Shown here: piece by piece, positions 1 to 64,000 of the stretch
Numbering within the stretch: position 1 is the stretch's first letter
Layout of the letters: each line of letters opens with the position of its first letter
IMG/VR virus record: IMGVR_UViG_3300020469_000011
Coordinates: 82,511 to 146,510 of that record
From: a virus
Length of the DNA stretch: 64,000 bases
Reading direction: 5' to 3' (one strand)
Notes under the pieces: model-generated
The model's database searches: none
What the model was told of the DNA's origin: nothing
Seen by the model: only the letters and a program-made list of their open reading frames with translations
Translations under genes and position numbers: made by a program

Positions 1-36
1 TCTTTTCTGTAGTTTAGAAGCATCTCTTGTTGACAT
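1..36 (-). CDS. Partial CDS running off the window start (MSTRDASKLQKR...), probably the next baseplate gene
   Basis: ATG at 36 on the minus strand with AGGA upstream; open to the window edge; position downstream of the gp5 module. Confidence 0.45.
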   Translation of the reverse strand, partial: MSTRDASKLQKR

Positions 37-50
37 AAAAAATAATCCTA

Positions 51-524
51 TTATGTAAATGGTCCAATAATTGTAGCGCCTGCTGCTTTTGGATCAGAAA
101 CTGTTATCTGTATTGCTCTACAAGTTTTATCAATTGCAGTTGCCAATCCTATCGCAAATATGTCTGAACTAGGATTAGGAACTCGGCAAATTTTTAAAAT
201 GTCAGGTAACATCAATCCTTTTGGAAATACTACTGGTCCAATCTGACCCGCAGTTTGTATTGTTGCTAGACCAGATTCAATTGCTGTAGTTAAATTACTA
301 GCAAAAACACTTGATTCAAAATTAAAAACATTTCTAAAAACACCTAATAGTTGAGCAGTTGGTGGAATCCATCCTGTAAAAGGTCCAGGTATTATATTTA
401 ACCCTGTAGACAAATAAAGTTGAATTCCTTGTATAATTTCTGGTACTATAATAGAAGATTCAGGATTAAACTTTCTAAAACTACTTGTAAAACTAGATAT
501 CAATGTTGTTGGTTGAAGAGCCAT
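51..524 (-). CDS. Hypothetical three-repeat protein downstream of gp5; candidate spike-tip protein
   Basis: 157 aa; three internal repeats (N.ESS..F/I...L/I..AI...I.GP); directly follows gp5. Confidence 0.6.
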   Translation of the reverse strand: MALQPTTLISSFTSSFRKFNPESSIIVPEIIQGIQLYLSTGLNIIPGPFTGWIPPTAQLLGVFRNVFNFESSVFASNLTTAIESGLATIQTAGQIGPVVFPKGLMLPDILKICRVPNPSSDIFAIGLATAIDKTCRAIQITVSDPKAAGATIIGPFT

Positions 525-532
525 AATATAAT

Positions 533-2626
533 TTAAAATACAAAAGTTTTTTTACAATAAGCATTTGCAATTGCATTTGATATAGTAGGGTCCGCTAAAT
601 TTACAGGTGACGTTGGTCCTACTGCTGTTAAATGTGTGTGCATATTAAATGCTTGCATGAACGAACTACCTTTTATTGCTGGTTCAACAGCACTTCTATC
701 TCCTAAACGAACAGCAGTATCACTATGTACCATAGTTTCAAGTTTAGAACTAGTAGATATGAATGATTTTGCTCTTGCAAAAATTTCTTGATCTGATAGT
801 ATATAAGTACCAATTCTGGAGCGAGTGACTATTCCTTGTCCAGATTCTATATGTGTATTTAATCTAGATTTGGTAGATATATTTGTAGCAGTAGAAACTA
901 CATCAACTGATCCACCTTTAACATTTACACTTCCTAATTGTGTTGTAACTAACTTTACAGAATTTTTAGCAGTTGTTTCTAATACAATATTTCCTCTTGA
1001 AGACCTAAAATAAATATAGCCTGTTTGAGTTTGTCCAATTATACTAGCCGGATGTGATTGATGCCTTTCAAATTCTGGTGCATATTGAAATTGAGCAGTA
1101 GTTGCAATGGAAGTGGGGTTAGCAGAAGTAACAGTAAATGATGCTAAATCTGATACTCTAAACGGACCTGGTAATCCATCAAAAGATCTGGCTGAAATTC
1201 TAGTGTCTCCATCTTGAGCATTTAATTCAATGTGACCGTGTTTAGCTTTAACTTCAACTCCTAGTGGGTGAGGAGCATACATTGTTGGCATTGTAAAATC
1301 ATTCTCAGCAATCATAGATATCTGATGATTTGAGCCAATTGTAAAGTTATCGCCGGCATGAAAATTAGTTTCCATTGCCGAACTGATTTTAGAACTACCA
1401 GTAGATAATTCGTATAGTCCTGCTACTTTACCTATATGAGAATTTCTTACTACATAATTGTGAGTACCTACTACTGTATCTAGAAGTTGAGTATCTTGCA
1501 ATATTTCATTTGAAGCCACATATCTTAATGAAGACGCATTGAAAGTAGTTCTTCCTGTGGGAGTTTTTATATTAAAATTACCACCTTCAACAGTCAGATT
1601 ATAATCACTTGTACCACATACCCTAACAGTATAATGTTCTGCAGCTAAATTTGCAGCATTAATCATAAGTGCATAACCTTGATTATAAGTAGAATATTTT
1701 CTACCTTTGGTATATTCATAGCTATGATGTTCTGTTAGATCGTATCTCTCATTTACTGTTTTTTGTACTAGTTTACCATCAGGATGTATTTCTCTAAATG
1801 TACCTGAACGATGATATTCATGTATTCTTTCTCCTCTTGGTGTATCATCATATTCTATTATATGACCAGATTCAGTTTCCCATACGTGATTAAAGGGATA
1901 CATTGCAGAATATGGAGACGTAGGCTGATTAAATTTTATTCCTTCTAAAGAAGTTTTCACACCTCTATTTTCTAATTTTATTTTAGAAAGTAATGGTTCT
2001 TTATAAACTCTGGGTGATGTTTCCATTGTAGAGCAAGTTGAAATATCTTTATTAAATGCTATACTAAGGTCAAGCATACCTCTTGCAAGTTTAGGAGTTG
2101 TTGCCTTTCCTTCTCCTTCTATTCTTGGATATCGTTCTACATATTCATCATTATCTATTTCTACACCCAAAGCATTATCCATTCTTTTTCTTACTTGTGT
2201 AGGAGGATTCGGAAATCCTCTACTACTTAACATACTGTCAGGTCTAACATCTTTAAAACCATAAAGATTATAATCTTCAGAATCCTCAAAATTTAATTTA
2301 TCTGGTTTATTAGCATATCCACCAATAGAACCCATTATTAAAGGTTGTTGCGCTTCATCACCATCTAAAAAAATACCAATAACCCAAGAACCTTCAACTA
2401 GTCCTGTTGGACTTTTTCCAACATCTGTCTGTGCTGCTGAAGTTGTGGGTTGCATTACCATTGCCCAAGGAAGGTCTTCTGTTGGTATGTCTATGGTACT
2501 TGCAGTGTGATAACCAAAACATCTTACTTTAACTCTACCTAGAAAATTTGGGTCCATACGATCTTCTACTACACCTACGAACCATACTAAATTTTTTCCA
2601 AAATTAATATTGTTTAAATCAAACAT
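533..2626 (-). CDS. gp5: Baseplate hub/central spike gp5-like protein without a lysozyme domain
   Basis: N-terminal OB motif WFVGVVEDRMDP..LGRVKVRCFGYH...LPWA; YPFNHVWETESGHIIEYDDTP.GERIH.YHRSGTF.EIHPDG; C-terminal HTH..GPTSP. Confidence 0.92.
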   Translation of the reverse strand: MFDLNNINFGKNLVWFVGVVEDRMDPNFLGRVKVRCFGYHTASTIDIPTEDLPWAMVMQPTTSAAQTDVGKSPTGLVEGSWVIGIFLDGDEAQQPLIMGSIGGYANKPDKLNFEDSEDYNLYGFKDVRPDSMLSSRGFPNPPTQVRKRMDNALGVEIDNDEYVERYPRIEGEGKATTPKLARGMLDLSIAFNKDISTCSTMETSPRVYKEPLLSKIKLENRGVKTSLEGIKFNQPTSPYSAMYPFNHVWETESGHIIEYDDTPRGERIHEYHRSGTFREIHPDGKLVQKTVNERYDLTEHHSYEYTKGRKYSTYNQGYALMINAANLAAEHYTVRVCGTSDYNLTVEGGNFNIKTPTGRTTFNASSLRYVASNEILQDTQLLDTVVGTHNYVVRNSHIGKVAGLYELSTGSSKISSAMETNFHAGDNFTIGSNHQISMIAENDFTMPTMYAPHPLGVEVKAKHGHIELNAQDGDTRISARSFDGLPGPFRVSDLASFTVTSANPTSIATTAQFQYAPEFERHQSHPASIIGQTQTGYIYFRSSRGNIVLETTAKNSVKLVTTQLGSVNVKGGSVDVVSTATNISTKSRLNTHIESGQGIVTRSRIGTYILSDQEIFARAKSFISTSSKLETMVHSDTAVRLGDRSAVEPAIKGSSFMQAFNMHTHLTAVGPTSPVNLADPTISNAIANAYCKKTFVF

Positions 2627-4167
2627 TATTCACCACCCGTAAAAAGTTGAAGTCTTTGTTTTCTTTTTTCCTCATTAACAATTTTCTGTATTTCTGCTGA
2701 AAGTAAAGAAGTATCTGCCAATTCTCTATCTGCTTCCAAGACTATATCTTCTGATTCTGTCTTTACTGATATATCTGTTTGCTTAAATTCTTTATCTGTT
2801 CTATAGCCTTCTGATATTGTATCAGTAATCATTTCTATTAACAGTTTGTATTTTTCAGACTTGTCTATAGAATGATGAATTCTTGTAACTAGATATTTTC
2901 CAGTTAAATAGATATCTTCTTTATCTTCTTCTCCTTCTGGCACATAAAAATAAACTATATCACCTACATTAATATTGCCTGAACTGTCTCCTGGCATTTC
3001 AATTTGAATAACTAAAGAATCTATTTGAGACTGTATGCTCATTCGTCTTTGATACATTTCAGGACGATGCTCTGAAAAATTCTGAGATTCATAATCGCCT
3101 GACTGAAATAAAACAACTTCATTTACAGTTAAAGGTTTTTCTCCTACTGAACTATTGTGTAAAAAATCTGTATAATCTGTTGATAATAAAGATTTTCCAT
3201 CATTAACATGATACTGTTTTTTTGCATCTTCTTGATAATAATATCTTTTATTTTTTACATTTCTTTTTTCTAAATCTATGAAATCTACGTTAGAAGAATA
3301 CATTCCTCTTGACATATTTTTAAAAATATCAAAACGATTTACAATTTTATAATCATATATAATATTCCATATAGTCAGTTTGTTTTTTGTTAATATATCT
3401 TTGGGAATATATACTAAGGTTTTTACTCTATTATCATCTCTTTTTCTTTTAAAAATATCTTCTAAACTGACAAAACGAAAACGATTTATATCTTGAAAGA
3501 AAAAGAATAATGAACCTGTTTTAGAAACAGACCTTTTACATAATTTATTAATTGTTCTAAAGGGAGTTAAACTTGGTACAACATATTTTTCAACGTGACC
3601 TGATTCAGTTTCTATTGTAAAATAATTAACACTAGCATTTTTTTCTTTTATAATATACTCATTAGTTTCTTTTATACTTACTGTGCTTTCATCAACTAGA
3701 TTCAAATAATTTTTACATATATCAGAAACCATTGCTGATAAAGAACCTCTATGATAAGACCTTGATATTTTTTGTTTTTCGTTTACTATAGCAACATCAG
3801 ATGTTAAAAATAAAGTATATAAATTGGTATTTGTGTTTACTCTTTCTATTTCTGAAATTCCTGTTACTCTCATTCTTACCAAAATAGCTATTTTAGTATT
3901 CATTGAACGAAAACATATCTGAACATATTCTTCACCAATAATAGGAACTTCTGATAATAAATTAGTAGAATCCAATATACCTACTTTTCCACTCAAACAA
4001 TTTGAGTAAATATCCTCATAGATACTAAAATTAGTGTAAACAAGATCTAAGATATATTGTTTTTTAGAAGGTGCAGATCTTTCTAACCATAAACTAATAA
4101 GTTCATAGTCTCCTATTTCACTTGGAAAAAAGTCTGTTTTTACAGTTCTATCAAAAATAGTTCTCAT
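2626..4167 (-). CDS. Baseplate hub protein, gp27-like
   Basis: FSIYEDI...LSG...I.DS; FFFFQD..RFRFVSLE; LTGKYLVTRIHH; lies between gp53 and gp5. Confidence 0.7.
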   Translation of the reverse strand: MRTIFDRTVKTDFFPSEIGDYELISLWLERSAPSKKQYILDLVYTNFSIYEDIYSNCLSGKVGILDSTNLLSEVPIIGEEYVQICFRSMNTKIAILVRMRVTGISEIERVNTNTNLYTLFLTSDVAIVNEKQKISRSYHRGSLSAMVSDICKNYLNLVDESTVSIKETNEYIIKEKNASVNYFTIETESGHVEKYVVPSLTPFRTINKLCKRSVSKTGSLFFFFQDINRFRFVSLEDIFKRKRDDNRVKTLVYIPKDILTKNKLTIWNIIYDYKIVNRFDIFKNMSRGMYSSNVDFIDLEKRNVKNKRYYYQEDAKKQYHVNDGKSLLSTDYTDFLHNSSVGEKPLTVNEVVLFQSGDYESQNFSEHRPEMYQRRMSIQSQIDSLVIQIEMPGDSSGNINVGDIVYFYVPEGEEDKEDIYLTGKYLVTRIHHSIDKSEKYKLLIEMITDTISEGYRTDKEFKQTDISVKTESEDIVLEADRELADTSLLSAEIQKIVNEEKRKQRLQLFTGGE

Positions 4168-4670
4168 GAATTTATTATCACTGGTAAATCAGATTGAATT
4201 ACGTTTATAATTGAAGGGTCAAAAACTCTAATTGTTTTCTTAGCTTCGTTTTCTTTTACAATTTTATCAAAAGCTGTCAAAGTTTTTGTTATACCCAAAG
4301 ATGTTTTTCCAACTTCATACCCGTTAGCATCATAGTAAGCAACAATTTCTCTGTTTGCTTTTTCTATAGAACCATATTTTTTAGTTATAAATTTATCTAA
4401 ATTTATTTGTGAAAGAACCCAATCTTGATAAACACTGTAAACATCATTTAACAAAAGTATTGTCCATGTATAATCATAAGTATCATACAATTCAAAAGAG
4501 ATTTCTTCTGGTCTTTTTTCGTTTTCAATTTCATAATTAATAATAACTAAAGAGTCTTGATTTTTTTTAACATAATCTAATAATTTAACTCTAACTGAAA
4601 TGTCAACCATATTAACTGATTGACCATCTATCGCATAACGTGTTTTTGGAAATTCTTGAAAAAAATACAT
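4164..4670 (-). CDS. gp53: Baseplate wedge subunit gp53
   Basis: YFFQEFP..Y; RPEEISFELY....Y.WTILLLND....DW (LysM-like gp53 signature). Confidence 0.85.
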   Translation of the reverse strand: MYFFQEFPKTRYAIDGQSVNMVDISVRVKLLDYVKKNQDSLVIINYEIENEKRPEEISFELYDTYDYTWTILLLNDVYSVYQDWVLSQINLDKFITKKYGSIEKANREIVAYYDANGYEVGKTSLGITKTLTAFDKIVKENEAKKTIRVFDPSIINVIQSDLPVIINS

Positions 4671-4686
4671 TTAATTTTATAGATTG

Positions 4687-5604
4687 TTAATTAGTAGAAA
4701 TATTGTGTACTCTGTCTACATCACCTCTTGTAAACACTTTAGTTTCTTGTAATGTTAATCCTATAGAAGTAGAAACATAAAATTTTTCACCGTCTTCTTC
4801 AAAGAATGTCATTTCATTTTGGTCTGTAACATCGTTATGAGATACATCCACTTTTGTTATTACAGAAGGTAATAACTTAAATTTATTAAAAGGTTTATTA
4901 TCAACATATATTTCTAACAACATGTTACTAGGATATTTATAATGATTATTATAATTTACAGTAGCTTTTTTACCTGGATCAGTAGTAGATGGAAGAGCAT
5001 TTTTTAAAAACACCTTTTCCATTTTTTTAATATTTTTAGCTTCTTCTTTATTTTTAGGATATAAATTCCAAGTAAAAATAAAAAATCTATAATTTTGCGA
5101 ATCTCCCTGATAAAAAACTCTAGTATGTGGATTATACGCTACACCTTCAGCAAAAGCACCTGCTCTAATTGGAGCAGCATCTGTTCTTAACACTGCTGAA
5201 GTAACAAAAGCTTTTGCTACTTCAGTACCTTTGCTCTTATTTACTGTTTCTTGAAGTGTTTTTTTAATACCACCAGTAGTCTGGCCAAACTCTCTCACAT
5301 TAGCATATATGACGTTTCCTAATACACCTATATCTTCCGGACTATAACTTGCACTAATAGTTTCATACATTAATCTTGGAGGTATAGGTAGATATAAAAT
5401 AGGATATATTATTTCTTGTATTTTATTTAAAATTCTAGAATTTGCACTAGCTCTATGTTTGACAAATGTTATCTTTACATAATTCTTTTGATATGTTTCT
5501 CCAGTTTTTCCTATTCTTACACTAGATGCAATTTCTTGTGAAGCCGACTCAGTGTTTGTGACAAAAAGATCATTGGGATATTTAATAAATTTTTCTTCAG
5601 CCAT
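4687..5604 (-). CDS. Baseplate tail-tube cap/initiator (gp48/gp54 family)
   Basis: LYLPIP; YNP....FYQG....R.F.FTWNLYPKN.EEA..I..M.K.F; LTLQETKV.TR.D; start moved to the ATG at 5604 (MAEEKF), overlapping the upstream stop. Confidence 0.75.
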   Translation of the reverse strand: MAEEKFIKYPNDLFVTNTESASQEIASSVRIGKTGETYQKNYVKITFVKHRASANSRILNKIQEIIYPILYLPIPPRLMYETISASYSPEDIGVLGNVIYANVREFGQTTGGIKKTLQETVNKSKGTEVAKAFVTSAVLRTDAAPIRAGAFAEGVAYNPHTRVFYQGDSQNYRFFIFTWNLYPKNKEEAKNIKKMEKVFLKNALPSTTDPGKKATVNYNNHYKYPSNMLLEIYVDNKPFNKFKLLPSVITKVDVSHNDVTDQNEMTFFEEDGEKFYVSTSIGLTLQETKVFTRGDVDRVHNISTN

Positions 5605-6622
5605 TGTGTGCCTGTAAATTTTCTGCATCGTCTGCAGTGTATATTTTTGTTTCCATTATGATAAGATTTATTTCATATGTTTGATGGTAATATCCTTTTT
5701 CACCTTTTATAAATGATTCAACATCACCGCTTGACCCATAAAAAGTATTCAAATCTCTTACTACAAATGTATATGGAAAATTCATAAAGTATCCAATTTT
5801 ATCTTTTCCTTCTTCTATTTCAGAATTTCCTTTTATTCTTTCACAAATAGTTAATTTAATTTCATTTGGTATTTTAAATACTGAGCTAAACCATTGACCC
5901 TGATTATCTTCAAAAAAAGTTTTATCAGTATATTTTTCTGTAACATCACCAAATATAGTGTTAGCAAAACCTAAATAATTAGTAGTGGCATTAAATGCTC
6001 TTAAAGACTCTCTTCCTGCAGTATTAAGTACTGAGAAACTAGTATCCGATAGACTAGGTAATGATGATTTCTGTATTGCTTTTATTATTTTTTCTAGTTC
6101 TATAGCATCTTCTTCATTTTTAGGAGTTATCTTCCAATCTAAAGTAAATTCTCTTACCCTACTCACACCATCAAATAATAAAGTAAAATTCGGTGCTCTT
6201 GTTAGACCTAATCCTTGAGCACCTAACTTAAAGAATTTATTATCTGTCATCATGATTTCTTTTGACAAATAAGTATCAAAAGCGTTGTATGCAGTTGTTG
6301 CTAAAGAACCAAGAGTATCCAAAGTAGAAGGTCCTGATGAACCAGAAGGACCTTCTGATGCTAAATTTTTTTTTCCACTCAAAACATTACTTAGCGCATT
6401 TCTTACACCTTCATACTTATCTTTAACAAGTTCTCCAATAACCCCGAGTTCTCTCTGAGAATAATCTAATTGAAAATCTTCCCTTAATAATCCTTTTGGC
6501 AATGGCAAATAAATAGTAGAAACAGATTTTTCTTTATCAACGGAAGATTCTATGATCTCTATTTTAAGAAAAAATCTCTGAAAATTCTCTACATTTTTTG
6601 GAAAAAATATTTCTTCTGACAC
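5597..6622 (-). CDS. gp48: Baseplate tail-tube cap (gp48 family)
   Basis: IYLPLP; PN..LLFDGV...REF..DWKITPKNEEDA....KII; GTG start; divergent from gp4 as in T4-like phages. Confidence 0.72.
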   Translation of the reverse strand: MSEEIFFPKNVENFQRFFLKIEIIESSVDKEKSVSTIYLPLPKGLLREDFQLDYSQRELGVIGELVKDKYEGVRNALSNVLSGKKNLASEGPSGSSGPSTLDTLGSLATTAYNAFDTYLSKEIMMTDNKFFKLGAQGLGLTRAPNFTLLFDGVSRVREFTLDWKITPKNEEDAIELEKIIKAIQKSSLPSLSDTSFSVLNTAGRESLRAFNATTNYLGFANTIFGDVTEKYTDKTFFEDNQGQWFSSVFKIPNEIKLTICERIKGNSEIEEGKDKIGYFMNFPYTFVVRDLNTFYGSSGDVESFIKGEKGYYHQTYEINLIIMETKIYTADDAENLQAHNG

Positions 6623-6633
6623 TCTATATACCT

Positions 6634-7071
6634 ATGAGAAAAAGCCGAAATTACAGACAGGGTAGATTTAAACCTAAGAATATAGCAAAATATAAAGGAA
6701 ACTCCGGTAATGTTATTTATCGTAGTTCTTGGGAAAAAAGAATAATGGCCTTCTTTGATGAATCCGCAAATGTAAAATGGTGGAACTCTGAAGGCTTAAT
6801 AGTTCCATACTTTAATCCTATTGATAAAAAGATGCATTCTTATTTTCCAGATTTTGTTTTCATGAATAAAAATAACAAAGTATACATGATAGAAGTAAAG
6901 CCTTACAAAGAAACATTACCACCTGTAAAGAAAGGTAGAAACTATAGGTCAGCAGCAATTACTTATGTTATCAATCAATCAAAATGGAAACAAGCAATTG
7001 AATTTTGTGAAAAGCAAAATTGGCAATTTGTAGTTTGGACAGAAAAAGAAATGAAAAAAATGGGAATCTAG
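6634..7071 (+). CDS. gp4: Head completion nuclease gp4 (TnsA-like)
   Basis: G.FKPKN..KYKG....VIYRSSWE; YFPDF; IEVKPYKET.PP; NQSKWKQA; WTEKE; ATG at 6634 preferred. Confidence 0.92.
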   Translation: MRKSRNYRQGRFKPKNIAKYKGNSGNVIYRSSWEKRIMAFFDESANVKWWNSEGLIVPYFNPIDKKMHSYFPDFVFMNKNNKVYMIEVKPYKETLPPVKKGRNYRSAAITYVINQSKWKQAIEFCEKQNWQFVVWTEKEMKKMGI

Positions 7072-7093
7072 TGAAGAAAACTTAATATAATAC

Positions 7094-7122
7094 TTGACTT
7101 TTACTTAATTCTGTGTTACAAT
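7094..7122 (+). promoter_or_regulatory. sigma70-type early promoter
   Basis: TTGACT-17nt-TACAAT with extended -10 TG. Confidence 0.75.
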
Positions 7123-7156
7123 AGGTTTTATTAATAAATCTGTAACATGGAGTGAT

Positions 7157-9022
7157 ATGGAAAACTTTGAAATAAAAAGATATATTTCTGAACTTGACTC
7201 ATCTGTATTTTTTTGTCACAATCATTACACATCACTAATTGATTCCCCAACAGGTTCCGGTAAAACAGAATTGATTTTTGAAAGATCTTTAGATACTCCT
7301 AAAATTATAATTGCCTTTCCTTATACATCTCAAGTTATACAACAACAAAAATTACATATTGACTATCAGTGTTTATATGATGATAATCAATATGATGATT
7401 CCAAATCAAATAAAATAATTTGTACTTATGATAAGTTAGTAACTTTAATTAATCACGATCTAGATCTAAATGAATACGAATTGCATCTAGATGAATGTCA
7501 CAATTTATATGTCTCTTCCAACTATAGAGATCGTATAATGTATTATATTTCGCTTTCTATCAGAAATCGTAACTATAAAAAAGTGTTTTTGTATTCAAGT
7601 ACCTATGACACAAAATATCTTAATAACTATTTAATTATTGATAAACATTTTAAGATAACATGCAAAGATAAGAATAAAGACGATATTACTTGTATCCACT
7701 TAGATAATAGTAGTAAAGTTACAATGAATGAATCTATACTTTATCATTTTCAATATAATGTTATGAACAATGAAAAGGTTTTGATTTATCGTAACAACAA
7801 AAGTGAGAATATTTCTCTAGGTAAATCATTAGAAGATATCGGATTTGATGTTTTAGTTGTAGATAGTGATAGTAAAAATGAAGAAGAAATCATTGACCTT
7901 CTGAGAAATCAAGAGATATCAAATAAAACAAATGTACTAATTACAACATCAATACTAACTGAAGGTATAAACTTATTGAATAAAAATATAACTCAGATTC
8001 ATTATATTGATAAAAGTAAGAGCGCATCAACTATTAGGCAATTTACAAGTAGAGCAAGAAATCGAAAACATAAAACATTTGTGTGGTATAAAAAAGAAGA
8101 AAATTTTAATATAAAGAAAAATATATTTGAAGAGTGGTATGATTTTAATGAGAATGCAAAATCTCTAGAACAGAACTATAACTATATTGTACAAACAACT
8201 GAAAGTAAACTAAGAAACAAACACATCAATCATATATTAAAAGCATCTACTTTTTATGATAGGAGTTGGAGACAATTTGGATATCGCAATGTAAACAGCA
8301 GTATTAAAATAGATTACACAAGAATAGCGAATTACTTTTATGAATTAGATGTTAGCAATCAAAGTCATAATTCTTACATACTTGGTGAGGAATTAGAGAA
8401 GCATAACTTTGATGTTCATTATATGAATTATGAAATATTAATTGATAAGAACGATCAACTTAATTCCAAAATGAATTCAAGAACAGTTAAAGAAGAAAGA
8501 AAGGCAGATAAGATTCTTATATTACAAAATTATATAGATGAAAATACAAATGTAAAGAAAAGATTAATTGAGTTGTTGAGAAAGAAAAATAAAGATTCTT
8601 TAGAAAATCGTGAAATAAAAATAGCAAGAGAATGGATACAACTTGAAAAAAATAATGTTAGTAAACAAGATATACTTGAAATTATTAAGAATAATAATAG
8701 TCATAAAGCTAAATATAGGTTATCTTTAAAATATCAAATGCAAAACGATTTACTTTATAATGAACTTGTCAATCTTGTTGAGGTTAATAAAAGGTATGGT
8801 GTAGAAGAACGTAGTGATTTACTACTACAAGCGGATAAAAATATTTTATCCAAACACAAGATTGACCTAAATATAAAAAAGATGTCTGACGGTAGCGTAC
8901 ATGGTAAAACAAGTAAAGGAATCTTCTCAAATTTATTTAACTTAAATACTCATGTATATAATGGTAAACACACAATTTCTATAAAAGATTTAGATCCTCT
9001 ATTCTTTCAAACAACCAATTAA
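7157..9022 (+). CDS. Superfamily 2 helicase (origin-binding-protein-like)
   Basis: Walker A SPTGSGKT, Walker B LDECH, motif III SST, TEGIN, motif VI QFTSRAR. Confidence 0.8.
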   Translation: MENFEIKRYISELDSSVFFCHNHYTSLIDSPTGSGKTELIFERSLDTPKIIIAFPYTSQVIQQQKLHIDYQCLYDDNQYDDSKSNKIICTYDKLVTLINHDLDLNEYELHLDECHNLYVSSNYRDRIMYYISLSIRNRNYKKVFLYSSTYDTKYLNNYLIIDKHFKITCKDKNKDDITCIHLDNSSKVTMNESILYHFQYNVMNNEKVLIYRNNKSENISLGKSLEDIGFDVLVVDSDSKNEEEIIDLLRNQEISNKTNVLITTSILTEGINLLNKNITQIHYIDKSKSASTIRQFTSRARNRKHKTFVWYKKEENFNIKKNIFEEWYDFNENAKSLEQNYNYIVQTTESKLRNKHINHILKASTFYDRSWRQFGYRNVNSSIKIDYTRIANYFYELDVSNQSHNSYILGEELEKHNFDVHYMNYEILIDKNDQLNSKMNSRTVKEERKADKILILQNYIDENTNVKKRLIELLRKKNKDSLENREIKIAREWIQLEKNNVSKQDILEIIKNNNSHKAKYRLSLKYQMQNDLLYNELVNLVEVNKRYGVEERSDLLLQADKNILSKHKIDLNIKKMSDGSVHGKTSKGIFSNLFNLNTHVYNGKHTISIKDLDPLFFQTTN

Positions 9023-9028
9023 TAAAAT

Positions 9029-9562
9029 ATGAATCTAAACGAAGCTTTTGATTTTCATAAAAACAATAACGTACCTTATTGTTTTACTTTATTTCAACCA
9101 TACTCTTCTAGTTTTTATCACTTCTATGCTGAAGCAAGAACAAAAGAGTTTTGGCATATTGATGATAAAGAAATATTTGAAACTACTAATTTAGGTGAAT
9201 TTGATCATTATGAAGATAATTATGTTCCATTAGATTTGCCTATTCTTTGTGAATCAAGCACAGAGTATCAAGGAAAAAAAGTTGAATTGAATAAACCAAA
9301 AAGAGGTGGTTCCAAGAAATATTATGTTTACACTAGAAATCCAGATACAAAAAAAGTAGTGAAAGTTTCTTTTGGTGCTGAAGGTGGAGGTCAAAATCTT
9401 AGAGTTAAGATTAATGATCCAGATGCTAGAAGAAATTTTGCTTCAAGACATGACTGTAAAAATAAAAAGGATAAGACTAAAGCTGGATACTGGTCTTGTA
9501 GATTACCAAGGTATGCTTCTATGCTAGGCTTAGATGTTAAAAACCCAAACTCATTTTGGTAA
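9029..9562 (+). CDS. Conserved phage protein, probably head-internal
   Basis: KKYYVYTRNP..KKVVKVSFG; RRNFASRH.C..K.DKTKAGYWSC; LNE and LCE protease-like sites. Confidence 0.6.
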   Translation: MNLNEAFDFHKNNNVPYCFTLFQPYSSSFYHFYAEARTKEFWHIDDKEIFETTNLGEFDHYEDNYVPLDLPILCESSTEYQGKKVELNKPKRGGSKKYYVYTRNPDTKKVVKVSFGAEGGGQNLRVKINDPDARRNFASRHDCKNKKDKTKAGYWSCRLPRYASMLGLDVKNPNSFW

Positions 9563-9577
9563 AAAAATAAATATGTT

Positions 9578-9844
9578 ATGAAACATTATGAACAAATTGA
9601 TAACATAAGAACTATACATAATGATATAGAACACTTTGTTTGGCACAGAGATAAATACGATAGAGAAATTAATATTATCTCTGGTGAAAATTGGTTTTTA
9701 CAAATAGAACATGAATTGCCTAAAAGAATGAATGTTAGTCAGTGTATGTTTATTAAAAAAGAAGTCTGGCATCGTATCTTTTGTACGAGTGAAGACTTAG
9801 ACAATGACTTGGTTATTGTCATTAAAGAACTTATAAAAGAATAG
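9578..9844 (+). CDS. Small cupin-like protein
   Basis: VWHRD...REI....G..W and WHRI cupin-like His motifs. Confidence 0.55.
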   Translation: MKHYEQIDNIRTIHNDIEHFVWHRDKYDREINIISGENWFLQIEHELPKRMNVSQCMFIKKEVWHRIFCTSEDLDNDLVIVIKELIKE

Positions 9845-9848
9845 AAAA

Positions 9849-10664
9849 ATGTTATCTTTTAATCAGTATCTTACCGAAAAGAAAAAGAAAAAGCCTTGTT
9901 GGGATGGTTATAAACAAGTTGGCATGAAGATGAAGAACGGAAAAAAAGTTCCAAATTGTGTACCTGTCAATGAAGATTTTGATGTTGACCCAAATGATAA
10001 ATTAAAACCAGTACCCACTGTAGAAGAGATTACTAAAAAACATAATGTATCTACAGAAGAAGTTGAAAAGCAAATTAAAAAAGGTACTGATATAGAGAAA
10101 GAGCATACAGAAGATACCGATACTGCTAAACAAATTGCACATGCACATATAGATGAAGCATTAGACTACTATGAAAAATTAGCTGATTGTGTTGAAGAAG
10201 AGTTTTTAGATGAAATGTATACTAAGCCTGGATTAAGAGAAAAAATTAAAAATAGAATTAAGGCGGGTAGTAAAGGTGGTAAACCAGGACAATGGTCAGC
10301 CAGAAAGTCTCAGATGCTTGTACAGCAGTATGAAAAAGAAGGTGGTGGTTATAAATCTAAAGGAAGGTCAAAGAAGCAGAGAAACCTATCTAGATGGTCT
10401 AAAACAGATTGGAAAACGCATGACGATAAGCCATCAATACAGGGACAAAAACATGATGAAGTTGATGCATATCTTCCTAAAGCAGCAATTGCACACATGA
10501 AAAGAAAAGATAAAGAGAACGATACGAATTTATATTCTAAAATGACAAGTCAAAAAAGAAAAGCGGCTAAATCAAATGATCAACATGCCGATTATTCTGA
10601 TGATGTAAAGAAAGCAAGAAAAGCAGCAATCAAACATGCACATAGAAGTGTTAAGGGTAAGTAA
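9849..10664 (+). CDS. Capsid-targeted multi-module internal protein (polyprotein-like)
   Basis: Leader MLSFNQYLTE; modules CWDGYKQVGMK..GK.VPNCVP, G..IEKEHT....A..IA..H..E..DYY, and YTKPGLRE...GGKPGQWSARK, separated by VNE and LDE. Confidence 0.7.
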   Translation: MLSFNQYLTEKKKKKPCWDGYKQVGMKMKNGKKVPNCVPVNEDFDVDPNDKLKPVPTVEEITKKHNVSTEEVEKQIKKGTDIEKEHTEDTDTAKQIAHAHIDEALDYYEKLADCVEEEFLDEMYTKPGLREKIKNRIKAGSKGGKPGQWSARKSQMLVQQYEKEGGGYKSKGRSKKQRNLSRWSKTDWKTHDDKPSIQGQKHDEVDAYLPKAAIAHMKRKDKENDTNLYSKMTSQKRKAAKSNDQHADYSDDVKKARKAAIKHAHRSVKGK

Positions 10665-11911
10665 TGAAATCATTCAATCAATTTATAACTGAAAACAAAA
10701 TTTTAAATGAAGGTGGTAACGCACCATTTATTAATCGTGAAACTGGAGAAAAATTGGGCGATGCTCAAAAAATAGATTTAAATAAGGTAAACAGAACTAA
10801 ATTAGCTAAAAGTTTACAGCTATTGTTTGCTCAGTTAAATAAGCTTTATGAAAAGAAACATGGTGAAAAATTATGGAATGATTTTAGTGTAATAGAAACG
10901 GGTCATGCATTCAATGGTTCTTCTGAACATTTCTTTAATAAAAATATATCTGATGCTAAATTTAAAAAACACAAGCCAATGGTAGGTGATATAGATGTAA
11001 CTATACATAATGATGAAAAAGTAAAAATTCAAAAATTAAAACCTTTGTTCGATTTACTTTCTGAATTGGAAAACAAAAAAATAACAAATGAATTTGTATA
11101 CAAAGGACAAAATAAGAAGCAACAGCAAGGACATCAGATTAATGCTATCTTTCAATTTCAGAATCCAAAGATAAATGTACAAGTTGACTTTGAAGGTGTT
11201 CACTATACAGAAGATCATAAACCTACACCATTTGCAAAGTTTGCACACAATTCATCTTGGGATGATATTGAACAAGGAATGAAAGGTGTTGGTCATAAAC
11301 TGTTAATTCAGAATTTAGCAAGAGCATTATCAGAGATGAAAGATGTTGTAGTGTTAACTAAAACTTCTCCATCCGAACCACCAGAGGAGGTTAAAGTTTC
11401 TAAAGCAGCATCTTCAGATGCACCCACTAATTTAGCTTTCAGTGTTGATTTAGGAATAAGAGAAAAGTATGCTCCTGCTGTTGATTCAAAAGGCAAGCAA
11501 GTCTATGTCAATGGCAAGCCAGCATTTCGAGAATTGAAAACAGGAGACAGTAAGTATCACAAAGACATTGATGTGATTTACACAATGATCTTTAAGAAGA
11601 AACCTTCAGAGGATGGCGAGGATTTGAAAAAGTTTCACAGTTTCACTGGAACGTTGGAATTGCTCGAGTCGCATAAGGTAGAAGATGATGTCATTCGCAC
11701 CATGTTCAAGTCACTGATAGAAAAAAGTCTATTTGGTAAAAATGCACAAGGTTTTGAAAAAAATAATCCAGAAGGTGACAAAAAAATTAAAATGTTGATT
11801 GTAGATATGTTAGTTAAAAAGTTTCCATATCTAAATCCTATCTTAAATGGATATGAAGAAGAAATAAAAACCTATTATAATAATTATAAAAAGGTAAAGG
11901 TTGACGCATGA
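10664..11911 (+). CDS. Capsid-targeted Pol-beta-superfamily nucleotidyltransferase
   Basis: Leader MKSFNQFITE..ILNE; NGSS...GDIDV...VQVDF catalytic pattern (GS, DxD, third D). Confidence 0.7.
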   Translation: MKSFNQFITENKILNEGGNAPFINRETGEKLGDAQKIDLNKVNRTKLAKSLQLLFAQLNKLYEKKHGEKLWNDFSVIETGHAFNGSSEHFFNKNISDAKFKKHKPMVGDIDVTIHNDEKVKIQKLKPLFDLLSELENKKITNEFVYKGQNKKQQQGHQINAIFQFQNPKINVQVDFEGVHYTEDHKPTPFAKFAHNSSWDDIEQGMKGVGHKLLIQNLARALSEMKDVVVLTKTSPSEPPEEVKVSKAASSDAPTNLAFSVDLGIREKYAPAVDSKGKQVYVNGKPAFRELKTGDSKYHKDIDVIYTMIFKKKPSEDGEDLKKFHSFTGTLELLESHKVEDDVIRTMFKSLIEKSLFGKNAQGFEKNNPEGDKKIKMLIVDMLVKKFPYLNPILNGYEEEIKTYYNNYKKVKVDA

Positions 11912-13521
11912 TGTCTTTTAAAACATTTTCCCTTAGAGAAAATTATATTATTGAAGCCGCAGGTAATGCAATGCTTGATGTATCTATTACAAATGCAGAT
12001 AAAGCCTTCAAAAATAAAACAAAATTCTTTTACTATGTTGGAGATGATGAAAAATTATTAAGTGAAAAGGAATACTCAATAGAAGAAAAATATGACGGCG
12101 TGAAGCTTACCTTATTTCGTAATGGAAAAGATTTTGATTCTAAAAACTTTGAAAATAATTGGGTTATAGCCTACAAAAATAGAAAATTACATCCAAGTGA
12201 ATTTAAATCTACGTCTGCTGCAAATGTAAAACAAAAAGGTATTGGTGTTTCTCAGTATAAAATTATTGCAGATCATTTGAAAAAAATACATAAGAGTTTA
12301 GATTCAATACCAAAGAATACAGAATTTTTTGTTGAATTTTTAATGCAAAAATCTACCTTAACTAGAACATATGAAAATAAACATGGTGTTGTGTTAATAG
12401 GATATTCACATAATGCTAAAGTAGATCAAGAAGACGATTTTCGTTTCTATACAAAAGAAACTAAATTAAATCAAAGTTTAAATCAAGAATATGCTAAGTT
12501 ACTGAAATTAGATCTACCTCAAATATTATTTGAAGGAGGTGTTGGTTCTTTTGAAAATTTGAAAGAAGGTGCTTTAGATGATGAACTTAAAAAACTTCTA
12601 AGGAAAAATAAAACCAAAATTCAAGAATTTTACAAGTATAAAAAATGGGATGACTTATATGAATTAATCAAAACTATTTTTCTAGATGTGTCAAGTTTTT
12701 ATGGTGGTGTGATGGAAGGAGTTGTACTAAAAGATATTAAACAAAAAACAATGTACAAATTTCTCCAAACAGACCAACATGATAAAGAGTTTCGTCAGAA
12801 GATAAAACAACAATATAAAATGGATGAAGATAAAGAAAAGGAATATTATAAAACTCTAGATAAACTTGCTAAAGATATTTTGAGTAAATTAGATTTGAGC
12901 AAAGAACACTCTGAAATAATGAGTGATTTATCAACTGCTGTTTACAAGAAAAAATTACCAAGAAATTTACATACCAAGAGAAACGATCATCAAATAAAAG
13001 AAGATCTTCATTTAAAAGTAAAAGATGCATTTGAAAAAATGCTTAAAGGTTGGGGTGGTGTAGTAGGTAAATTTAGAATTGTTACTAAAGAACATGTAAA
13101 CATGATAGACTATGCTCTTAAAAAATACAAAGGTGTTTCTGTAATGCTTGTTGCAGGCTCTAGAGATATTATGTTAGTTCAAGAGAATATGAAAATTTTT
13201 AAAGAAATATTTAAAGACAAACCGGCAGAATTTTTTATAGCTAAGACCGGAAACATAATAAGATTAGAGCAACTTACTAGAAATCCTATTGTTGCTTATG
13301 TAGCTGGACCAGATAGAAAAGAAGATTATCAAAAACAAATTGAGGGTGCTAATAGCGATGCAGTTGTAGATGTTTATGATGGAGGAAAAAGAGATGAAAT
13401 TTCTGCATCAAAAGCAGAAGAAGCTTTGATGGCAAATGATGTACAATCATTAAGAAAAATTGTACATCCAGTTGCTCTTAAAAATATTGATAAATGGGAA
13501 AAATATTACAGTAAATTTTAA
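11908..13521 (+). CDS. Capsid-targeted ATP-dependent ligase-like domain fused to a HIGH-type cytidylyltransferase-like domain
   Basis: Ligase motifs EKYDG (I), FFVEF (III), MEGVVLK (IV), YKF (V); C-terminal GKFRIVTKEH, VAGPDR, ISASK; leader MSFKTFSLRE.YIIE. Confidence 0.65.
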   Translation: MMSFKTFSLRENYIIEAAGNAMLDVSITNADKAFKNKTKFFYYVGDDEKLLSEKEYSIEEKYDGVKLTLFRNGKDFDSKNFENNWVIAYKNRKLHPSEFKSTSAANVKQKGIGVSQYKIIADHLKKIHKSLDSIPKNTEFFVEFLMQKSTLTRTYENKHGVVLIGYSHNAKVDQEDDFRFYTKETKLNQSLNQEYAKLLKLDLPQILFEGGVGSFENLKEGALDDELKKLLRKNKTKIQEFYKYKKWDDLYELIKTIFLDVSSFYGGVMEGVVLKDIKQKTMYKFLQTDQHDKEFRQKIKQQYKMDEDKEKEYYKTLDKLAKDILSKLDLSKEHSEIMSDLSTAVYKKKLPRNLHTKRNDHQIKEDLHLKVKDAFEKMLKGWGGVVGKFRIVTKEHVNMIDYALKKYKGVSVMLVAGSRDIMLVQENMKIFKEIFKDKPAEFFIAKTGNIIRLEQLTRNPIVAYVAGPDRKEDYQKQIEGANSDAVVDVYDGGKRDEISASKAEEALMANDVQSLRKIVHPVALKNIDKWEKYYSKF

Positions 13522-13835
13522 TCAACTTGAGAAATTAATATATCATAATCCATAGTAATTTCAAATTGAAAGTTTTCATAAAAATTAAATTGTATAATTC
13601 CATCATCTAACTTCATGAGAAATAGAAAAGTATATTTGTTGAAATAAGTTCTTCTGTTTTCGCTTGCATATTTAAAAAAGTATTCATCAAATTCTGAATT
13701 GTCTATGCTATCGTAACCTTTCATTCTTATAACATTATCTTGATTAAAATATACATGAATTTCATTATCAACAAAATCTATCACATTAGCATTAGAAAAA
13801 TTAAATAGATGTTTATCAGATTCAACTAAAATCAT
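13518..13835 (-). CDS. Hypothetical protein
   Basis: 105 aa ORF with strong SD (GAGGAG) and a TATAAATA upstream. Confidence 0.65.
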   Translation of the reverse strand: MILVESDKHLFNFSNANVIDFVDNEIHVYFNQDNVIRMKGYDSIDNSEFDEYFFKYASENRRTYFNKYTFLFLMKLDDGIIQFNFYENFQFEITMDYDILISQVD

Positions 13836-13880
13836 AATGGTTTCTCCTCAACATGAGTAAAGTCAATTAAAAATTAATAA

Positions 13881-13903
13881 CTAAATATAGTTAAGTATTT
13901 ATA
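13881..13903. promoter_or_regulatory. Pair of oppositely oriented T4-type late promoters
   Basis: CTAAATA (+) 13881-13887 toward the fibre genes; TATAAATA (-) 13896-13903 toward the 13518..13835 gene. Confidence 0.55.
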
Positions 13904-13929
13904 TTCAAAAAATGAGGAAATAAAGATAT

Positions 13930-14763
13930 ATGGCAAGACTACAATCTATTCAAAAACCTACCACCCTGCTTACTTTAAAGTTCTCAAAAACAGAAGCAAA
14001 TGCATTTTCAGGTGCTGCCGGTGAAATTATATTAATTACAATAAATGGTATCATTCAAGGTGATGTTAGAATTTCAACAGGAAATCCTAACTATACGATG
14101 CCAGTATATCCTATAGGTTCTCTCGTTTATTACGCCGGACAGACTCCTCCAAATGGATATTTATTCTGCAATGGAGCAACAGTATCAAGTAGTCTATATC
14201 CAGAATTGTATAGTAAAATAGGAACAACTTGGGGAGGAGATAGTACAAATTTTGCTTTACCCAATTTTACAACAGATGGTGGAAGATTTATTAGAAATTT
14301 AAATCAACAAGGTGTTGGTAATTCAACATTTCCAGATTATTACTATACAAGTTATGATGATTATGGGACGTATAATAGATTTACTGCCAATCTACAGTTA
14401 GTAAATAGAACATTCGGACAGTTTCAATCTGATGCATATGGATATCATTCTCATGGCAAACCATCAAATTCAGAATATGCAGGAGATCATAGTCACAATT
14501 ACTATGGGTCTAGAAATGCAACAAATGGTGTGCAATTAGGTAGTGACACTGCTGGAGTTAATGGATATAGAGGAGTGTTTGGATATGGGTCTGCAGCAAC
14601 AACAGTTTCTTCCGGATATCATGTACATTATGGATGGTTGGGGTATGGACCAAATCAAAGTTCAACTTTACATAATACTGTTGATGCTGCTAATAGTTCT
14701 TTAAATAATCAAGGTGAGACAAGACCTGTAAATCATCCACTAATGTTCTGTATAAAATACTAA
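13930..14763 (+). CDS. Tail-collar-domain fibre protein 1
   Basis: PIGSLVYYAG..PPNGYLFCNG..VS...YPELY..IGTTWG....F.LP; HSH/HVH motifs; ETRP.N.....CIKY. Confidence 0.88.
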   Translation: MARLQSIQKPTTLLTLKFSKTEANAFSGAAGEIILITINGIIQGDVRISTGNPNYTMPVYPIGSLVYYAGQTPPNGYLFCNGATVSSSLYPELYSKIGTTWGGDSTNFALPNFTTDGGRFIRNLNQQGVGNSTFPDYYYTSYDDYGTYNRFTANLQLVNRTFGQFQSDAYGYHSHGKPSNSEYAGDHSHNYYGSRNATNGVQLGSDTAGVNGYRGVFGYGSAATTVSSGYHVHYGWLGYGPNQSSTLHNTVDAANSSLNNQGETRPVNHPLMFCIKY

Positions 14764-14776
14764 AGGATTATATAAA

Positions 14777-15595
14777 ATGCCGCTACAAGGAATTAGTTCT
14801 GGAGTTTTTAAATTTTCAACTACTACTCAAAATAGAGCAAGAACTTCCATACCAGGAACGATGGCTATTTCTGTAGATGATAATAATACTATAACAGGTG
14901 ATTTTAGAGTTCATGACGGACTTACTCCTGGAGGTATTTCAAATCCACCTCCTGGTACTGTCTCGCATATAATCTCAAAATATGATAGTAATTTTACAGA
15001 TAATATTTCAGAACCAGATGGTTGGTTTTTCTGTGATGGTAGAGAAGTTGTGATAGCAGAATATAATGCATTATATCAAGCGATTGGTACACATTGGAAT
15101 GAAGGAACCGTAACAAGTGGTTCATATAAAATACCTGATCTTAGAAATCATTATATAAGATGTACTACAGGCGCTGTTGGTCTTTCACAAAAACAAGATA
15201 GTGTTATTGAAAAACATTCTCATTGGATGTTATGGGATGGAGCAGGAAGTCATACTCATACATATACACCATATCAAGATGGTAATTATGCACCTAATGT
15301 GTATGCTTTATATATTAGACATACTAATGATGTTTCCGGATCAGATTCAGGTTATTATGATAATACTGGTATAAAGAATCAACCAGTATATAATACACCG
15401 GGAGCATATACATATCATTGGGGAGGCAGCTATGGAGGTCCTGGACCAACTTATATTACAATGGGCTATGGTTCATCTTTACCTGCTAATGGTAGTAGTG
15501 CTCTTGAACACCATCATCAAGTCTCTCTTACTAATGCAGGTAGTTCTGAAGTAGATTTATATCATGTTAAATTATCAACATTTATAAAGTATTAA
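14777..15595 (+). CDS. Tail-collar-domain fibre protein 2
   Basis: RVHDGLTPGG N-terminal motif; PDGWFFCDG....Y.ALY.AIG..W...IPDLR; HSH/HTH motifs; ends FIKY. Confidence 0.88.
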   Translation: MPLQGISSGVFKFSTTTQNRARTSIPGTMAISVDDNNTITGDFRVHDGLTPGGISNPPPGTVSHIISKYDSNFTDNISEPDGWFFCDGREVVIAEYNALYQAIGTHWNEGTVTSGSYKIPDLRNHYIRCTTGAVGLSQKQDSVIEKHSHWMLWDGAGSHTHTYTPYQDGNYAPNVYALYIRHTNDVSGSDSGYYDNTGIKNQPVYNTPGAYTYHWGGSYGGPGPTYITMGYGSSLPANGSSALEHHHQVSLTNAGSSEVDLYHVKLSTFIKY

Positions 15596-15597
15596 AA

Positions 15598-16857
15598 ATG
15601 GCAGACAATTATTTTTCGAATAGAATATCAATAGATGAAAGAAAACTTGATGTAAATGATGATTCTTCAAATTTTGACATCACTTCTAGTAATTATAGTA
15701 CATTTATCGGTGACGTAGGAATACAAAGATTAAAAGGATTAGCTGTTACTAAACTAGATGTTAATACATTACCCACCGATGGTAATGATACATTTCCTAC
15801 AAACAAAGGAACTTTCGCTGTTTTAGAATCTGGAAATAATAATTATACAGGTCAAATAAGAATTCTAGATGGTGGTGTAACAAGAACTGGTAAACCTGTT
15901 CCTCATGTTGGGACTTTAGGCTATTTTGCGTACAATGGTATTCCAGATGGTTGGTTAGAATGTAATGGAGCATTTATATTATATGCAAAAAATGCAGGAT
16001 CTGGAACTTTTAAAGATACTGAATTTACTGAACTATACAATGTTCTTAATACATGGACAAGTGCAAATTCTGACACTGCAGTTACCACACAACCTATCTC
16101 TACAGGAAATGCTTTTAAGTTACCTGATTTTAGGGGATTTTTTATCAGATGTTCGAATACTGGAGAAGTACCACAAACAAAATACAACACTAGTAATTAT
16201 AAAAATCATTCTCACAATGGAGCTTCTCTTTATAGTAGTCATTCTGGAGGAAGTCCTGAAGTTGGAACTTACGGTTTTGCTAGATTTGCTTTCTCAGGAG
16301 ATCATGGAAGTGATCAAGATTATAGTAATCCGATGAATGGGATGGATGGTTATGAATATAATTATTATCATTTAAATGCTGAAAGAGGTTCTTGGTCTGG
16401 TAGATATAATTATTCTTATTCACATCAGTATGGTTGGGCCCAAACTTACACTTATTCAGGCTGGCAAGGCGACATATATACTCACGGAACAGGTGGCGGC
16501 CGTGCTGGTGGTACATATGGTTCTAATCCAGAAAATATATACTCATTTGATAGGCATTTACATCCTCAGATGAGAACATGGCAAAGAAATAGTGATTACG
16601 GACCCTTGCATGGATATACATCTAATCCATTTCAAGGTGCAGAAAATTATCAAGGCTGGTGGTATTGGCCTGCTCATATTGCACTTTCAAATGCTGGAAC
16701 TCCCGCAGGCTCAGAACTATTAAATTCTGGTTATGATGGAGATAGGACATCAACTGCGGGTAGTCACCGACATGGAATTAATGTAGGACCTAGTTACAGA
16801 GGTGAAACTGAAACAAGAGCAACTAATATTGCTTTGAAAATTTGTATAAAATACTGA
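15598..16857 (+). CDS. Tail-collar-domain fibre protein 3
   Basis: PDGWLECNG; FKLPDFRGFFIR; HSH/HRH motifs; Gly/Tyr/Trp-rich insert; ETRATNIA...CIKY. Confidence 0.88.
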   Translation: MADNYFSNRISIDERKLDVNDDSSNFDITSSNYSTFIGDVGIQRLKGLAVTKLDVNTLPTDGNDTFPTNKGTFAVLESGNNNYTGQIRILDGGVTRTGKPVPHVGTLGYFAYNGIPDGWLECNGAFILYAKNAGSGTFKDTEFTELYNVLNTWTSANSDTAVTTQPISTGNAFKLPDFRGFFIRCSNTGEVPQTKYNTSNYKNHSHNGASLYSSHSGGSPEVGTYGFARFAFSGDHGSDQDYSNPMNGMDGYEYNYYHLNAERGSWSGRYNYSYSHQYGWAQTYTYSGWQGDIYTHGTGGGRAGGTYGSNPENIYSFDRHLHPQMRTWQRNSDYGPLHGYTSNPFQGAENYQGWWYWPAHIALSNAGTPAGSELLNSGYDGDRTSTAGSHRHGINVGPSYRGETETRATNIALKICIKY

Positions 16858-16869
16858 TAAAGGAATTTA

Positions 16870-17385
16870 ATGGAAACTGTAAATCATAAAGATGTATGTA
16901 TTTTAGATGAAAATAATTATTTTTTAAGACAAGTTAGAATTTTTAGAGATCCAAGAGACCCTGAAAACTTTTTATATCCACCTAACGCACATGAAATTGA
17001 TCCTCCAGAAGTGCATTTACTTGAATCTGGTCATTTGGCTTTATGGAATACAGAAGATTCCGTTTGGGTATATGAACATCCAGAACCAGAAAGTAATAGT
17101 CAACCTCCGGTAGATCCAATGTATGCTTTAAGAGTTTCTAGGGACTATAGGTTACACAAATCTGATATTCATGTTTTACAATGTTATGAAAATGGTGAAC
17201 CTGTTAGTGAGGCTGTAAAAAAATATAGAATAGAATTAAGAGACATTCCAAATAAAATAGCAGATGGTACATATTCAGAACCAATAGTAAATCCTGATCC
17301 AGAACCAGATGCAAGATTTAAAGAGCCTTCAGGTTTAATTATTTTTGAAAATTGGCCTGAAATTCCAAAGGAAATGCTAGAATGA
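16870..17385 (+). CDS. Tail fibre assembly chaperone-like protein
   Basis: P.NA....PP.......W......W; LR..RD..L..SD.......YR.ELRDIP.....WP..P. Confidence 0.75.
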   Translation: METVNHKDVCILDENNYFLRQVRIFRDPRDPENFLYPPNAHEIDPPEVHLLESGHLALWNTEDSVWVYEHPEPESNSQPPVDPMYALRVSRDYRLHKSDIHVLQCYENGEPVSEAVKKYRIELRDIPNKIADGTYSEPIVNPDPEPDARFKEPSGLIIFENWPEIPKEMLE

Positions 17386-17897
17386 CCACTCAACATTGTA
17401 TCTTAAATTCAAATAATAAATTTGTTGATGTTGTAAGTGAAGAAGATTCTTCACAATACACAACAGTTTTAGCTATACCCCCAACTTTAAAAGAAAATTT
17501 TGAAGCTACTTGGGATGATGGTACATGGATAGTAAGAAGAATACGTGCAAATACTACTCAAGAAATATCTAATATAGAATATACTGAAGACAATAAAATT
17601 GAAAACACTTTTTATAATCATACTACCGTTCAATACTTGGAAGAGCAACTGAATATATTGCGTGTAAAAATGGCAATTGATTATGAAAAAAATGGTGAAG
17701 TCTTAAAAAAACATACTGATTATGAAAACGTATTAAATAGTTACATTGAAACATGTTCTAATGTTGTTTTAAAAGAAGAAGATATCTATATTGAAGAAGA
17801 GTTTCCTGATCCAGAAGATGAACAAAAAACGGTAATTAATAAAATTTTAAATTATAAAAATTATTTTAGAAACCTTGAGGATTTAGCAGATTTTTAA
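17382..17897 (+). CDS. Tail fibre assembly-associated protein
   Basis: T...PP.......A.WDDGTW motif; adjacent to the fibre genes. Confidence 0.5.
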   Translation: MTTQHCILNSNNKFVDVVSEEDSSQYTTVLAIPPTLKENFEATWDDGTWIVRRIRANTTQEISNIEYTEDNKIENTFYNHTTVQYLEEQLNILRVKMAIDYEKNGEVLKKHTDYENVLNSYIETCSNVVLKEEDIYIEEEFPDPEDEQKTVINKILNYKNYFRNLEDLADF

Positions 17898-17898
17898 C

Positions 17899-17927
17899 TT
17901 GACTTTTTTATCTGTATCTGTTATACT
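17899..17927 (+). promoter_or_regulatory. sigma70-type promoter for the hsp20/tRNA region
   Basis: TTGACT-17nt-TATACT with extended -10 TG; a late-type CTAAATA follows at 17942. Confidence 0.7.
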
Positions 17928-17982
17928 AACGTAAAAGTCAACTAAATAGTTTTGAGGAAGTAAAGATGCTTTCTCATTATAA

Positions 17983-18061
17983 GCAGTCGCTCATTTTGAG
18001 GTCTGCGATATATAGCAACGCACGTTGCTTAATATTACTCGCTTAATAAGGAGGCTATATG
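17983..18061 (+). promoter_or_regulatory. ROSE-like RNA thermometer in the hsp20 5' UTR
   Basis: Three hairpins; the last pairs CUC(G)CUU with AAGGAG (SD) leaving a bulged G; UCGCU matches the ROSE U(U/C)GCU motif. Confidence 0.75.
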
Positions 18062-18544
18062 TTTCTTACACGTTATTCAAGTAACGACTGGGATAAAATT
18101 TTTAGACATTCTGTAGATTTGTTTGATCGAATGGAAATGATTCTTGATGATCAACAGTTCTCAAATTCGTTATCACATACGTTTCCCCCTCATAATATAC
18201 GCAAAAAAGATAATTCTTATCTAATTGAAATGGCTGTTGCTGGTTTCAATAAAGACGAAATTGATATTTTTAAGGAAAAGAATCATCTTGTCATTGAGGG
18301 TAAAAAGGAAGAAAAGAATGAAGAAGGTTTTGTGTATCGTGGAATTGCAAATCGTTCTTTTAAGAAATCATTTGCTCTAAGTGAGGACATGAAAGTTCTT
18401 GCTGCAGATATGAGAGATGGTATGTTGTATGTTGGTCTAGAACATGAAATTCCAGAAAAAGATAAACCTCAAAAAATTGTTATTGGTGACCGTGCTGACA
18501 CTATGTCTTCTGTAATTAATAGTGTTAAAAAATTAGTCGCTTAA
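18059..18544 (+). CDS. hsp20: Small heat shock protein (Hsp20/IbpA family)
   Basis: FPPHNI......YLIEMAVAGF....I; YRGIA.RSF.K.F.L; A.MRDGML...LE..IPE..KP.KI.I. Confidence 0.95.
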   Translation: MFLTRYSSNDWDKIFRHSVDLFDRMEMILDDQQFSNSLSHTFPPHNIRKKDNSYLIEMAVAGFNKDEIDIFKEKNHLVIEGKKEEKNEEGFVYRGIANRSFKKSFALSEDMKVLAADMRDGMLYVGLEHEIPEKDKPQKIVIGDRADTMSSVINSVKKLVA

Positions 18545-18554
18545 TATAAAGTAT

Positions 18555-18576
18555 GGTGGTTGTGAAAGCAGCCACC
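18555..18576 (+). terminator. GAAA-tetraloop hairpin between hsp20 and the tRNA (terminator or processing/stability element)
   Basis: GGTGGTTGT-GAAA-GCAGCCACC; no clear U-tract. Confidence 0.45.
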
Positions 18577-18587
18577 TATATATAAAA

Positions 18588-18663
18588 GCGAGAATAGCTC
18601 AATAAGGCAGAGTACAGTCTTACCAAGATTGTGGTGCAGGTTCAATTCCTGCTTCTCGCTCCA
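18588..18663 (+). tRNA. tRNA-Gly, anticodon ACC
   Basis: Acceptor GCGAGAA/TTCTCGC, U73, encoded CCA; D-stem GCTC/GAGT; anticodon arm CAGTC-TTACCAA-GATTG; T-arm GCAGG-TTCAATT-CCTGC. Confidence 0.9.
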
Positions 18664-18690
18664 AACACATCATACACACAGGAGAATTAA

Positions 18691-18990
18691 ATGCAACCAT
18701 ACCCAATCCATCAACATTTTTATACCGCTCGGCGAGATTCTGAGCTTGTTAGGTATTTTAAAAATGAATATCGTTATGATTGGGAATTAAATTATGTTAA
18801 TTTCATGGAACGTGCGAAATCAGAAAAGTACAGTAAAACATTTAAAATATTGGTAAAAAAGTTTAAATTAATTATGAAAATCATGTTTGGTAATTATTCT
18901 GAAGAATACTTATTGAAAGTTAATGAAAAACAAATTTTTAAAGATTTATATGATTCTGAAAGAAAACAAAATTACCCTAGTTATGCGTAA
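18691..18990 (+). CDS. Hypothetical protein
   Basis: 99 aa; SD AGGAG preceded by a CA-rich leader. Confidence 0.7.
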   Translation: MQPYPIHQHFYTARRDSELVRYFKNEYRYDWELNYVNFMERAKSEKYSKTFKILVKKFKLIMKIMFGNYSEEYLLKVNEKQIFKDLYDSERKQNYPSYA

Positions 18991-19029
18991 ATTTAAATTG
19001 AACACACACATCACACAAAAGAGAGCATC

Positions 19030-19308
19030 ATGACAGATAGCAAAAATCCATTTCAGATCAGACAAGAACTTTTAAACACCGCAAAAGAATATGTTGAATC
19101 AATGTACAATATGCAACAATCTGCTATCGAAAGGCAATTTCATTTAGCTGAAGAAGTAATGAAGAAAAATGAAGAGCAGGGTATGAAAATGTTTCAACAG
19201 ACTACAGAAAATTTAGAAAAATACTGTAAGTCATATCCAGGAGTAGACCAAATTCTTACTGTTGCTAAACAATTTCAAGACTTTGTAGATAATAAAGATA
19301 AAAAATAA
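19030..19308 (+). CDS. Conserved T4-like phage hypothetical protein
   Basis: KNPFQIR.ELL..AKEY...YP....IL..A..F..FV pattern; CA-rich leader. Confidence 0.7.
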   Translation: MTDSKNPFQIRQELLNTAKEYVESMYNMQQSAIERQFHLAEEVMKKNEEQGMKMFQQTTENLEKYCKSYPGVDQILTVAKQFQDFVDNKDKK

Positions 19309-19327
19309 TTACATTAATAGGATTTTT

Positions 19328-19399
19328 ATGGTAGTTGATTTATTGTTTATAGGATTCGTTGCATTTTTTGTTACAGTCCTCTGGTCTAAAAAAATATGA
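19328..19399 (+). CDS. 23-aa single-transmembrane peptide (not in the ORF track)
   Basis: MVVDLLFIGFVAFFVTVLWSKKI; AGGA upstream. Confidence 0.45.
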   Translation: MVVDLLFIGFVAFFVTVLWSKKI

Positions 19400-19410
19400 C
19401 CTAATATACT

Positions 19411-19450
19411 ACTCCTAAATAATACATCAATTATTGTTTAGGAGTTTTTT
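19411..19450 (+). promoter_or_regulatory. RBS-sequestering hairpin/terminator with an embedded late promoter upstream of the resolvase
   Basis: ACTCCTAAATAATA/TATTGTTTAGGAGT 14-bp stem followed by T-run; CTAAATA in the 5' arm, AGGAG in the 3' arm. Confidence 0.75.
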
Positions 19451-20029
19451 ATGTTATATATTGGTATTGATTTTTCCATTAGTAGTCCTTGTGTTTGCTT
19501 TTGGGATACAAAAAAACAGCATTTATTTGAAAATTGCGAATTCTTTTTTCTACACTCAAAACCTAGCATTTCAAAAATAAATTTTCCTTCAAATATTTTT
19601 TATTCAGAATCTTCTGGATCAAAAGATAATTCCGTTCGCTTTTCGGAAAATGCAAAACTATTATCAACTGAAATTAAAAAAAGACTTGACATTTATAAAA
19701 AATCTGTTATAATGTTGGAAGGTTATTCTATGGGAGCAAAGGGAAGACTTTTTGACATAGGAGAAGCAACCGGAATTTTAAAATTATTTTTATCGTATGA
19801 AAATATTAAACCTATTATTATTGCACCAACTCAAATCAAAAAAATAGCAACTGGCAAAGGAAACGCAAATAAATTTAAAATGCTTGAAAGATTTTTTGAA
19901 ATAAATACTAGTTTACACAATTCAGATTGGACACAAGTTTTAATAACAGAAAAGCACATACAACCACCATTGACGGATATTGTAGATAGTTTTTTTATTT
20001 CTAACTCATTTACGGTAACATATGATTAA
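19451..20029 (+). CDS. RuvC-like Holliday junction resolvase
   Basis: YIGIDFSISSP; LEGYSMG; IGE.TGILK; P..IKK.ATGKGNA.K; DIVDSFF. Confidence 0.85.
   Translation: MLYIGIDFSISSPCVCFWDTKKQHLFENCEFFFLHSKPSISKINFPSNIFYSESSGSKDNSVRFSENAKLLSTEIKKRLDIYKKSVIMLEGYSMGAKGRLFDIGEATGILKLFLSYENIKPIIIAPTQIKKIATGKGNANKFKMLERFFEINTSLHNSDWTQVLITEKHIQPPLTDIVDSFFISNSFTVTYD
19686..19713 (+). promoter_or_regulatory. Internal sigma70-type promoter inside the resolvase gene
   Basis: TTGACA-16nt-TATAAT with extended -10 TG, upstream of thyX. Confidence 0.65.
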
Positions 20030-20897
20030 AGCTAAAATTGTTCAGGATAGTTCTTTACCTACTGGAGAAAGAGTTTTGACTTTCTCTGCAATGTATGGTA
20101 GATTAATTCATTCTGAACTTCTTAGACACCGTGCTGCATCTCATTCAGTGAAAAGTTCTCGAGCGATACCCACTAAAAAATATCGAGAAGAAGTTAAACA
20201 AAACATTTATGTCCCAGTTAAATTTGGCACAAAAAAGAGAGGAATGCAAGCAGGTGAACCTACCTTTTTAAGTAAATTTTATGGAGAAAGAGTATGGAGA
20301 CTTTCTTCAAAATTTGCATGTTTGTTCCATTGGATGATGGAAAAATTAGATATACATAAGGAAGTAGCTAATCGTATTTTAGAACCATATGTGTGGGTTG
20401 AAGAAACAATTACTGTTGAAGCTGATGCTTTAAAAGAAATAGCCGAACTTAGAATTCATGATGATGCACAAGAAGATGTTCGTAAAATCGTTGAAGAAAT
20501 GTTATATGAAATGGATAAAAGCACACCTGTTAAATTAAAAGAAGGACAATGGCATGTTCCTTATGTTGTGAGAAAAATTACAGATAATGGGATAATATAT
20601 ACAGATAATAATGGCAAAAATTTAACATTGGATGAGGCTATTGTTTGCTCTGCTGCTAGATCCGCTAGAAGTTCTTACGCTAATCATGATAATAGTATGT
20701 CTGTACTTGAAAAGGATATTAAACTTGCTAAACAATTAATTGGTTCTAAACCAATGCACTTGTCACCGTTTGAACATCAAGCAAGACCATTTAAAGATGA
20801 TCTTGAAAAGAATCAATATGGTTCTAATCTTCGTCATTTCTTTCAGCAAAGAAAGGCAATTGAAAATTCATTATGGCACTACGAAATCAATTCATGA
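20022..20897 (+). CDS. thyX: Flavin-dependent thymidylate synthase (ThyX/Thy1-like)
   Basis: ELLRHRAASHSVKSSRAIP (RHR-x7-S-x-R); HKEVANRILEP; LR.H.DAQ; H.SPFEHQA. Confidence 0.82.
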   Translation: MIKAKIVQDSSLPTGERVLTFSAMYGRLIHSELLRHRAASHSVKSSRAIPTKKYREEVKQNIYVPVKFGTKKRGMQAGEPTFLSKFYGERVWRLSSKFACLFHWMMEKLDIHKEVANRILEPYVWVEETITVEADALKEIAELRIHDDAQEDVRKIVEEMLYEMDKSTPVKLKEGQWHVPYVVRKITDNGIIYTDNNGKNLTLDEAIVCSAARSARSSYANHDNSMSVLEKDIKLAKQLIGSKPMHLSPFEHQARPFKDDLEKNQYGSNLRHFFQQRKAIENSLWHYEINS

Positions 20898-22201
20898 AAC
20901 CTGGCGAAATAACATTTCGCCAAAGACTAGAAGCTAATTGGAAATCACCAAACGAAAATATATTAAAGTATATTGAAAATACAGTAGATGAACGGGGGTT
21001 TCCAAATATTCCAAATTGGAAAAGTTATAAAGAAGGAAAAGATGAATTAGAGTTATATTCAGCTTTAATGTATTTTTTATTAAATGCAAAATTATCTTTA
21101 CCTAATGCAAATGAACCTGAACATAGTGTTCGTAAGTTATTCTTTAAATTTAAAAATAATACTATTGCTCCTTTTGTTCATCATTATGACTTAGACAAAC
21201 CATTAATCCATCGTTTATCTGGCAGTAGAAATACACAATATATTCATGATTATGATGATTGGAGTATGGGGTTCTTTCCTCAACATATAACAGCAAATAA
21301 AATTTCTAATTATTTTGCTGAAAATGAGAGAATGCAATGTGAAATAACTAATCGTGAAAGTCCTACATTTTTGTGGACTACTGAACACGGTATGTCTAGA
21401 TTAATGGATTGTATTCGTAGAGTTGGTATTGATGTTTTAAATGAGAAAAAATTAAAAAAAGCTTTTGGATATGCTGGTCAAGTTGCAGCCCAGTTCAATG
21501 TAAATACATCTAAAAATATTTATAATATAGTTCCAGGAAAAACAATATTTGATATATCAAGTGGTTGGGGGGATAGATTAACAGGCTTCTATCTATCTAA
21601 TAAAAAAACATATATAGGAACTGATCCAAATTTAAGTATGTATGAAATCTATAAAAAGATGTCTTACACATATGAAAAATGGTTAGGAAACGATAATCCT
21701 AAAATAACAGAACATGATAATTATTTTGAACTTAAAGGTGTGAAAAATGTTAGAATTTATTGTTTACCTGCCGAAGATATTGATTATGATCAAATTCCAA
21801 ATATTGATCTTACTTTTTCATCTCCGCCATATTTTAATAAAGAACTATATGGTAAAGATTCTGAAAATGAAGATAGTCAATCATGGAAAAGATATGATAC
21901 AGATGACAAATGGTTAACAAATTTTTTATATGTGATACTAGATAATCTCATTCCAAAATCAAAAATTACTATGATAAACATCACAGATGTTGGAACTGAT
22001 GTTAGAGATAATCGTAAATGTATTTGTGACCCAATGGTAGAGAGATATAAAAATAAATTTGTAGGAATCACAGGATTTCAATTATCACAAAACATGAACA
22101 TCGTCAGATATTTAACTGGTCATTACACTGAACCGATTTGGACCTTTGGTGAAAATTTCTTACAAGAAAATAAAGTAAATTTAATGGAATTATTTAATTA
22201 G
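20894..22201 (+). CDS. DNA amino-methyltransferase (SPPY, m4C-type) with a C-terminal clamp-binding-like tail
   Basis: Motif I FDISSGWGDRL; motif IV FSSPPYF; ATGA overlap with the thyX stop supports a start at 20894. Confidence 0.8.
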   Translation: MKPGEITFRQRLEANWKSPNENILKYIENTVDERGFPNIPNWKSYKEGKDELELYSALMYFLLNAKLSLPNANEPEHSVRKLFFKFKNNTIAPFVHHYDLDKPLIHRLSGSRNTQYIHDYDDWSMGFFPQHITANKISNYFAENERMQCEITNRESPTFLWTTEHGMSRLMDCIRRVGIDVLNEKKLKKAFGYAGQVAAQFNVNTSKNIYNIVPGKTIFDISSGWGDRLTGFYLSNKKTYIGTDPNLSMYEIYKKMSYTYEKWLGNDNPKITEHDNYFELKGVKNVRIYCLPAEDIDYDQIPNIDLTFSSPPYFNKELYGKDSENEDSQSWKRYDTDDKWLTNFLYVILDNLIPKSKITMINITDVGTDVRDNRKCICDPMVERYKNKFVGITGFQLSQNMNIVRYLTGHYTEPIWTFGENFLQENKVNLMELFN

Positions 22202-22209
22202 GGAGAATT

Positions 22210-22497
22210 ATGTTACATAGAGTTACCGCAACTATTGATAAAGAAAGAACTTGGGAGAAGGTTTTAAATCTTGACTATCTATTGAGTTTTGAACCATATG
22301 CTGATAAAAATGGAATTTATATTGTTTTAAATCTTTCAGATCAAAAATATAAATTTCATTATACAAGTATAGATACGATGATGGAAGATTACGAAAAATT
22401 ACACACAAACATGTCAGAGAGTTTTACACAAATGCATTCAATTATAAATCCTATGGATGTGTCAACTGAAAACGAAAATGACGTATTATTAGGATAA
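22210..22497 (+). CDS. Hypothetical protein
   Basis: 95 aa ORF with SD GGGAG. Confidence 0.6.
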   Translation: MLHRVTATIDKERTWEKVLNLDYLLSFEPYADKNGIYIVLNLSDQKYKFHYTSIDTMMEDYEKLHTNMSESFTQMHSIINPMDVSTENENDVLLG

Positions 22498-22500
22498 AAC

Positions 22501-22596
22501 ATGGAAAAAATTACAATGTTTTTTATAGTCTTAATATCTTTTGTATTAATTTCAATGTATTTTCTAGGTAAAAAAGTAATTGATATTCTTGATTAA
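22501..22596 (+). CDS. 31-aa single-transmembrane peptide (not in the ORF track)
   Basis: MEKITMFFIVLISFVLISMYFLGKKVIDILD; AGGA upstream. Confidence 0.45.
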   Translation: MEKITMFFIVLISFVLISMYFLGKKVIDILD

Positions 22597-22618
22597 AAAT
22601 ATTATAATTTTTGAAAAG

Positions 22619-22695
22619 GGGCCTCTAGCTCAATAGGTTAGAGCACCGCACTCATAATGCGTAGGTTCTCGGTTCAAGTCCGAGGGGGCCCACCA
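22619..22695 (+). tRNA. tRNA-Ile2 (CAT anticodon, lysidine type)
   Basis: Acceptor GGGCCTC/GGGGCCC, A73, CCA; loop CTCATAA; C4-G69 and C5-G68 TilS determinants; no initiator features. Confidence 0.8.
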
Positions 22696-22732
22696 CCTCC
22701 AAAAAAACCTTTATGAAAATATAATTAAATGA

Positions 22733-24463
22733 ATGAATAAATTACTTATCTTTGACTATGGAAGTCAGTATACACATTTGATTTCCAAGAGATTTAGAAA
22801 ACTTGGTTACTACACTGAAATATGTCAACCCGATATAGATTTACAATTAATATCTGCTAACGGTATTATTTTATCTGGAGGTCCTGGAAGTACAAATGCA
22901 AATAATGATTTAAATACTAATATATTTGATTTGAATATTCCAATATTAGGTATATGTTATGGTCATCAGTTAATAGCTTCCTACTTCAAAGGCACAGTAA
23001 AATCAAATACTAATGTGGAATTTGGAAAAGCAAACCTAACAAAATGTGAAGATAGTCTTCTTTTTAAAAGATTACCAAATACATTTCAAGTTTGGATGAG
23101 TCATCATGATACTATAACTTCTTTACCTGAGCAGTTTAAAGTTATAGGTAAAACAGAAACTCCTTCTGCAATTGAGCATAAACATAAAAAGATCTATTCA
23201 TTACAATTTCATCCAGAAGTTAATGATACAAACTTTGGTTCAATAATATTAGATAATTTTGCCAAAATATGTAACATTGAAAATAATTGGAATACTAAAA
23301 ACTTTACTGAATCTAGTATTAAAAATATTAAAGAAGAAGTAAAAGACCGTAATGTACTCATGTTTCTGAGTGGAGGTGTAGATTCTAGTGTTGCATTTTC
23401 TTTACTCAACGAGTCTCTGGGGTCTGAACGTGTATTAGGTCTTTTTATAGATAACGGATTTTTAAGAACAAATGAAGCTAAAATAATTTTAGAAAAATAC
23501 AATTCTTTAGGTTATGATAATATAATATTTCGTGACTATAGTATTAAATTTTTAGAAGCTATAAAAAATATTACAGACCCAGAAGAGAAGCGCAAGTCTG
23601 TAGGAGAAACTTTTCTAAAAGTTAGAGAAGAATTTTTAGATGAATTAAATTTAAATACTGATGATTGGTTATTGGGACAAGGTACTTTATATCCAGATAT
23701 TATTGAATCGGGTGGTTCAAAAAATTCACATGTGATCAAATCACATCACAACAGAGTAGATGCTGTAAAAAAATATATTGATAAAGGTTTGATAATTGAA
23801 CCGCTAAAGGAATTATATAAAGATGAAGTTCGTATTCTTGGAGCTTTATTAGGACTCCCAAAACAAATAGTACAAAGACATCCATTTCCAGGTCCAGGTC
23901 TTTCCATTAATGTAATTTGTTCTGATTCAATTTCTGAACAAACTAGTGAATTTTTACCAATAAAAAGTGTTGGTGTGCAAGGTGATCAAAGAACTTATAA
24001 ATCTCCAAAGGTCATTCATAATAAAGCTGATTGGGATACATTAGAAAAATTAAGTATTGAACATACTAATAAGGTAGATGGGAGCAATAGAGTTGTTTTA
24101 CATTTATCTAAAAGTGAAATTAAACATAATGGTTGGATTAGAAAAATTGCGTATTGCACAGAAGAAAGATTAAATATTCTCAGAAAAGCAGAAACTATAG
24201 TCTCTGAGAGTCTAGAAAAAAATAATTGGATGATAAAACTTTTTCAAGTATTAGTTATTCTTTTACCAATTAGTGAAAATGGGAAAAAAGAAAGTATTGT
24301 GATAAGACCAGTGGTATCAGAAGATGTGATGACTGCACAATTTGCTAAAATTGATTGGGATGTCATAGAAGAAATTGTAGATAAATTGTATAAGATGCCG
24401 AATATAGATTCGGTCTTTTATGATATTACACATAAACCTCCAGCGACTTTTGGGTGGGAATAA
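22733..24463 (+). CDS. guaA: GMP synthase (glutamine-hydrolysing)
   Basis: DYGSQY, ILSGGP, LGICYGHQ, QFHPEV, LSGGVDS, QGTLYPD.IES, IKSHHN, RHPFPGPGL, KPPAT..WE. Confidence 0.95.
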   Translation: MNKLLIFDYGSQYTHLISKRFRKLGYYTEICQPDIDLQLISANGIILSGGPGSTNANNDLNTNIFDLNIPILGICYGHQLIASYFKGTVKSNTNVEFGKANLTKCEDSLLFKRLPNTFQVWMSHHDTITSLPEQFKVIGKTETPSAIEHKHKKIYSLQFHPEVNDTNFGSIILDNFAKICNIENNWNTKNFTESSIKNIKEEVKDRNVLMFLSGGVDSSVAFSLLNESLGSERVLGLFIDNGFLRTNEAKIILEKYNSLGYDNIIFRDYSIKFLEAIKNITDPEEKRKSVGETFLKVREEFLDELNLNTDDWLLGQGTLYPDIIESGGSKNSHVIKSHHNRVDAVKKYIDKGLIIEPLKELYKDEVRILGALLGLPKQIVQRHPFPGPGLSINVICSDSISEQTSEFLPIKSVGVQGDQRTYKSPKVIHNKADWDTLEKLSIEHTNKVDGSNRVVLHLSKSEIKHNGWIRKIAYCTEERLNILRKAETIVSESLEKNNWMIKLFQVLVILLPISENGKKESIVIRPVVSEDVMTAQFAKIDWDVIEEIVDKLYKMPNIDSVFYDITHKPPATFGWE

Positions 24464-24465
24464 AC

Positions 24466-24494
24466 TTGACATTTCTCTAGAATTATGATATAAT
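24466..24494 (+). promoter_or_regulatory. Consensus sigma70 promoter for DNA polymerase
   Basis: TTGACA-17nt-TATAAT with extended -10 TG. Confidence 0.85.
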
Positions 24495-24532
24495 TAAATA
24501 ATTGTAAAATATTCTCAACTAATAAGGAATCA

Positions 24533-27049
24533 ATGTTTTATACTAATGTAGCACTTGTTGGTAATAAAATACACATGAGGTATATTGAAAATGGAATAAG
24601 AAAACAAAATGATTTTTCTTTCAGTCCTGAATTGTTTATAAAAAGTAAGAAAGGTAATTTTAGAGATCTATATAATAATTCCTATAAAAGTATAGAAGTA
24701 GAAAACGTAAAAACCGCCAAAGAAAAAGTTAAAAGTTCTTCTAATATTGAAGACTATACTATTTGTGGTAATGCAAAACCCGAATTTGAGTTTATTCATA
24801 GAAACTTTCCTGAAAACATATCCTTTGACTCCTCACAAATAAACATTGGTTATCTTGATATTGAGGTTTTTACAGACGGTGCTTTTCCTGAACCATCTGC
24901 CGCAAAATATCCAATCAATGCTATATCCTTTCGTATTCATGAAATGACACATGCTTTTGGTTTAACCTATGACAATGTTACCTATAAAAGCAAAAAAGAT
25001 GATGTAACTGTATATCTATTTGATACTGAAGAAAAATTATTAACTGAATTTATAAATTTTTGGAGTAAATGTGAATTAGATGTTATATCTGGTTGGAACT
25101 CTAATAGTTTTGATATTCCATACATTTGCAGAAGAATAGAAAATGTATTTGGTGAAAGGTATTTAAAAAGACTATCCCCATATTCAAAAATCTTTTCAAC
25201 AGAAAGAAAGAATGATTTTGGTAATAAAGAGATTGCATATAAAATTTATGGAATATCTCAAATAGACTATCTTGCAATCTACAAAAAATTTACATTTAAA
25301 AATCGTGAAAGCTATAAACTAGATTTTATTGCACAAGAAGAATTGGGTGAACGTAAAGAAGATGTATCTGATTATGATAATCTATTTGATTTGTATGAAA
25401 AAGACTTTGAACTTTTCATGGATTATAATATTAAAGATACTGAACTTGTAGAAAGATTAGATGATAGATTAAAGCTAATGGAAATAGCATTAACTCTGGC
25501 ATATTTTTCAAAAGTAAATTATGAAGATATCTTTAGTCCAATGAGGTATTGGGAAAACATTATTCAAAATTATCTTTATGAACATCAGATAGTTGTACCA
25601 ATTGAAAAGCCAGAAAATGAAAAGACTAAAAAGTTTGAAGGTGCGTATGTAAAAGATCCAATTGTAGGTAAACATGATTTCATGGTATCCTTTGACTTCA
25701 CTGCTCTGTATCCATATATTCTTCGTACATTTAATATTTCTCCAGAAACTATTCAAGGAATGCGATATGATCTAGATGTAGAATCTATATTAAATCAATC
25801 AATTGATTTATCTAGTGAATATGAAAAAGACATTACTGTAGCTGCAAATGGAGCCAGATTCACTCGCAAACACACTGGATTTATTCCTGCTCTTATTAAA
25901 AGAATGTTAGATTTGAGAGTTGATTCTAAAAAAGAAATGATTAAGACTCAGCAGAAAATTGAAGAAATGAAAAAGAGCGGTGAAAATCTAAATGATATTA
26001 AACTTTTAGAAAAGAAAACAGTTGCTTTATTTAATATGCAACTTGTAGCTAAAGTAGCTGCAAACTCTTTTTATGGAATTTGTGGATTAAAATATTTTCG
26101 TTTTTATGATATACGTTTAGCAGAAGCAGTAACTTATTCCGGTCAAGCAGCAAATCGTTTTGTAGAAAAGAAAGTAAATGAATATTTAAATAAATTACTA
26201 GAGACAGAAAATAAAGATTATACAATCTATATGGATACAGATTCTTGTTATTTTGACCTAAGTGGAATGGTGAATAAATTTGTTCCTAATAAAACAAAAC
26301 AAGAACAGAACGAGTTTGTCAAGAAAGTGGGTTATTCAAAACTCACAGAATGTATTGATAATGCTATTGATAGTTTCAACAAATATTTAAATGTTCATGA
26401 TGCTATTCTTAATATGAAAATGGAAGCCGTTGGTGGTGGAGTTTTTATAGCAAAGAAAAAGTATGTAATGTCAATAGTCCATATGGAAGGTGTAGACTAT
26501 GCAAAACCAAAATTAAAAATGACAGGTGTTGAAGCAGTAAAATCTTCAACTCCTGCTCCAGCTAGAAAAGCTTTGACAGACTGTGCGAATATTCTTGTCA
26601 CAGGAACAGAAGATGAACTAATTGAATATGTCACAAAATTTCGTAAAGAATGGAATGGTCTATCTCCAGATCAAATTGGATTACCAACTTCAGTGAATGG
26701 TATATTTAAGTATCACACAAAAGATAATAGATATGCACTTGGCTGTCCTATACATGTGAGAGCAGCAATTAATTATAATTATTGGATATCCGAATATAAA
26801 ATTGATATGCATTATTCTGATATTAAAGATGGTTCAAAAGCAAAGTATGTTTTTCTTATAAACCAAAACTACACTAGAGAAAATGTCATAGCGTTTCCAT
26901 CTAAGCTACCGAAAGAACTTGACTTACACTCCAAAATAGATTATAATGCTCAGTTAGAAAGATCATTTCTTTCTCCTCTTAAAATTATGCTTGAGCCAAC
27001 TGGTTGGAATTATGAGAAAAAAGTAAATTTAATGGATTTATTTTCTTAA
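24533..27049 (+). CDS. gp43: Family B DNA polymerase, T4 gp43-like
   Basis: ExoI DIEV, ExoII GWNS..FDIPY, ExoIII YNIKD; DFTALYP, K..ANSFYG, YMDTDS, KKKY. Confidence 0.97.
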   Translation: MFYTNVALVGNKIHMRYIENGIRKQNDFSFSPELFIKSKKGNFRDLYNNSYKSIEVENVKTAKEKVKSSSNIEDYTICGNAKPEFEFIHRNFPENISFDSSQINIGYLDIEVFTDGAFPEPSAAKYPINAISFRIHEMTHAFGLTYDNVTYKSKKDDVTVYLFDTEEKLLTEFINFWSKCELDVISGWNSNSFDIPYICRRIENVFGERYLKRLSPYSKIFSTERKNDFGNKEIAYKIYGISQIDYLAIYKKFTFKNRESYKLDFIAQEELGERKEDVSDYDNLFDLYEKDFELFMDYNIKDTELVERLDDRLKLMEIALTLAYFSKVNYEDIFSPMRYWENIIQNYLYEHQIVVPIEKPENEKTKKFEGAYVKDPIVGKHDFMVSFDFTALYPYILRTFNISPETIQGMRYDLDVESILNQSIDLSSEYEKDITVAANGARFTRKHTGFIPALIKRMLDLRVDSKKEMIKTQQKIEEMKKSGENLNDIKLLEKKTVALFNMQLVAKVAANSFYGICGLKYFRFYDIRLAEAVTYSGQAANRFVEKKVNEYLNKLLETENKDYTIYMDTDSCYFDLSGMVNKFVPNKTKQEQNEFVKKVGYSKLTECIDNAIDSFNKYLNVHDAILNMKMEAVGGGVFIAKKKYVMSIVHMEGVDYAKPKLKMTGVEAVKSSTPAPARKALTDCANILVTGTEDELIEYVTKFRKEWNGLSPDQIGLPTSVNGIFKYHTKDNRYALGCPIHVRAAINYNYWISEYKIDMHYSDIKDGSKAKYVFLINQNYTRENVIAFPSKLPKELDLHSKIDYNAQLERSFLSPLKIMLEPTGWNYEKKVNLMDLFS

Positions 27050-27068
27050 CATTTAATGAAGGATTGTT

Positions 27069-28139
27069 ATGTCAAGTTTTTTTAAAAACTATGCAAAATC
27101 AATGAAAAACGAACTTGCTACTATTGTTGGTGAGCAGGGTATGATAGGTGATTGTGAAGAATTTTTAGATACAGGTTCTTACATGCTGAATGCAATTATG
27201 TCAGCGGATTTATTTAAAGGCATTCCTAAAAATAAAACAATTGCTATTGCATCAGATTCAGGTATTGGCAAATCATTCTTTTGTGTATCTATTGCAAAAG
27301 AATTTCAAAAGAATTTTCCAAATGGATATGTTGTTTATTATGAAACAGAAAATGCATTTACTACAAAAATGTTTGCTGAAAGAGGAATTGATCTAAACCG
27401 TTTGCTTTATGTACCAATTGGAACTGTTGAACAATTCCGACATGAGTCAACAAAATTTGTTAAAGATTATAATGGTTTGTCAGAAGAAGAGAAAGTACCA
27501 TTTATTATGATATTAGATTCTATTGGTAACTTGTCTACAGAAAAAGAATATGAAGATGCTATTTCAGGTGCAAACAAAACAGATATGACAAAAGGCAGAC
27601 TTGTTAAATCAGCACTAAGAACATTGAAAATGGAATTGTCAAGAGCCAATGCCCCATTGATTATGACTAATCATGTATACAGTGAAATCGGTTCAATGTA
27701 TCCTCAAGAAGTAATGACCGGTGGAAAAGGTCCTTTGTTTCTGTCCGATGTAGTTTTGTTTTTATCTAAACGTAAAGATAAAGATGGAACAGTACAAGTT
27801 GGTAATTTTATTTCAGCAAGAGCCAGAAAATCAAGATTTACTAAAGAAAATTCAAAAGTTGAAATTTATTTAAACTTTAAAACTGGTATTAATAAATATC
27901 ATGGTCTTTTACCTTTTGCTGAAAAGGCAGGTGTTTATAAAAAAATTGGTAATCGTTATGAAGTTTCTGATGGACGTAAATTATATGAAAAACAGATTAT
28001 GGAAAATCCACAAGAATTTTTCACTCAAGAAGTATTAGAAAAAATCAATGAATATATTCATGAAGAATTTTCATATGGTGGTTATACGGAAGAACTGCCA
28101 TTTGATAGTTTAGATGAAGATGTTTTAGAAAAGGAGTAA
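27069..28139 (+). CDS. uvsX: RecA-like recombinase UvsX
   Basis: DTGSY.LNAIMS; Walker A SGIGKS; LDSIGNL; NHVY; KSRFTKEN. Confidence 0.93.
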   Translation: MSSFFKNYAKSMKNELATIVGEQGMIGDCEEFLDTGSYMLNAIMSADLFKGIPKNKTIAIASDSGIGKSFFCVSIAKEFQKNFPNGYVVYYETENAFTTKMFAERGIDLNRLLYVPIGTVEQFRHESTKFVKDYNGLSEEEKVPFIMILDSIGNLSTEKEYEDAISGANKTDMTKGRLVKSALRTLKMELSRANAPLIMTNHVYSEIGSMYPQEVMTGGKGPLFLSDVVLFLSKRKDKDGTVQVGNFISARARKSRFTKENSKVEIYLNFKTGINKYHGLLPFAEKAGVYKKIGNRYEVSDGRKLYEKQIMENPQEFFTQEVLEKINEYIHEEFSYGGYTEELPFDSLDEDVLEKE

Positions 28140-28145
28140 CTTAAA

Positions 28146-28520
28146 ATGGAAAACAATACAATATTTAATTATGGTGTGGTTAAAGATGAAAGTGATGATA
28201 GATGGGCTATTCATATTGAAAGTGGAGATTTTACGGATTTTATTTTTAAAATAGATCATCTTCGCTTGACATATAAAACTGATGATGATAGACTAAAGTT
28301 GGTTGAAAGTTATGATGAAGTAGATGATAAAGATGTAATTCTAGATTTTCAGTATGACCTTACCTCAGTCCCAAACAATTTTGAAAATGTAGATGGTAGT
28401 CAAGAGGCTTTTGAAAATGTTGCTAGAAATATTTTAATTGATATTTTAATGAGTCATCCTGAATTATATAAATTGGAGTCTAATAATGAACACCAAGCTG
28501 ATATTGAACAGCCTAATTAA
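28146..28520 (+). CDS. gp40-like head vertex assembly chaperone
   Basis: I..G.F....F; L.F.YD; F......IL..I pattern; between uvsX and gp41 as in T4. Confidence 0.55.
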   Translation: MENNTIFNYGVVKDESDDRWAIHIESGDFTDFIFKIDHLRLTYKTDDDRLKLVESYDEVDDKDVILDFQYDLTSVPNNFENVDGSQEAFENVARNILIDILMSHPELYKLESNNEHQADIEQPN

Positions 28521-29844
28521 AAACAAAAGTTATGTTAATAAAACTCTCCCTTTTCTAAAACAAGAATATTTTGAAGACAAATTAGAAAAGTCTATATATA
28601 GTTATATATCTAAATTTATTACAGAATATAATACTCTTCCTTCAGATGATGTTGTAGAATATTATGCAGGTAAAGATAACACTTTAAGTGATGATGAACT
28701 AAAAGAACTTAGTAGTGTTTGGAATGATATCATTAATCAAGATACAGAAAATATGACGGTAGATTGGTTAGTAGATATTACCGAAGAATGGTGTAAAGAA
28801 AGAGCAATTTTTCTTGCTGTAAGTGAATCTATTAATATTATTACAGATGATAAAAAGAAAGGTGATAAAAATACTATACCAGATATATTAAAAGATGCAT
28901 TGTCTGTTTCCTTTGATACAAATATTGGTCATGACTTTACAGAAGATGCAGAATCTAGATTTGAATATTATCATAAAAAAGAATCTAAACTTCCTTTTGA
29001 TATTGAAATGTTAAACAAAATTACTAAAGGTGGTTTTACTCATGGAACATTAAATTTATTTTTAGGTGGGACTAATTCTGGTAAAACTCTTTTTATGTGC
29101 CATTTAGCTGCATCATATTTGAATCATGGATACAATGTTTTATATATAACACTTGAAATAGCCGAAGAAGAAATTGCTAAACGAATTGATTCTAATTTGA
29201 TGAATATAAAAATGTCTGAAGTTACTACAATGACTAAGGATAGTTTTCTGACAAAAATTGAAAAAATTAGAGCAAAAACAATTGGAAACTTAAAAATAAA
29301 ACAATATCCGCCGGCTTCTGCAAATATTAATCATTTTCGTGCTTTACTAAATGAGTTAAATTTAAAGAAAAATTTTGCTCCAGATATAATTATAGTAGAT
29401 TATTTAGGATTGTGTTCCTCTGCTAGAATACGTTCTTCTGAAAATTCTTTTAATTTTTATAAATCAGTTGCTGAAGAAATGAGAGGTCTTGCTGTAGAGA
29501 AAAAAGTACCTATTGTTAGCAATCATCAATTTAATCGTTCAGGCCAATATAATACAGATGTAGATTTAGAAAACATTTCAGAATCACATGGTATATCTAT
29601 GACTGCTGATTTTATGGCAGCAATTATAGTTACTGAAGAATTTATTGAAGAAAAGAAAGTTATGATAAAACAACTGAAAAGTAGATATAATGATCCGAGT
29701 TATTATAATAAATTCATGATTGGAATGGATAGAGAAAAAATGAAACTCTATAATTTAGAAGATGAGCACGTTATAGAAATGGCATCTATAAAAGAAAAAG
29801 ATGATGTTGTTTCAAAACCAAAAGTAAATATTGATTTTTCGTAA
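28486..29844 (+). CDS. gp41: Replicative DnaB-like helicase gp41
   Basis: SFDTNIGHD; Walker A GGTNSGKT; TLEIAEE.I..RID; DYL; AEEMRGLA; QLKSRYND. Confidence 0.95.
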   Translation: MNTKLILNSLIKNKSYVNKTLPFLKQEYFEDKLEKSIYSYISKFITEYNTLPSDDVVEYYAGKDNTLSDDELKELSSVWNDIINQDTENMTVDWLVDITEEWCKERAIFLAVSESINIITDDKKKGDKNTIPDILKDALSVSFDTNIGHDFTEDAESRFEYYHKKESKLPFDIEMLNKITKGGFTHGTLNLFLGGTNSGKTLFMCHLAASYLNHGYNVLYITLEIAEEEIAKRIDSNLMNIKMSEVTTMTKDSFLTKIEKIRAKTIGNLKIKQYPPASANINHFRALLNELNLKKNFAPDIIIVDYLGLCSSARIRSSENSFNFYKSVAEEMRGLAVEKKVPIVSNHQFNRSGQYNTDVDLENISESHGISMTADFMAAIIVTEEFIEEKKVMIKQLKSRYNDPSYYNKFMIGMDREKMKLYNLEDEHVIEMASIKEKDDVVSKPKVNIDFS

Positions 29845-29852
29845 GGAATATT

Positions 29853-30455
29853 ATGTTAGATCCAAATAATATATTTTTAATAGGAAATCCTGAATTCTAT
29901 TCAGATCCTCAAAAAAATATGTTTCGTTCAGATATATGGGATGACTATGAGTCTATGAATGAAGACTTGATATCTTATTGGAATGAGACTGTAAATAAAG
30001 ATAATATTGTTTATATAGTCTGCGGTAAAGGAGGTATTGGAAATTCTTTTTTTAAAAATAAATTGAATGAAAAATTAAATGGTGAGATAATTTTAATTCA
30101 AAATAAAAATTCATCGATACCTAAATATTATAACCATTTTGTAAGTGAAGCAGAATTCGTACATGTTAAGGCAATTGATTTAAATATTCAATATACTATT
30201 TATTTAACTAATTTTTTAGAACATATAAATAGAGTAGAAGCTAATTTCACAGTAACTTCATGTTTAACTAATAACTTAAAAAAAGTAAATGAAAAATTTA
30301 TATATTATGAAAGTAAAGAAGGTTCACACATATTTGTAAATAATTTGAATAAACCTGTATTTAATTTATCAGCAGATTTATGGGAATTTAAACCAGTACG
30401 CTTATCTACTTTATTAGAAATTTACAAAAGCTATTGCATATTTAACTCAGAATAA
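29853..30455 (+). CDS. Degenerate calcineurin-like phosphoesterase homologue
   Basis: MNE.LI..WNE.V...D.VYI; LNG.IILI; NLSAD.W.FKPV.L scaffold retained, metal ligands lost. Confidence 0.5.
   Translation: MLDPNNIFLIGNPEFYSDPQKNMFRSDIWDDYESMNEDLISYWNETVNKDNIVYIVCGKGGIGNSFFKNKLNEKLNGEIILIQNKNSSIPKYYNHFVSEAEFVHVKAIDLNIQYTIYLTNFLEHINRVEANFTVTSCLTNNLKKVNEKFIYYESKEGSHIFVNNLNKPVFNLSADLWEFKPVRLSTLLEIYKSYCIFNSE
30224..30231 (+). promoter_or_regulatory. T4-type late promoter
   Basis: TATAAATA about 230 nt upstream of the 30458 structural/internal protein genes. Confidence 0.5.
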
Positions 30456-30457
30456 AA

Positions 30458-30982
30458 ATGAAAAAAACATACAATCAATTTGTAGAAAGTATTCTTTTAG
30501 AAAAAAAGAAAAAGAATAAAAAAGAACCAGATAGTGATCTTTTTTTAGATAATGAAGAAGAAGAGGAAGAAGAACCTACTGATGAAGAAGAATCTACTGA
30601 TGAAGAAGAATCTGAAGATACTGAAGAGGATACTCCAGAAGAAGGTGAGGAAGATGAGCCAGAACCAAAAGAGGATGAAAAAGAATACGATCCTGATGAC
30701 GAAGAAAAAGTTAAGACTTCAAAACAAGATACTGAGAAAAAAGCTTTAAAAAACGTATCAACTGACGTAGAAGATAGTGATATGGAAAGTGATGAAATTG
30801 AAGACAAAATTGATGATGAAATAGAGTATTTAGAAACTGATAAAGAAAGAAATGAAAAATTATCTTATAAAGATAAAAAAGAAGAAGAAGAAAAACAGAA
30901 AAAAGAAAAACAAGATAAAGAAGATAATAAAACTAAAATCGTTATCAATCCTAACATCACAGAACATTTAAATAACTGGTAA
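30458..30982 (+). CDS. Highly acidic capsid-targeted protein (prohead core/scaffold-like)
   Basis: Leader MKKTYNQFVE.ILLE; E/D-rich; ends KIVINPNITE. Confidence 0.6.
   Translation: MKKTYNQFVESILLEKKKKNKKEPDSDLFLDNEEEEEEEPTDEEESTDEEESEDTEEDTPEEGEEDEPEPKEDEKEYDPDDEEKVKTSKQDTEKKALKNVSTDVEDSDMESDEIEDKIDDEIEYLETDKERNEKLSYKDKKEEEEKQKKEKQDKEDNKTKIVINPNITEHLNNW
30576..30613 (+). repeat. 18-bp tandem duplication within the CDS
   Basis: CTACTGATGAAGAAGAAT x2, encoding TDEEES x2. Confidence 0.8.
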
Positions 30983-30988
30983 TCTAAA

Positions 30989-32191
30989 ATGGCAGCATCA
31001 AACGATAGAAAGATTTCTCAATTACCTCTACTGACTGAAGTAAAAGATGACTCAACTTTTCTTGTTGTTAGTAACATTAGTACTACTCCTAAGAATGAGA
31101 GAATCAATACTCAGACCTTGTTTAACCAAGTACCTGTTTCCGTGACAGTAGGAAAAGAATTAAGTGGAAAAGATGTTATCTTTAACACTACTCTTTCTGC
31201 AGCTAATAGATTTTATTTTGATAGTTCTAGTGGGGATTTAAATCTTGGAAGAAATTTAACAGTTGCAAACAGCGTTACGGTTACTAATGACTTAACTGTA
31301 AATGGTACTGTTTACTTTGGTGCGATCAATCCTAATTTTGTTAATCTTGATATTACAGGAAATTTTACAAGTAATGGTTCAGCCAATGTAGGAACAACTC
31401 TACTTGTTGCTGGTGAATCCACGTTTTCAGAAAATGTAACAGCAAGCAAGCATCTAACAGTTTCAAATAATTTAACTGTTGCCGGAGCAACAACTCTCAC
31501 AGGAAATTTAACCGGCGAACACATTATTTCAAATACTGCGAATATATCAACATTAACAGTAACAAATAGTATTGCTGGTGCACAGTCAATATCGTCTGTA
31601 AGTTCTTTTGCTGAAAACATTGTTGCAAATAATACTATTACTGCTAACGGCTCTATTACGTCTGTAGGTAATATTACTGGTAATGCAGGCACATTAACTT
31701 CTTTAAACGTTACATCTAATGGTCAAGTAGGAAATAGATTAACAGTTCAAAATCTAACAACTCAAGTAAATGCAGATATTGATGGTCAAGTAACGGCAAA
31801 TAATGTTGTAGCAAATATTAATTTAACATCACCAGCTGCTACAATTACTACGTTGAATACCACTACATTAAATGCAACAGATTTTGAATCTACTAATAAT
31901 ATTAATGCACTAGCTATTACTACTGTAAACTTAGCAGTTGATACGTTTAGTATTAGTACACTAGATGCTACCACTTTAACTTCAAACACTATAAATGCTA
32001 ATAATGTAATTTCCCCAGACATATCAGTCTCTAATTTAAAAATGAGTATTATCACTACTTTACCAGATGCTAATACTATACCAGACGGAACTATGGTTCT
32101 TTATTTTAATGCAGGAAATTATTCATTACAAGTAGCTGCAGGAACACCACCAGCTAGATATTGGAGATCTGTATTCTTAGGAAATCCATAA
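30989..32191 (+). CDS. Virion fibre / beta-helical structural protein
   Basis: N-terminal KISQLP.....D.....VV adaptor; long L-T-V-x-N beta-strand repeats. Confidence 0.7.
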   Translation: MAASNDRKISQLPLLTEVKDDSTFLVVSNISTTPKNERINTQTLFNQVPVSVTVGKELSGKDVIFNTTLSAANRFYFDSSSGDLNLGRNLTVANSVTVTNDLTVNGTVYFGAINPNFVNLDITGNFTSNGSANVGTTLLVAGESTFSENVTASKHLTVSNNLTVAGATTLTGNLTGEHIISNTANISTLTVTNSIAGAQSISSVSSFAENIVANNTITANGSITSVGNITGNAGTLTSLNVTSNGQVGNRLTVQNLTTQVNADIDGQVTANNVVANINLTSPAATITTLNTTTLNATDFESTNNINALAITTVNLAVDTFSISTLDATTLTSNTINANNVISPDISVSNLKMSIITTLPDANTIPDGTMVLYFNAGNYSLQVAAGTPPARYWRSVFLGNP

Positions 32192-32208
32192 TATGATAAA
32201 TCTTTGTT

Positions 32209-32601
32209 ATGGTTGATATATCTGAAGAGAGTTTTTATAATTTTGCTATATCTAATTTAAAATCAAAATATTTAATAGAATCAGAGTTTCGTTCTCTTTT
32301 AAAACATATAATATACATTAAGAGACTATTAAAAAAATATAAAGACAACTCTAAAACAATTAATATTAATCTATTAATAAATCATTTTGTTATTCTATAT
32401 AATGAGTTTGATCAAAATTCGTTAACAGCGATATTATTTTATCAAATAAACGAGTTATATTATCCACAATTAAAAACTATTTTGTTATTGTTAAACAATA
32501 TTAATTACGATGATGTGTTAATACTTAATAATGTTAAAATAGAAATAAGCAATATTCTTATAGATAAAGAATTAGAAAATATATTAAAAAGAATAATTTA
32601 A
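32209..32601 (+). CDS. Conserved T4-like hypothetical protein upstream of primase
   Basis: EF...LK.I.YIKRLL.KY; L.INH.VILYN.F; Y..LKT.L. Confidence 0.7.
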   Translation: MVDISEESFYNFAISNLKSKYLIESEFRSLLKHIIYIKRLLKKYKDNSKTININLLINHFVILYNEFDQNSLTAILFYQINELYYPQLKTILLLLNNINYDDVLILNNVKIEISNILIDKELENILKRII

Positions 32602-33758
32602 TGTCTTATCATAAAAAACACAACTTTCAAAATCAGCTTTCTTTATTTCTTAATATAGATGAAGAAAATGGTGGTAATGGTGGCGGCGGTAATGGTGGTG
32701 GAAACGGTAACGGTGGAAATGGTGGTCCAATGACTTCAGCTACAACGGGATTGCCAACTTCTGGAGAAGATACTTTTAGAAGAAATTCTTATTTAGAAGG
32801 GGGAGTGTCTGGTTATTATTATGACCCAAATAAAAAAAGAAAAAAGAAACGAAAAAAATTAAAAAAATCTTTCTTAGATTATATGATAGGAGATGGATCT
32901 TCTTATGTTAAAGAAGATAAAGAATCTCCCATTGATTTTGCAATGTCTATAAATGAGGAAGATTTATCCGAACTGTTTGGTGAATCTGTATATGAATTTG
33001 GAGAAAATACCTACACCGTAAAATACTATAGAAAAGGTGAAAATTATAGTTATGGTAAAATGTTCTTTGTAGGTAATAACAAATTTGCAATGAGATTTAA
33101 CAAAGAGCCAAAATCAAAGAACGAAATTGATAGTATATCTTTTTGGAATAAATGGTCAACAGAAATAGTAAACGAGGATTTAAATTTCAGTATAACACCA
33201 GATGCAGACGTTATAACAGATGATCTAAGTTTAGAAAAATGTTATGAGATAGCAAAGCAAATATTTAAAAATAGAAAACCGAGATTTGTAAAGATTGACA
33301 ATATTAAGATAGAAAAAGGGGGAAAGCCAGCTAACAAAGAATTTCAAGAAGAGTTGGGGGAAGATGGAAAAAAATCTGTGAGTTTCACAGAATTACTTGA
33401 CTTTGCCCGCCAAAAGGGGTATACTGTAAAGGAGCCAGGCGATGGTTCTCTTGATATTAATCTAGTTGTACCCATGAAGATTCCTAATAAAGAATTTATA
33501 ATTCCTCATGAATCAGAATATAAAAAGACTATGAATGTAGATAAGTTTGTTGAAAATAACAAGCTTTTATTAACACCAGTCAATATACAAAACTTTGTTA
33601 AAAATGTTCAAGATGCAGAAGAATTATTAGAATTTTTTAGAAGTTTATTTAAAGACAACCTAATAAATAATTTATCTTTTGAAGCAATAGTTTTTGCTTC
33701 TAAAGTCATAAAAAGTAAACATCCTGAATGGCTTAAACTTTTAGTTCCTAGAATGTAA
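32601..33758 (+). CDS. Hypothetical protein, possibly protease-processed head-internal protein
   Basis: 385 aa; GN-rich tract after IDEE; basic tract; several x-x-E sites. Confidence 0.55.
   Translation: MSYHKKHNFQNQLSLFLNIDEENGGNGGGGNGGGNGNGGNGGPMTSATTGLPTSGEDTFRRNSYLEGGVSGYYYDPNKKRKKKRKKLKKSFLDYMIGDGSSYVKEDKESPIDFAMSINEEDLSELFGESVYEFGENTYTVKYYRKGENYSYGKMFFVGNNKFAMRFNKEPKSKNEIDSISFWNKWSTEIVNEDLNFSITPDADVITDDLSLEKCYEIAKQIFKNRKPRFVKIDNIKIEKGGKPANKEFQEELGEDGKKSVSFTELLDFARQKGYTVKEPGDGSLDINLVVPMKIPNKEFIIPHESEYKKTMNVDKFVENNKLLLTPVNIQNFVKNVQDAEELLEFFRSLFKDNLINNLSFEAIVFASKVIKSKHPEWLKLLVPRM
33397..33425 (+). promoter_or_regulatory. Internal sigma70-type promoter for the NUDIX-primase region
   Basis: TTGACT-17nt-TATACT. 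Confidence 0.55.
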
Positions 33759-33760
33759 TT

Positions 33761-34201
33761 ATGAAAAAAGTTAGTTCTGGTATCGTGATAACAAATGGAA
33801 AAATAGTTCTTGGTTGTAAATCTTATAAATGGGATTTACCTAAAGGAGAAATAGAAAAAGATGAAAAGCCAATAGATGCTGCAGTTCGAGAGGCTAAAGA
33901 AGAAACAGGATTACAGATAGATAAAAATGATTTAACTGAATTGGGATTTTTTGATTATACAAAACACAAAGATTTATGGTTATATTTACATGTACCTAAG
34001 AAATTACCAGATACTTCAAAAATGAAATGCACAACATATTTTGAAGATAGAAATGGAAATGAAATTTTAGAGGTATCTGACTATAAGTATATTAATTTTA
34101 AATATCTGGAAAGATTTTTTTATCGTTCAATTTGTAAAGTATTAAGAATAATTGAACAATCTTCTACTTTTTCGGACTACTTTAAAGGAGGTCTAAAATG
34201 A
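33761..34201 (+). CDS. NUDIX hydrolase (T4 NudE-like)
   Basis: WDLPKGEIEKDEKPIDAAVREAKEETGL Nudix box. Confidence 0.92.
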   Translation: MKKVSSGIVITNGKIVLGCKSYKWDLPKGEIEKDEKPIDAAVREAKEETGLQIDKNDLTELGFFDYTKHKDLWLYLHVPKKLPDTSKMKCTTYFEDRNGNEILEVSDYKYINFKYLERFFYRSICKVLRIIEQSSTFSDYFKGGLK

Positions 34202-34560
34202 GTCATTTATCAGCGTTACTGAATACAATGGAATCAATTGAAATTGATAGAGAACTAGGTCTACAAATTTTTGAAAATTATGTAACGGAGTATGTGCAAT
34301 TAATACATGAAGAAAAAGATGCAATCTCAGAAAAGGATTTTGAAGTTATGAAAGAAGTCGCAGTTTCTCTTGGGTTAGATCCTAAAGATTTTGAAAGTGC
34401 GATGAATACAATGGCAGAAGATGATGAATATGATAAATACGATGCACAAGTAGATAATGTTGTTGATAACGATGACTTGCCTCCAGGCGTAACAGAATTT
34501 ACTAGTTATTTAAATCGTTGGGTTTCCCCTAATCCTTTAGATACACGTACTCTATATTAA
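34198..34560 (+). CDS. Hypothetical acidic protein
   Basis: 120 aa; SD GGAGG; ATGA overlap with the upstream gene. Confidence 0.65.
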   Translation: MSHLSALLNTMESIEIDRELGLQIFENYVTEYVQLIHEEKDAISEKDFEVMKEVAVSLGLDPKDFESAMNTMAEDDEYDKYDAQVDNVVDNDDLPPGVTEFTSYLNRWVSPNPLDTRTLY

Positions 34561-34563
34561 AAT

Positions 34564-34938
34564 ATGAAAGTTCATTCATTTTTAAAAGTAAAAAAAGATA
34601 TACAGAAATTTTTAAACTATGAAATGGTTAAAATAGAAGACAAAAAACCTAATCGTATTTTGCCTGTATTTCAACGTATTAATGATGATGTTCCCTATTT
34701 AACAGAATCTAAACTTGAAGATGCCTATTTAAATAAGGAAATTTCAAAAAAAACTAAAAAACTTCTTGAGTGGCTTTCTATAAAAGAAAATTTAGAAGTC
34801 GCTGAGAATATTTACAATAATAATAAAAATAAATTTGAAGAAGTTACCTTCCTTTTGGAAAGTGAAAAAATAAATTTTACAACATTAGTTAGGAAGTTAA
34901 TACATAAACATGAACAAGCGATCTCTTGTAGAGAATAA
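34564..34938 (+). CDS. Hypothetical protein
   Basis: 124 aa ORF in the operon. Confidence 0.6.
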   Translation: MKVHSFLKVKKDIQKFLNYEMVKIEDKKPNRILPVFQRINDDVPYLTESKLEDAYLNKEISKKTKKLLEWLSIKENLEVAENIYNNNKNKFEEVTFLLESEKINFTTLVRKLIHKHEQAISCRE

Positions 34939-35932
34939 ATCTCTTCAAAAAGAATTCCTTCATCGTCTTTCATCCACTCTAAGAAATTTTAAATGGAAAA
35001 CAAACGGAGCTAATTTTTCTTGCCCCATTTGTGGGGATAGCAAGAAAAATGAAACTAAGGCAAGAGGTTATATTTTTGAAAAAGAAAATCTATATCAATA
35101 CTTTTGCCATAATTGTGGTTTTAGTTCAAACTTTTCTTTCTTTCTGAAGAGTGTAAATTCTTTACTTCATACAGAATATCTAAAAGAACTTTTTCTAGAT
35201 AAAAAAAGAACAGATGCTATAATGAGTTCTGTCAGACCAAAACTTCTACCAAATAGAATTTCGCTTACTTATGTAAAAGCACCTACTATTGATTCTTTAG
35301 ATGAGGGACATGTAGCAAAAGAATATGTTAAACGTAGAAAAATTCCAAATAAATATCTAAAGGAATTATTTTATGTATCAACTTTTGGAAATTGGGTTAG
35401 AAAGCATTATGATCCAAATTATTCTGGTGGTAATGATGAAAGAATAATTATTCCTTTTTACAATGGAAAAAAACAACTAGTAGCTTTTCAAGGTAGAGCA
35501 CTATCTGGAAATACAAAACTCAGATATATAACTATAAAATTAAGTGAGAAAGCTCCAAAAATATATAATTTTGATAATGTAGATGTAAAGAAAAAGATAT
35601 ATATTGTTGAGGGTCCGATTGATGCAATGTTCTTACCTAATGCGATAGCTGTTGCTGGTTCAGATGTTACAAAAACTTTAGATAAATTAAATTTTGATTT
35701 TGTATTTGTTGCTGATAGAGAACCCAGAAATCCAGAAATAATTAAAAAGATTGCAAATATGATAGACCGAAAGTATAAAGTATCTTTATTGCCAGAGTCT
35801 ATGCCCGGTAAAGATATTAATGAATATATACTAAATGATTACACAACTAATCAAATAGTTCAGATGATTGATCGTTTTACTTTTGAAGGACTTCAAGCAA
35901 CTTTTCAACTCAAAATGTGGCAAAAAATCTAA
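34910..35932 (+). CDS. gp61: DNA primase gp61
   Basis: Zn ribbon CPICGDS..N..KARG...CHNCG; QGRAL; YITIK; TOPRIM VEGPIDAMF; D.EPRN.EI; KDINE. Confidence 0.95.
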   Translation: MNKRSLVENKSLQKEFLHRLSSTLRNFKWKTNGANFSCPICGDSKKNETKARGYIFEKENLYQYFCHNCGFSSNFSFFLKSVNSLLHTEYLKELFLDKKRTDAIMSSVRPKLLPNRISLTYVKAPTIDSLDEGHVAKEYVKRRKIPNKYLKELFYVSTFGNWVRKHYDPNYSGGNDERIIIPFYNGKKQLVAFQGRALSGNTKLRYITIKLSEKAPKIYNFDNVDVKKKIYIVEGPIDAMFLPNAIAVAGSDVTKTLDKLNFDFVFVADREPRNPEIIKKIANMIDRKYKVSLLPESMPGKDINEYILNDYTTNQIVQMIDRFTFEGLQATFQLKMWQKI

Positions 35933-35952
35933 AAGTTAAAAAATCAAAATCT

Positions 35953-35960
35953 TATAAATA
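35953..35960 (+). promoter_or_regulatory. T4-type late promoter
   Basis: TATAAATA 36 nt upstream of the 35997 ORF. Confidence 0.6.
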
Positions 35961-35996
35961 TATTCACTATACTATAAATTTTAAAAGAGTTCAAAT

Positions 35997-36215
35997 ATGG
36001 CTACACCAACATTAGATGCACTAAGAAGTGACGTAGGAGATCCTACTAAATATGAGATTATCACATCAACAGGTCATGCCTATCTTGTACAAAATCATAA
36101 TGTTATCGCTACAGGTACAAGTCCTAATAGTGTAATAATTTGTACTGATTCTACAAAAGCAACTAAAATAGTTAGTTTAGTTGATGCTAGTATAGTGGCT
36201 TTGTTGAAAAAATAA
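35997..36215 (+). CDS. Small hypothetical late protein
   Basis: 72 aa ORF with its own late promoter. Confidence 0.6.
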   Translation: MATPTLDALRSDVGDPTKYEIITSTGHAYLVQNHNVIATGTSPNSVIICTDSTKATKIVSLVDASIVALLKK

Positions 36216-36322
36216 ATCTTTTTTAATCTAAACAATTTAACAAAGGAAGAAAGTGTAGAAATATACTTAATGGATTCGTACATTCTTTTTTTAACATATT
36301 AATTATCGAGAGGATATAAAAC

Positions 36323-38125
36323 ATGAGTGCCCGTATACTTTCAATGCCTCAAAGTAACAAAAAGGAATATTATGGTGTAGAAATTAATGAACAGAGAAGT
36401 GATAATTTATCAGATATGGCAAATAAAATGTTAACTCAATTTTATTGCCGTGAAGAAGAAACTCCTCAAGAGGCTTTTGCAAGAACTGCAATTTGTTTTT
36501 CAGCCGGTGATTTAGATTTGGCACAAAGAATATATGATGCTGTATCAAAAGGTTGGTTTATGTTTGCTTCTCCTGTATTATCCAATTCAATTCTACCAGG
36601 TGAAAAAGCAAAAGCAATGCCAATTTCTTGTTTTCTACTTGACATTCAAGACAATTTAGATTCAATTATAGACCATTCTACAGAAATACGGTGGTTATCA
36701 GTAAAAGGAGGTGGAATCGGAGCTAACTGGTCCAAAGTTCGGTCCGTCTCAAATAAAGCACCAGGACCAATGCCGTTCCTTCATACGATTGATGCTGATA
36801 TGATAGCATATCGTCAAGGAAAAACACGTAAAGGTTCTCTCTGTGCATTCTTAGATATATCCCATCCAGATATCATAGAATTTACAAACATGAGAGTTCC
36901 AACAGGTGATGTAAATCGTAAAAATTTAAACTTACACCACTCTATAAACATCACAGATGAATTCATGAGAGCCGTTGAACGAGATGAAATGTGGGATTTG
37001 ATTGACCCATCAGATAAAACAGTTAGAGATACTATCCGTGCTCGAGAACTTTGGGAAATGATCCTAGAAGTTCGTTATCGTACAGGTGAACCAAATATAC
37101 ATTTTATTACTGAGTCCAATAGACACTTACCTCAACCTTTAAAAGATAAAGGATTAAAAATAAATAGTTCTAATTTATGCCAAGAGATTACTTTGCCAAC
37201 AAATGAAGATAGAACCGCTGTGTGTTGCCTATCTAGTTTAAATCTTGACAAATACGATGAGTGGCATAAGACAACATTAGTAGAAGATATGATTACCATG
37301 CTAGATAATGTACTTCAATTTTTTATTGACAATGCTCCCAACCAATTACAAAAAGCAAAATATTCTGCAAGTAGAGAAAGATCTTTAGGACTAGGTGCTA
37401 TGGGTTTTCATTCTTGGTTACAAAAGAATAATATTGCATGGGAAAGTCCTGAAGCAAAAATTGAAAATGAAGAAATTTTTTCATTCATATCAAAGAAAGC
37501 CGAATCACAAACAAGATTATTAGGATTACAGAAAGGAGAATACTTAGATGGCATCGGCACAGGCCGAAGAAATGCACATCTAACCGCAATTGCTCCAAAT
37601 GCTAATTCTGGAATGTTGCTTGGTGTTTCGCCTTCTATAGAACCATATAATGCCAATACATTTACACAAAGATCTCGCATTGGTTCTTATTTAATTAAGA
37701 ATCCTTACTTAGCAGATATATTGGAAAAATATGGTAAAAATACTGATTCTATTTGGTCCGATATTATGTTGAATAGGGGGTCTGTTCAACATTTAAATTT
37801 TTTATCTGAACATGAAAAAAATGTATATAAAACTGCTATGGAATTAGATCAAGAGACAGTTGTGGAACATGCTGCAGATAGACAAAAATATATTGAACAA
37901 GGTCAGAGTGTGAATTTATTTTTTCCTGCTAAAATGGATAAAGCTAATTTATCCAGAGTTCACTACATTGCATGGAAGAAAAAACTTAAAACTTTATATT
38001 ACTTGAGAACGGAAGCTGAACATCGTGTAGAAAATGTATCTTCACAGGTTGAGAGGGTTGCACTTGAAGACTATGTAGAAGATAAACCCAAGCAAGAGGA
38101 TGACTGTTTAAACTGTCAAGGATAG
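36323..38125 (+). CDS. nrdA: Ribonucleotide reductase class Ia alpha subunit
   Basis: PISCF, SNLCQEI, AVCCLSS, AIAPNA, TLYYLR, C-terminal CLNCQG. Confidence 0.96.
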   Translation: MSARILSMPQSNKKEYYGVEINEQRSDNLSDMANKMLTQFYCREEETPQEAFARTAICFSAGDLDLAQRIYDAVSKGWFMFASPVLSNSILPGEKAKAMPISCFLLDIQDNLDSIIDHSTEIRWLSVKGGGIGANWSKVRSVSNKAPGPMPFLHTIDADMIAYRQGKTRKGSLCAFLDISHPDIIEFTNMRVPTGDVNRKNLNLHHSINITDEFMRAVERDEMWDLIDPSDKTVRDTIRARELWEMILEVRYRTGEPNIHFITESNRHLPQPLKDKGLKINSSNLCQEITLPTNEDRTAVCCLSSLNLDKYDEWHKTTLVEDMITMLDNVLQFFIDNAPNQLQKAKYSASRERSLGLGAMGFHSWLQKNNIAWESPEAKIENEEIFSFISKKAESQTRLLGLQKGEYLDGIGTGRRNAHLTAIAPNANSGMLLGVSPSIEPYNANTFTQRSRIGSYLIKNPYLADILEKYGKNTDSIWSDIMLNRGSVQHLNFLSEHEKNVYKTAMELDQETVVEHAADRQKYIEQGQSVNLFFPAKMDKANLSRVHYIAWKKKLKTLYYLRTEAEHRVENVSSQVERVALEDYVEDKPKQEDDCLNCQG

Positions 38126-38184
38126 CTCAGTGAAGTCTCAGAATCATCACCACAAACTTTTTTTATTACACACTAGGGTAAATA

Positions 38185-39408
38185 ATGGAAATTAAAATTT
38201 ATTCAAAAAATAATTGTTCTTATTGTAAAAAAGCTAAAGAGTGGTTTGACACAAACCAAATGGAATATGAAGAAATTGTGCTTGATGACCATAAAGAACG
38301 TATGGATTTTTATCAACGTGTTTCAAATGGAAAAGAAGTAAATAGTGTTCCACAAATTTTTATAGATGAAAAACATATTGGAACTTATACTGATTTATTA
38401 AAACAAGAAGCATTAATATTAAAAAAAGCATTTGGAGGACTCGAAGTCTCTTCAATTACATATAAACCTTTTCGTTATGAATGGGCAGTTGAGATGGCTC
38501 AGAATCATGAAAAAATTCATTGGATTCCAGAAGAGGCTTCTCTTGAAGATGATGTTCATGATTGGAAATCTGGTAAATTATCTCAAGGTGAAAAAGATTT
38601 TATTCGTAGTGTACTCACATTGTTTGTTCAATCTGATGTAAATGTTGGTGAAAACTATATTAACTATTATTTAAAGATTTTTAAGAACAATGAAATTCGT
38701 AAAATGTTATCATCATTTGCTGCTAGAGAATTCATACATCAAGAAGCATATGCACTATTTAATGACACAATTGGATTTCCAGAATCAGAATATTCTGTAT
38801 TTTTAGAAATAGAGGAAATGAGAGAGAAACATGATTTTATGTTAGACATTGATGTAAGTACAAAAGAAGGCACAGGACTAGCAATTGCTAGGTCTGTTAT
38901 TAATGAAGGACTAGTTTTGTTTAGTTCTTTTGCAATGCTTTTAAATCTCCAAAGATTTGGTAAACTAAAAGGTTTTGGTAAAATCAATGAATGGTCAGTG
39001 CGTGATGAAAATCTCCATGCACAAGGAATGGCAAAATTATTCAGAACATATTGTAGTGAAAATCCACGTATTGTTAATGATGGGTTTAAAAAGAAAATTT
39101 ATAGTATGATTCGTAAAGCAGTGGAACTTGAAGATATGTTTATTGAACGTGCATTTGGATTTTCTAAAATGGAAGGACTAACTCAAGAAGAAATGAAGAT
39201 GTATATTCGTTATATGGCAGATAGACGTTTGATTCAATTAGGAATGAAAGGTAATTATAAGATTAAGGAAAATCCTTTGTCTTGGTTGGATCATATTTTA
39301 AATGCACCAGACCATACAAACTTCTTTGAGGGTAGAGTGACTGAATATACAGTTGCTGGTTTAACCGGTAAATTTAATTATGATTTTGTTGATGAGGTTG
39401 CAGCCTAA
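38185..39408 (+). CDS. nrdB: Glutaredoxin-fused ribonucleotide reductase beta subunit
   Basis: N-terminal Grx (CSYC, VPQIF); HW.PEE, E.IH..AY, EGL.LFSSF, RDE.LH, NFFE.RVTEY. Confidence 0.95.
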   Translation: MEIKIYSKNNCSYCKKAKEWFDTNQMEYEEIVLDDHKERMDFYQRVSNGKEVNSVPQIFIDEKHIGTYTDLLKQEALILKKAFGGLEVSSITYKPFRYEWAVEMAQNHEKIHWIPEEASLEDDVHDWKSGKLSQGEKDFIRSVLTLFVQSDVNVGENYINYYLKIFKNNEIRKMLSSFAAREFIHQEAYALFNDTIGFPESEYSVFLEIEEMREKHDFMLDIDVSTKEGTGLAIARSVINEGLVLFSSFAMLLNLQRFGKLKGFGKINEWSVRDENLHAQGMAKLFRTYCSENPRIVNDGFKKKIYSMIRKAVELEDMFIERAFGFSKMEGLTQEEMKMYIRYMADRRLIQLGMKGNYKIKENPLSWLDHILNAPDHTNFFEGRVTEYTVAGLTGKFNYDFVDEVAA

Positions 39409-39662
39409 CGAAAAAATCTATTTCTTTTAAGTGTTTTGAGCGGCTCACGATATATAGTTTTAGGAAAATAAGGATAGTGTTGATTTTGATAACGATTTCT
39501 TTGTGTTCTAGCCGCTCTCACATCACTCAGAGGAGAAGGTTTTTTATTAATCCTCTGAGTTTGTTTTATTATATTTTGAATACTTTCTTGCTCCTTTCTC
39601 AAATCTCCTTCCGACATACCTAATAAAATAAAAGAACTTAAAAGTATTAAAATATTTTTCAT
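39405..39662 (-). CDS. Hypothetical exported protein
   Basis: Signal-peptide-like MKNILILLSSFILLG; basic C-terminus. Confidence 0.5.
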   Translation of the reverse strand: MKNILILLSSFILLGMSEGDLRKEQESIQNIIKQTQRINKKPSPLSDVRAARTQRNRYQNQHYPYFPKTIYREPLKTLKRNRFFR

Positions 39663-39663
39663 T

Positions 39664-40497
39664 TTAGGCATCAAGTATAATATTACATTTTTCTAACGCA
39701 CTAATCATTCTTGTCATTCCAATTCCCCCACCAACTCTAGGAAAAAAATCAAAAGACAAGAATTTTTCTAATTCAGCTTCTACTCTATCTTTTCCAAATA
39801 AGTTATAAAGCAATTGACTATACTCACCATTTGTTATAGTATGAAAAGTATCACGCATTTGATCTACATTTGTTGACCTCTCTGCTGAACCAATTGTCTC
39901 CATTCCTCCAAGAATAACGTCAATCTTTTTACTATGCACTCCATCTTCATGTCTACTCATATTCCAAAATGGACTTGTAAATTCTGGAAAATCTGTAATC
40001 ATACAAGTACCAAAATTGTTAAACATTGACTCTTCATGACTTGCATCAAGCTCACTATCAACAGCAAAATGTTCCTGCCATTCTACATATGTTCTTTCAG
40101 TTATATCATCAAATCCTAGATAATTACAAAGTTGATATTCCATCTCACTTAAATTTTCAATTGTTCCTGGAAACTCAAATTCAAACATAGGGAAAATTAT
40201 ATCATGTCTTCCTGGTATTGCATTTGGTTCTTGTCTATAACTAGTGCTGATACAAAAAAACCCTTCAGAAGAAGGGCTTTTTAATAATTCATGTTCTAAC
40301 CACATCTGACCTGTTTGAGGTAAAGGCCATACCTCTCCTGCGTAATTATAAGTAGCAACATTGAACGGGTCTTCACATGCTGCTAGAATACTCAAACGAT
40401 TTTGAGTGTGAACTTCTGCGAAACCTCTATCTAAAAAAAAAGATCGTAAAGAATTTACGGTGCTTGTATATTTGCGAGGATCAATTAGTTGGGTCAT
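39664..40497 (-). CDS. Class IIb aminoacyl-tRNA synthetase catalytic-domain-only protein (Asn/Asp/Lys family)
   Basis: LPQTGQM.LE; motif 2 SYRQE....GRH...FPMFEFE; ETIGSAER; motif 3 PR.GGGIGM.R; no anticodon-binding OB domain; AGGAG before the ATG at 40497. Confidence 0.8.
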   Translation of the reverse strand: MTQLIDPRKYTSTVNSLRSFFLDRGFAEVHTQNRLSILAACEDPFNVATYNYAGEVWPLPQTGQMWLEHELLKSPSSEGFFCISTSYRQEPNAIPGRHDIIFPMFEFEFPGTIENLSEMEYQLCNYLGFDDITERTYVEWQEHFAVDSELDASHEESMFNNFGTCMITDFPEFTSPFWNMSRHEDGVHSKKIDVILGGMETIGSAERSTNVDQMRDTFHTITNGEYSQLLYNLFGKDRVEAELEKFLSFDFFPRVGGGIGMTRMISALEKCNIILDA

Positions 40498-40507
40498 TTT
40501 TCTCCTT

Positions 40508-40738
40508 TCATTTTTTGTCAATTAATTTTTCAACTTCTAATTTTTCTAAATCCCATTGTATATCTTCTAATATCACATCAAGCATTCTAAAGTTTTCTTT
40601 TGCTTCAGAAATGGCTGCTCCTAATATTTCTTTAGTTTCACCATCTTCCATTTGATTATAAATTTTTATAGCAAGACGAAAAACTTTGGGGGCTTCAGTC
40701 AATTCTTTCAAAATAAAATCAAACTCTGTATTACTCAT
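40508..40738 (-). CDS. Hypothetical helical protein
   Basis: 76 aa ORF in the operon. Confidence 0.55.
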   Translation of the reverse strand: MSNTEFDFILKELTEAPKVFRLAIKIYNQMEDGETKEILGAAISEAKENFRMLDVILEDIQWDLEKLEVEKLIDKK

Positions 40739-40747
40739 ACGTTTTTA

Positions 40748-40852
40748 TTAAATCTCACGAAAGTATAGTAAATATATTATGAATCCCAAAGCATAAGCTA
40801 AAGAACCATATGTAAATATCATGGATAAAATTTTACGTGTATTTTCTTTCAT
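40748..40852 (-). CDS. 34-aa transmembrane peptide (not in the ORF track)
   Basis: MKENTRKILSMIFTYGSLAYALGFIIYLLYFREI. Confidence 0.4.
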   Translation of the reverse strand: MKENTRKILSMIFTYGSLAYALGFIIYLLYFREI

Positions 40853-41003
40853 TATTAATTTTTTGCTGAATCAATTCTTGTTTAATATTATTTTTAATCC
40901 ATTGAGGTAGTTCACTATATCTATATTCTGTCATACCAATTTTCATATTTGGGTCAATGTAAATTTCTTCTTCTGGTTCTGTTATTGGTTGTGCTTTATC
41001 CAT
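40833..41003 (-). CDS. 56-aa hypothetical protein (not in the ORF track)
   Basis: MDKAQPITEPEEEIYIDPNMKIG...; AAGGT upstream; fills the gap in the operon. Confidence 0.5.
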   Translation of the reverse strand: MDKAQPITEPEEEIYIDPNMKIGMTEYRYSELPQWIKNNIKQELIQQKINNERKYT

Positions 41004-41010
41004 AAATACC

Positions 41011-41601
41011 TTATTTCACCCTCAATGTAAATTCAATAGGGTCTAATTTAATAATATTTAAACTCTCATTTACAAATCCATGTAACTTAGTTTTATATAA
41101 TAATGTGATATCTGATGTATTATCAACATTAACCTTTGCTCCATCTAAAGTCATATCAGATTTTACAAGAGAGTAATTAAAGAATCCACTTGATGCTTTA
41201 GTAAAGTTATCTAATCCTGGTGTAATTCCAGTTTGATTAACAACAACCATATCAGAAGTACCTTCAATATATAGAGTGAGTACTGGTAAAGTTCCTAATG
41301 TCCAATTAGCAAGTGATAAATTTTGTGAAGTGCCACCATACAGTGCCATAACATATGTACTATTTTCTGAAGATTTTGGTGTTAGTGACGTAGTAGAATT
41401 TGAACTACTTTTATCATTTGTTGTGGTAGTAGTAGTGGTAGTGGTTACTGTATGATTGTCTTTAATAATTTCTTTATGACTAGTTACAGTATGATTATCT
41501 TTGAGAGTGATTGTAGATTCTAACTTATTTTCTGGTAAAGCATCTCTACATGATGCTGCTAATAATGCTAATGCTATAATAGTGATAGCCTTTTTAAACA
41601 T
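41011..41601 (-). CDS. Lipoprotein rich in N-x-S/T sequons
   Basis: MFKKAITIIALALLAASC lipobox; SD AGGAG; KDNHTVT repeated twice; poly-Thr tract. Confidence 0.75.
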   Translation of the reverse strand: MFKKAITIIALALLAASCRDALPENKLESTITLKDNHTVTSHKEIIKDNHTVTTTTTTTTTNDKSSSNSTTSLTPKSSENSTYVMALYGGTSQNLSLANWTLGTLPVLTLYIEGTSDMVVVNQTGITPGLDNFTKASSGFFNYSLVKSDMTLDGAKVNVDNTSDITLLYKTKLHGFVNESLNIIKLDPIEFTLRVK

Positions 41602-41602
41602 T

Positions 41603-42601
41603 CTACTCCTTTTTAATTTTATCAATATATTTTTTAACTATATTTGGTTTCATTTGATGTTCTTTCTCATCAATTATCTGAACATTAAGACCTTTAACAA
41701 TTTCTCTGAATTCAGAATTCGTTACCTTTGCGTTTTCTAATGCTTCTTCAATATAATAAACTTGTAATATTTTAAAGTTAGATAAAACTATTTCATCATA
41801 GTCTAAATATTTGGAACCTGATGTCCATTTTTTACTCTGCATATTTGGCCAGCGCATAATAAGTTCATTAAAAACTTTGCGATATTCTTTTTTACTTTTA
41901 ATAATCCTTTCAGTTCCAGCAACATATTGTCTTATATATTTCTGTTTAACATCGCCTGAAATATCATAAGGAGTATAATCATTTTCTTTATCTCCATATT
42001 CATCACGAAGTTTTTTGAGTAAATTTTGTTTAAATATAACTAGTTTTTGAAGTAAAAGTTTGTATTGATAAAATTTCATTTCTTTTTCGGCAGATGTCAT
42101 TTTATTTTTTTTTGATTTCCCATCTAAAAAGAATTCGATATATGATGATGACATAATTGAACTATCACTATCTCCACTTATATCAATAACTCTCACTCCT
42201 TTTTTATCTGGCTTGCTCATGATGTCGCCAGCTTGACCCATTAGTGCAGTTCCTTCTAAAATAGTAATAACACCACCCCCATCATCCCAAATTCCATACA
42301 ACATTGTTCCAATATTATCAACAGTAAAAGCTGAAATTTGTTTTGTTCTTTTATTTTGAAGTTTTTTAAGTTTATCTAAACCTTTTACTCCAGAGGAATG
42401 TGCAGCTATTAAACGCACTGGTGTTGAAACTCTTTCTATAAATTTTTGATCAAGAATAAGATGAAAACTTTTATCTTTTTCATCTTGAAATATATATTCT
42501 TTGTCATCAGCCAGCAATCCATCTGCTTCCATGAATATATGGTCAAATAAAGACCGCTGCCATTGAACCTCTTCGTTTACTACTTCTTTAAATGACTTCA
42601 T
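41603..42601 (-). CDS. Capsid-targeted protein, possibly ADP-ribosyltransferase-like
   Basis: Leader MKSFKEVVNE; AAHSS...QISAFT...YDEIVL order resembles the ART H/S/E triad. Confidence 0.45.
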   Translation of the reverse strand: MKSFKEVVNEEVQWQRSLFDHIFMEADGLLADDKEYIFQDEKDKSFHLILDQKFIERVSTPVRLIAAHSSGVKGLDKLKKLQNKRTKQISAFTVDNIGTMLYGIWDDGGGVITILEGTALMGQAGDIMSKPDKKGVRVIDISGDSDSSIMSSSYIEFFLDGKSKKNKMTSAEKEMKFYQYKLLLQKLVIFKQNLLKKLRDEYGDKENDYTPYDISGDVKQKYIRQYVAGTERIIKSKKEYRKVFNELIMRWPNMQSKKWTSGSKYLDYDEIVLSNFKILQVYYIEEALENAKVTNSEFREIVKGLNVQIIDEKEHQMKPNIVKKYIDKIKKE

Positions 42602-44208
42602 TTATTTTTTAGTTGAATTTTTTCTGCATCAGAAAGTTGATTGTTTTTATCTAATACACTTACAAGTGCGTTTGATACCTTTGCTGAGAGTCTATTTGTA
42701 TGAACAAGATCAAGTATACGGTTCTTTAACATTCTTATAGCTCTATCATCTCTCAAACTCTGAAGAGTTTTTGAACCTTTTGACTTAGTTTCACCTGTGA
42801 ATACTTTATCAAAGATTGCTGGAAAAGCCTCTTGAACTTCTGCAGGTATCTTATATTGTTTCTTTGACTCAATAGGTATATCATAATTTGTTAACATGTG
42901 AACATTGATTGGCTCATCTTTAATCACATCAATAATAGTTTTTGAACTTGGATTTAAATGAAGAATTGCTGAAAGATTTTGCGGTCTTCTTTGAACTAAG
43001 TTGTTCAAGTCCTCTTGAGAAAATTTGATTTCAGAATGATTGATTAAAAAATCACGAACTTCTTTTGGACTGATATTTCTGGCAAGAGAAAGCATGAGTG
43101 ATTTATGGTCAACATCAATCATTTGGTCATAATAGTCTAAGTCTTTGTCCAATATTTCTTTTTCAACAATCGGTGGTAACTTTTGTGTCATCTTCTTCTT
43201 GTCAAGTAATGTCTTCTTATCCTTATCTTTTTTTGTCAGTATACGAACAAGGTCAGGATATTTTTCACGGGGTATCTCACTGATGTTCTTACCTCTGCGA
43301 ATATGAGTTTCTAACTCACCTTCTCTCTTTGCAAATTTTGTTGAACTATGTTTCTTATTATATTCTACATCTTTATTCGGAATAATTTTAACAACCTTAT
43401 AACCTTTGCGACTAAAAAACACGGCTTGTCTTGGTTCATTTTCATGAACTACACCTAATCCAGGATCTTCAACAAGGTCATAATAGAATTGCTTACCTGG
43501 TGCTCGACGAAGAATTGTTGCCCATAAAGTAGGCTTTGGTACATATTTCTTGATTACTGGATAAGATTCTTCTTCAGTTTTTTCAAACAGTTCAGACAAT
43601 TCATCCCAACTTTTCGTAACTAAAAATCCGGACATTCGTGTAACATTCCATAATTGACTTGCGACACGGCGAGTTGTTGCATTTTTTCTTGCATATTTTT
43701 CAATAGCACTAAAGTAACTTCTTGCCAATACTGAATCAAATTGCTTACCATGTTTCTTTTTCATTAAGTCAACAATATCGTGCCTTAGTTTAGGTAGGTC
43801 TGAATTTAAGTCACTTGTTTTATATGCAGCAACATTCAAAGTTTTACATTCTGGTGTTTTTTGAATCAAAGCGATCCAAGGTTTTTCTCCCGCAAATGGC
43901 ACACGAAAAACTTGCTCACCAGATTCTGAAGGTGGGGGGTACTCTTTATACATGTCTAACAAACTATATGTGTAGATGCCCCATGGCGTCATGTATTTTG
44001 ATTTGGTGTTCAAAAGAACTACAGGTGAATCTGACCTTTCATCATCTTTTTCTTTCTTTGTGTTCGTTTCGAAGTTTTTAGGATCTGTAATAAAAGTTGC
44101 ATAGTATCCAGGCTTATTGTATTTCTCAAGAGCATAATATGGTGCTTGTTTTGGATTCTGCTTTGGATTTTTTCTTGCTTCTGTGATAAACGAATGAAAA
44201 GATTTCAT
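42598..44208 (-). CDS. Capsid-targeted protein of unknown function
   Basis: Leader MKSFHSFITEA; TP.GIY.Y, PFAG, D.G.GVVH.NEP.QAVF motifs. Confidence 0.6.
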   Translation of the reverse strand: MKSFHSFITEARKNPKQNPKQAPYYALEKYNKPGYYATFITDPKNFETNTKKEKDDERSDSPVVLLNTKSKYMTPWGIYTYSLLDMYKEYPPPSESGEQVFRVPFAGEKPWIALIQKTPECKTLNVAAYKTSDLNSDLPKLRHDIVDLMKKKHGKQFDSVLARSYFSAIEKYARKNATTRRVASQLWNVTRMSGFLVTKSWDELSELFEKTEEESYPVIKKYVPKPTLWATILRRAPGKQFYYDLVEDPGLGVVHENEPRQAVFFSRKGYKVVKIIPNKDVEYNKKHSSTKFAKREGELETHIRRGKNISEIPREKYPDLVRILTKKDKDKKTLLDKKKMTQKLPPIVEKEILDKDLDYYDQMIDVDHKSLMLSLARNISPKEVRDFLINHSEIKFSQEDLNNLVQRRPQNLSAILHLNPSSKTIIDVIKDEPINVHMLTNYDIPIESKKQYKIPAEVQEAFPAIFDKVFTGETKSKGSKTLQSLRDDRAIRMLKNRILDLVHTNRLSAKVSNALVSVLDKNNQLSDAEKIQLKNK

Positions 44209-44520
44209 TTATTTTCTTGACATGTAGGCTTGAGCGCCAAAATAGAAACCAACTATTGATGCTTGAGCTAAGTAAAATAAACCTAGTAGGTCTGCAAGTG
44301 CAGAAACTCTACTATCTTTTAGAATAGGTGTAAATAAAACAATTGTAAATAAAACCATACTGATGATAGAAATCCAAGACATTCTTTTTTGAGCTTCAGC
44401 TTTTTCTTCTCTTAACTCTAATTCTAAAATTTTAGTTGTTCTTTCAATCTCTTCATCTGTAATAGTACCATCAGAATTCAAATCATATTTCTTTAAATAT
44501 TCTTGAATTTTTTCAGTCAT
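44209..44520 (-). CDS. EF-hand-like plus two-transmembrane protein (holin-like)
   Basis: YDLNSDGTITDEE; two hydrophobic helices ending IVGFYFG; late-type GATAAATA at 44577-44570 supports the 44520 start, though the ORF extends to 44676. Confidence 0.55.
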   Translation of the reverse strand: MTEKIQEYLKKYDLNSDGTITDEEIERTTKILELELREEKAEAQKRMSWISIISMVLFTIVLFTPILKDSRVSALADLLGLFYLAQASIVGFYFGAQAYMSRK

Positions 44521-44683
44521 CGGCTTCTTTTTAAAAAAGTTGAATCGCCAAATCATCATCATCTTACCGTATTTATCAACTTGTTTATTTTTATCTTGAC
44601 TGTTCTCAAGCCTTTTTTTTCTTAATACTTCATGTTCTAAATGAGTTTTATAAATTAAATCTCTGTAGTCGGACATAACAATC

Positions 44684-45553
44684 TCATAATTTATCTAAAA
44701 TTTTAGTAGCAATAGTTTCAGGTAAATAAGACTCTGGAAATTTTTCAAAAATTGGGACCGTACACATTTTGATAATACGATCTTTATCTTCTAGTATTTC
44801 ATTCATTTCATTTTCTATCTCTTCAAATGTTTTATTATGAGCGTTTATAAAAGTATTTGAATCAAAATATTTTAAAGCATCTTTTCCTCCCCAATAAATC
44901 GGTATACTTGTTGATAATAATGGATGTAAGAGTTTTTCTGTCATATAAACATCATCATATGCGTTTTCAAATGCAATAGTAAATAAAAAATCTTTTATGT
45001 AATTTAACTTATCTTCTTTTGTATTTCCTATACTATGTCCTATATTATTTGCAAATCTTCCAGCAGAGTGTACAAATCGTTTTTCAGAAAGAAATTTAAA
45101 AAAATCTGTTCTTGGTGAATATCCAACAGCAGGATTTCCAAAAATAAAATTACAATATTTATTTTTGTTATAAAATTTTCTTTTCTCTGTAGTTACTTTA
45201 TAATGATAAGGATCTTCTATATTTGTAAAATTGAGATATGCTAACCATAAAGGGCATTGGATATTTGTTTCTGATTCCTCATCATAAGAAATTGAGAAGT
45301 CACAAGGGTAGTCTTTTATTTCTACTTTAATCCAAGGATTAGTACCAATCAAAAATTTTTCACTAGCATAAAATATTTTTTTACATTTATCATATCTTGA
45401 AATTACGTTTTTTGGATTTCCAAAAACTCCATATATTAATAGATCTGGATTATGTGGAGTAATTTCAATTTTTGTTTTTAATCTTAAAATATCATTAAAA
45501 TAACAAATATTTGGGTCAAATCCTCCCCAAAAATTCTCATACCATATTTTCAT
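44684..45553 (-). CDS. GT10 alpha-1,3-fucosyltransferase-like protein
   Basis: F.IAFEN....YMTEKL......IPIYWG. Confidence 0.85.
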   Translation of the reverse strand: MKIWYENFWGGFDPNICYFNDILRLKTKIEITPHNPDLLIYGVFGNPKNVISRYDKCKKIFYASEKFLIGTNPWIKVEIKDYPCDFSISYDEESETNIQCPLWLAYLNFTNIEDPYHYKVTTEKRKFYNKNKYCNFIFGNPAVGYSPRTDFFKFLSEKRFVHSAGRFANNIGHSIGNTKEDKLNYIKDFLFTIAFENAYDDVYMTEKLLHPLLSTSIPIYWGGKDALKYFDSNTFINAHNKTFEEIENEMNEILEDKDRIIKMCTVPIFEKFPESYLPETIATKILDKL

Positions 45554-47016
45554 TACTTCTCTCGATTTGCATATTGAACACCAACACCATCTTTTGCAGT
45601 TTCTGGTATGGGATATCCATAATGTTGGTAATGAAAATTAAAATTTGTTCTATAGTTAACTGTTGGTTTTTGATAATGAGTTGTTAAAATTTTATTTTCT
45701 AAGATATGTTTATACAAGATTTTATCACCAAATATGTGTTGGTCATCTTGAATCATCCACCAGATACTACATAAAGATTTTGATGAGCGATGAATCATAA
45801 AGCAATTTGTATCAATAAATTCTTTAGGATCTATTTCAAAACAAATTCCCATTAATTCTCCATCTAAAGTGCAGATATTTCTTTGACATGTTGCAATGGG
45901 TCTAGATTGAGTTAAATTTGCAGACATCTTTTCAGCGTGATTTGGTTCTATCCAATTATCATCATCTAACCAAAAAACTGCATCTGCTCCTCTTTGAAAA
46001 GCAGAAACAGAACCTATGAATCTTGGTGTATCTCCATAATCACGATGTGCCTTTGGTAAATTTATAATTTCAATACCATTTAAATTAATCGCATATTCTT
46101 TAACTTTATCTAAACCTTTATTACCATCAAACACAAGAATATGTGTAACATCTACTGTTTGATTGCGAACAGATTCAATATTTTTTTCAAGAAACTTAAT
46201 ATTCGGATCATACACCGGAGTAATACAATATATTTTCATTTTTGTTTTTAAATTATAAATTTTTCTAAAATCATCAAGACTTTCTCTTTTCATTGTCTTA
46301 TCACCAACTCTAATAAACTCTCCAATTCTCCAATAATCAGGATTGTTTACCATATGTGTAATAAGTTTTTGTTGACGGTCATACCAAGTTGTTTTTGTTG
46401 CTGAATCTATTTCTCTTGAATTTACTTTTTCATGTGGATGTGGATTATAAAAAGTATAGTCATCAATGACATAAAAAGGTAACATATCATTATTATAAGC
46501 CACGTTAGACAACATTAAATCAACACCATCAGAATATTCAAGGTCTAATTCAAACCATTTATCAATTAATAATTTAAGTAAATCTTTACGCACAAGAGTA
46601 AATCCCATCTCAAAAAAATTACACTCTCTTACTCCTTTACCTGTTGTTTCAAAAAATTTTGCAAAAAAACCATAGTCTTTACCATCTCTACTAAAAGTAC
46701 AAGCACTCCAATTATTTTTATTTGCTCTTTCAAAAGCTTCTTCTATTTCTTTTGGCTCTACAGTTAAATCACTGTCAACTAATAAAACGTATTCATAATC
46801 TTTAAATTGTTTATAATGATTTGCAAAGTTTGTAAAAATGGTTCCTTTACTTTTTGAAACATAAGACATTCCTAAATTGTTTATTTTTTTATATACTTTT
46901 TCATCATCTCCATAAAAGTTCATGGCTCGGTCATATACTGATGATTCATTTTCAGCCCAAGAGAGCCATTGATTTTCATGATCACCAGCACCGCTATAAA
47001 TCAAATATTTTTTCAT
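45553..47016 (-). CDS. Two-domain glycosyltransferase (GT-A plus GT2)
   Basis: N-domain LVDSDL; C-domain ITPVY, SV.NQT, LDDDNW..PNH, IDTNC. Confidence 0.75.
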   Translation of the reverse strand: MKKYLIYSGAGDHENQWLSWAENESSVYDRAMNFYGDDEKVYKKINNLGMSYVSKSKGTIFTNFANHYKQFKDYEYVLLVDSDLTVEPKEIEEAFERANKNNWSACTFSRDGKDYGFFAKFFETTGKGVRECNFFEMGFTLVRKDLLKLLIDKWFELDLEYSDGVDLMLSNVAYNNDMLPFYVIDDYTFYNPHPHEKVNSREIDSATKTTWYDRQQKLITHMVNNPDYWRIGEFIRVGDKTMKRESLDDFRKIYNLKTKMKIYCITPVYDPNIKFLEKNIESVRNQTVDVTHILVFDGNKGLDKVKEYAINLNGIEIINLPKAHRDYGDTPRFIGSVSAFQRGADAVFWLDDDNWIEPNHAEKMSANLTQSRPIATCQRNICTLDGELMGICFEIDPKEFIDTNCFMIHRSSKSLCSIWWMIQDDQHIFGDKILYKHILENKILTTHYQKPTVNYRTNFNFHYQHYGYPIPETAKDGVGVQYANREK

Positions 47017-47017
47017 A

Positions 47018-47650
47018 TTACCTCAATTCGGCATAAGCATAATTACAAAAACGATTTTCAATATCACTATGTCCTACTAATTGTTTACCTAATCTATCTG
47101 AAATAAACCACTTAGGGTCAGTTTGAAATTTTTGCCAGGCTATATCTATTGCATTTATATGATGCTCTTGATTAGTCATTAAATTATCAGCAGATTCTTT
47201 GATAGAAGGGATCATTTTTTCTAAGAATATTGGACTAGCTGCATAACAAGATGTTGTTTGTACTTTATAACATTTATGTATATATTTCAAATTTGTTTTA
47301 TGTACAGTGTCAGTAGTAACATATCCTAAATTACATATATTGTAATCTATTTTACTTAATAAATCAAAAACATTATTTACTGTTTCTTCATTTACAATAA
47401 ATTCAAAATCATCTTCTACTATTAAAATTTTATCATATTTTTCAAAGATTGATTCATTCCAAATTGCAAGATGTGAATAAGAACAACCTGCTGCTCTTTG
47501 TGTAATTGACGAATATTTTGTGTGATCAAAAGCAGAAAATCTTTTAACTTCTTTAACATATTTTTTAAAAATAGGTATTACATTAGACTCTATATGCTCT
47601 TTACGATCTAATCTTGAATCCAAATTTATATAATATAAACAATCAATCAT
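47018..47650 (-). CDS. GT25-like glycosyltransferase
   Basis: YYINLD.R.DR; GC..SH...W; LIVEDD; SDIE. Confidence 0.82.
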   Translation of the reverse strand: MIDCLYYINLDSRLDRKEHIESNVIPIFKKYVKEVKRFSAFDHTKYSSITQRAAGCSYSHLAIWNESIFEKYDKILIVEDDFEFIVNEETVNNVFDLLSKIDYNICNLGYVTTDTVHKTNLKYIHKCYKVQTTSCYAASPIFLEKMIPSIKESADNLMTNQEHHINAIDIAWQKFQTDPKWFISDRLGKQLVGHSDIENRFCNYAYAELR

Positions 47651-48423
47651 AATTTACACCAATCCTTACAATATAAGTCAGAAGTATCATGAACTCCCTG
47701 TGCAAACCAATTTTTTGGAGCAATCACTTGTTTTGAATTTGATAACCAAGCACCCCACCAACTAAGAGAACTGTTCGCTAATATGTGATAATTACAAAGA
47801 GACATTAAATATAAACAGACATAGACATTTTTATCAATAAACATTATATTATCTTTTTGAAAAAGAGTCTGCTGTCTACACCAATCCAAATCATCAGAAA
47901 AAATAAAACATATTTTGTTCTTTGATTCAAGAATGTCTAATGCTTTTGAATAGTATTCAATAGAACAAACAGGAAGAACATTTTGAATATCAAGATAATC
48001 TGCTCTTCTAACATGAAGTGAAATTATATTTTCAGTATTAAATTTATATATGTCAAATTTTTCTTTAATTTTTTTATCAAAAGTAAAAATTTTTTTTAAG
48101 TCATTACTAATATGTTTAAAATATTTTTCAGTTTGAAAATATCCCTGTAAATTTACACTATCAGGACATCTTTCAAATAATTCTTTATCAAAATTAAAAT
48201 TTTTTTCTTGTATTGTGAAAACATTTTGAAAATTAAAAAAATCGGCTTGAATATCAAAACAATTATATATAGAACTTTTTAATGGATAATTTTTTCCAAA
48301 ATTTTGTTTTGATGGTATCATGATTTCATAATTATGATACTTAGCAATACCTAATAAAGATGAATATTGAAACATCTGATTACCAAGATGTCCAAAATTT
48401 CCAAGGTTGTTAAAAGAAATCAT
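47647..48423 (-). CDS. GT11 alpha-1,2-fucosyl/colitosyltransferase
   Basis: G.LGNQMFQY; GYFQTEKYF; HVRR.DY; FSDD..WC; ANSS.SWWGAWL. Confidence 0.9.
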   Translation of the reverse strand: MISFNNLGNFGHLGNQMFQYSSLLGIAKYHNYEIMIPSKQNFGKNYPLKSSIYNCFDIQADFFNFQNVFTIQEKNFNFDKELFERCPDSVNLQGYFQTEKYFKHISNDLKKIFTFDKKIKEKFDIYKFNTENIISLHVRRADYLDIQNVLPVCSIEYYSKALDILESKNKICFIFSDDLDWCRQQTLFQKDNIMFIDKNVYVCLYLMSLCNYHILANSSLSWWGAWLSNSKQVIAPKNWFAQGVHDTSDLYCKDWCKL

Positions 48424-49578
48424 TTAAATTTCAGATAATATTTTTCTTAAAACATCTAATTCTTCTTCTCCAACAAATTGATTATTTCCTATATATAGGC
48501 CATGCTCATGTAAAATATCAACATTTGAAACTTTTTTTGTGCTTTCAATTTTGTAATTTATGTATGGCTGCTTCAATAAATTTCCAGCAACTATAGGACG
48601 ATACTCAATTTTATTTTCTAAAAATTTATTAATTAAATTATTTTTAACTTCAGTATTTTTACATATGAAAGGTAAACAAAATGAACTATTTCTCATATTA
48701 TTTTTAAGAGTATGAAAATTATTATTATCATTAATTAATTTTACAAATTCTGAATATATTTTATTACGATTAATAATAAAACCATCAAGTTTTTTTAGTT
48801 GAGACAATCCTAAAATGGCAGATAATTCAGTATTCCGAAAATTATAACCATCAGTTACAAATAAAAAAGACTTTTCAATATTTGAATATTGATTTGCATA
48901 TTCATCAAATTTATCAGAAACTCTCGCTAAACCGTGTGACCGTTTGATTTTCATTAGATCGTATAAATTTGAATCGTTTGTAGAAATCATTCCTCCTTCA
49001 ATCGTGGTCATGTGGTGTCCAAAATAAAAACTAAAAGTTGCGCCTAAACTATCAGAACCAATTTTAGTATTATTTTCATCTAGACATCCATGTGATTCAC
49101 AAACATCATCAATAAAGATAGATTCTGTAAAAATTTCTTTATACTTTTTTATGTTTGCAGGAAATCCTAAAAGATGTGTTGTGAAAACTATTTTGATATC
49201 TGGATGTTTTTCTTTTATTAACAATAGCTCATCTTCATCAAAACTAAAATTATCAAAATTTATATCACAAAAAATTGGAGTAAGTCCTAATTGAAAAATG
49301 GGATTGATATTTGTTACCCAAGTACATGCAGGTAATAAAACTTTATCACCTTTTTTTAAATTATACTTTTCAATAATTGACGCTACTAATAAGAAATCAG
49401 CCGTACTACCAGAAGTTACAAATAATGAGTGTTTTGCCCCCAACCATTCAGACCATCTTGTTTCAAATTCTTCAACCTTAATTCCCTGAGTAAATCTATC
49501 AGAAGTTAAAATAAATTGTATGAGTTTAAACTTATCTAATAAAGTTATTGAGTTTTTCATTAAAGGCCAATTATACAT
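48424..49578 (-). CDS. GDP-4-keto-6-deoxymannose 3-dehydratase (ColD-like, DegT/DnrJ fold)
   Basis: DDVCESHG; TFSFYFGHHMTTIEGG with His in place of the PLP-binding Lys; RPIVAGN. Confidence 0.75.
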   Translation of the reverse strand: MYNWPLMKNSITLLDKFKLIQFILTSDRFTQGIKVEEFETRWSEWLGAKHSLFVTSGSTADFLLVASIIEKYNLKKGDKVLLPACTWVTNINPIFQLGLTPIFCDINFDNFSFDEDELLLIKEKHPDIKIVFTTHLLGFPANIKKYKEIFTESIFIDDVCESHGCLDENNTKIGSDSLGATFSFYFGHHMTTIEGGMISTNDSNLYDLMKIKRSHGLARVSDKFDEYANQYSNIEKSFLFVTDGYNFRNTELSAILGLSQLKKLDGFIINRNKIYSEFVKLINDNNNFHTLKNNMRNSSFCLPFICKNTEVKNNLINKFLENKIEYRPIVAGNLLKQPYINYKIESTKKVSNVDILHEHGLYIGNNQFVGEEELDVLRKILSEI

Positions 49579-50506
49579 AATTTATTCTCTTTTTATACCA
49601 TTCATAAGTTTGTGTAAGACCATCTTCAAATTTAGTTTTAGCTTTCCAACCAAAATTAGATAATTTACTTACATCAAGTAATTTTCTTGGCATTCCGTCT
49701 GGTTTGGTATGGTCCCAAATTACCGAACCTTCATATTCTATTATTGAACATAAAGTATACACTAGTTTTTTAATAGTTATATCTACACCTGTTCCTACAT
49801 TTATAATATCTGAATTTTCATAATTATTCATACAGAAAATACATGCTTCTGCTAAATCATCAACATATAAAAATTCTCTTTTGGCAGAGCCCGTACCCCA
49901 ACATACTATCTCTTTATATTTCTTTGTCTTAGCTTCATGAATCTTATTAATTAATGCAGGAATTACATGACCACTTTCTAAGCTAAAATTGTCATTTGGT
50001 CCATATATATTAGTAGGCATTAAACTTATAGTGTTAAATTCATATTGGTCTTTATATGATTTACACATTTGTATGCCAGCTATTTTTGCAATTGCATATG
50101 AATCATTAGTCTCTTCTAATTTGCCTGTAAGAAAATATTCTTCTTTAATTGGCTGTTCTGCTAATTTAGGATAGATACATGATGAGCCGAGAAAACAAAG
50201 TTTCTTAACACCACTTTGATATGCTTTATGAATTACATTTGTTTGTATACTTAAATTATCATATATAAATTCAGCTTTTTTAGAACTATTAGCCATTATT
50301 CCTCCAACTTTTGCTGCTGAAAGAAAAACATAATCAATTTTATAATTATCAAAAATATAATTTACACCTTCCTTTTCTCTCAAATCAAAATCTTTACTAC
50401 TAAATGTAAGTATATTTTTATAACCACTTTCTTTTAATTTTTTTACAATTGTTGATCCAACAAGACCGTTATGACCAGCAACGTAAATTTTAGATTTTTT
50501 TTCCAT
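49571..50506 (-). CDS. fcl: GDP-L-fucose synthase / GDP-colitose synthase (Fcl/ColC)
   Basis: AGHNGLVGS; AAKVGGI.AN; LGSSCIYP; YAIAK; MPTN.YGP.DNF; HVIP. Confidence 0.92.
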   Translation of the reverse strand: MEKKSKIYVAGHNGLVGSTIVKKLKESGYKNILTFSSKDFDLREKEGVNYIFDNYKIDYVFLSAAKVGGIMANSSKKAEFIYDNLSIQTNVIHKAYQSGVKKLCFLGSSCIYPKLAEQPIKEEYFLTGKLEETNDSYAIAKIAGIQMCKSYKDQYEFNTISLMPTNIYGPNDNFSLESGHVIPALINKIHEAKTKKYKEIVCWGTGSAKREFLYVDDLAEACIFCMNNYENSDIINVGTGVDITIKKLVYTLCSIIEYEGSVIWDHTKPDGMPRKLLDVSKLSNFGWKAKTKFEDGLTQTYEWYKKRINYV

Positions 50507-50510
50507 TTAT

Positions 50511-51224
50511 TTACACCGTGAATCCATAATTTTTATTAGTATATTTTTTTAAATAATCATTTTTTTCTATCCATTTAATCCACTCATAATCTGCTGTTTT
50601 ATTATATTCATCAAATGATGAATTTATTGAATTCATTTTTTTTCTTACACCTGACCTCATATGACTAATTGAAGTATTATCAAGAATAATATTTTTTAAT
50701 CCTAAAGAATTTGATATATTTGAACTAATAAAATCAACCCAACCATATTTGTGTGTTGGAATTGAAGGATGTAATTTTTTCAAAATTTCTACATTATAAA
50801 AAGGACAAATATTTTCAATAAAATAAACTTCACGATAATTTTCTCCTATCTTAAACATAACAGGATATGGACACCCATCATCAATAATTGATGAGTGTAT
50901 TATACCAGTATTTTTGTTAAAATGTTTTAAAGAAGATTCAATTAAATTGTTAGATATATTAAAAATATCGTTATTAAAAATACCAACAAATAAATTTTTA
51001 TCATCCTTATGTTTATCAATTATCCAATCATAAAAACCACCCACGTTTATATTTTTAATTCCTAAATTAATAGTGAACTCATTAGAAAAAGATTCTTCTA
51101 AAATGTCTGAATTTTCTAAAACATATAAATTATTTGTTTGTTTTTTTAAAGATTGAAAAACTAAACTTGTAAAATCTTTTGAATTGTGAGATAGTATATA
51201 AATTATATAATCATTTTTCTCCAT
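50511..51224 (-). CDS. Putative GT-A glycosyltransferase
   Basis: ILSHN..D; IFNND; YGWVD; H.RS; located in the sugar cluster. Confidence 0.55.
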
Positions 51225-52218
51225 AATACATTTCCTCCACTAACATATCAAAATCATATTCAGGATTCCACCCCAATGTCCATCTAGCTTTTTTTGAGTT
51301 ACCAAGTAAAGATTCTACTTCCGTTGGACGATAATATTTGATATCTACACTGACAAGAGTTTTACCAGATTTTTTATCATATCCATATTCAAACTCATGG
51401 TTTCCTGTCCATACTAAGTCATAGCCAGCAAGTTTTGAAACTCTTTCAACAAAATCTCGAACTGAATATTGCTTACCCGTAGCAATCACATAATCATCAG
51501 GAACGTCTTGCTGTAACATCAACCACATTGCTTTTACATAATCTTTTGCATGACCCCAATCACGTTTTGCATTTAAATTGCCAAGTTTTAAAATATCAAT
51601 TTTTCCTGTCTGAATATCGTGAAATCCATTAACAATTTTTTTTGTCACAAAAGTATTACCTCTTCTTGGTGATTCATGATTAAAAAGAATACCAGAACTT
51701 GCATGAATGCCATATGCTTCACGATAATTTTTAACAATCCAAAAGCCATATATTTTTGCTACTCCATAAGGAGAGCGAGGATAAAAAGGAGTTGTTTCTG
51801 TCTGAGGAGTTTCTTGAACTAAACCATATAGTTCAGAAGTTGAAGCTTGATAAAAACGAACTTTATTTTCTAAACCTAATGTTCGAATTGCTTCAAGAAA
51901 TCTCAAAGTTCCAAGACCATCAACTTCTCCGGTATAGTCTGGAATTTCAAAAGAAACTTTTACATGAGATTGTGCGGCTAAATTATATATTTCATCAGGT
52001 CTTGTTTTTTGTATGATATGTAAAAGACTTGAACCATCTGTCATATCACCAAAATGTAATGTTAAATTAGAATTGTTAAATAAATGATCAATTCTTTTAG
52101 TGTTAAAAGATGAAGACCTACGAATAATACCATGAACTTGATAACCTTTTTCAAGAAGTAATTCTGCTAGATAAGAGCCGTCTTGGCCTGTTATTCCACT
52201 TATTAATGCTGTTTTCAT
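51211..52218 (-). CDS. gmd: GDP-mannose 4,6-dehydratase
   Basis: [12 protein letters not shown]; LAAQSHV.VSF; QASTSELYG; PRSPYGVAK; [10 protein letters not shown]; RDWGHA.DY. Confidence 0.97.
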
Positions 52219-52229
52219 AAAAAAAATAA

Positions 52230-53372
52230 TTAAGAGTTTAAAATATCACATATTCTCTGTGCTAAATTTCGAAACCACGGTTTATCATGACCTCTAGTAG
52301 TTTCAGCGGCTGTGCCTATACGAATACCGCTAGTTTCAACAAAAGACCTTGGATCGTTAGGCACTCCATTTTTATTTAAGGTAATATCATTTTCTTCTAA
52401 TAAATCGGCAGCTTGTCTACCGCTGTACTTTTTATCTATTAAATTTAATAAAACAATATGGCTATCAGTTCCTTTTGTTTGTACATGATATCCATTTTCA
52501 ATAAAAACTTTACACATTTCTTTTGCATTTTCAATTACATGTCTTATATAAAGTTTAAACTCATCAGTATCAGCTTCCATAAAAGCTTGTGCTTTTGCTG
52601 CAATCATATTCATTAAAGGACCTCCTTGTGTACCAGGAAAAATAGCACTGTTAATTTTCTTGGTAAATTTATCATCATTCCATAAAATAAATCCACCTCT
52701 AGGTCCTCTCAAAGTTTTATGCGTTGTGCTAGTGACTACATGTACCCATTCTGTAGGATTGGGATACCATCCACCAGCAATTAAACCACTATAATGTGCA
52801 ATGTCTGCCATTAAATAAGCATTATTATAGTCTGCAATATCTGCTAGTTCTGCCCAATTTATTCTTCTTGGATATGCACTAGCACCTGCAATGATCAATT
52901 TAGGTTTAACTTTTTTTGCTATTCTATGAATGTAGTCATAGTCTAACCAACCATCTTCATCTACACCATAATGATGAGCATTATATACTTTACCTGATAT
53001 ATTAAATTTAGCACCATGACTTAAATGTCCACCACTTGCCAAATCCATACCAAGTATAGTATCACCTGGATTTAAAAGTGCTTGATATGCTGCCGTATTT
53101 GAGTTTGCTCCACAATGCGGTTGTACATTAGCAAACTTACTTTCATATAACTTACATAAAGTATTGATAGCAAGTTCTTCTATTTCATCTATATGACTAC
53201 ATCCATTATAATATCTTTTTCCTGGGTATCCTTCTGCATACTTATTTGTAAATTCACTACCACATAGTTTCATTACGGCATCACTTGCAAAATTTTCACT
53301 TGCTATCAATTCAATCGTAGTCTCTTGTCTATCTAATTCTCTATCTAATATTTCTCTGATTTGTGTGTACAT
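52230..53372 (-). CDS. glyA: Serine hydroxymethyltransferase
   Basis: LIASEN; [13 protein letters not shown]; GGHLSHG; [12 protein letters not shown]; FPGTQGGP; SGIRIGT. Confidence 0.97.
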
Positions 53373-53384
53373 AGAGTTTATTTT

Positions 53385-53897
53385 TTAAAAGTCTTGTATT
53401 ATTCTACTACCAGTTGCATCTTTTTGTTTATTGTATTTACCTTGATATGGAGTTTCTACTTTACTTGTTAATCTAACATAAATTAATTGACATATGCGTA
53501 ATCCTTCATACAAAACTATTTCCATACCACTTTGATTTTTTAATTCAAGTGTAATTTGTCCTTCAAATCCAGGATCAATAAAGCCTGCATTTTGCACCTG
53601 TAATCCCAATCTTCCAATAGAACTTCTTCCTTCTACATAAGCCGCCATATCTTCTGGTACTTTAATATATTCATTCGTTGAAGCCAATATAAATTCATTG
53701 GGATTCATTTTATATATATCGGATGTAAATTCATCATAATTTAATTTTTTTTCTGGATTTATAATTCCAATAACCGAAGTTAATTTAGCATAAGAAGGAG
53801 ATAGGGAAAGATCAACTGAAGAAGGACCAATATAACAGTTATCAGGAAAACATTTCTGTTCTCTAAGATTTTTCAAATCAATATCACTTAAAATCAT
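53385..53897 (-). CDS. dcd: dCTP deaminase
   Basis: P.SVDL.L; EGRSSIGRLGL; AGFIDPGFEGQITLE; ICQL; Y.GKY..Q. Confidence 0.93.
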   Translation of the reverse strand: MILSDIDLKNLREQKCFPDNCYIGPSSVDLSLSPSYAKLTSVIGIINPEKKLNYDEFTSDIYKMNPNEFILASTNEYIKVPEDMAAYVEGRSSIGRLGLQVQNAGFIDPGFEGQITLELKNQSGMEIVLYEGLRICQLIYVRLTSKVETPYQGKYNKQKDATGSRIIQDF

Positions 53898-53915
53898 TAT
53901 GAACCTTTTTAAATA

Positions 53916-54278
53916 TTAAACTCTAAACTCTTGTATTATATCTAATGCACATTGATAAGATGTAATGAAAAACTTTCTCTCAACATCTTCTTGAAGTGGA
54001 GGTTTTGTTATTTCACCAAAAGTTTTCCAATCAACTTCTTTTTCCCATTCAGTAGCAGCACACTCACATATTCGATAAAGCATATCATCAGTAAAAGAGG
54101 GTTTTAAACTACCATCTTTATTAATTTGATTGAAACACTCTGATATAAAATTTTGTTTTTCTTGATGCGGCCATTTATATTGTGTCGCTGCGGGAGTTGG
54201 TGTTGCACACATCGTTAATTGAAAAATCAAAAAAGACCAAACTGTTAGATTGCAGGTCAAAATTAAATACTTTTTCAT
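53916..54278 (-). CDS. Exported Cys-containing protein
   Basis: Hydrophobic N-terminus; F...C...C.C...C pattern. Confidence 0.55.
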   Translation of the reverse strand: MKKYLILTCNLTVWSFLIFQLTMCATPTPAATQYKWPHQEKQNFISECFNQINKDGSLKPSFTDDMLYRICECAATEWEKEVDWKTFGEITKPPLQEDVERKFFITSYQCALDIIQEFRV

Positions 54279-54284
54279 AATTAC

Positions 54285-54614
54285 TCACTTTTTTATTTTT
54301 ATAGAATTTACCATTAAGTAACTTAAATATACATTAAAATTATATATAGAACTGTTTATCAATGCCCATAACTTTTTAGGTATTTCGTTATCAGCAACCA
54401 TTTCGTCTAGCCGTGATTCTAATAATACAATATATGTTTCTACTATATCAAACGACTCTCTTTCAAAATTTTCACTTTTTATTTCGTTTAGTTTTTCACT
54501 AACATTACGAATATAATTATTCATCTCTTCATCTTGAATGGTTTTGTTTATAGCAAATTGAATATGATCCCACTTTTCTATTATATTATTTAACAACACT
54601 TCTTGTTCGGACAT
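54285..54614 (-). CDS. Hypothetical protein
   Basis: 109 aa ORF in the operon. Confidence 0.55.
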   Translation of the reverse strand: MSEQEVLLNNIIEKWDHIQFAINKTIQDEEMNNYIRNVSEKLNEIKSENFERESFDIVETYIVLLESRLDEMVADNEIPKKLWALINSSIYNFNVYLSYLMVNSIKIKK

Positions 54615-54676
54615 AAATAAACTCTTTAGATTATTATTTTTTTTATATCAATATTTACCTTATATAAAATGTAGTA

Positions 54677-55270
54677 TTAAACTAATGCTTCATAAAATGA
54701 AAGTTCTGACTTTTGCTCTTCTTCTTTACCTTTAAGATACCATTGAGGAGTTTCAGAATATTTCCACTCTGCAAAATGTTTTTCTTTTATATAGTATTTT
54801 CGATAAGAAGCTAATGAATCATTTGGAATCTTACAATATTCGGGCATTGCCGGTGTCGGTTCTGTAAATTCATTATTAAAAGAAATATTCATTGGTGGAG
54901 TATTAAGAGCATCTTTAAGTTTAAGAATTGAAAGATGTTTTTTGTTATACCTTTTTTCAAACTCTTGACCTAATGCTAGAAATAATTTATATAACCAATG
55001 ATAATTTTGAAGTGAATCACGAACCCAAATATTTGAAGGATGTTTTACATGACATGGACGATAATACTTATTTTCAAGTTCTCTATCTTTGAAAATCCAT
55101 GTAGTAAGTTTTCCACCATTTTTATTTTTGGTGATAATTTGTTGACCATCAAGAACACGATGAGCAGTACTCAATAACTGGGCATACTCAAGTATCATTT
55201 TAACACAATGTTTATCGCAATGGTCCTGAGCAGCCTTTGCAGGATCTCTATCAAGATAAAATATATTCAT
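54677..55270 (-). CDS. Pyrimidine-dimer DNA glycosylase-like (DenV-related) protein
   Basis: MNIFYLD.DP..AA..HCDKH.VKMILE.AQLLSTAH; HPS.IW.R; YR.YY..EK. Confidence 0.75.
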   Translation of the reverse strand: MNIFYLDRDPAKAAQDHCDKHCVKMILEYAQLLSTAHRVLDGQQIITKNKNGGKLTTWIFKDRELENKYYRPCHVKHPSNIWVRDSLQNYHWLYKLFLALGQEFEKRYNKKHLSILKLKDALNTPPMNISFNNEFTEPTPAMPEYCKIPNDSLASYRKYYIKEKHFAEWKYSETPQWYLKGKEEEQKSELSFYEALV

Positions 55271-55459
55271 AATAAATTTTTAATTTAGTAGATTTTAAAA
55301 TATAGATACAGTATAGAGGACAAATAAAATAGTTACTGTATCAACGCTTGATGATATACTGCTATAATCAATATATAAATCGTTTATCATACTATATCCA
55401 TTGTACTAAATCTTCATCAAATTCTTCTTCCGTCTCTTCTTCTATTTCTTCTTCCATTG

Positions 55460-55488
55460 ATCTTACCATTAGTAAATAAAAATGTCAA
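55460..55488 (-). promoter_or_regulatory. sigma70-type promoter for the leftward metabolic/glycosylation operon
   Basis: Minus strand TTGACA-17nt-TAAGAT with extended -10 TG. Confidence 0.7.
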
Positions 55489-55490
55489 GA

Positions 55491-55976
55491 CTAGAAAAAA
55501 ACTTTTCTTAAAAATATTATAAACTTAGAATTTTTAAATTTTCTTATCCAATAGCTTTTTAAATGTTCCCATTGATAGTGTTCATTTAATACACAATATT
55601 TATTTGGTTTTGGATCAATAGAAATTTTAGGCTTATAAACTATCCAGTTATTATCTTTATCACTCCAAACATAATTTTTACTATTATTAGGAATAGGGAG
55701 AGGAGCTTCCCAAGACCAAATGGATTCATTAAAGTTCCAATTTAAACTTGGTCTTGGTGGTACAAAAACATTTTTATGTTTTATTTTTGAATTTATAGAT
55801 TTTCTTATATAATAAAAACCTATACCTGGAAATACTTTTCCAATTTTTTGATTATATGAACATTCTATAAAATTATTAGGATTGCCAAATAATCCTGTTT
55901 TAATTTCTTTCTTGTCAATTACTAATACTTTTTCTACTTGGTTAGTATATGGATTGACGTAAGCATAGTGTGCCAT
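55491..55976 (-). CDS. Fibre-associated protein (MAHYA family)
   Basis: MAHYA.V....V..V.V; SYN.......PGIG; F.PP.P...W....W.WEAP...P. Confidence 0.65.
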   Translation of the reverse strand: MAHYAYVNPYTNQVEKVLVIDKKEIKTGLFGNPNNFIECSYNQKIGKVFPGIGFYYIRKSINSKIKHKNVFVPPRPSLNWNFNESIWSWEAPLPIPNNSKNYVWSDKDNNWIVYKPKISIDPKPNKYCVLNEHYQWEHLKSYWIRKFKNSKFIIFLRKVFF

Positions 55977-55988
55977 CAAACCTCATTA

Positions 55989-56330
55989 TTATTTCTTTAT
56001 CACCCACTTTTTAGTTTCTTCTTTCCAAACATAATTTTTTGTTGAAGATGGTTTTTTAACAGGAGCAACCCATCTTGCTCTAGGTATTTCATCATCATCT
56101 TCATACACATCCAAAACCCACGATAGAAAGGGTTTTGGAGAAATAAACATATCTAAATTTCTATCATACATATCATTGGGAGTTGCAAATTTATTTCTAA
56201 ATTTTGCATTATAAGATGTTTGAACAAATCTTAAAGGATCTCCCAACACTCCATTGTTTATAACATCAGGTTCGGCAGAGACTACACGTATCACTAAACC
56301 ATTTGGTTTAATTTCAGCAAAATGTGACAT
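55989..56330 (-). CDS. Fibre-associated protein (MSHFAE family), paralogue of the adjacent gene
   Basis: MSHFAEI...G.V.RV; QTSYN..FR..FA; D.FI.PKP..SW.L; W.APV..P; W.E....W. Confidence 0.7.
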   Translation of the reverse strand: MSHFAEIKPNGLVIRVVSAEPDVINNGVLGDPLRFVQTSYNAKFRNKFATPNDMYDRNLDMFISPKPFLSWVLDVYEDDDEIPRARWVAPVKKPSSTKNYVWKEETKKWVIKK

Positions 56331-56347
56331 AATACTAAACTCCTATA

Positions 56348-57556
56348 TTAATAATCTAAAAGCACTCTTAACATAACGAAACCAGATCCTCCATGATTTC
56401 CTTGAGTTAAATCTCTGTAAATTCTTGAATCCACTGTAGTGGGTACATGATGTGAACCTCCTGCTCCACTACCTGTATTTTTAGCTCCTGCACCACCTAA
56501 AAGTTCAAAAGAATCATATCCATTATTCCATCCACGTAATCCGCCTTTACCTTCTGTAAATGTTTGCATAGCCGTGTTTGCTGCTTGCTTATGTGCGGCT
56601 CCACCTCCTCCTCCTCCCTGACCCCCATCGCCAGGTTCTTTTTCTTGTGTTGCGGCTCCACCTCCACCTGCAGACCAATATAATTTAGAATTAACTTTAT
56701 ATATATTTTGAAAGACTTCATCAACCCATGCTAAATTTACTCCATCAGCGCCATTTCCTCCTTCATTATCTGTACTAGCTATTCCTGTTTGACCTGCTCC
56801 ACCACCTCCACCGCCATGATAAGTAGCTGGATCTCCATTATTGTATGTATTAACAAATGCGTCTGAATTTCCTCCGTTATTTCCGAATCTTTCTACTGTG
56901 CCAGAAAAAAATAATGCCGAATTTGATACTAAAGATGTTACTGAAGAATGAGATGTGTTTGCACCACCCGCAGCATAAGAATTATTTTGATTTTGTATTT
57001 GCCCGGATGTATCCAAATCGGCACCCCCTGCTCCTCCACCACAACCACCATCTGAAGGGTAAACATCTTCATTTCTATGACCTCCGGCTCCACCACCTAG
57101 AACAGTTATTACTTTACTAGCTGCAGAATCTCTAAAAGTAGATGAATTTCCTACTGATCCTCTTGCAGTATTTGCAGTTGCTGAAGCAGGAAAAGTATTT
57201 GATGTATTTGTTCCACCAGCACCGCCGGCACCCACTTCAATTACATATGAATCTGGTGTTAGAGTTGCACCTCTAATTGATATAACCTCTCCGCCTCCAG
57301 AACCTCCTGACACGTTTCCAATAGTGCTTCCACCTCCACCACCAACCATTAGAACATCTACAGTTCTATCTTTTTCAGTTACAAAAGTTCCGGATGAAAA
57401 ATAAGAAAATACAGCATATGTATTATTGGCAGTATCTGTGTATAAACGATATTCTGTATTTTCAGTTGCATATTTTCTAAGAGTTTGGTCTAAATACTTA
57501 GGACCAACTTGCACTAATTTATCTATAATGCGTGTAAGTTTTTTCGGCTCTGACAT
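56348..57556 (-). CDS. Glycine-rich virion/fibre protein
   Basis: F.SSGTF; D.L.VGGGG; G.GAGG; GGGGGAG; NTG.GAGG; G..GGSG.V..R. Confidence 0.8.
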   Translation of the reverse strand: MSEPKKLTRIIDKLVQVGPKYLDQTLRKYATENTEYRLYTDTANNTYAVFSYFSSGTFVTEKDRTVDVLMVGGGGGSTIGNVSGGSGGGEVISIRGATLTPDSYVIEVGAGGAGGTNTSNTFPASATANTARGSVGNSSTFRDSAASKVITVLGGGAGGHRNEDVYPSDGGCGGGAGGADLDTSGQIQNQNNSYAAGGANTSHSSVTSLVSNSALFFSGTVERFGNNGGNSDAFVNTYNNGDPATYHGGGGGGAGQTGIASTDNEGGNGADGVNLAWVDEVFQNIYKVNSKLYWSAGGGGAATQEKEPGDGGQGGGGGGAAHKQAANTAMQTFTEGKGGLRGWNNGYDSFELLGGAGAKNTGSGAGGSHHVPTTVDSRIYRDLTQGNHGGSGFVMLRVLLDY

Positions 57557-57593
57557 TAATTATTCTCCTGAAAATTATTTAAATTATTATATA

Positions 57594-57845
57594 TTATTTA
57601 TACACTGTTTTTCTTATTGAAAAAAGAAAATTATTAAGTTTTCTTAATACTTCACCATATTTTTCTATAAATTCTAGTTCTATTTCATCTTCAGTTTTCT
57701 TTGAACGCAATCTCTTATTTAACATGGTATAACTGCGAATTAAGAATATTTGAAATTTCTGAAAAGTTTCGTTATCCATACAGTTTATTTTTATTTTTTT
57801 ATTTATACCATCTCTGTCATATTTATCTTTTTTAAATATGAACAT
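57594..57845 (-). CDS. Hypothetical protein
   Basis: 83 aa ORF. Confidence 0.4.
   Translation of the reverse strand: MFIFKKDKYDRDGINKKIKINCMDNETFQKFQIFLIRSYTMLNKRLRSKKTEDEIELEFIEKYGEVLRKLNNFLFSIRKTVYK
57595..57602 (-). promoter_or_regulatory. T4-type late promoter
   Basis: TATAAATA on the minus strand about 40 nt upstream of the Gly-rich gene. Confidence 0.65.
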
Positions 57846-57905
57846 ATGATAAATACAAATTAATTATATCAAACAATAATTTTTCAATTTATAGGAACAC
57901 TTCTC

Positions 57906-60323
57906 ATGATTTCTTTTTCTAATTTTTGCACTAATTTTTTAATTGAATTTAAAGAATCGCCGTCAATGATGGCAATGAAAGAAAATGCTATTGATACCGT
58001 TAAACATGAAAAATACAGTTATAAACCTTCTGGTTCTTTATCAGATCCAAAAGGAGAGATTGTTCCTTTAATGACTCCAAAACAATTTTATGAAATAGAA
58101 GAAAAACAAGGTAGATTAAAAAAAGGTTTTAAACAGACCATTACAGAAAACTATTGGGATGATCTATCTTTAATGAAATATGGTCCTGATAATGATTACA
58201 AAACTTGGACTGAAAATATAACTCTTAGAACACGTATAGTAAAGAATCTAAAAGAATATTCTCCTATAGCAATAGAAAATAAACTAAAAGATTTTAATGA
58301 GCTAGTAAAAACATCATTTAATCAATACGCTAGAGCATACAATCAACAATCAGAAAAAGCTTTTCGTGAGAAAAACGTAGAAGCTAAAAGTAAAAATTTT
58401 AAAGATGATTTATTTAAAATATTAGAAGATAAAAAATTATTAGATAATGATATTAAAAAAGCATATACAAGTGGACTTAAAAAAGAAATGCTTAATGATA
58501 AGTTTATACAGTCTTTAAAAAAAGCAATAACAACTGAAGCATCTTTACTAAAATCTGTTTATGCAGAACCCGCCGTGAATAAACCACTTTTACATCCTTC
58601 AGCCATGATGGATAATCTTTTTGTAGAAAATGATGATATATTAATAAGTTATCTATTAGGTAAAAAAGTTCCTTTTGATAATATAGTAAAAAACATTTAT
58701 AAAAAAGATGGTGCGAGATTAACCAAAAAAGAAATTACAGCACTATTTGATGAAGTTAACAGAAAAATAAATGCTCTTGTTGATAAAGGTGAAAAGAAAG
58801 AAGATGCTATTGAAAAAGTTATGAACATGTTTGCCAAAGAACCTGAATCAAAAGAAGGTGAATTAAAATATTTCATGTATGACGGTGCTTCAAAGTCTAC
58901 TCAAAAATATAAACAAATGAGTGTAGATGAATTAAAAAGAAGATGGAAAAGTTTTAACAAGACTACGTCTGCTCTTGACAGAATGTTTGCAAAAACAACA
59001 TCACATGAAATGTATCAATATGATCCAGAAAAATCATTATCTCAAAATCAAAAGATGATGAAATCAATGGGTGCATTAGGTAAACAAAAAGAAATATATG
59101 ATTTCACTTTACCTGCATATAAAGGTTTAGTGTATATGGAAAGACCTTGGAAAGATATTTACGGTAAACAACAATCACCAGGTCTAGCTATTGTTAACAC
59201 ATGTCCTTCTGCAGCTTTATGTAAAACTTTCTGTTATGCAGTAAAAGGATTTTATACAATGTATTCAGCACCTTCTATTAGTGCAGCGCAAGTTTTAACT
59301 TTTTTAATTAATTATCCCGATCAATTTAAAAAGAAAACATTTGATTACTTAAATAAATTAAAATCAAAGTCTAAAAAACAAGTAATTATTCGTTGGCATG
59401 ATGCTGGTGATTTCTTTTCTAGAAGTTACTTTAACATGATTATGGATATAGCAAAAGGAACACCAGACATTCTTCACTATGCATATACAAAACGTGTTGA
59501 AATGATTCATGAAGTTGTAACAGGTTCTGATTTTAAAGGAGGTAAAGTATCTGGACTATCTAATATACCAGATAACTTTATATTTAATTTATCATATGGT
59601 GGTAAGTATGATAAAAAGATTCAAAAAATTCCACAATTAGCTGATTTCAAATTTTCAAAAGTAATTGATTTGTCTATACCTGTTTTTGAAAACTTTCAAG
59701 GTATTGCAAAGAAACAAATATTTAATGAAAATATGGTTAGTAAAGCTCATAAATTAGGAGAAGAGAATCATAATTCTATCATTGTTAAAAATGAATCTGA
59801 AACTATAAAATCAATGTCTTTAAATGGTAAAGTTCATAAGAATGTGAAAGTTAATCGCAAAGTTTTAACCTTTAATTATATTCCAAAACTAGCTGTATTA
59901 CCAGCTTCCACTATAGAATCTTTCAAAGAAAAAAATAGTGAGTTACTTAATAATTTTAAAGGTATTGAAAATGAACCCGTTTTTCATAAAATGTTTGATA
60001 AGGCTAAAGGACATAAACATGATAGAGTTGTCTTTGAAGAAAATGATTTAAAAAGTATGTTAACTTCTAAACAATTAAAAGAACTTGAAGATCATTATCC
60101 TAATCTATATAAAACATACTTACCTAAAGAAGTTCAAGAACTTTATAAGACAGCTATTAAAAAGTATTATGGTCTAGATAAAGATATACTAACTTATGAT
60201 GAAATGATACAGACTTCAGAAACATCTTCTAAAAATAAATATCATGTTTTAGTTTCTACTAATGATGGTGATGTTTCTGCACAAAGAAAAGATATACACG
60301 GAACACTTTTGGTTATACATTAA
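57906..60323 (+). CDS. Large capsid-targeted protein with a GP88-like Cys-cluster domain
   Basis: Leader MISFSNF...FLIE; TCPSAALCKTFCYA; IRWHDAGDFFS..Y; YAYTK; late-type GATAAATA at 57848. Confidence 0.65.
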   Translation: MISFSNFCTNFLIEFKESPSMMAMKENAIDTVKHEKYSYKPSGSLSDPKGEIVPLMTPKQFYEIEEKQGRLKKGFKQTITENYWDDLSLMKYGPDNDYKTWTENITLRTRIVKNLKEYSPIAIENKLKDFNELVKTSFNQYARAYNQQSEKAFREKNVEAKSKNFKDDLFKILEDKKLLDNDIKKAYTSGLKKEMLNDKFIQSLKKAITTEASLLKSVYAEPAVNKPLLHPSAMMDNLFVENDDILISYLLGKKVPFDNIVKNIYKKDGARLTKKEITALFDEVNRKINALVDKGEKKEDAIEKVMNMFAKEPESKEGELKYFMYDGASKSTQKYKQMSVDELKRRWKSFNKTTSALDRMFAKTTSHEMYQYDPEKSLSQNQKMMKSMGALGKQKEIYDFTLPAYKGLVYMERPWKDIYGKQQSPGLAIVNTCPSAALCKTFCYAVKGFYTMYSAPSISAAQVLTFLINYPDQFKKKTFDYLNKLKSKSKKQVIIRWHDAGDFFSRSYFNMIMDIAKGTPDILHYAYTKRVEMIHEVVTGSDFKGGKVSGLSNIPDNFIFNLSYGGKYDKKIQKIPQLADFKFSKVIDLSIPVFENFQGIAKKQIFNENMVSKAHKLGEENHNSIIVKNESETIKSMSLNGKVHKNVKVNRKVLTFNYIPKLAVLPASTIESFKEKNSELLNNFKGIENEPVFHKMFDKAKGHKHDRVVFEENDLKSMLTSKQLKELEDHYPNLYKTYLPKEVQELYKTAIKKYYGLDKDILTYDEMIQTSETSSKNKYHVLVSTNDGDVSAQRKDIHGTLLVIH

Positions 60324-60327
60324 AAAA

Positions 60328-61434
60328 ATGATAACATTTAATGAATATTTAAAAGAAGAAAAACTTCCAACAAATCTTAAACCTTCTTTATTTTTAGGTG
60401 ATAAAGAAACTTGGGAAAGTTTAGAAGAGTATAAGAATGATCTTCATCAAGGAATTGATAATTTAAGAAATGAACTTATTACTAAGGATCATAAGAGAGT
60501 GTTACATAATTTAGTAAATGATCCAGATAAGAACGCATTGAGAAACACTTCTTTTAAAAAAGTTTCTGAACTTGGTAATACATTTGTTAATAAGGTGAAC
60601 AAAGATTTTGGTGAAGCAATTGGTCCTATAAAGATCATCACTGACTCTACATATATGTCTTGGATTAATAATTATAAAAAAATTTATATTCCTAAAAAGT
60701 CAAATGCACCTTTTTTAGACTATACAATTACAGACAAAGATAATATAGAACATAAAATATCCGCCAAGTCCGCAAAAGCTTCCGGAAATACAATAAAGAC
60801 ACCTAATATAATTACAACTTTAGAAAATGCGTTAAAGAAAAAAAACAGTAAATATATTTTAGAAAGACTTTTTATTAATAAAAGTAGTAAATATAATAAA
60901 GAATATGAGTTACTTGTAAAAATATTTGATATTACTGAAAAAGAAAAAGCACCTGTTGGATATATGAAAGTTGCTGCTGAATTAGATAATGCGTACGGTG
61001 ACAAAAAATATCATGATGTAATACAAAAATTAGATAATAATTTTTTTAATAAATTACCCACAGGTAGAAAAGCCAATTTTTCGGAAATAAAAACGCCATC
61101 TGGTACAAGTGCCGAAGATCTAATGAAACAATCTGATAAAATTATTAAAAGATTTTCTTCACCACCGTATCCAATAAATATTGCATTAAAACTTCTTATT
61201 AACATTGTGTTTAAAGATGAAATTTATTTTGCAAAATTCGGTTTAAATTCAGACGGCTCAACAGTTTGGGAATTGAGAGGAAGAAGATCTAATTATTCTA
61301 ATTTATATGTACAAAATAAAAGTGGTACAACTCTCTATACAAAACTGTATATGGATGCTAAAGGCGCAAGAGGAGATGAAAAATTAGGTTTAAGACTTGA
61401 ATCTACAAATTTAGAAAAAGAATTTATTACATGA
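60328..61434 (+). CDS. Capsid-targeted PD-(D/E)xK nuclease-like protein
   Basis: Start moved to the ATG at 60328 (MITFNEYLKE); DFGE..GP; P..SN.P..DY.......ISAKS. Confidence 0.55.
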   Translation: MITFNEYLKEEKLPTNLKPSLFLGDKETWESLEEYKNDLHQGIDNLRNELITKDHKRVLHNLVNDPDKNALRNTSFKKVSELGNTFVNKVNKDFGEAIGPIKIITDSTYMSWINNYKKIYIPKKSNAPFLDYTITDKDNIEHKISAKSAKASGNTIKTPNIITTLENALKKKNSKYILERLFINKSSKYNKEYELLVKIFDITEKEKAPVGYMKVAAELDNAYGDKKYHDVIQKLDNNFFNKLPTGRKANFSEIKTPSGTSAEDLMKQSDKIIKRFSSPPYPINIALKLLINIVFKDEIYFAKFGLNSDGSTVWELRGRRSNYSNLYVQNKSGTTLYTKLYMDAKGARGDEKLGLRLESTNLEKEFIT

Positions 61435-61748
61435 AAAAATTTAAAGAATTTATTTCAGAGAATACCAAAAGAATACCGAGAAAAAAAGGACAACGTAGAA
61501 ACAGTCCAAATCATTCTGACCTATATACAGATGAGAATCCAAAAGGAACCATACATGGTTTAAAGTTTGCTACAGTTGATGATGCAGAAAAAAGTGTTAA
61601 TAAAATTGAAAATTCAAGTAGATCACATGCTCATAAAATTCAAGCAGCAATTGCTATGGAACAAAGAGCAAGAGTTATGAAAAAAGTATCAGCAGCAAAT
61701 GTTTATAGAAAATTCATAAACAAAATGAAAAAGAAATCAAACAAATGA
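61431..61748 (+). CDS. Small basic capsid-targeted conserved protein
   Basis: Leader MKKFKEFISE; DLYTDENPKGTIHGL.F....A..SV; MEQRA. Confidence 0.7.
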   Translation: MKKFKEFISENTKRIPRKKGQRRNSPNHSDLYTDENPKGTIHGLKFATVDDAEKSVNKIENSSRSHAHKIQAAIAMEQRARVMKKVSAANVYRKFINKMKKKSNK

Positions 61749-62362
61749 AAACTTTTAATCAGTTTCTAATAGAAAAGAAAAACTCTTCCATTGAGCTTCT
61801 TGGTTGGCCAAGAGCAGATGAATTTACAGGATTAAAAATGAAATACACTGAAAAATTGAAAATTGCAAAAGAAAATTCTAAAAAAGTTGGAGATGGATCT
61901 ACAAGAACAGTTTTTGAAATTGATTTTAAAAATAAACCTACAGTAATGAAAATAGCAAAAAACGAAAAGGGTTTAAGACAAAATTTATCTGAAGTTAATG
62001 TATATAAAAAATATAATAATAATCCACCATTCATGTTACCTATGATTGATTGGGATGATAATGATGATGCTGATACGGCATGGATTCATGTGATGAAATC
62101 GGCTAAATTATCTGAAGGAATTTTTTATCGTTATTTTGATGTTACGTTTGAACAGTTTAGTAAAGCATTATCAGATTATATCAATAAAAATAAAAATGAT
62201 GACCTTAATAGATTGAATATAGTTAAATTCATAAAATTTGTTAAAGATAACGATTTAATGTTGGGTGAGTACAGACAAAAAAGTAATTGGGGTTCTTGGA
62301 AAGAAAAGCCAGTTATAATTGATGCTGGAGTTACCAGAACAAATCAGGAGTTAACTTTATAA
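61745..62362 (+). CDS. Capsid-targeted protein-kinase-like protein
   Basis: Leader MKTFNQFLIE; GDGSTRTV P-loop, VMKIA, QN.SE, NWG, IIDAG. Confidence 0.65.
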   Translation: MKTFNQFLIEKKNSSIELLGWPRADEFTGLKMKYTEKLKIAKENSKKVGDGSTRTVFEIDFKNKPTVMKIAKNEKGLRQNLSEVNVYKKYNNNPPFMLPMIDWDDNDDADTAWIHVMKSAKLSEGIFYRYFDVTFEQFSKALSDYINKNKNDDLNRLNIVKFIKFVKDNDLMLGEYRQKSNWGSWKEKPVIIDAGVTRTNQELTL

Positions 62363-62367
62363 AAAAC

Positions 62368-62396
62368 TTGACATTTTTAATAAATTATGTTAGAAT
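62368..62396 (+). promoter_or_regulatory. sigma70-type promoter for the small ORF/tmRNA/grx/prx unit
   Basis: TTGACA-17nt-TAGAAT with extended -10 TG. Confidence 0.8.
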
Positions 62397-62426
62397 AGTA
62401 TTTCTTAACTTTAATAATAAGGAATT

Positions 62427-62585
62427 ATGAAAAGAAGAAGAGGTAGAAAAGCTTCAAAAAGAACAGTTAGATGTACTATTTGTACTACTCATCGTTGGTT
62501 AGGAAACAATGAAGGTAGGTGGAATATCAACACAAAGAAAAAACATTACGCTACAAAAGAGCAGTTAAAAGAATTTACTTGTTGA
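62427..62585 (+). CDS. 52-aa very basic CxxC peptide (not in the ORF track)
   Basis: MKRRRGRKASKRTVRCTICTTHRWLGNNEGRW...; SD AAGGA. Confidence 0.6.
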   Translation: MKRRRGRKASKRTVRCTICTTHRWLGNNEGRWNINTKKKHYATKEQLKEFTC

Positions 62586-62835
62586 CCTGAAAAGATAATC
62601 GCTACGGACCCGAGTTGCGATACTCGGCGGCTCCACCAAGATAGCATTTTACGAAGTGCTATGTTAGGGGCCGAATAGATTCGACGTGGGATGAAAATAT
62701 CAGAGAGAGTAGATAGGGTGATGACCAACATCAAACCTTATAGTCGCAAACAACAATGACTATGCACCTGTACTTGCCGCAATAGCAGCATAATACAGCG
62801 GGGATTAGGGTTGTTCCTTGTTACTAAAACAACCC
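62586..62835 (+). ncRNA. ssrA: Circularly permuted (two-piece) tmRNA; tag ANNNDYAPVLAAIAA
   Basis: 3' acceptor half GGAC-CCGAG..CTCGG-CGGCTCC-ACCA ends at 62638, before the 5' half GGGGCCG-AATAGATTCGAC at 62667; G3:U70 pair; resume codon GCA at 62746 to TAA at 62793; outer boundaries approximate. Confidence 0.9.
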
Positions 62836-62869
62836 AATTAATTATTAACCCGTGTCTATTAAAGGAGAT

Positions 62870-63115
62870 ATGCAATTAGATATTAAAGGTTCGGTGGTTT
62901 TTAGACATATCACTTATCCAGATTGTGAAAAGTGTGAAGAAGGTGCAGAATTAATGCGAGAAAGAGGAATACGATTTGCTACAATAACTTGTGATAAATC
63001 ACTATTCGGTGCACTAATGGCTGAAACCAAATCACAAGACGTTCCACAATTTTTTGTAAAAGGCAAATATATTGGTGGTCTGACTGAATTGAAAGCTCAC
63101 TTAGAAACATTATAA
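62870..63115 (+). CDS. Glutaredoxin-like protein
   Basis: CEKC; VPQFFV.G.YIGG..EL; SD AGGAG before the ATG at 62870. Confidence 0.8.
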   Translation: MQLDIKGSVVFRHITYPDCEKCEEGAELMRERGIRFATITCDKSLFGALMAETKSQDVPQFFVKGKYIGGLTELKAHLETL

Positions 63116-63136
63116 CACACATACACAGGAAAAATT

Positions 63137-63631
63137 ATGATTGTTCCAGAAAAGAACTTTAGAGTACGAATGGGTCCAGATTGGCACGATGCTACTACAG
63201 ATGATTATTTTAAAGGTAAAAGAGTAGTTGTGGTATCTTTACCAGGTGCATTTACACCTGTTTGTAGTAGTAAACAATTACCAGCTTTTGAAGCAGCATA
63301 TGACCAAATGGTTAGTTTAGGAGTTCATGCAGTTTATTGTATGAGCGTAAATGATAGTTTTGTAATGAATGCATGGGCAAGTAGTTTAGGAATTGAAAAA
63401 ATTGAAATGATTCCAGATGGAGATGGTCTATTTACAAGAGGTATGAATATGCTAGTAGATAAACCTTTTCAATGTTTTGGTCTAAGAAGCTGGCGTTATG
63501 CAATGGTAGTTGATAATAAAAAAGTAGAAAAGATGTTTATTGAAGAAGGATTTAACAATCTTGGACTTGATGACGATCCCTACGTAGAAAGCACGCCTGA
63601 TAAAGTTTTAGAGTATTTAAACTCAATCTAG
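63137..63631 (+). CDS. Peroxiredoxin (Prx5-like)
   Basis: LPGAFTPVCS..QLP; SVND.FVM.AW; FG.RSWRYAM. Confidence 0.93.
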   Translation: MIVPEKNFRVRMGPDWHDATTDDYFKGKRVVVVSLPGAFTPVCSSKQLPAFEAAYDQMVSLGVHAVYCMSVNDSFVMNAWASSLGIEKIEMIPDGDGLFTRGMNMLVDKPFQCFGLRSWRYAMVVDNKKVEKMFIEEGFNNLGLDDDPYVESTPDKVLEYLNSI

Positions 63632-63645
63632 TTTACACTCAAATC

Positions 63646-63727
63646 CTAACATAAATCTAACAAAAAATACAAATTTATTGTCTATATACATAAGTGGGTT
63701 GCAGTAAAGCAACCTGCTCATTATAAT
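63646..63727 (+). promoter_or_regulatory. Pho-box-like repeat plus sigma70-like promoter upstream of a permease-like gene
   Basis: CTAACA repeated at 11-nt spacing (63646, 63657); TTGCAG-17nt-TATAAT (63699-63727). Confidence 0.4.
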
Positions 63728-63755
63728 AGATAATATCACAACAAAAGAGAGACTA

Positions 63756-64000
63756 ATGGATGCAACATTACTCTATACAGTTGTTGGATTTACGCTTGCA
63801 AGTTACTCGGTTATCGCTAATGATTCCGTTCAGACATTGGGTACTTGGATAGCTTCAAATTCTAGCAAATTTAAATGGTATTTTATGTGGATGGCAGCAA
63901 GTTTAGTGCTGTTGTTTACGCTTTGGTATGGTTGGTTTGTTAATAACGGTGACATATCATACGGCAGACTAACAAAAATTCCTTACCAAACAGTAGAATG
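63756..64000 (+). CDS. Partial membrane protein, phosphate/sulfate permease (PiT-like)
   Basis: MDATLLYTVVGFTLASYSVIANDSVQTLGTWIASN... (ANDS..T.G resembles the PiT GANDxAN signature); truncated by the window end. Confidence 0.55.
   Translation, partial: MDATLLYTVVGFTLASYSVIANDSVQTLGTWIASNSSKFKWYFMWMAASLVLLFTLWYGWFVNNGDISYGRLTKIPYQTVE

What the first reader, a model, noticed from the sequence alone, without database searches (positions are those of the whole stretch)
9849..62362. Family of at least 10 unrelated genes sharing a T4 capsid-targeting leader: a candidate virion-packaged, injected enzyme arsenal
Seen: N-termini MLSFNQYLTE (9849), MKSFNQFITE (10664), MSFKTFSLRE (11908), MKKTYNQFVE (30458), MKSFKEVVNE (42601-), MKSFHSFITE (44208-), MISFSNFCTNFLIE (57906), MITFNEYLKE (60328), MKKFKEFISE (61431) and MKTFNQFLIE (61745). 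They fall in four loci, with late-type (G/T/A)ATAAATA boxes upstream, and none of the replication or nucleotide-metabolism genes has the leader. Established: T4 internal proteins IPII/IPIII begin MKTYQEFIAE, a capsid-targeting sequence cleaved after Glu by the gp21 protease, and are injected with the DNA. Inference: this phage uses the tag as a modular address label to deliver enzyme-sized cargo (NTase, ligase, kinase, nuclease, Cys-cluster enzyme, possible ARTs) at infection, probably for host takeover or anti-defence.
Basis: partly seen in the sequence, partly recalled or inferred. Interest (0 to 1): 0.9.

Follow-up and report, generated by a model that had tools for sequence, protein, structure and literature searches.

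The report
T4-type head-loading tags, marine phage
An uncultured marine relative of phage T4 starts at least 13 unrelated genes, several of them enzyme-like, with the short peptide T4 uses to load proteins into its head and then cut off, so it probably packs an unusually large protein kit in its particle, though nothing has been measured.

Summary
All ten N-termini are at the stated places, and the 146.5-kb record holds three more outside the window. A leader pattern hits 11 gene starts, 0 of 890 internal Met and 0.03 per shuffle. The conserved positions (aromatic 4 and 7, aliphatic 8, Glu 10) are those shown by experiment to drive targeting and cleavage of the T4 capsid targeting sequence (CTS). 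Conservation is at protein level, and 12 of 13 cargos are basic like T4 internal proteins. The same leader heads at least 34 unrelated cargo families in over 119 viral contigs but occurs only twice in 596 Gb of prokaryote genomes. Four of five large contigs carrying it encode the T4 prohead protease. In the family of gene 10664-11911, 46 of 47 N-terminal extensions end in Glu with Leu/Ile at P3, just before a core that leaderless homologues start with. That points to a removable propeptide. Cargo calls are only partly supported: RNA-ligase/nucleotidyltransferase-type pair, kinase fold, weak ADP-ribosyltransferase-like fold; no nuclease. Late boxes are well placed at only one of four window loci. 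The head module is missing from this fragment, and packaging is untested. This scan has reported similar CTS expansions on other DNA.

The parts
9849..10664 (+). Leader gene P1, 271 aa, pI 9.4. Leader is codons 1-10, followed by a Lys run. Mosaic of small phage modules (DUF5661, phrog_17747).
   Evidence: shared short modules seen as depth peaks
10664..11911 (+). Leader gene P2, 415 aa, pI 9.0. The 16-residue extension has two L/I-x-E sites (ending at residues 10 and 16) before a conserved Gly-Gly-Asn core start. Carries a Pol-beta-type GS...DxD motif.
11908..13521 (+). Leader gene P3, 537 aa, pI 9.2. RNA-ligase-like N-terminal half (KxDG) plus cytidylyltransferase-like C-terminal half. Extension of about 21 residues with sites ending at residues 11 and 16. 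Start overlaps the P2 stop.
30458..30982 (+). Leader gene P4, 174 aa, very acidic (pI 4.2), Asp/Glu-rich and probably disordered. Aromatic positions shifted by one residue, site ending at residue 15. Lies in the replication region.
41603..42601 (-). Leader gene P5, 332 aa, pI 8.9. Member of a widespread unannotated family in which most members carry the leader. Confident model with a weak ADP-ribosyltransferase-superfamily resemblance.
42598..44208 (-). Leader gene P6, 536 aa, pI 9.5. Translationally coupled to P5. No family or fold assignment.
57848..57855 (+). Late-type box GATAAATA, 51 nt upstream of the P7 start. It heads the P7-P10 operon.
57906..60323 (+). Leader gene P7, 805 aa, pI 9.3. 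Extended leader with its site ending at residue 14 (T4 IPI-like spacing). GP88 domain (PF17338) with a Cys cluster.
60328..61434 (+). Leader gene P8, 368 aa, pI 9.3. No family assignment.
61431..61748 (+). Leader gene P9, 105 aa, pI 10.5. Small basic protein (weak phrog_727).
61745..62362 (+). Leader gene P10, 205 aa, pI 9.2. Minimal protein-kinase-like fold. The leader is a low-confidence N-terminal helix outside the fold. All 20 homologues found that keep their N-terminus carry the leader.

Best explanation
The shared N-terminus is a homologue of the T4 capsid targeting sequence (CTS). It is an N-terminal propeptide of 10-21 residues. Its aromatic residues at positions 4 and 7 would dock the protein onto the scaffolding core while the prohead assembles. 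Its L/I/V-x-Glu end would then be cut by the gp21-type prohead protease, leaving the mostly basic mature protein inside the head with the DNA, to be ejected into the next host cell.

This phage has attached the tag to at least 13 genes. They include an RNA-ligase/nucleotidyltransferase pair that is leaderless in other phages, a kinase-fold protein and a possibly ART-like protein.

Shown here: the motif, its statistics, its modularity, the protease-type junction, the co-occurrence with gp21 in other contigs, and the basic cargo.

Inferred: docking, cleavage, packaging, ejection and any role in host takeover or counter-defence.
For: Match to T4:
- T4 ipII and ipIII start with the published CTS, and ipI starts with a near-identical heptad followed by a longer spacer ending I-T-E (PMC8442874).
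- Mutagenesis places targeting at residues 4 and 7 and processing at residues 8 and 10 (PMC9026906). These are the positions conserved here.

Specificity:
- 11 gene starts against 0 of 890 internal Met.
- At least 119 viral contigs against 2 matches in 596 Gb of prokaryote genomes.
- All 123 matches in viral contigs are ORF starts, heading 34 unrelated cargo clusters.
- 4 of 5 large leader-bearing contigs encode Peptidase_S77 (gp21) next to gp67- and gp22-like genes.

Propeptide junction:
- P2 family: 47 of 52 homologues have a 7-23-residue extension. P1 is Glu in 46 of 47 and P3 is Leu/Ile in 45 of 47. Five homologues start directly at the core. The Vibrio phage Va1 homologue also starts at the core.
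- P3 family: 18 of 18 close members have a site ending at residue 15 or 16. The CP220 and Va1 homologues lack the extension.

Cargo and context:
- Cargos are basic in 11 of 12 scored against 49 of 167 other genes (Fisher p 2.7e-5). T4 internal proteins have pI 8.9-9.5.
- The leader is the low-confidence N-terminal segment in both models.
- Loci A and D lie beside tail-fibre genes, and D has a well-placed late box.
Against: - No head, portal, tail-tube or protease gene is present in this 68%-complete record. The protease is inferred from T4-likeness (gp43 40-42% identical to cyanomyophage gp43).
- There are no proteomic, cleavage or expression data for this phage or for any leader protein found here.
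- Well-placed late boxes occur at only 1 of 4 window loci and 3 of 6 loci in the record.
- P4 sits in the replication module, and P5-P6 sit beside sugar-metabolism-type genes.
- The Glu and Leu/Ile before the P2 core could partly be core residues.
- One leader (P5) has Val instead of an aromatic residue at position 7.
Confidence: 0.7

Rival explanations
1. The leader does target proteins to the prohead, but most tagged proteins are assembly-core or filler components that are degraded or serve as DNA counter-ions. They are not injected effectors acting in the next host.
For: - P4 is a disordered, acidic, Asp/Glu-rich protein, and the two small proteins outside the window are 46 and 70 aa.
- T4 core proteins are also cut by gp21 (PMC9026906).
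- Several cargos have no enzyme signature.
Against: - P2, P3, P10 and perhaps P5 have enzyme-type folds or motifs.
- P2 and P3 homologues in other phages work without any leader.
- Only one or two cleavage-type sites sit at the N-terminus, as in T4 internal proteins, which survive maturation.
Confidence: 0.15
2. The shared N-terminus is another kind of signal, for example a translation-efficiency start, a docking peptide for a non-capsid complex or a stability tag. It only resembles the T4 CTS by convergence.
For: - AT-rich Lys-rich starts are common in highly expressed phage genes.
- Half of the loci lack a well-placed late box.
- The protease gene is not seen in this record.
Against: - Conservation falls on the same four residues that are functional in T4, with synonymous codon variation.
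- The signal ends at protease-type sites placed exactly at the core boundary.
- It is confined to viral contigs, and the large ones carry gp21.
Confidence: 0.1
3. The similarity is a DNA-level recombination cassette (shared promoter, ribosome site and start) that shuffles genes. The peptide itself has no function.
For: - T-even internal-protein loci are recombination hot spots (Repoila et al. 1994, as cited in PMC9026906).
- One 31-nt stretch is 87% identical between two leaders.
Against: - Upstream DNA is not conserved.
- Ser, Ile and Leu codons differ among the leaders.
Confidence: 0.03

Closest known systems
[quoted passage not shown]
   Same: - The N-terminal peptide matches at residues 1, 2, 4, 7, 8 and 10, with both the short (IPII/IPIII) and the extended (IPI) spacing.
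- It ends in L/I-x-Glu.
- Cargos are basic and unrelated to each other.
- The genes are scattered in several loci.
   Different: - 13 or more tagged genes in two thirds of a genome, against 3 in T4 and 3-4 in two other marine T4-like contigs.
- Cargos reach 805 aa and include enzyme-type proteins that are leaderless in other phages.
- Packaging is unproven here.
T4 Alt, a head-packaged ADP-ribosyltransferase processed by gp21 (PMC9503650, PMC9026906)
   Same: It is an enzyme carried in the head, cut by the prohead protease and injected with the DNA. P5 gives weak structural matches to ART-superfamily proteins.
   Different: - Alt is not reported to carry the IPII/IPIII-type CTS.
- The ART assignment of P5 is below any safe threshold (Z 4.5-5.8).
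- No sequence similarity to Alt was tested or seen.
Propeptide-bearing ejection proteins of giant phages (phiKZ, SPN3US) and MuF-fused or polyvalent effectors (PMC5694885, PMC7411985, PMC9503650)
   Same: Many head-internal proteins, enzymes included, are loaded into the capsid and trimmed after Glu by a T4-related prohead protease.
   Different: Those systems use long propeptides or fusion to a structural domain. They do not use a transferable 10-residue tag of T4 type.

Membership tests
T4-type CTS-bearing head-internal proteins | The peptide sits at the very N-terminus, starting at Met1. | tested here: met
   13 of 13 are at gene starts; none of 890 internal Met matches.
T4-type CTS-bearing head-internal proteins | Aromatic residues at positions 4 and 7 (targeting determinants in T4 IPIII). 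| tested here: met
   - 11 of 13 match exactly.
- P4 is shifted by one residue.
- P5 has Val at position 7.
(determinants from PMC9026906)
T4-type CTS-bearing head-internal proteins | Aliphatic-x-Glu processing site at the end of the leader (residues 8-10, or later as in IPI). | tested here: met
   - All 13 have such a site within residues 8-16.
- In the P2 and P3 families the site sits at the boundary to the conserved core.
T4-type CTS-bearing head-internal proteins | The genome encodes a gp21-type prohead protease and a scaffold core. | tested here: inconclusive
   - Not found in this 68%-complete record, which also lacks capsid, portal and tail-tube genes.
- Present in 4 of 5 large contigs carrying the same leader.
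T4-type CTS-bearing head-internal proteins | Late transcription. | tested here: inconclusive
   NATAAATA boxes lie 46-51 nt upstream at 3 of 6 loci. At the other three loci boxes are only distant or internal. No expression data.
T4-type CTS-bearing head-internal proteins | The protein is present in the mature head with the leader removed, and is ejected on infection. | not testable with these tools
   Needs virion proteomics or a packaging assay.
RNA ligase family PF09414 plus cytidylyltransferase-like PF01467 (for 11908-13521) | Match to the family models; KxDG nucleotidyl-lysine motif. | tested here: inconclusive
   - The window protein itself gives no Pfam hit above threshold.
- Homologues 55% identical reach PF09414 (30.3 bits, cut-off 27), and homologues 31-34% identical reach PF01467.
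- The KxDG motif is visible.
Protein kinase-like fold (for 61745-62362) | Bilobal kinase fold with the conserved Lys, Glu and the Asp of the DFG-type motif. | tested here: met
   - Model pLDDT 83.
- Foldseek matches many kinases (best E 1e-6, probability 1.00, TM about 0.45).
- Invariant Lys69, Glu83 and Asp193.
- The catalytic-loop Asp was not verified, so activity is open.
ADP-ribosyltransferase superfamily (for 41603-42601) | ART fold with a catalytic triad. | tested here: inconclusive
   - Foldseek found nothing significant.
- VIA-align: Tpt1 Z 5.8 (rmsd 3.5, 90 aligned), DarT Z 4.6, CteC Z 4.5, DarT1 Z 4.5.
- Invariant His68 and Glu270.
- All below a safe threshold.

The most novel reading that the evidence does not exclude
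Marine T4-like phages use the CTS as a freely transferable address label. This lineage has used it to convert ordinary cytoplasmic enzymes into pre-made cargo delivered with the DNA: an RNA-ligase/nucleotidyltransferase repair pair, a kinase-fold protein and an ART-like protein. The cargo could act, for example, against tRNA-cutting defences before any phage gene is expressed. Cleavage at the core boundary may also serve as zymogen-type activation, keeping the enzymes silent in the producing cell.
Probability: 0.35. Interest if true: 0.8.

Novelty: new variant of a known kind. Interest (0 to 1): 0.6.

Why it matters
If the tag works as in T4, a ten-residue motif predicts the virion-delivered protein set of uncultured T4-like phages, which are abundant ocean viruses, from sequence alone.

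It would also show that capsid cargo is not limited to small DNA-binding inhibitors. It can include RNA-repair-type and signalling-type enzymes recruited simply by adding the tag.

The P2 family junction gives a sequence-only way to place propeptide cleavage sites: a variable extension, then L/I-x-Glu, then a core with which leaderless homologues begin.

The same leader sits on a 104-residue protein in 135 cultured cyanomyophage records, all annotated hypothetical. The idea is therefore directly testable in laboratory phages.

Tried and rejected
Searches that returned nothing:
- Megablast of locus A against cultured phages: no match.
- Close relatives in IMG/VR from single proteins: none.
- PDB sequence searches for P2, P3, P6 and P7: nothing usable.
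- ESM Atlas for P5 and P6: no usable hit.
- NCBIfam for eight cargos: nothing.
- Foldseek for P5: nothing significant.

Ideas tested and dropped:
- My guess from the sequence that the 156-aa cargo outside the window is ParB-like: not supported by Pfam.
- P2 as a PolyA_pol (CCA-adding) family member: rejected. In the 638-aa homologue that domain is a separate C-terminal fusion, residues 434 onward, while the P2-like part is residues 45-317.
- DNA-repeat or recombination-cassette origin of the leader: rejected on codon variation.

Literature:
- No paper in the held library describes CTS-type leaders outside the T-even group.
- The KVP40 genome paper is not held, so prior description elsewhere cannot be excluded.

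Tool and data limits:
- One search was a mistyped reference.
Full report
**What the DNA is**

The window is bases 82511-146510 of a 146.5-kb linear IMG/VR record that is estimated to be 68% complete.
- GC content is about 30%.
- Its DNA polymerase (24533-27049) is 40-42% identical to gp43 of cyanomyophages.
- Tail-fibre and baseplate-type genes flank the first locus.
- The record lacks the T4 capsid, prohead protease, portal and tail-tube families. That contiguous structural block therefore lies in the missing third.
- Locus 9500-13600 occurs with 0-1 differences in contigs of marine metagenomes from three studies, some possibly the source sample. Longer assemblies exist. The phage is marine and the genes are not assembly artefacts.

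**The observation**

- The gene at 11908 begins Met-Met-Ser-Phe. Its start overlaps the stop of the preceding gene.
- 60328 is the second ATG of its ORF, 5 nt after the previous stop.
- Three more leader genes lie elsewhere in the record, at 12700-12912(-), 12909-13049(-) and 50672-51142(-). That makes 13 genes in six loci.
- A pattern for the leader hits 11 gene starts, none of 890 internal Met and 12 of 5680 Met in all six frames. The twelfth hit is 60328. Shuffled N-termini average 0.03 hits.
- Ser, Ile and Leu codons differ among the leaders and the upstream DNA is unrelated. Selection therefore acts on the peptide.

**Comparison with T4**

I read the T4 genes directly. ipII and ipIII start with the published ten-residue CTS. 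ipI starts with a near-identical heptad followed by a longer spacer that ends Ile-Thr-Glu. The published CTS is given in PMC8442874.

The review PMC9026906 reports that targeting depends mainly on residues 4 and 7 and processing on residues 8 and 10. Here position 4 is Phe/Tyr, 7 is Phe/Tyr (Val once), 8 is Ile/Leu/Val and 10 is Glu. Four leaders have the extended IPI-like spacing, with the aliphatic-x-Glu site ending at residues 13-15.

Twelve of the 13 cargos have pI 8.9-10.5. Eleven of 12 scored are basic, against 49 of 167 other genes (Fisher p 2.7e-5). The T4 internal proteins have pI 8.9-9.5.

**Distribution**

- All 123 matches start ORFs.
- Of the 119 matches with cargo long enough to cluster, the cargos fall into 34 unrelated clusters once the leader is removed.
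- The same pattern occurs only twice in 596 Gb of prokaryote genomes, both times on MAG contigs.
- Of five large leader-bearing contigs, four encode Peptidase_S77 (gp21), next to gp67- and gp22-like genes.
- Two of these contigs, read whole, have 4 and 3 leader genes. T4 has 3. This record has 13 in two thirds of a genome.
- A 104-residue leader protein is present in 135 cultured cyanomyophage records, always annotated hypothetical. In S-SCSM1 it lies between virion-protein genes next to the large terminase gene.

**Evidence that the leader is a removable, transferable propeptide**

P2 family (gene 10664-11911):
- Of the 53 homologues found, 52 share a core that begins Gly-Gly-Asn.
- Five start at that core. 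So does the homologue in Vibrio phage Va1.
- 47 carry an extension of 7-23 residues.
- The residue before the core is Glu in 46 of 47, and the residue two before it is Leu/Ile in 45 of 47. That is the gp21 consensus.
- The Campylobacter phage CP220 homologue has a different 11-residue extension that also ends Ile-Leu-Glu.

P3 family (gene 11908-13521):
- All 18 close members have the Phe-x-x-Phe leader and a site ending at residue 15 or 16.
- The CP220 and Va1 homologues begin at the core.

P10 family (gene 61745-62362) and P5 family (gene 41603-42601):
- In the P10 family all 20 homologues found that keep their N-terminus carry the leader.
- About 58-70 of 81 representatives of the P5 family carry it.
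- In both structure models the leader is a low-confidence N-terminal segment outside the fold.

**Cargo**

- P3: homologues reach the RNA_ligase and cytidylyltransferase-like Pfam models. One adds a P-loop kinase.
- P2: keeps a GS...DxD nucleotidyltransferase-type motif. In relatives it is fused to a CCA-adding head domain or to a P-loop kinase. In Va1 it sits near a tRNA nucleotidyltransferase gene. By association, P2 and P3 look like an RNA (perhaps tRNA) repair pair. This is inference.
- P10: has a protein-kinase-like fold.
- P5: folds confidently (pLDDT 85.5) but matches only weakly. Four ART-superfamily proteins are among the top twelve VIA-align rows (Z 4.5-5.8). This is a hint only.
- P7: has a GP88 domain with a Cys cluster.
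- P1 and the 70-aa protein outside the window carry domains of unknown function.
- P4: an acidic, Asp/Glu-rich protein.
- P6, P8 and P9, together with the 46-aa and 156-aa proteins encoded outside the window, remain unassigned.
- No nuclease was found.

**Promoters**

NATAAATA boxes lie 46-51 nt upstream of three leader operons: P7-P10 in the window and two outside it. For P1-P3, P4 and P6-P5 the nearest boxes are 190-360 nt upstream, inside other genes. Late expression is therefore plausible but not established.

**Verdict**

The most likely reading (about 0.7) is that this is the T4 CTS system, conserved in a distant marine T4-like phage and expanded to 13 or more cargos, several of them enzyme-like.
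- Packaging, cleavage and ejection are inferred.
- The principle is known from T4, and reviews already suggest it as a general route in T4-like phages.
- The scale, the enzyme cargos and the recruitment of otherwise leaderless enzymes are the variant.
- I found no paper describing this outside the T-evens in the held library.
- This scan has already reported similar expansions on other genomes, so the finding is one more case, not a first.

Noticed in passing
window 9897-9964 and 10251-10320 (inside gene 9849-10664): In marine metagenome contigs, two short stretches show several-fold higher summed depth and many partial matches from other contigs. They code for a Cys-Trp-x-Gly-Tyr...Cys module and a Gly-Lys-Pro-Gly-Gln-Trp-Ser-Ala-Arg module. 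These are small modules shared by many different phage genes, some of which also carry the leader.
   Followed up: partly
window 11971 (internal ATG of gene 11908-13521): An in-frame Met lies at residue 22, just in front of the conserved core with which leaderless homologues begin. An AGGT sits 7 nt upstream of it. A second, leaderless cytoplasmic isoform is conceivable.
   Followed up: no
L004:2995-4161 (Campylobacter phage CP220 gp100): The CP220 homologue of gene 10664-11911 has a different 11-residue N-terminal extension ending Ile-Leu-Glu before the same core. Campylobacter T4-like phages may use their own version of the tag.
   Followed up: no
L008:375-689 and 135 cultured cyanomyophage records (e.g. 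L146:1501-1821): A 104-residue protein with the exact leader is conserved across cultured Synechococcus myophages and is annotated only as hypothetical. In S-SCSM1 it lies between virion-protein genes next to terL.
   Followed up: partly
window 30458-30982: The only acidic leader protein (pI 4.2, long Glu/Asp runs) sits in the replication module. It might be a charge-balancing or core-type head component, not an effector.
   Followed up: no
L149:800-829 and L150:1518-1547: These are the only two matches of the leader pattern in prokaryote genome collections. Both lie on MAG contigs, one labelled Methanobacteriaceae, and are probably phage DNA binned into MAGs.
   Followed up: no
proteins P0047 and P0048 (homologues of gene 10664-11911): These homologues begin Met-Gly-Gly-Asn and then repeat Glu-Gly-Gly-Asn 13-16 residues later, as if the core start had been duplicated at the N-terminus.
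   Followed up: no

Follow-up and report, generated by a model that had tools for sequence, protein, structure and literature searches.

Our analysis revealed that the genome of an uncultured marine T4-like phage carries a genuine and intact glycine tRNA gene of the bacterial GCC type in which the wobble base is an A, so that the anticodon reads ACC, a species that is very rare in cells and recurrent in phages. The gene lies in a window (the whole stretch of 64,000 nucleotides that was analysed) that corresponds to the last 64 kb of the 146.5-kb IMG/VR record. As a phage tRNA it belongs to a familiar kind; its ACC anticodon is, as far as could be found, apparently unreported in nature. We consider it probable that this tRNA works in translation, i.e. 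that it is charged by the host, keeps an unmodified A34 and reads GGU codons, and that it is an accessory gene of its lineage.

ARAGORN called two tRNAs in the window, one of which is this tRNA-Gly(acc) (Table 1). Its score with the Rfam model RF00005 is 58.6 bits for a gathering score of 29 (E = 4.4e-10), and its strand folds far better than shuffled versions of the same sequence. Read from the sequence, the acceptor stem has 7 bp (G1-C72, C2-G71, G3-C70, A-U, G-C, A-U and A-U) and is followed by the discriminator U73 and an encoded CCA; the anticodon stem has 5 bp and closes the 7-nt loop UUACCAA; the variable loop has 4 nt and the T-loop is UUCAAUU. The tertiary elements U8-A14, G18G19 and the Levitt pair A15-U48 are all present. 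In bacteria, the set of identity elements recognized by glycyl-tRNA synthetase comprises G1-C72, C2-G71, G3-C70, U73, C35 and C36, and the window tRNA has this full set. Its sole oddity is the A at position 34 (18622 in the window). The preliminary description of this DNA, made from the sequence alone, had proposed a canonical cloverleaf with glycine identity elements and an ACC anticodon, and both programs as well as the direct reading of the sequence bear it out.

Table 1. Positions in the 64-kb window of the tRNA-Gly(ACC) gene, of its elements and of its neighbours.
Feature	Position	Strand	Evidence
tRNA-Gly(ACC), 76 nt, CCA encoded	18588..18663	+	ARAGORN; RF00005 58.6 bits; sequence; folding z-score -3.9
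Anticodon ACC (A34 C35 C36)	18622..18624	+	ARAGORN and sequence; unchanged in four runs from four studies
7-nt anticodon loop UUACCAA	18620-18626	+	Read from the sequence
Strain difference G>A, standard position 29	18617	+	Runs X7 and X9; G29·U41 becomes A-U in the anticodon stem
Hsp20 small heat-shock protein gene, upstream neighbour	18059..18544	+	phrog_432, E = 1.4e-35
8-bp hairpin 3' of the Hsp20 stop codon, no T-run behind it	18555..18576	+	Sequence
99-aa ORF, downstream neighbour (AGGAG at 18680-18684)	18691..18990	+	ORF call; leader common with the relative L006

The A at 18622 is real. Twenty public runs, from 13 studies, contain at least part of the region, and four of them were compared through their assembled contigs (Logan), a comparison of assemblies and not of raw reads, in which minor variants are invisible. 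The contigs of two runs from separate studies, X2 (2014) and X3 (2020), span positions 17800-19400 without any difference from the window and have A at 18622. An assembly error that would hide a GCC or TCC anticodon, the check asked for by the preliminary description, is ruled out by these identical and independent contigs. The two other runs correspond to variant strains that diverge from the window by 1.6-2.6%, with 25 (X7) and 41 (X9) differences in 1601 bases; in both, the tRNA gene is ungapped and ACC persists. All 25 differences of X7 are known and only the G>A at 18617 falls inside the tRNA; the same change is the only one inside the tRNA among the 25 of the 41 differences listed for X9. 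It should be emphasized that this conservation between strains is a weak argument, since about two changes are expected per 76 nt at the divergence of X9 and at least one is seen. Several RNA-seq runs also share sequence words with the region, from which no claim about expression is drawn.

The record that carries the gene has a GC content of 29.6% and is about 68% complete according to CheckV, about a third of the genome being missing. ARAGORN found five tRNAs in the whole record (Asn GUU, Asp GUC, Arg UCU, Gly ACC and Met CAU). The tRNA-Gly(ACC) gene is flanked by the Hsp20 gene and by the 99-aa ORF, which has no match in Pfam or PHROG and whose leader (AACACA..ACACACAGGAG) is common to the relative L006. 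Further downstream come genes for a RuvC-like resolvase, a thymidylate synthase, the tRNA annotated as Met (CAU), a GMP synthase and the gp43 DNA polymerase. This polymerase is only 42% identical to those of cyanophages and 37% identical to that of the Pelagibacter phage HTVC008M, which points to a divergent marine T4-like phage without any close cultured relative. Among these neighbours, the thymidylate synthase gene (phrog_85; 20022-20897, + strand) and the gene for a full GMP synthase with GATase and GMP_synt_C domains (22733-24463, + strand) lie near the tRNA genes, and the CAU tRNA (22619-22695, + strand; Rfam 67.4 bits) could be an initiator, an elongator Met or a lysidine-type Ile tRNA.

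A scan for sigma-70 promoters and terminators around the tRNA gene gave nothing above chance. The hairpin located between the Hsp20 stop codon and the tRNA gene, which L006 has at the equivalent place, lacks a T-run and does not look like a canonical terminator, so that the tRNA is probably co-transcribed with its neighbours and cut out of a longer transcript.

L006 is the nearest available relative (78% identity of Hsp20). According to a pairwise alignment with cheap gap extension and to reading by eye, it has the same layout of Hsp20 gene, hairpin, leader and ORF as the window and no tRNA. The same gene order without the tRNA indicates that the gene is specific to the lineage of the source phage, and tRNA-Gly(ACC) thus appears to be a dispensable accessory gene. 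A single relative does not distinguish a gain in the source lineage from a loss in L006. A search of JGI metagenomes with Hsp20 retrieved only distant relatives (35-40% identity) without any tRNA nearby, which are uninformative on ancestry, and the 1.3 kb surrounding the tRNA had no megablast match among 50,697 phage records. The preliminary description had counted a lack of ACC in relatives against its own reading: L006 does lack the gene as a whole, but the close strains described above and several unrelated phages carry ACC.

The absence of the gene from L006 and the lack of any promoter-like site above chance nearby could also suggest a silent or decaying gene, i.e. a captured tRNA-Gly(GCC) hit by a disabling mutation of its wobble base and now being lost. 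We regard this as highly improbable, since all structural and identity elements are intact, the four assemblies, each from a different study, all retain ACC, the only change seen between strains restores a Watson-Crick pair, and tRNAs with an ACC anticodon were active in translation when tested (PMC4928997, PMC11066159). A lineage-specific accessory gene would likewise fit an arms race in which the phage tRNA replaces a host tRNA-Gly destroyed by an anticodon nuclease, A34 making the phage copy uncleavable. Escape from tRNA-targeting defences has indeed been both proposed and demonstrated for phage tRNAs with altered anticodon loops (PMC10264068; PMC11555353). This evasion of host defences, also raised in the preliminary description, is nevertheless very improbable here: the loop is that of an ordinary tRNA-Gly(GCC) except at position 34, the surroundings of the tRNA contain no nuclease-related genes, and our literature search gave no antiphage nuclease specific for glycine tRNAs.

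The likely relationships of the tRNA itself lie with ordinary bacterial glycine tRNAs. A blastn search with the tRNA alone detected generic tRNA similarity only (about 72% along the whole tRNA, or 90% with phi92-type tRNA-Gly when the 3' third alone is aligned). Exact scans of IMG/VR for its 3' half, whatever the anticodon, gave no match, i.e. no other record of the lineage is found there, and three alphaproteobacterial MAGs searched with the tRNA gave no match either. Among the 1248 tRNAs of the fetched phage loci, the best matches to the window tRNA are almost all glycine tRNAs. In 401 sampled alphaproteobacterial genomes, the best full-length matches are two tRNA-Gly(GCC) genes, with 75% and 73% identity; the sample includes one unpublished genome (G243), on which none of the conclusions depends. 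These genes, from genomes G268 and G386, share with the window tRNA an identical acceptor stem, a near-identical D-arm and U73, and their anticodon loops are the same as its own except at position 34 (and also at position 38 in G268). The window tRNA differs from them by being phage-encoded, by its A34 instead of G34, by the sequences of its anticodon stem and T-stem and by its variable loop of 4 nt. Overall, the window gene looks like an alphaproteobacterial glycine tRNA of the GCC type whose G34 has become A.

The rarity of ACC was assessed with a pattern that combines the anticodon loop with its closing pair and the T-arm, the identical pattern being applied to all sets. In 185,579 species genomes (596 Gb), it gave 97 matches, only 14 of which are acc tRNAs according to ARAGORN, and several of these 14 have non-glycine or mispaired acceptor stems. 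The statement of the preliminary description that tRNA-Gly(ACC) is essentially absent from cellular genomes is thus confirmed on a large scale. It also agrees with a review which holds that no organism has tRNA-Gly(ACC) and that the 'prohibited' species are absent from phage tRNAs as well (PMC8007984), and an unsuitability of A34 for tRNA-Gly's anticodon loop has been proposed as one reason for this absence (PMC4928997). Our full-text literature search for tRNA-Gly(ACC) found no paper describing a natural phage example. A few of the cellular contigs carry an intact-looking tRNA-Gly(acc) in the company of other tRNA genes, such as L239 (1431-1505), with 18 tRNAs in an 8-kb locus, and L152 (4837-4908), a contig of Clostridium sp., where the gene lies among five tRNAs. 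These arrays may be prophages or mobile tRNA arrays.

The same pattern gave 12 matches in IMG/VR, five of which are tRNA-Gly(acc) according to ARAGORN. All five are located in multi-tRNA clusters and two of them are accompanied by a tRNA-Gly(UCC). With GCC in place of ACC, the pattern gave at least 120 matches; the fetched loci contain five ACC for 112 GCC tRNAs, figures from which no more than a maximum for the ratio follows. In a second scan, restricted to matches with the T-stem of the window tRNA itself, two further phage contigs came up, L245 and L247, so that tRNA-Gly(acc) is confirmed in seven other IMG/VR phage contigs, most of them AT-rich and GGT-rich. L245 and L247 are related contigs of 42 and 52 kb, with 29% GC and a replication module that includes a family-A polymerase. 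In both, the tRNA-Gly(acc) gene (2093-2168, + strand, in L245; 6621-6696, - strand, in L247) is solitary, with a gp32-like gene on one side and a clamp-loader-like gene on the other. It is nearly the same as the window tRNA in the acceptor and T arms, which suggests either a shared host-type ancestor or a transfer between unrelated AT-rich phages.

Another example was found in a cultured phage. In HTVC008M (NC_020484.1), ARAGORN calls a tRNA-Gly(acc) at 91140-91213 on the + strand (1501-1574 of the fetched locus L242), which is also the sole Rfam tRNA match there (49.5 bits). It is flanked by the CobS and ribosomal protein S21 genes and located about 750 bp upstream of the Hsp20 gene. The RefSeq annotation of HTVC008M has no tRNA feature in the stretch around these positions and the number of tRNAs of this phage is given as 0 in Table 1 of PMC7029224; published phage annotations therefore undercount ACC tRNAs. 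HTVC008M and the window phage are both marine AT-rich T4-like phages; their tRNAs both have the ACC-containing loop UUACCAA, acceptor ends GCG..CGC, U73 and the same T-stem, and both lie less than 1 kb from an Hsp20 gene. However, the two phages are only distantly related according to the gp43 identity given above, and the HTVC008M tRNA is only about 53% identical to that of the window, departs from the canonical form in its T-loop (AGCGUUA) and in its D-loop, which lacks GG, and occupies the CobS-S21 position.

Codon usage was examined in 132 ORFs (43,322 codons). Among their 2341 glycine codons, GGT ranks first (1102, i.e. 47%), followed by GGA (1007, 43%), GGC (170, 7%) and GGG (62, 3%), with a GGT:GGC ratio of 6.5:1; GGT is thus very common, as previously noticed from the sequence. 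It is also the top glycine codon in all four of the other ACC loci that have enough codons (shares of 0.73, 0.57, 0.66 and 0.35, compared to 0.47 for the window). In the 95 loci retrieved with the GCC pattern, the median share of GGT is 0.36 and GGT ranks first in 46. This association of ACC with AT-rich and GGT-rich phages is suggestive, being based on five loci and confounded by low GC content and mutation bias. Furthermore, L006 reaches an equal share of GGT (46%) without the tRNA. Therefore, codon usage reflects AT bias and not co-adaptation to the tRNA, and the gene appears to be dispensable.

The adaptation to GGU codons put forward in the preliminary description is consequently only partly sustained: it fits best, with GGT as the top codon here and at all four other loci, but AT mutation pressure would also account for this pattern, and L006 has the same GGT share without the tRNA. 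The same data allow a near-neutral origin, in which the tRNA works like a GCC tRNA as a reader of GGU and GGC, and G34 was changed to A and fixed by AT pressure under relaxed constraint, without selection for GGU reading. The low GC content of the record and of the other ACC phage loci (29-44%), the GGT share of L006 and the observation that ACC in Escherichia coli barely discriminates GGU from GGC (PMC11066159) are in favour of this origin. We nevertheless hold it to be rather unlikely, as the near-absence of ACC from the cellular genomes taken together argues that the change is not neutral in cells, and its repeated occurrence beside a UCC tRNA in multi-tRNA clusters suggests retention.

In the reading that we favour, namely a translating tRNA with an unmodified A34 that reads GGU, the host glycyl-tRNA synthetase would charge tRNA-Gly(ACC), because the identity elements are intact and position 34 is not one of them. 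Published data are consistent with this step: position 34 is irrelevant to glycyl-tRNA synthetase, an E. coli tRNA-Gly(ACC) mutant is functional in elongation, and the human enzyme charges both ACC and ICC variants (PMC4928997). A34 would most likely stay unmodified, and on the ribosome it would pair with GGU in Watson-Crick fashion (A:U), GGC and GGG being read less efficiently. The tRNA would thereby supplement the host tRNAs, for which G:U wobble is the only way to read GGU. A loose reading by A34 would cost no fidelity, since all four GGN codons specify glycine, and the phage would be free of the cellular need for a single tRNA reading both GGU and GGC, since the host supplies the other glycine tRNAs.

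Laboratory tRNAs provide the closest functional parallels. The engineered E. coli tRNA-Gly(ACC) (Boren et al. 1993, as reported in PMC4928997 and PMC11066159) and the orthogonal tRNA(ACC) of Schmitt et al. 2024 resemble the window tRNA in presenting A34, C35 and C36 in a bacterial tRNA context. Within what these two articles relate, such tRNAs are chargeable, active and unmodified in E. coli, and read GGU best. More precisely, the glycine tRNA mutant is a strong reader of GGU and a weak one of GGC, and it also competes on GGA and GGG; in living E. coli, an ACC anticodon escapes deamination, decodes GGU with a slight advantage over GGC, and decodes GGG too (PMC11066159). However, these engineered tRNAs are laboratory mutants, whereas that of the window is a natural gene kept in a phage population. 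A natural parallel in cells is the Mycoplasma tRNA-Thr(AGU), which like the window tRNA has A34, serves a four-codon box and comes from an AT-rich genome; unmodified A34 of this type reads U best, and some C and G (PMC11066159). It differs by its amino acid and by being a cellular tRNA that replaces a G34 tRNA, whereas that of the window is added to the host set. Among phages, T4-type tRNA-Gly(UCC) and other codon-compensating tRNAs are comparable, as the window phage is also T4-like and has few tRNAs, which serve heavily used codons (Arg UCU for AGA, Asn, Asp, Met and Gly). However, the T4-type tRNA-Gly has a UCC anticodon, whereas ACC would target GGU and not GGA or GGG.

The usual substrate of the deaminase TadA is the anticodon loop of E. 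coli tRNA-Arg2, with G36 and a C32, A37 and A38 context. The UUACCAA loop differs from it only at positions 32 and 36, where the window tRNA has U32 and C36. Inosine editing was among the options of the preliminary description; in this reading, the host TadA would deaminate A34 and a single tRNA with an ICC anticodon would read GGU, GGC and GGA, which together make up 2279 of the 2341 glycine codons (97%). Such an inosine decoder would be the first natural ICC glycine anticodon and would imply that tRNA-Arg is not the only substrate of TadA in a marine host. Published E. coli data make it quite unlikely, since only ANG anticodons (ACG, AUG and AAG) are modified, ACC is not, and changes at positions 32, 37 or 38 blocked TadA (PMC11066159). 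Moreover, human ADAT modifies tRNA-Gly(ACC) poorly (PMC4928997), and the 146.5-kb record contains no deaminase gene.

No deaminase, Mom or GNAT gene was found beside the tRNA or elsewhere in the 146.5-kb record (no match to PF25680 for Mom or PF00583 for GNAT), this record being about 68% complete; a gene for a partner of the tRNA may be located in the portion of the genome that the record lacks. This missing third leaves some room for a role outside translation, in which the tRNA would carry glycine to a Mom-type or other aminoacyl-tRNA transferase, for instance for DNA modification, as Mom makes N6-carbamoylmethyl-dA from Gly-tRNA-Gly (PMC13219725). We deem such a carrier extremely unlikely: the neighbouring genes encode no such domains, the body of the tRNA is fully canonical and not deformed (G18G19 in the D-loop, UUCAAUU T-loop, 7-nt anticodon loop), and Mom accepts all glycine isoacceptors of the host and needs no private tRNA (PMC13219725).

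Taken as a whole, natural and intact ACC genes kept in phage populations indicate that the ban on tRNA-Gly(ACC) is not absolute. They also point to a cause other than the proposed unsuitability of A34: a cell needs one tRNA that reads both GGU and GGC, whereas for a phage, which merely supplements the full set of its host, a tRNA specialized in GGU is affordable, which makes sense of the rarity of ACC in cells. As HTVC008M, which was grown on a cultured SAR11 strain, also has an ACC tRNA, the state of A34, the range of GGN codons read and the payoff for the phage are directly testable.

This work also revealed other tRNAs with A34 in the IMG/VR loci. Leaving out two calls with unclear anticodons, nine of the 1248 tRNAs of the fetched phage loci are non-Arg A34 tRNAs. 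They come from loci L007-L143 and comprise Leu AAG (n = 2), Ser ACU (n = 2), Cys ACA (n = 2), Pro AGG (n = 1), Ser AGA (n = 1) and Thr AGU (n = 1); some of them may be miscalls. Finally, the window contains at 62525-62838 (+ strand) a two-piece, circularly permuted tmRNA, which ARAGORN does not call and which matches the Rfam models tmRNA_permuted (88.7 bits) and alpha_tmRNA (67.2 bits). Such a gene hints at a host with a permuted tmRNA, for instance an alphaproteobacterium.

Follow-up and report, generated by a model that had tools for sequence, protein, structure and literature searches.

A probably working alphaproteobacterial-type two-piece tmRNA gene encoded by an uncultured T4-like marine myophage

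A permuted tmRNA gene near the end of a marine phage record

The DNA analyzed here (the window) spans the terminal 64 kb of an IMG/VR record of 146,510 bp and contains a genuine permuted (two-piece) tmRNA gene, whose match to known families lies far beyond chance. From its sequence, this gene is very probably a working ssrA gene of the alphaproteobacterial type, encoded by an uncultured T4-like marine myophage. The part of this reading with direct support comprises the match in sequence and structure, conservation with covariation among phages, the intact tag frame, and the location in a phage genome. An earlier note on this DNA had proposed a phage-encoded, circularly permuted two-piece tmRNA that could be checked with covariance models, and the outcome was positive with two Rfam families. 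The permuted tmRNA family (RF04321) matched positions 62575-62793 with 88.7 bits (gathering cut-off, 47; E value, 1e-15; full model, positions 1-213), and the alphaproteobacterial tmRNA family (RF01849) matched 62525-62838 over the full length of the model with 67.2 bits (gathering cut-off, 50). Within its clan, RF01849 was the top-scoring family at the locus, the overlapping clan matches being lower. The loop of the 3′ hairpin aligned with the RF01849 consensus, as expected for a 3′ element of the alpha type, and the 5′ hairpin of that model is missing, the corresponding region being coding sequence of the upstream gene, ORF52.

ARAGORN called no tmRNA at the locus. Deletion of a single U from the T loop, introduced as a diagnostic edit, made the program call a permuted tmRNA with the identical tag, ANNNDYAPVLAAIAA. 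The miss is thus explained by the 8-nt length of the T loop and is no argument against the gene. Ten of the 21 family sequences tested, the present locus included, escaped ARAGORN, and phage tmRNA counts published on this basis are therefore likely underestimates. The features of the locus are as follows.

62368-62396, + strand: sigma-70-like promoter (TTGACA, 17-nt spacer, and TAGAAT with TG in front; 11 of 12 consensus positions)
62427-62585, + strand: ORF52, encoding a 52-aa basic protein (AAGGA precedes the ATG; homologues exist)
62573-62638, + strand: acceptor piece, minimum extent (from the Rfam alignment, coordinates, RNAduplex geometry, and covariation)
62639-62666, + strand: intervening spacer of 28 nt (9-bp hairpin with a UACG tetraloop)
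62667-62838, + strand: coding piece, predicted extent (acceptor 5′ strand at 62667-62673, 3′ strands of the inter-piece helices, PK1, tag frame, and 3′ pseudoknot)
62716-62732, + strand: PK1, predicted first pseudoknot (GGGU/ACC and GAUG/CAUC able to pair)
62746-62793, + strand: tag frame, ANNNDYAPVLAAIAA plus TAA (alanine resume codon GCA at 62746, with UAUAGUC just before it)
62799-62835, + strand: 3′ pseudoknot (stem 2 and a proposed stem 1)

Architecture of the two pieces

The acceptor half precedes the 5′ half of the molecule, as noted earlier: the acceptor 3′ strand CGGCTCC (62628-62634) is followed by ACCA (62635-62638), and GGGGCCG begins at 62667. Positions 62628-62634 and 62667-62673 form an acceptor stem of 7 bp, all seven of them standard pairs, which includes the alanine identity pair G3:U70 (G62669:U62632) that had been pointed out before. 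The 5-bp T stem, CCGAG/CTCGG (62610-62614/62623-62627), closes the atypical 8-nt T loop that had also been recognized (TTGCGATA, 62615-62622; the typical length is 7 nt). The trinucleotide GAC (62607-62609) lies between this stem and the 5′ strand of helix P2a.

Three helices identified with RNAduplex join the two pieces, i.e., an outer helix of 8 bp (P2c, 62573-62580 with 62707-62714), a middle helix of 4 bp (P2b, 62587-62590 with 62700-62703), and an inner helix of 8 bp (P2a, 62598-62606 with 62685-62692, G62601 being bulged). RNAduplex recovered this 8/4/8-bp geometry independently in nearly every relative, with compensatory changes; the near-identical L136 and L152, which depart in the middle helix, are the only exceptions. 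Compensatory changes in the outer helix are exemplified by AUUUACUU/GAGUAGAU in the window, AUUUGCUU/GAGCAAAU in L180, and AUUUGUUU/GAACAAAU in L137. Since this covarying helix starts at 62573, the acceptor piece must span at least 66 nt (62573-62638), rather than the approximately 50 nt that the earlier note had given for a start after the upstream ORF, at 62586. It consequently overlaps the last 13 nt of ORF52, including the TGA codon (62583-62585), located in the internal loop that separates P2c from P2b. No separate promoter serves the acceptor piece, which means that either its 5′ end needs cleavage or the piece carries the ORF52 message. The description of the RNA as "minimal" was likewise overstated: three inter-piece helices, a predicted PK1, and a 3′ pseudoknot or hairpin make up the usual alpha-type set.

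The 28-nt spacer and its UACG-capped hairpin, both described previously, are present. The hairpin (−8.2 kcal/mol; z, −3.45) is kept in L189, L203, and L205 through a compensatory change of G-C to A-U. In the coding piece, the tag reads as previously proposed, with a canonical resume context (UAGUC-GCA) and a hydrophobic C terminus ending in AA. The sequence block of PK1 was fixed by the search patterns used to collect relatives, and its constancy among them follows from this selection. This block is likewise present in one-piece phage tmRNAs and in those of Acidobacteriota, Mycobacterium, Bifidobacterium, and other bacteria; its use as a marker of host lineage was rejected because these bacteria are unrelated. 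Five IMG/VR contigs with this block (L123-L125, L127, and L129) carry standard one-piece tmRNAs (80 to 92 bits on RF00023), which in L123, L125, and L127 lie beside tRNA genes, about 30 of them in L127.

At the 3′ end, the stem of the closing hairpin identified earlier (GGGTTGTT/AACAACCC) is stem 2 of a pseudoknot, in which GGGUUGUU (DNA GGGTTGTT, 62808-62815) pairs with AACAACCC (62828-62835). This stem covaries among the relatives (GAGGCUGUU/AACAGUCUC, GCGGGGUAU/AUACCUCGC, and GGGAGU/ACUCCC). The proposed stem 1 pairs CGGGG (62799-62803) with CCUUG (62816-62820), the first five bases of the loop, and the pairing is retained elsewhere as CGAGG/CCUUG, CGGGU/ACCUG, and CCGAG/CUUGG. Taken alone, the closing hairpin is thermodynamically ordinary (z, −0.8). 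The two stems together align as a pseudoknot to the alpha consensus 3′ element, and the hairpin is therefore a structural element of the RNA instead of a terminator. After the coding piece, no terminator was found, and no T run follows the closing hairpin. The block TTATTAACCCGTGT[C/A]TA, at 62843-62861, lies directly after the tmRNA and recurs in L142, L189, and L204 despite different next genes; it may be a processing or promoter signal.

Conservation among viral relatives

More than 120 IMG/VR contigs showed a generic permuted-tmRNA signature in pattern scans, and the specific family related to the window gene comprises at least 25 distinct viral sequences. Two exact patterns designed for close relatives gave no match, and a blastn comparison of the locus, along with two relatives, against 50,697 records of cultured phages revealed no real match. 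Because length differences led MAFFT to displace the T arm and acceptor stem, base pairs were counted on anchor-extracted strands. In the 25 distinct relatives, the acceptor and T stems had standard pairs in 100% of cells, and acceptor pairs 5 and 6 and all five T-stem pairs each occurred as two or three pair types. In the shuffled-partner control, the T stem paired in 69% of cells on average and in 83% at most. G3:U70 was invariant in these 25 sequences, and the tag frame was open in all relatives, with the form ANNxDY...A[LIM]AA.

One other IMG/VR contig and five metagenome contigs, the latter from different projects, have an identical T arm with the 8-nt loop. These contigs differ from the window in the inner helix, the spacer, the tag, and the 3′ pseudoknot; in L202, the inner helix reads CUUGAUACG/CGUAUAAG and the spacer hairpin is different from that of the window. 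A loop that stays constant while its surroundings change is under selection and is not an assembly error. As a naturally conserved variant, it offers a test case for the tolerance of AlaRS, SmpB, and EF-Tu.

Proposed function in ribosome rescue

The promoter at 62368-62396, a site called purely by its match to the consensus, is the sole one on the + strand upstream of ORF52 and the tmRNA gene; no equivalent promoter was found in the relatives upstream of their ORF52 copies. Transcription from it, probably early in infection, would yield a single precursor that extends from ORF52 through the acceptor piece and spacer to the coding piece. The hairpin spacer would presumably be lost through cleavage by host RNase P before G62667 and through 3′ trimming that halts at the encoded CCA (62638). 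Base pairing in the acceptor stem and in helices P2a to P2c would keep the two resulting pieces together. Host AlaRS would charge the RNA by virtue of G3:U70, and host SmpB and EF-Tu would bring it to stalled ribosomes, where translation would restart at the GCA codon (62746) and append ANNNDYAPVLAAIAA, marking the peptide for proteolysis. The likely benefit to the phage would be that ribosomes are kept free and amino acids are recycled while host mRNA is being destroyed. The record is 68% complete and contains no SmpB gene, so that function would depend on how well the RNA fits host SmpB.

A tmRNA look-alike could instead rewire or block host trans-translation, either by competing for SmpB or by directing tagged proteins to a different fate. 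The viral tags (ANNxDY...) do differ from those of the sampled alphaproteobacterial tmRNAs, which begin ANDN, and the failure to find a phage SmpB fits this idea, as does a tag-less mycobacteriophage tmRNA reported to inhibit host tmRNA, according to work cited in PMC11915505. We nonetheless regard such interference as distinctly unlikely, given that the tag frame is intact, the UAGUC-GCA context is canonical, and the A-A C terminus resembles that of ordinary degradation tags, although the sequence itself offers nothing that separates supply of trans-translation from its rewiring.

Comparison with known two-piece tmRNAs

Two-piece tmRNAs of the alpha type are known in the OM43 myophage Melnitz and in pelagimyophages (Buchholz et al. 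2022, PMC9004378). Among marine T4-like myophages, they have been described in Melnitz, in the Pelagibacter phages Mosig and HTVC008M, and in metagenomic genomes of pelagimyophages; overall, phage genomes yielded 53 unique two-piece tmRNAs, of which 50 were marine or aquatic (PMC9004378). Upkeep of the hijacked translation machinery and recycling of amino acids are the functions discussed for those of the Melnitz type (PMC9004378). The 2025 tmRNA database holds 79 bacteriophage sequences (PMC11915505). The kind of gene reported here has thus been published before (PMC9004378), and the window gene is a divergent addition, which adds an uncultured lineage to the marine phages carrying their own ribosome-rescue RNA. 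What is new is the conserved 8-nt T loop and the running of ORF52 into the tmRNA gene, two traits that set the window apart from the known marine myophage tmRNAs.

The window shares with Melnitz and the pelagimyophages an alpha-type permuted ssrA gene in a low-GC marine T4-like phage in which no phage SmpB was found. The sigma-70-like promoter, located 170 nt upstream and ahead of ORF52, was counted as a further likeness to the marine myophage tmRNAs. Unlike the Melnitz type, the window has no glutamine riboswitch, as no glnA-type Rfam match with an E value of ≤10 was obtained in 61800-64000; nor were CsgG or psbA genes found in the phage record, a further difference from the known marine myophages. 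In the RefSeq record of HTVC008M (NC_020484.1), positions 145161-145370 (L166:1501-1710) hold an unannotated permuted tmRNA (90.6 bits; tag, ANFNEYALAA), the 5′ part of which extends over the end of gp194, an annotated hypothetical gene. In both phages, the tmRNA gene lies near the end of the genome or record and close to a peroxiredoxin gene. Strict synteny is unsupported, the 205-aa ORF upstream in the window having no match in HTVC008M. After the window tmRNA, a glutaredoxin-like gene (probable start, ATG at 62870) and the peroxiredoxin gene occupy 62852-63631, and the peroxiredoxin is 54% identical to HTVC008M gp198. L142 is devoid of these two genes and has a homologue of the last ORF of the window (63756-63998) directly after its tmRNA.

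The alphaproteobacterial two-piece tmRNA modeled by RF01849 is the Caulobacter type (Keiler et al. 2000, as cited in PMC9004378). The window gene resembles it in the order of acceptor piece, spacer, and coding piece, in the inter-piece helices, and in the 3′ hairpin loop, which is similar to the consensus ACCUGGCAACAGAA. It differs in the missing 5′ hairpin of the alpha model and in a tag that starts with ANNN rather than ANDN, and its score is modest (67 bits, versus about 140 bits on RF04321 for two bacterial genes tested).

Small ORFs linked to permuted tmRNA genes

Judged from its homologues, ORF52 is a real conserved gene family. These fall into 16 protein clusters with 56 to 94% identity and share the invariant core SKRTV-C-T-x-C...RW-GN...RW. 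Searches of Pfam, PHROGs, PDB sequences, and a protein atlas returned no match that would assign a function to ORF52, tblastn against the 50,697 cultured-phage records returned nothing, and longer fused forms were looked for and not found. The AlphaFold model has low confidence (pLDDT, 62.5) and is too uncertain for a fold search.

A permuted tmRNA lies within 3 kb in 20 of the 21 IMG/VR loci that encode an ORF52 homologue, in three layouts. In the first, ORF52 runs into the acceptor piece (the window, L180-187, L189, and the metagenome contigs L203-205). In the second, the homologue is located 0.5 to 1.8 kb upstream (L142, L121/122, L188, L191, and L199/200). In the third, the spacer contains the homologue, which is preceded by a Shine-Dalgarno sequence of its own immediately after the CCA (L194-197, which belong to a different alpha-type tmRNA subfamily). 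The permuted tmRNA at L194:2914-3334, as in L195-L197, scores 97 bits on RF01849, and its spacer encodes the homologue MAKYRRKGRKASKRTVRCTLCTTYRW..., with TAAGGA directly after the CCA and a stop codon 1 nt before the GGGG of the coding piece. The converse does not apply: of an initial collection of 20 tmRNA-family loci (with two further loci of HTVC008M), only 3 carry ORF52. Other relatives have spacers of 99 to 111 nt that encode hydrophobic peptides of 28 to 30 codons, e.g., MEKIAMYLAIITLVALMLVYGILYFGYDFR (L131, L132, L136-L138, L141, L144-L146, L149, and L152), most of them with a Shine-Dalgarno sequence (AAGGA) right after the CCA, and the spacer of L148 contains a hydrophilic ORF of 56 codons instead. 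A group I intron match (54.8 bits) was also detected at L146:1327-1559, about 4 kb from the tmRNA of that contig. The ORF52 linkage and the gene-bearing spacers suggest that phage stable-RNA precursors double as messages.

ArfA and BrfA are small rescue factors encoded by non-stop mRNAs that tmRNA keeps at a low level. The ORF52 stop codon lies inside the acceptor piece, so that excision of the tmRNA from a shared transcript would leave a non-stop ORF52 message. By analogy, ORF52 thus resembles ArfA and BrfA as a small basic protein that would lose its stop codon if the acceptor piece were excised; no similarity in sequence or fold was found. We tentatively consider, as a rather unlikely interpretation, that the ORF52 family is a dedicated partner or a regulated client of phage two-piece tmRNAs. 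As a client, ORF52 would have its level tied to trans-translation activity in an ArfA-like manner; as a partner, this basic protein with its CxxC motif might associate with the tmRNA or with ribosomes, and its recurrent placement before, overlapping, or inside permuted tmRNA genes would reflect function and not hitch-hiking.

These same layouts, together with the hydrophobic spacer ORFs and their Shine-Dalgarno sequences directly after the CCA, could also mean that the tmRNA gene is mainly a platform for processing and expression, in which tRNA-like ends serve as punctuation through which small messages such as ORF52 and the spacer ORFs are released or regulated, and rescue is secondary. This is highly unlikely, since most members of the family lack a nearby ORF52 and have a short spacer devoid of ORFs, and the tag frame and the whole tRNA-like domain, which punctuation alone would not need, are still conserved. 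A working tmRNA with a role in ribosome rescue remains the preferred reading.

Phage genome and origin of the gene

The record to which the window belongs has a CheckV completeness of 68%, and the GC content of the window is about 30%. The window encodes a gp5-like baseplate hub with lysozyme, a DNA polymerase and a helicase of the gp43 and gp41 types, respectively, and ribonucleotide reductase, which identifies the virus as a T4-like myophage. Its DNA polymerase shares 42% identity with the closest counterpart from a cultured phage, which is a cyanomyophage, and 37% with the HTVC008M enzyme. Genes for SmpB, integrase, psbA, and CsgG were not found in the 146.5 kb of the record. That the locus is a host fragment acquired by capture, the remnant of an attachment site, or a pseudogene in decay, as the aberrant T loop and the common use of tmRNA genes as integration sites by islands and prophages (PMC4383910) might suggest, is scarcely credible, given that both pieces are complete, no integrase was found in this T4-like genome of lytic type, and compensatory conservation extends over many viral contigs, the aberrant T loop itself being conserved.

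The earlier note had also taken the gene as a clue to the host. The alpha type indeed suggests an alphaproteobacterial origin of the gene, but it is a weak guide to the current host, as Melnitz carries an alpha-type tmRNA and infects a gammaproteobacterium (PMC9004378). A BLAST search of the gene against 401 alphaproteobacterial genomes yielded only matches of 30 to 45 nt, mostly in the tRNA-like part, with 15 genomes at an E value of ≤0.01; the difference in tag onset noted above, ANDN in the sampled alphaproteobacteria versus ANNx, applies to the viral family as a whole. Elsewhere in the window, ARAGORN identified a tRNA-Gly gene at 18588-18663 (Rfam tRNA score, 58.6 bits), whose anticodon, ACC, is uncommon in bacteria and phages.
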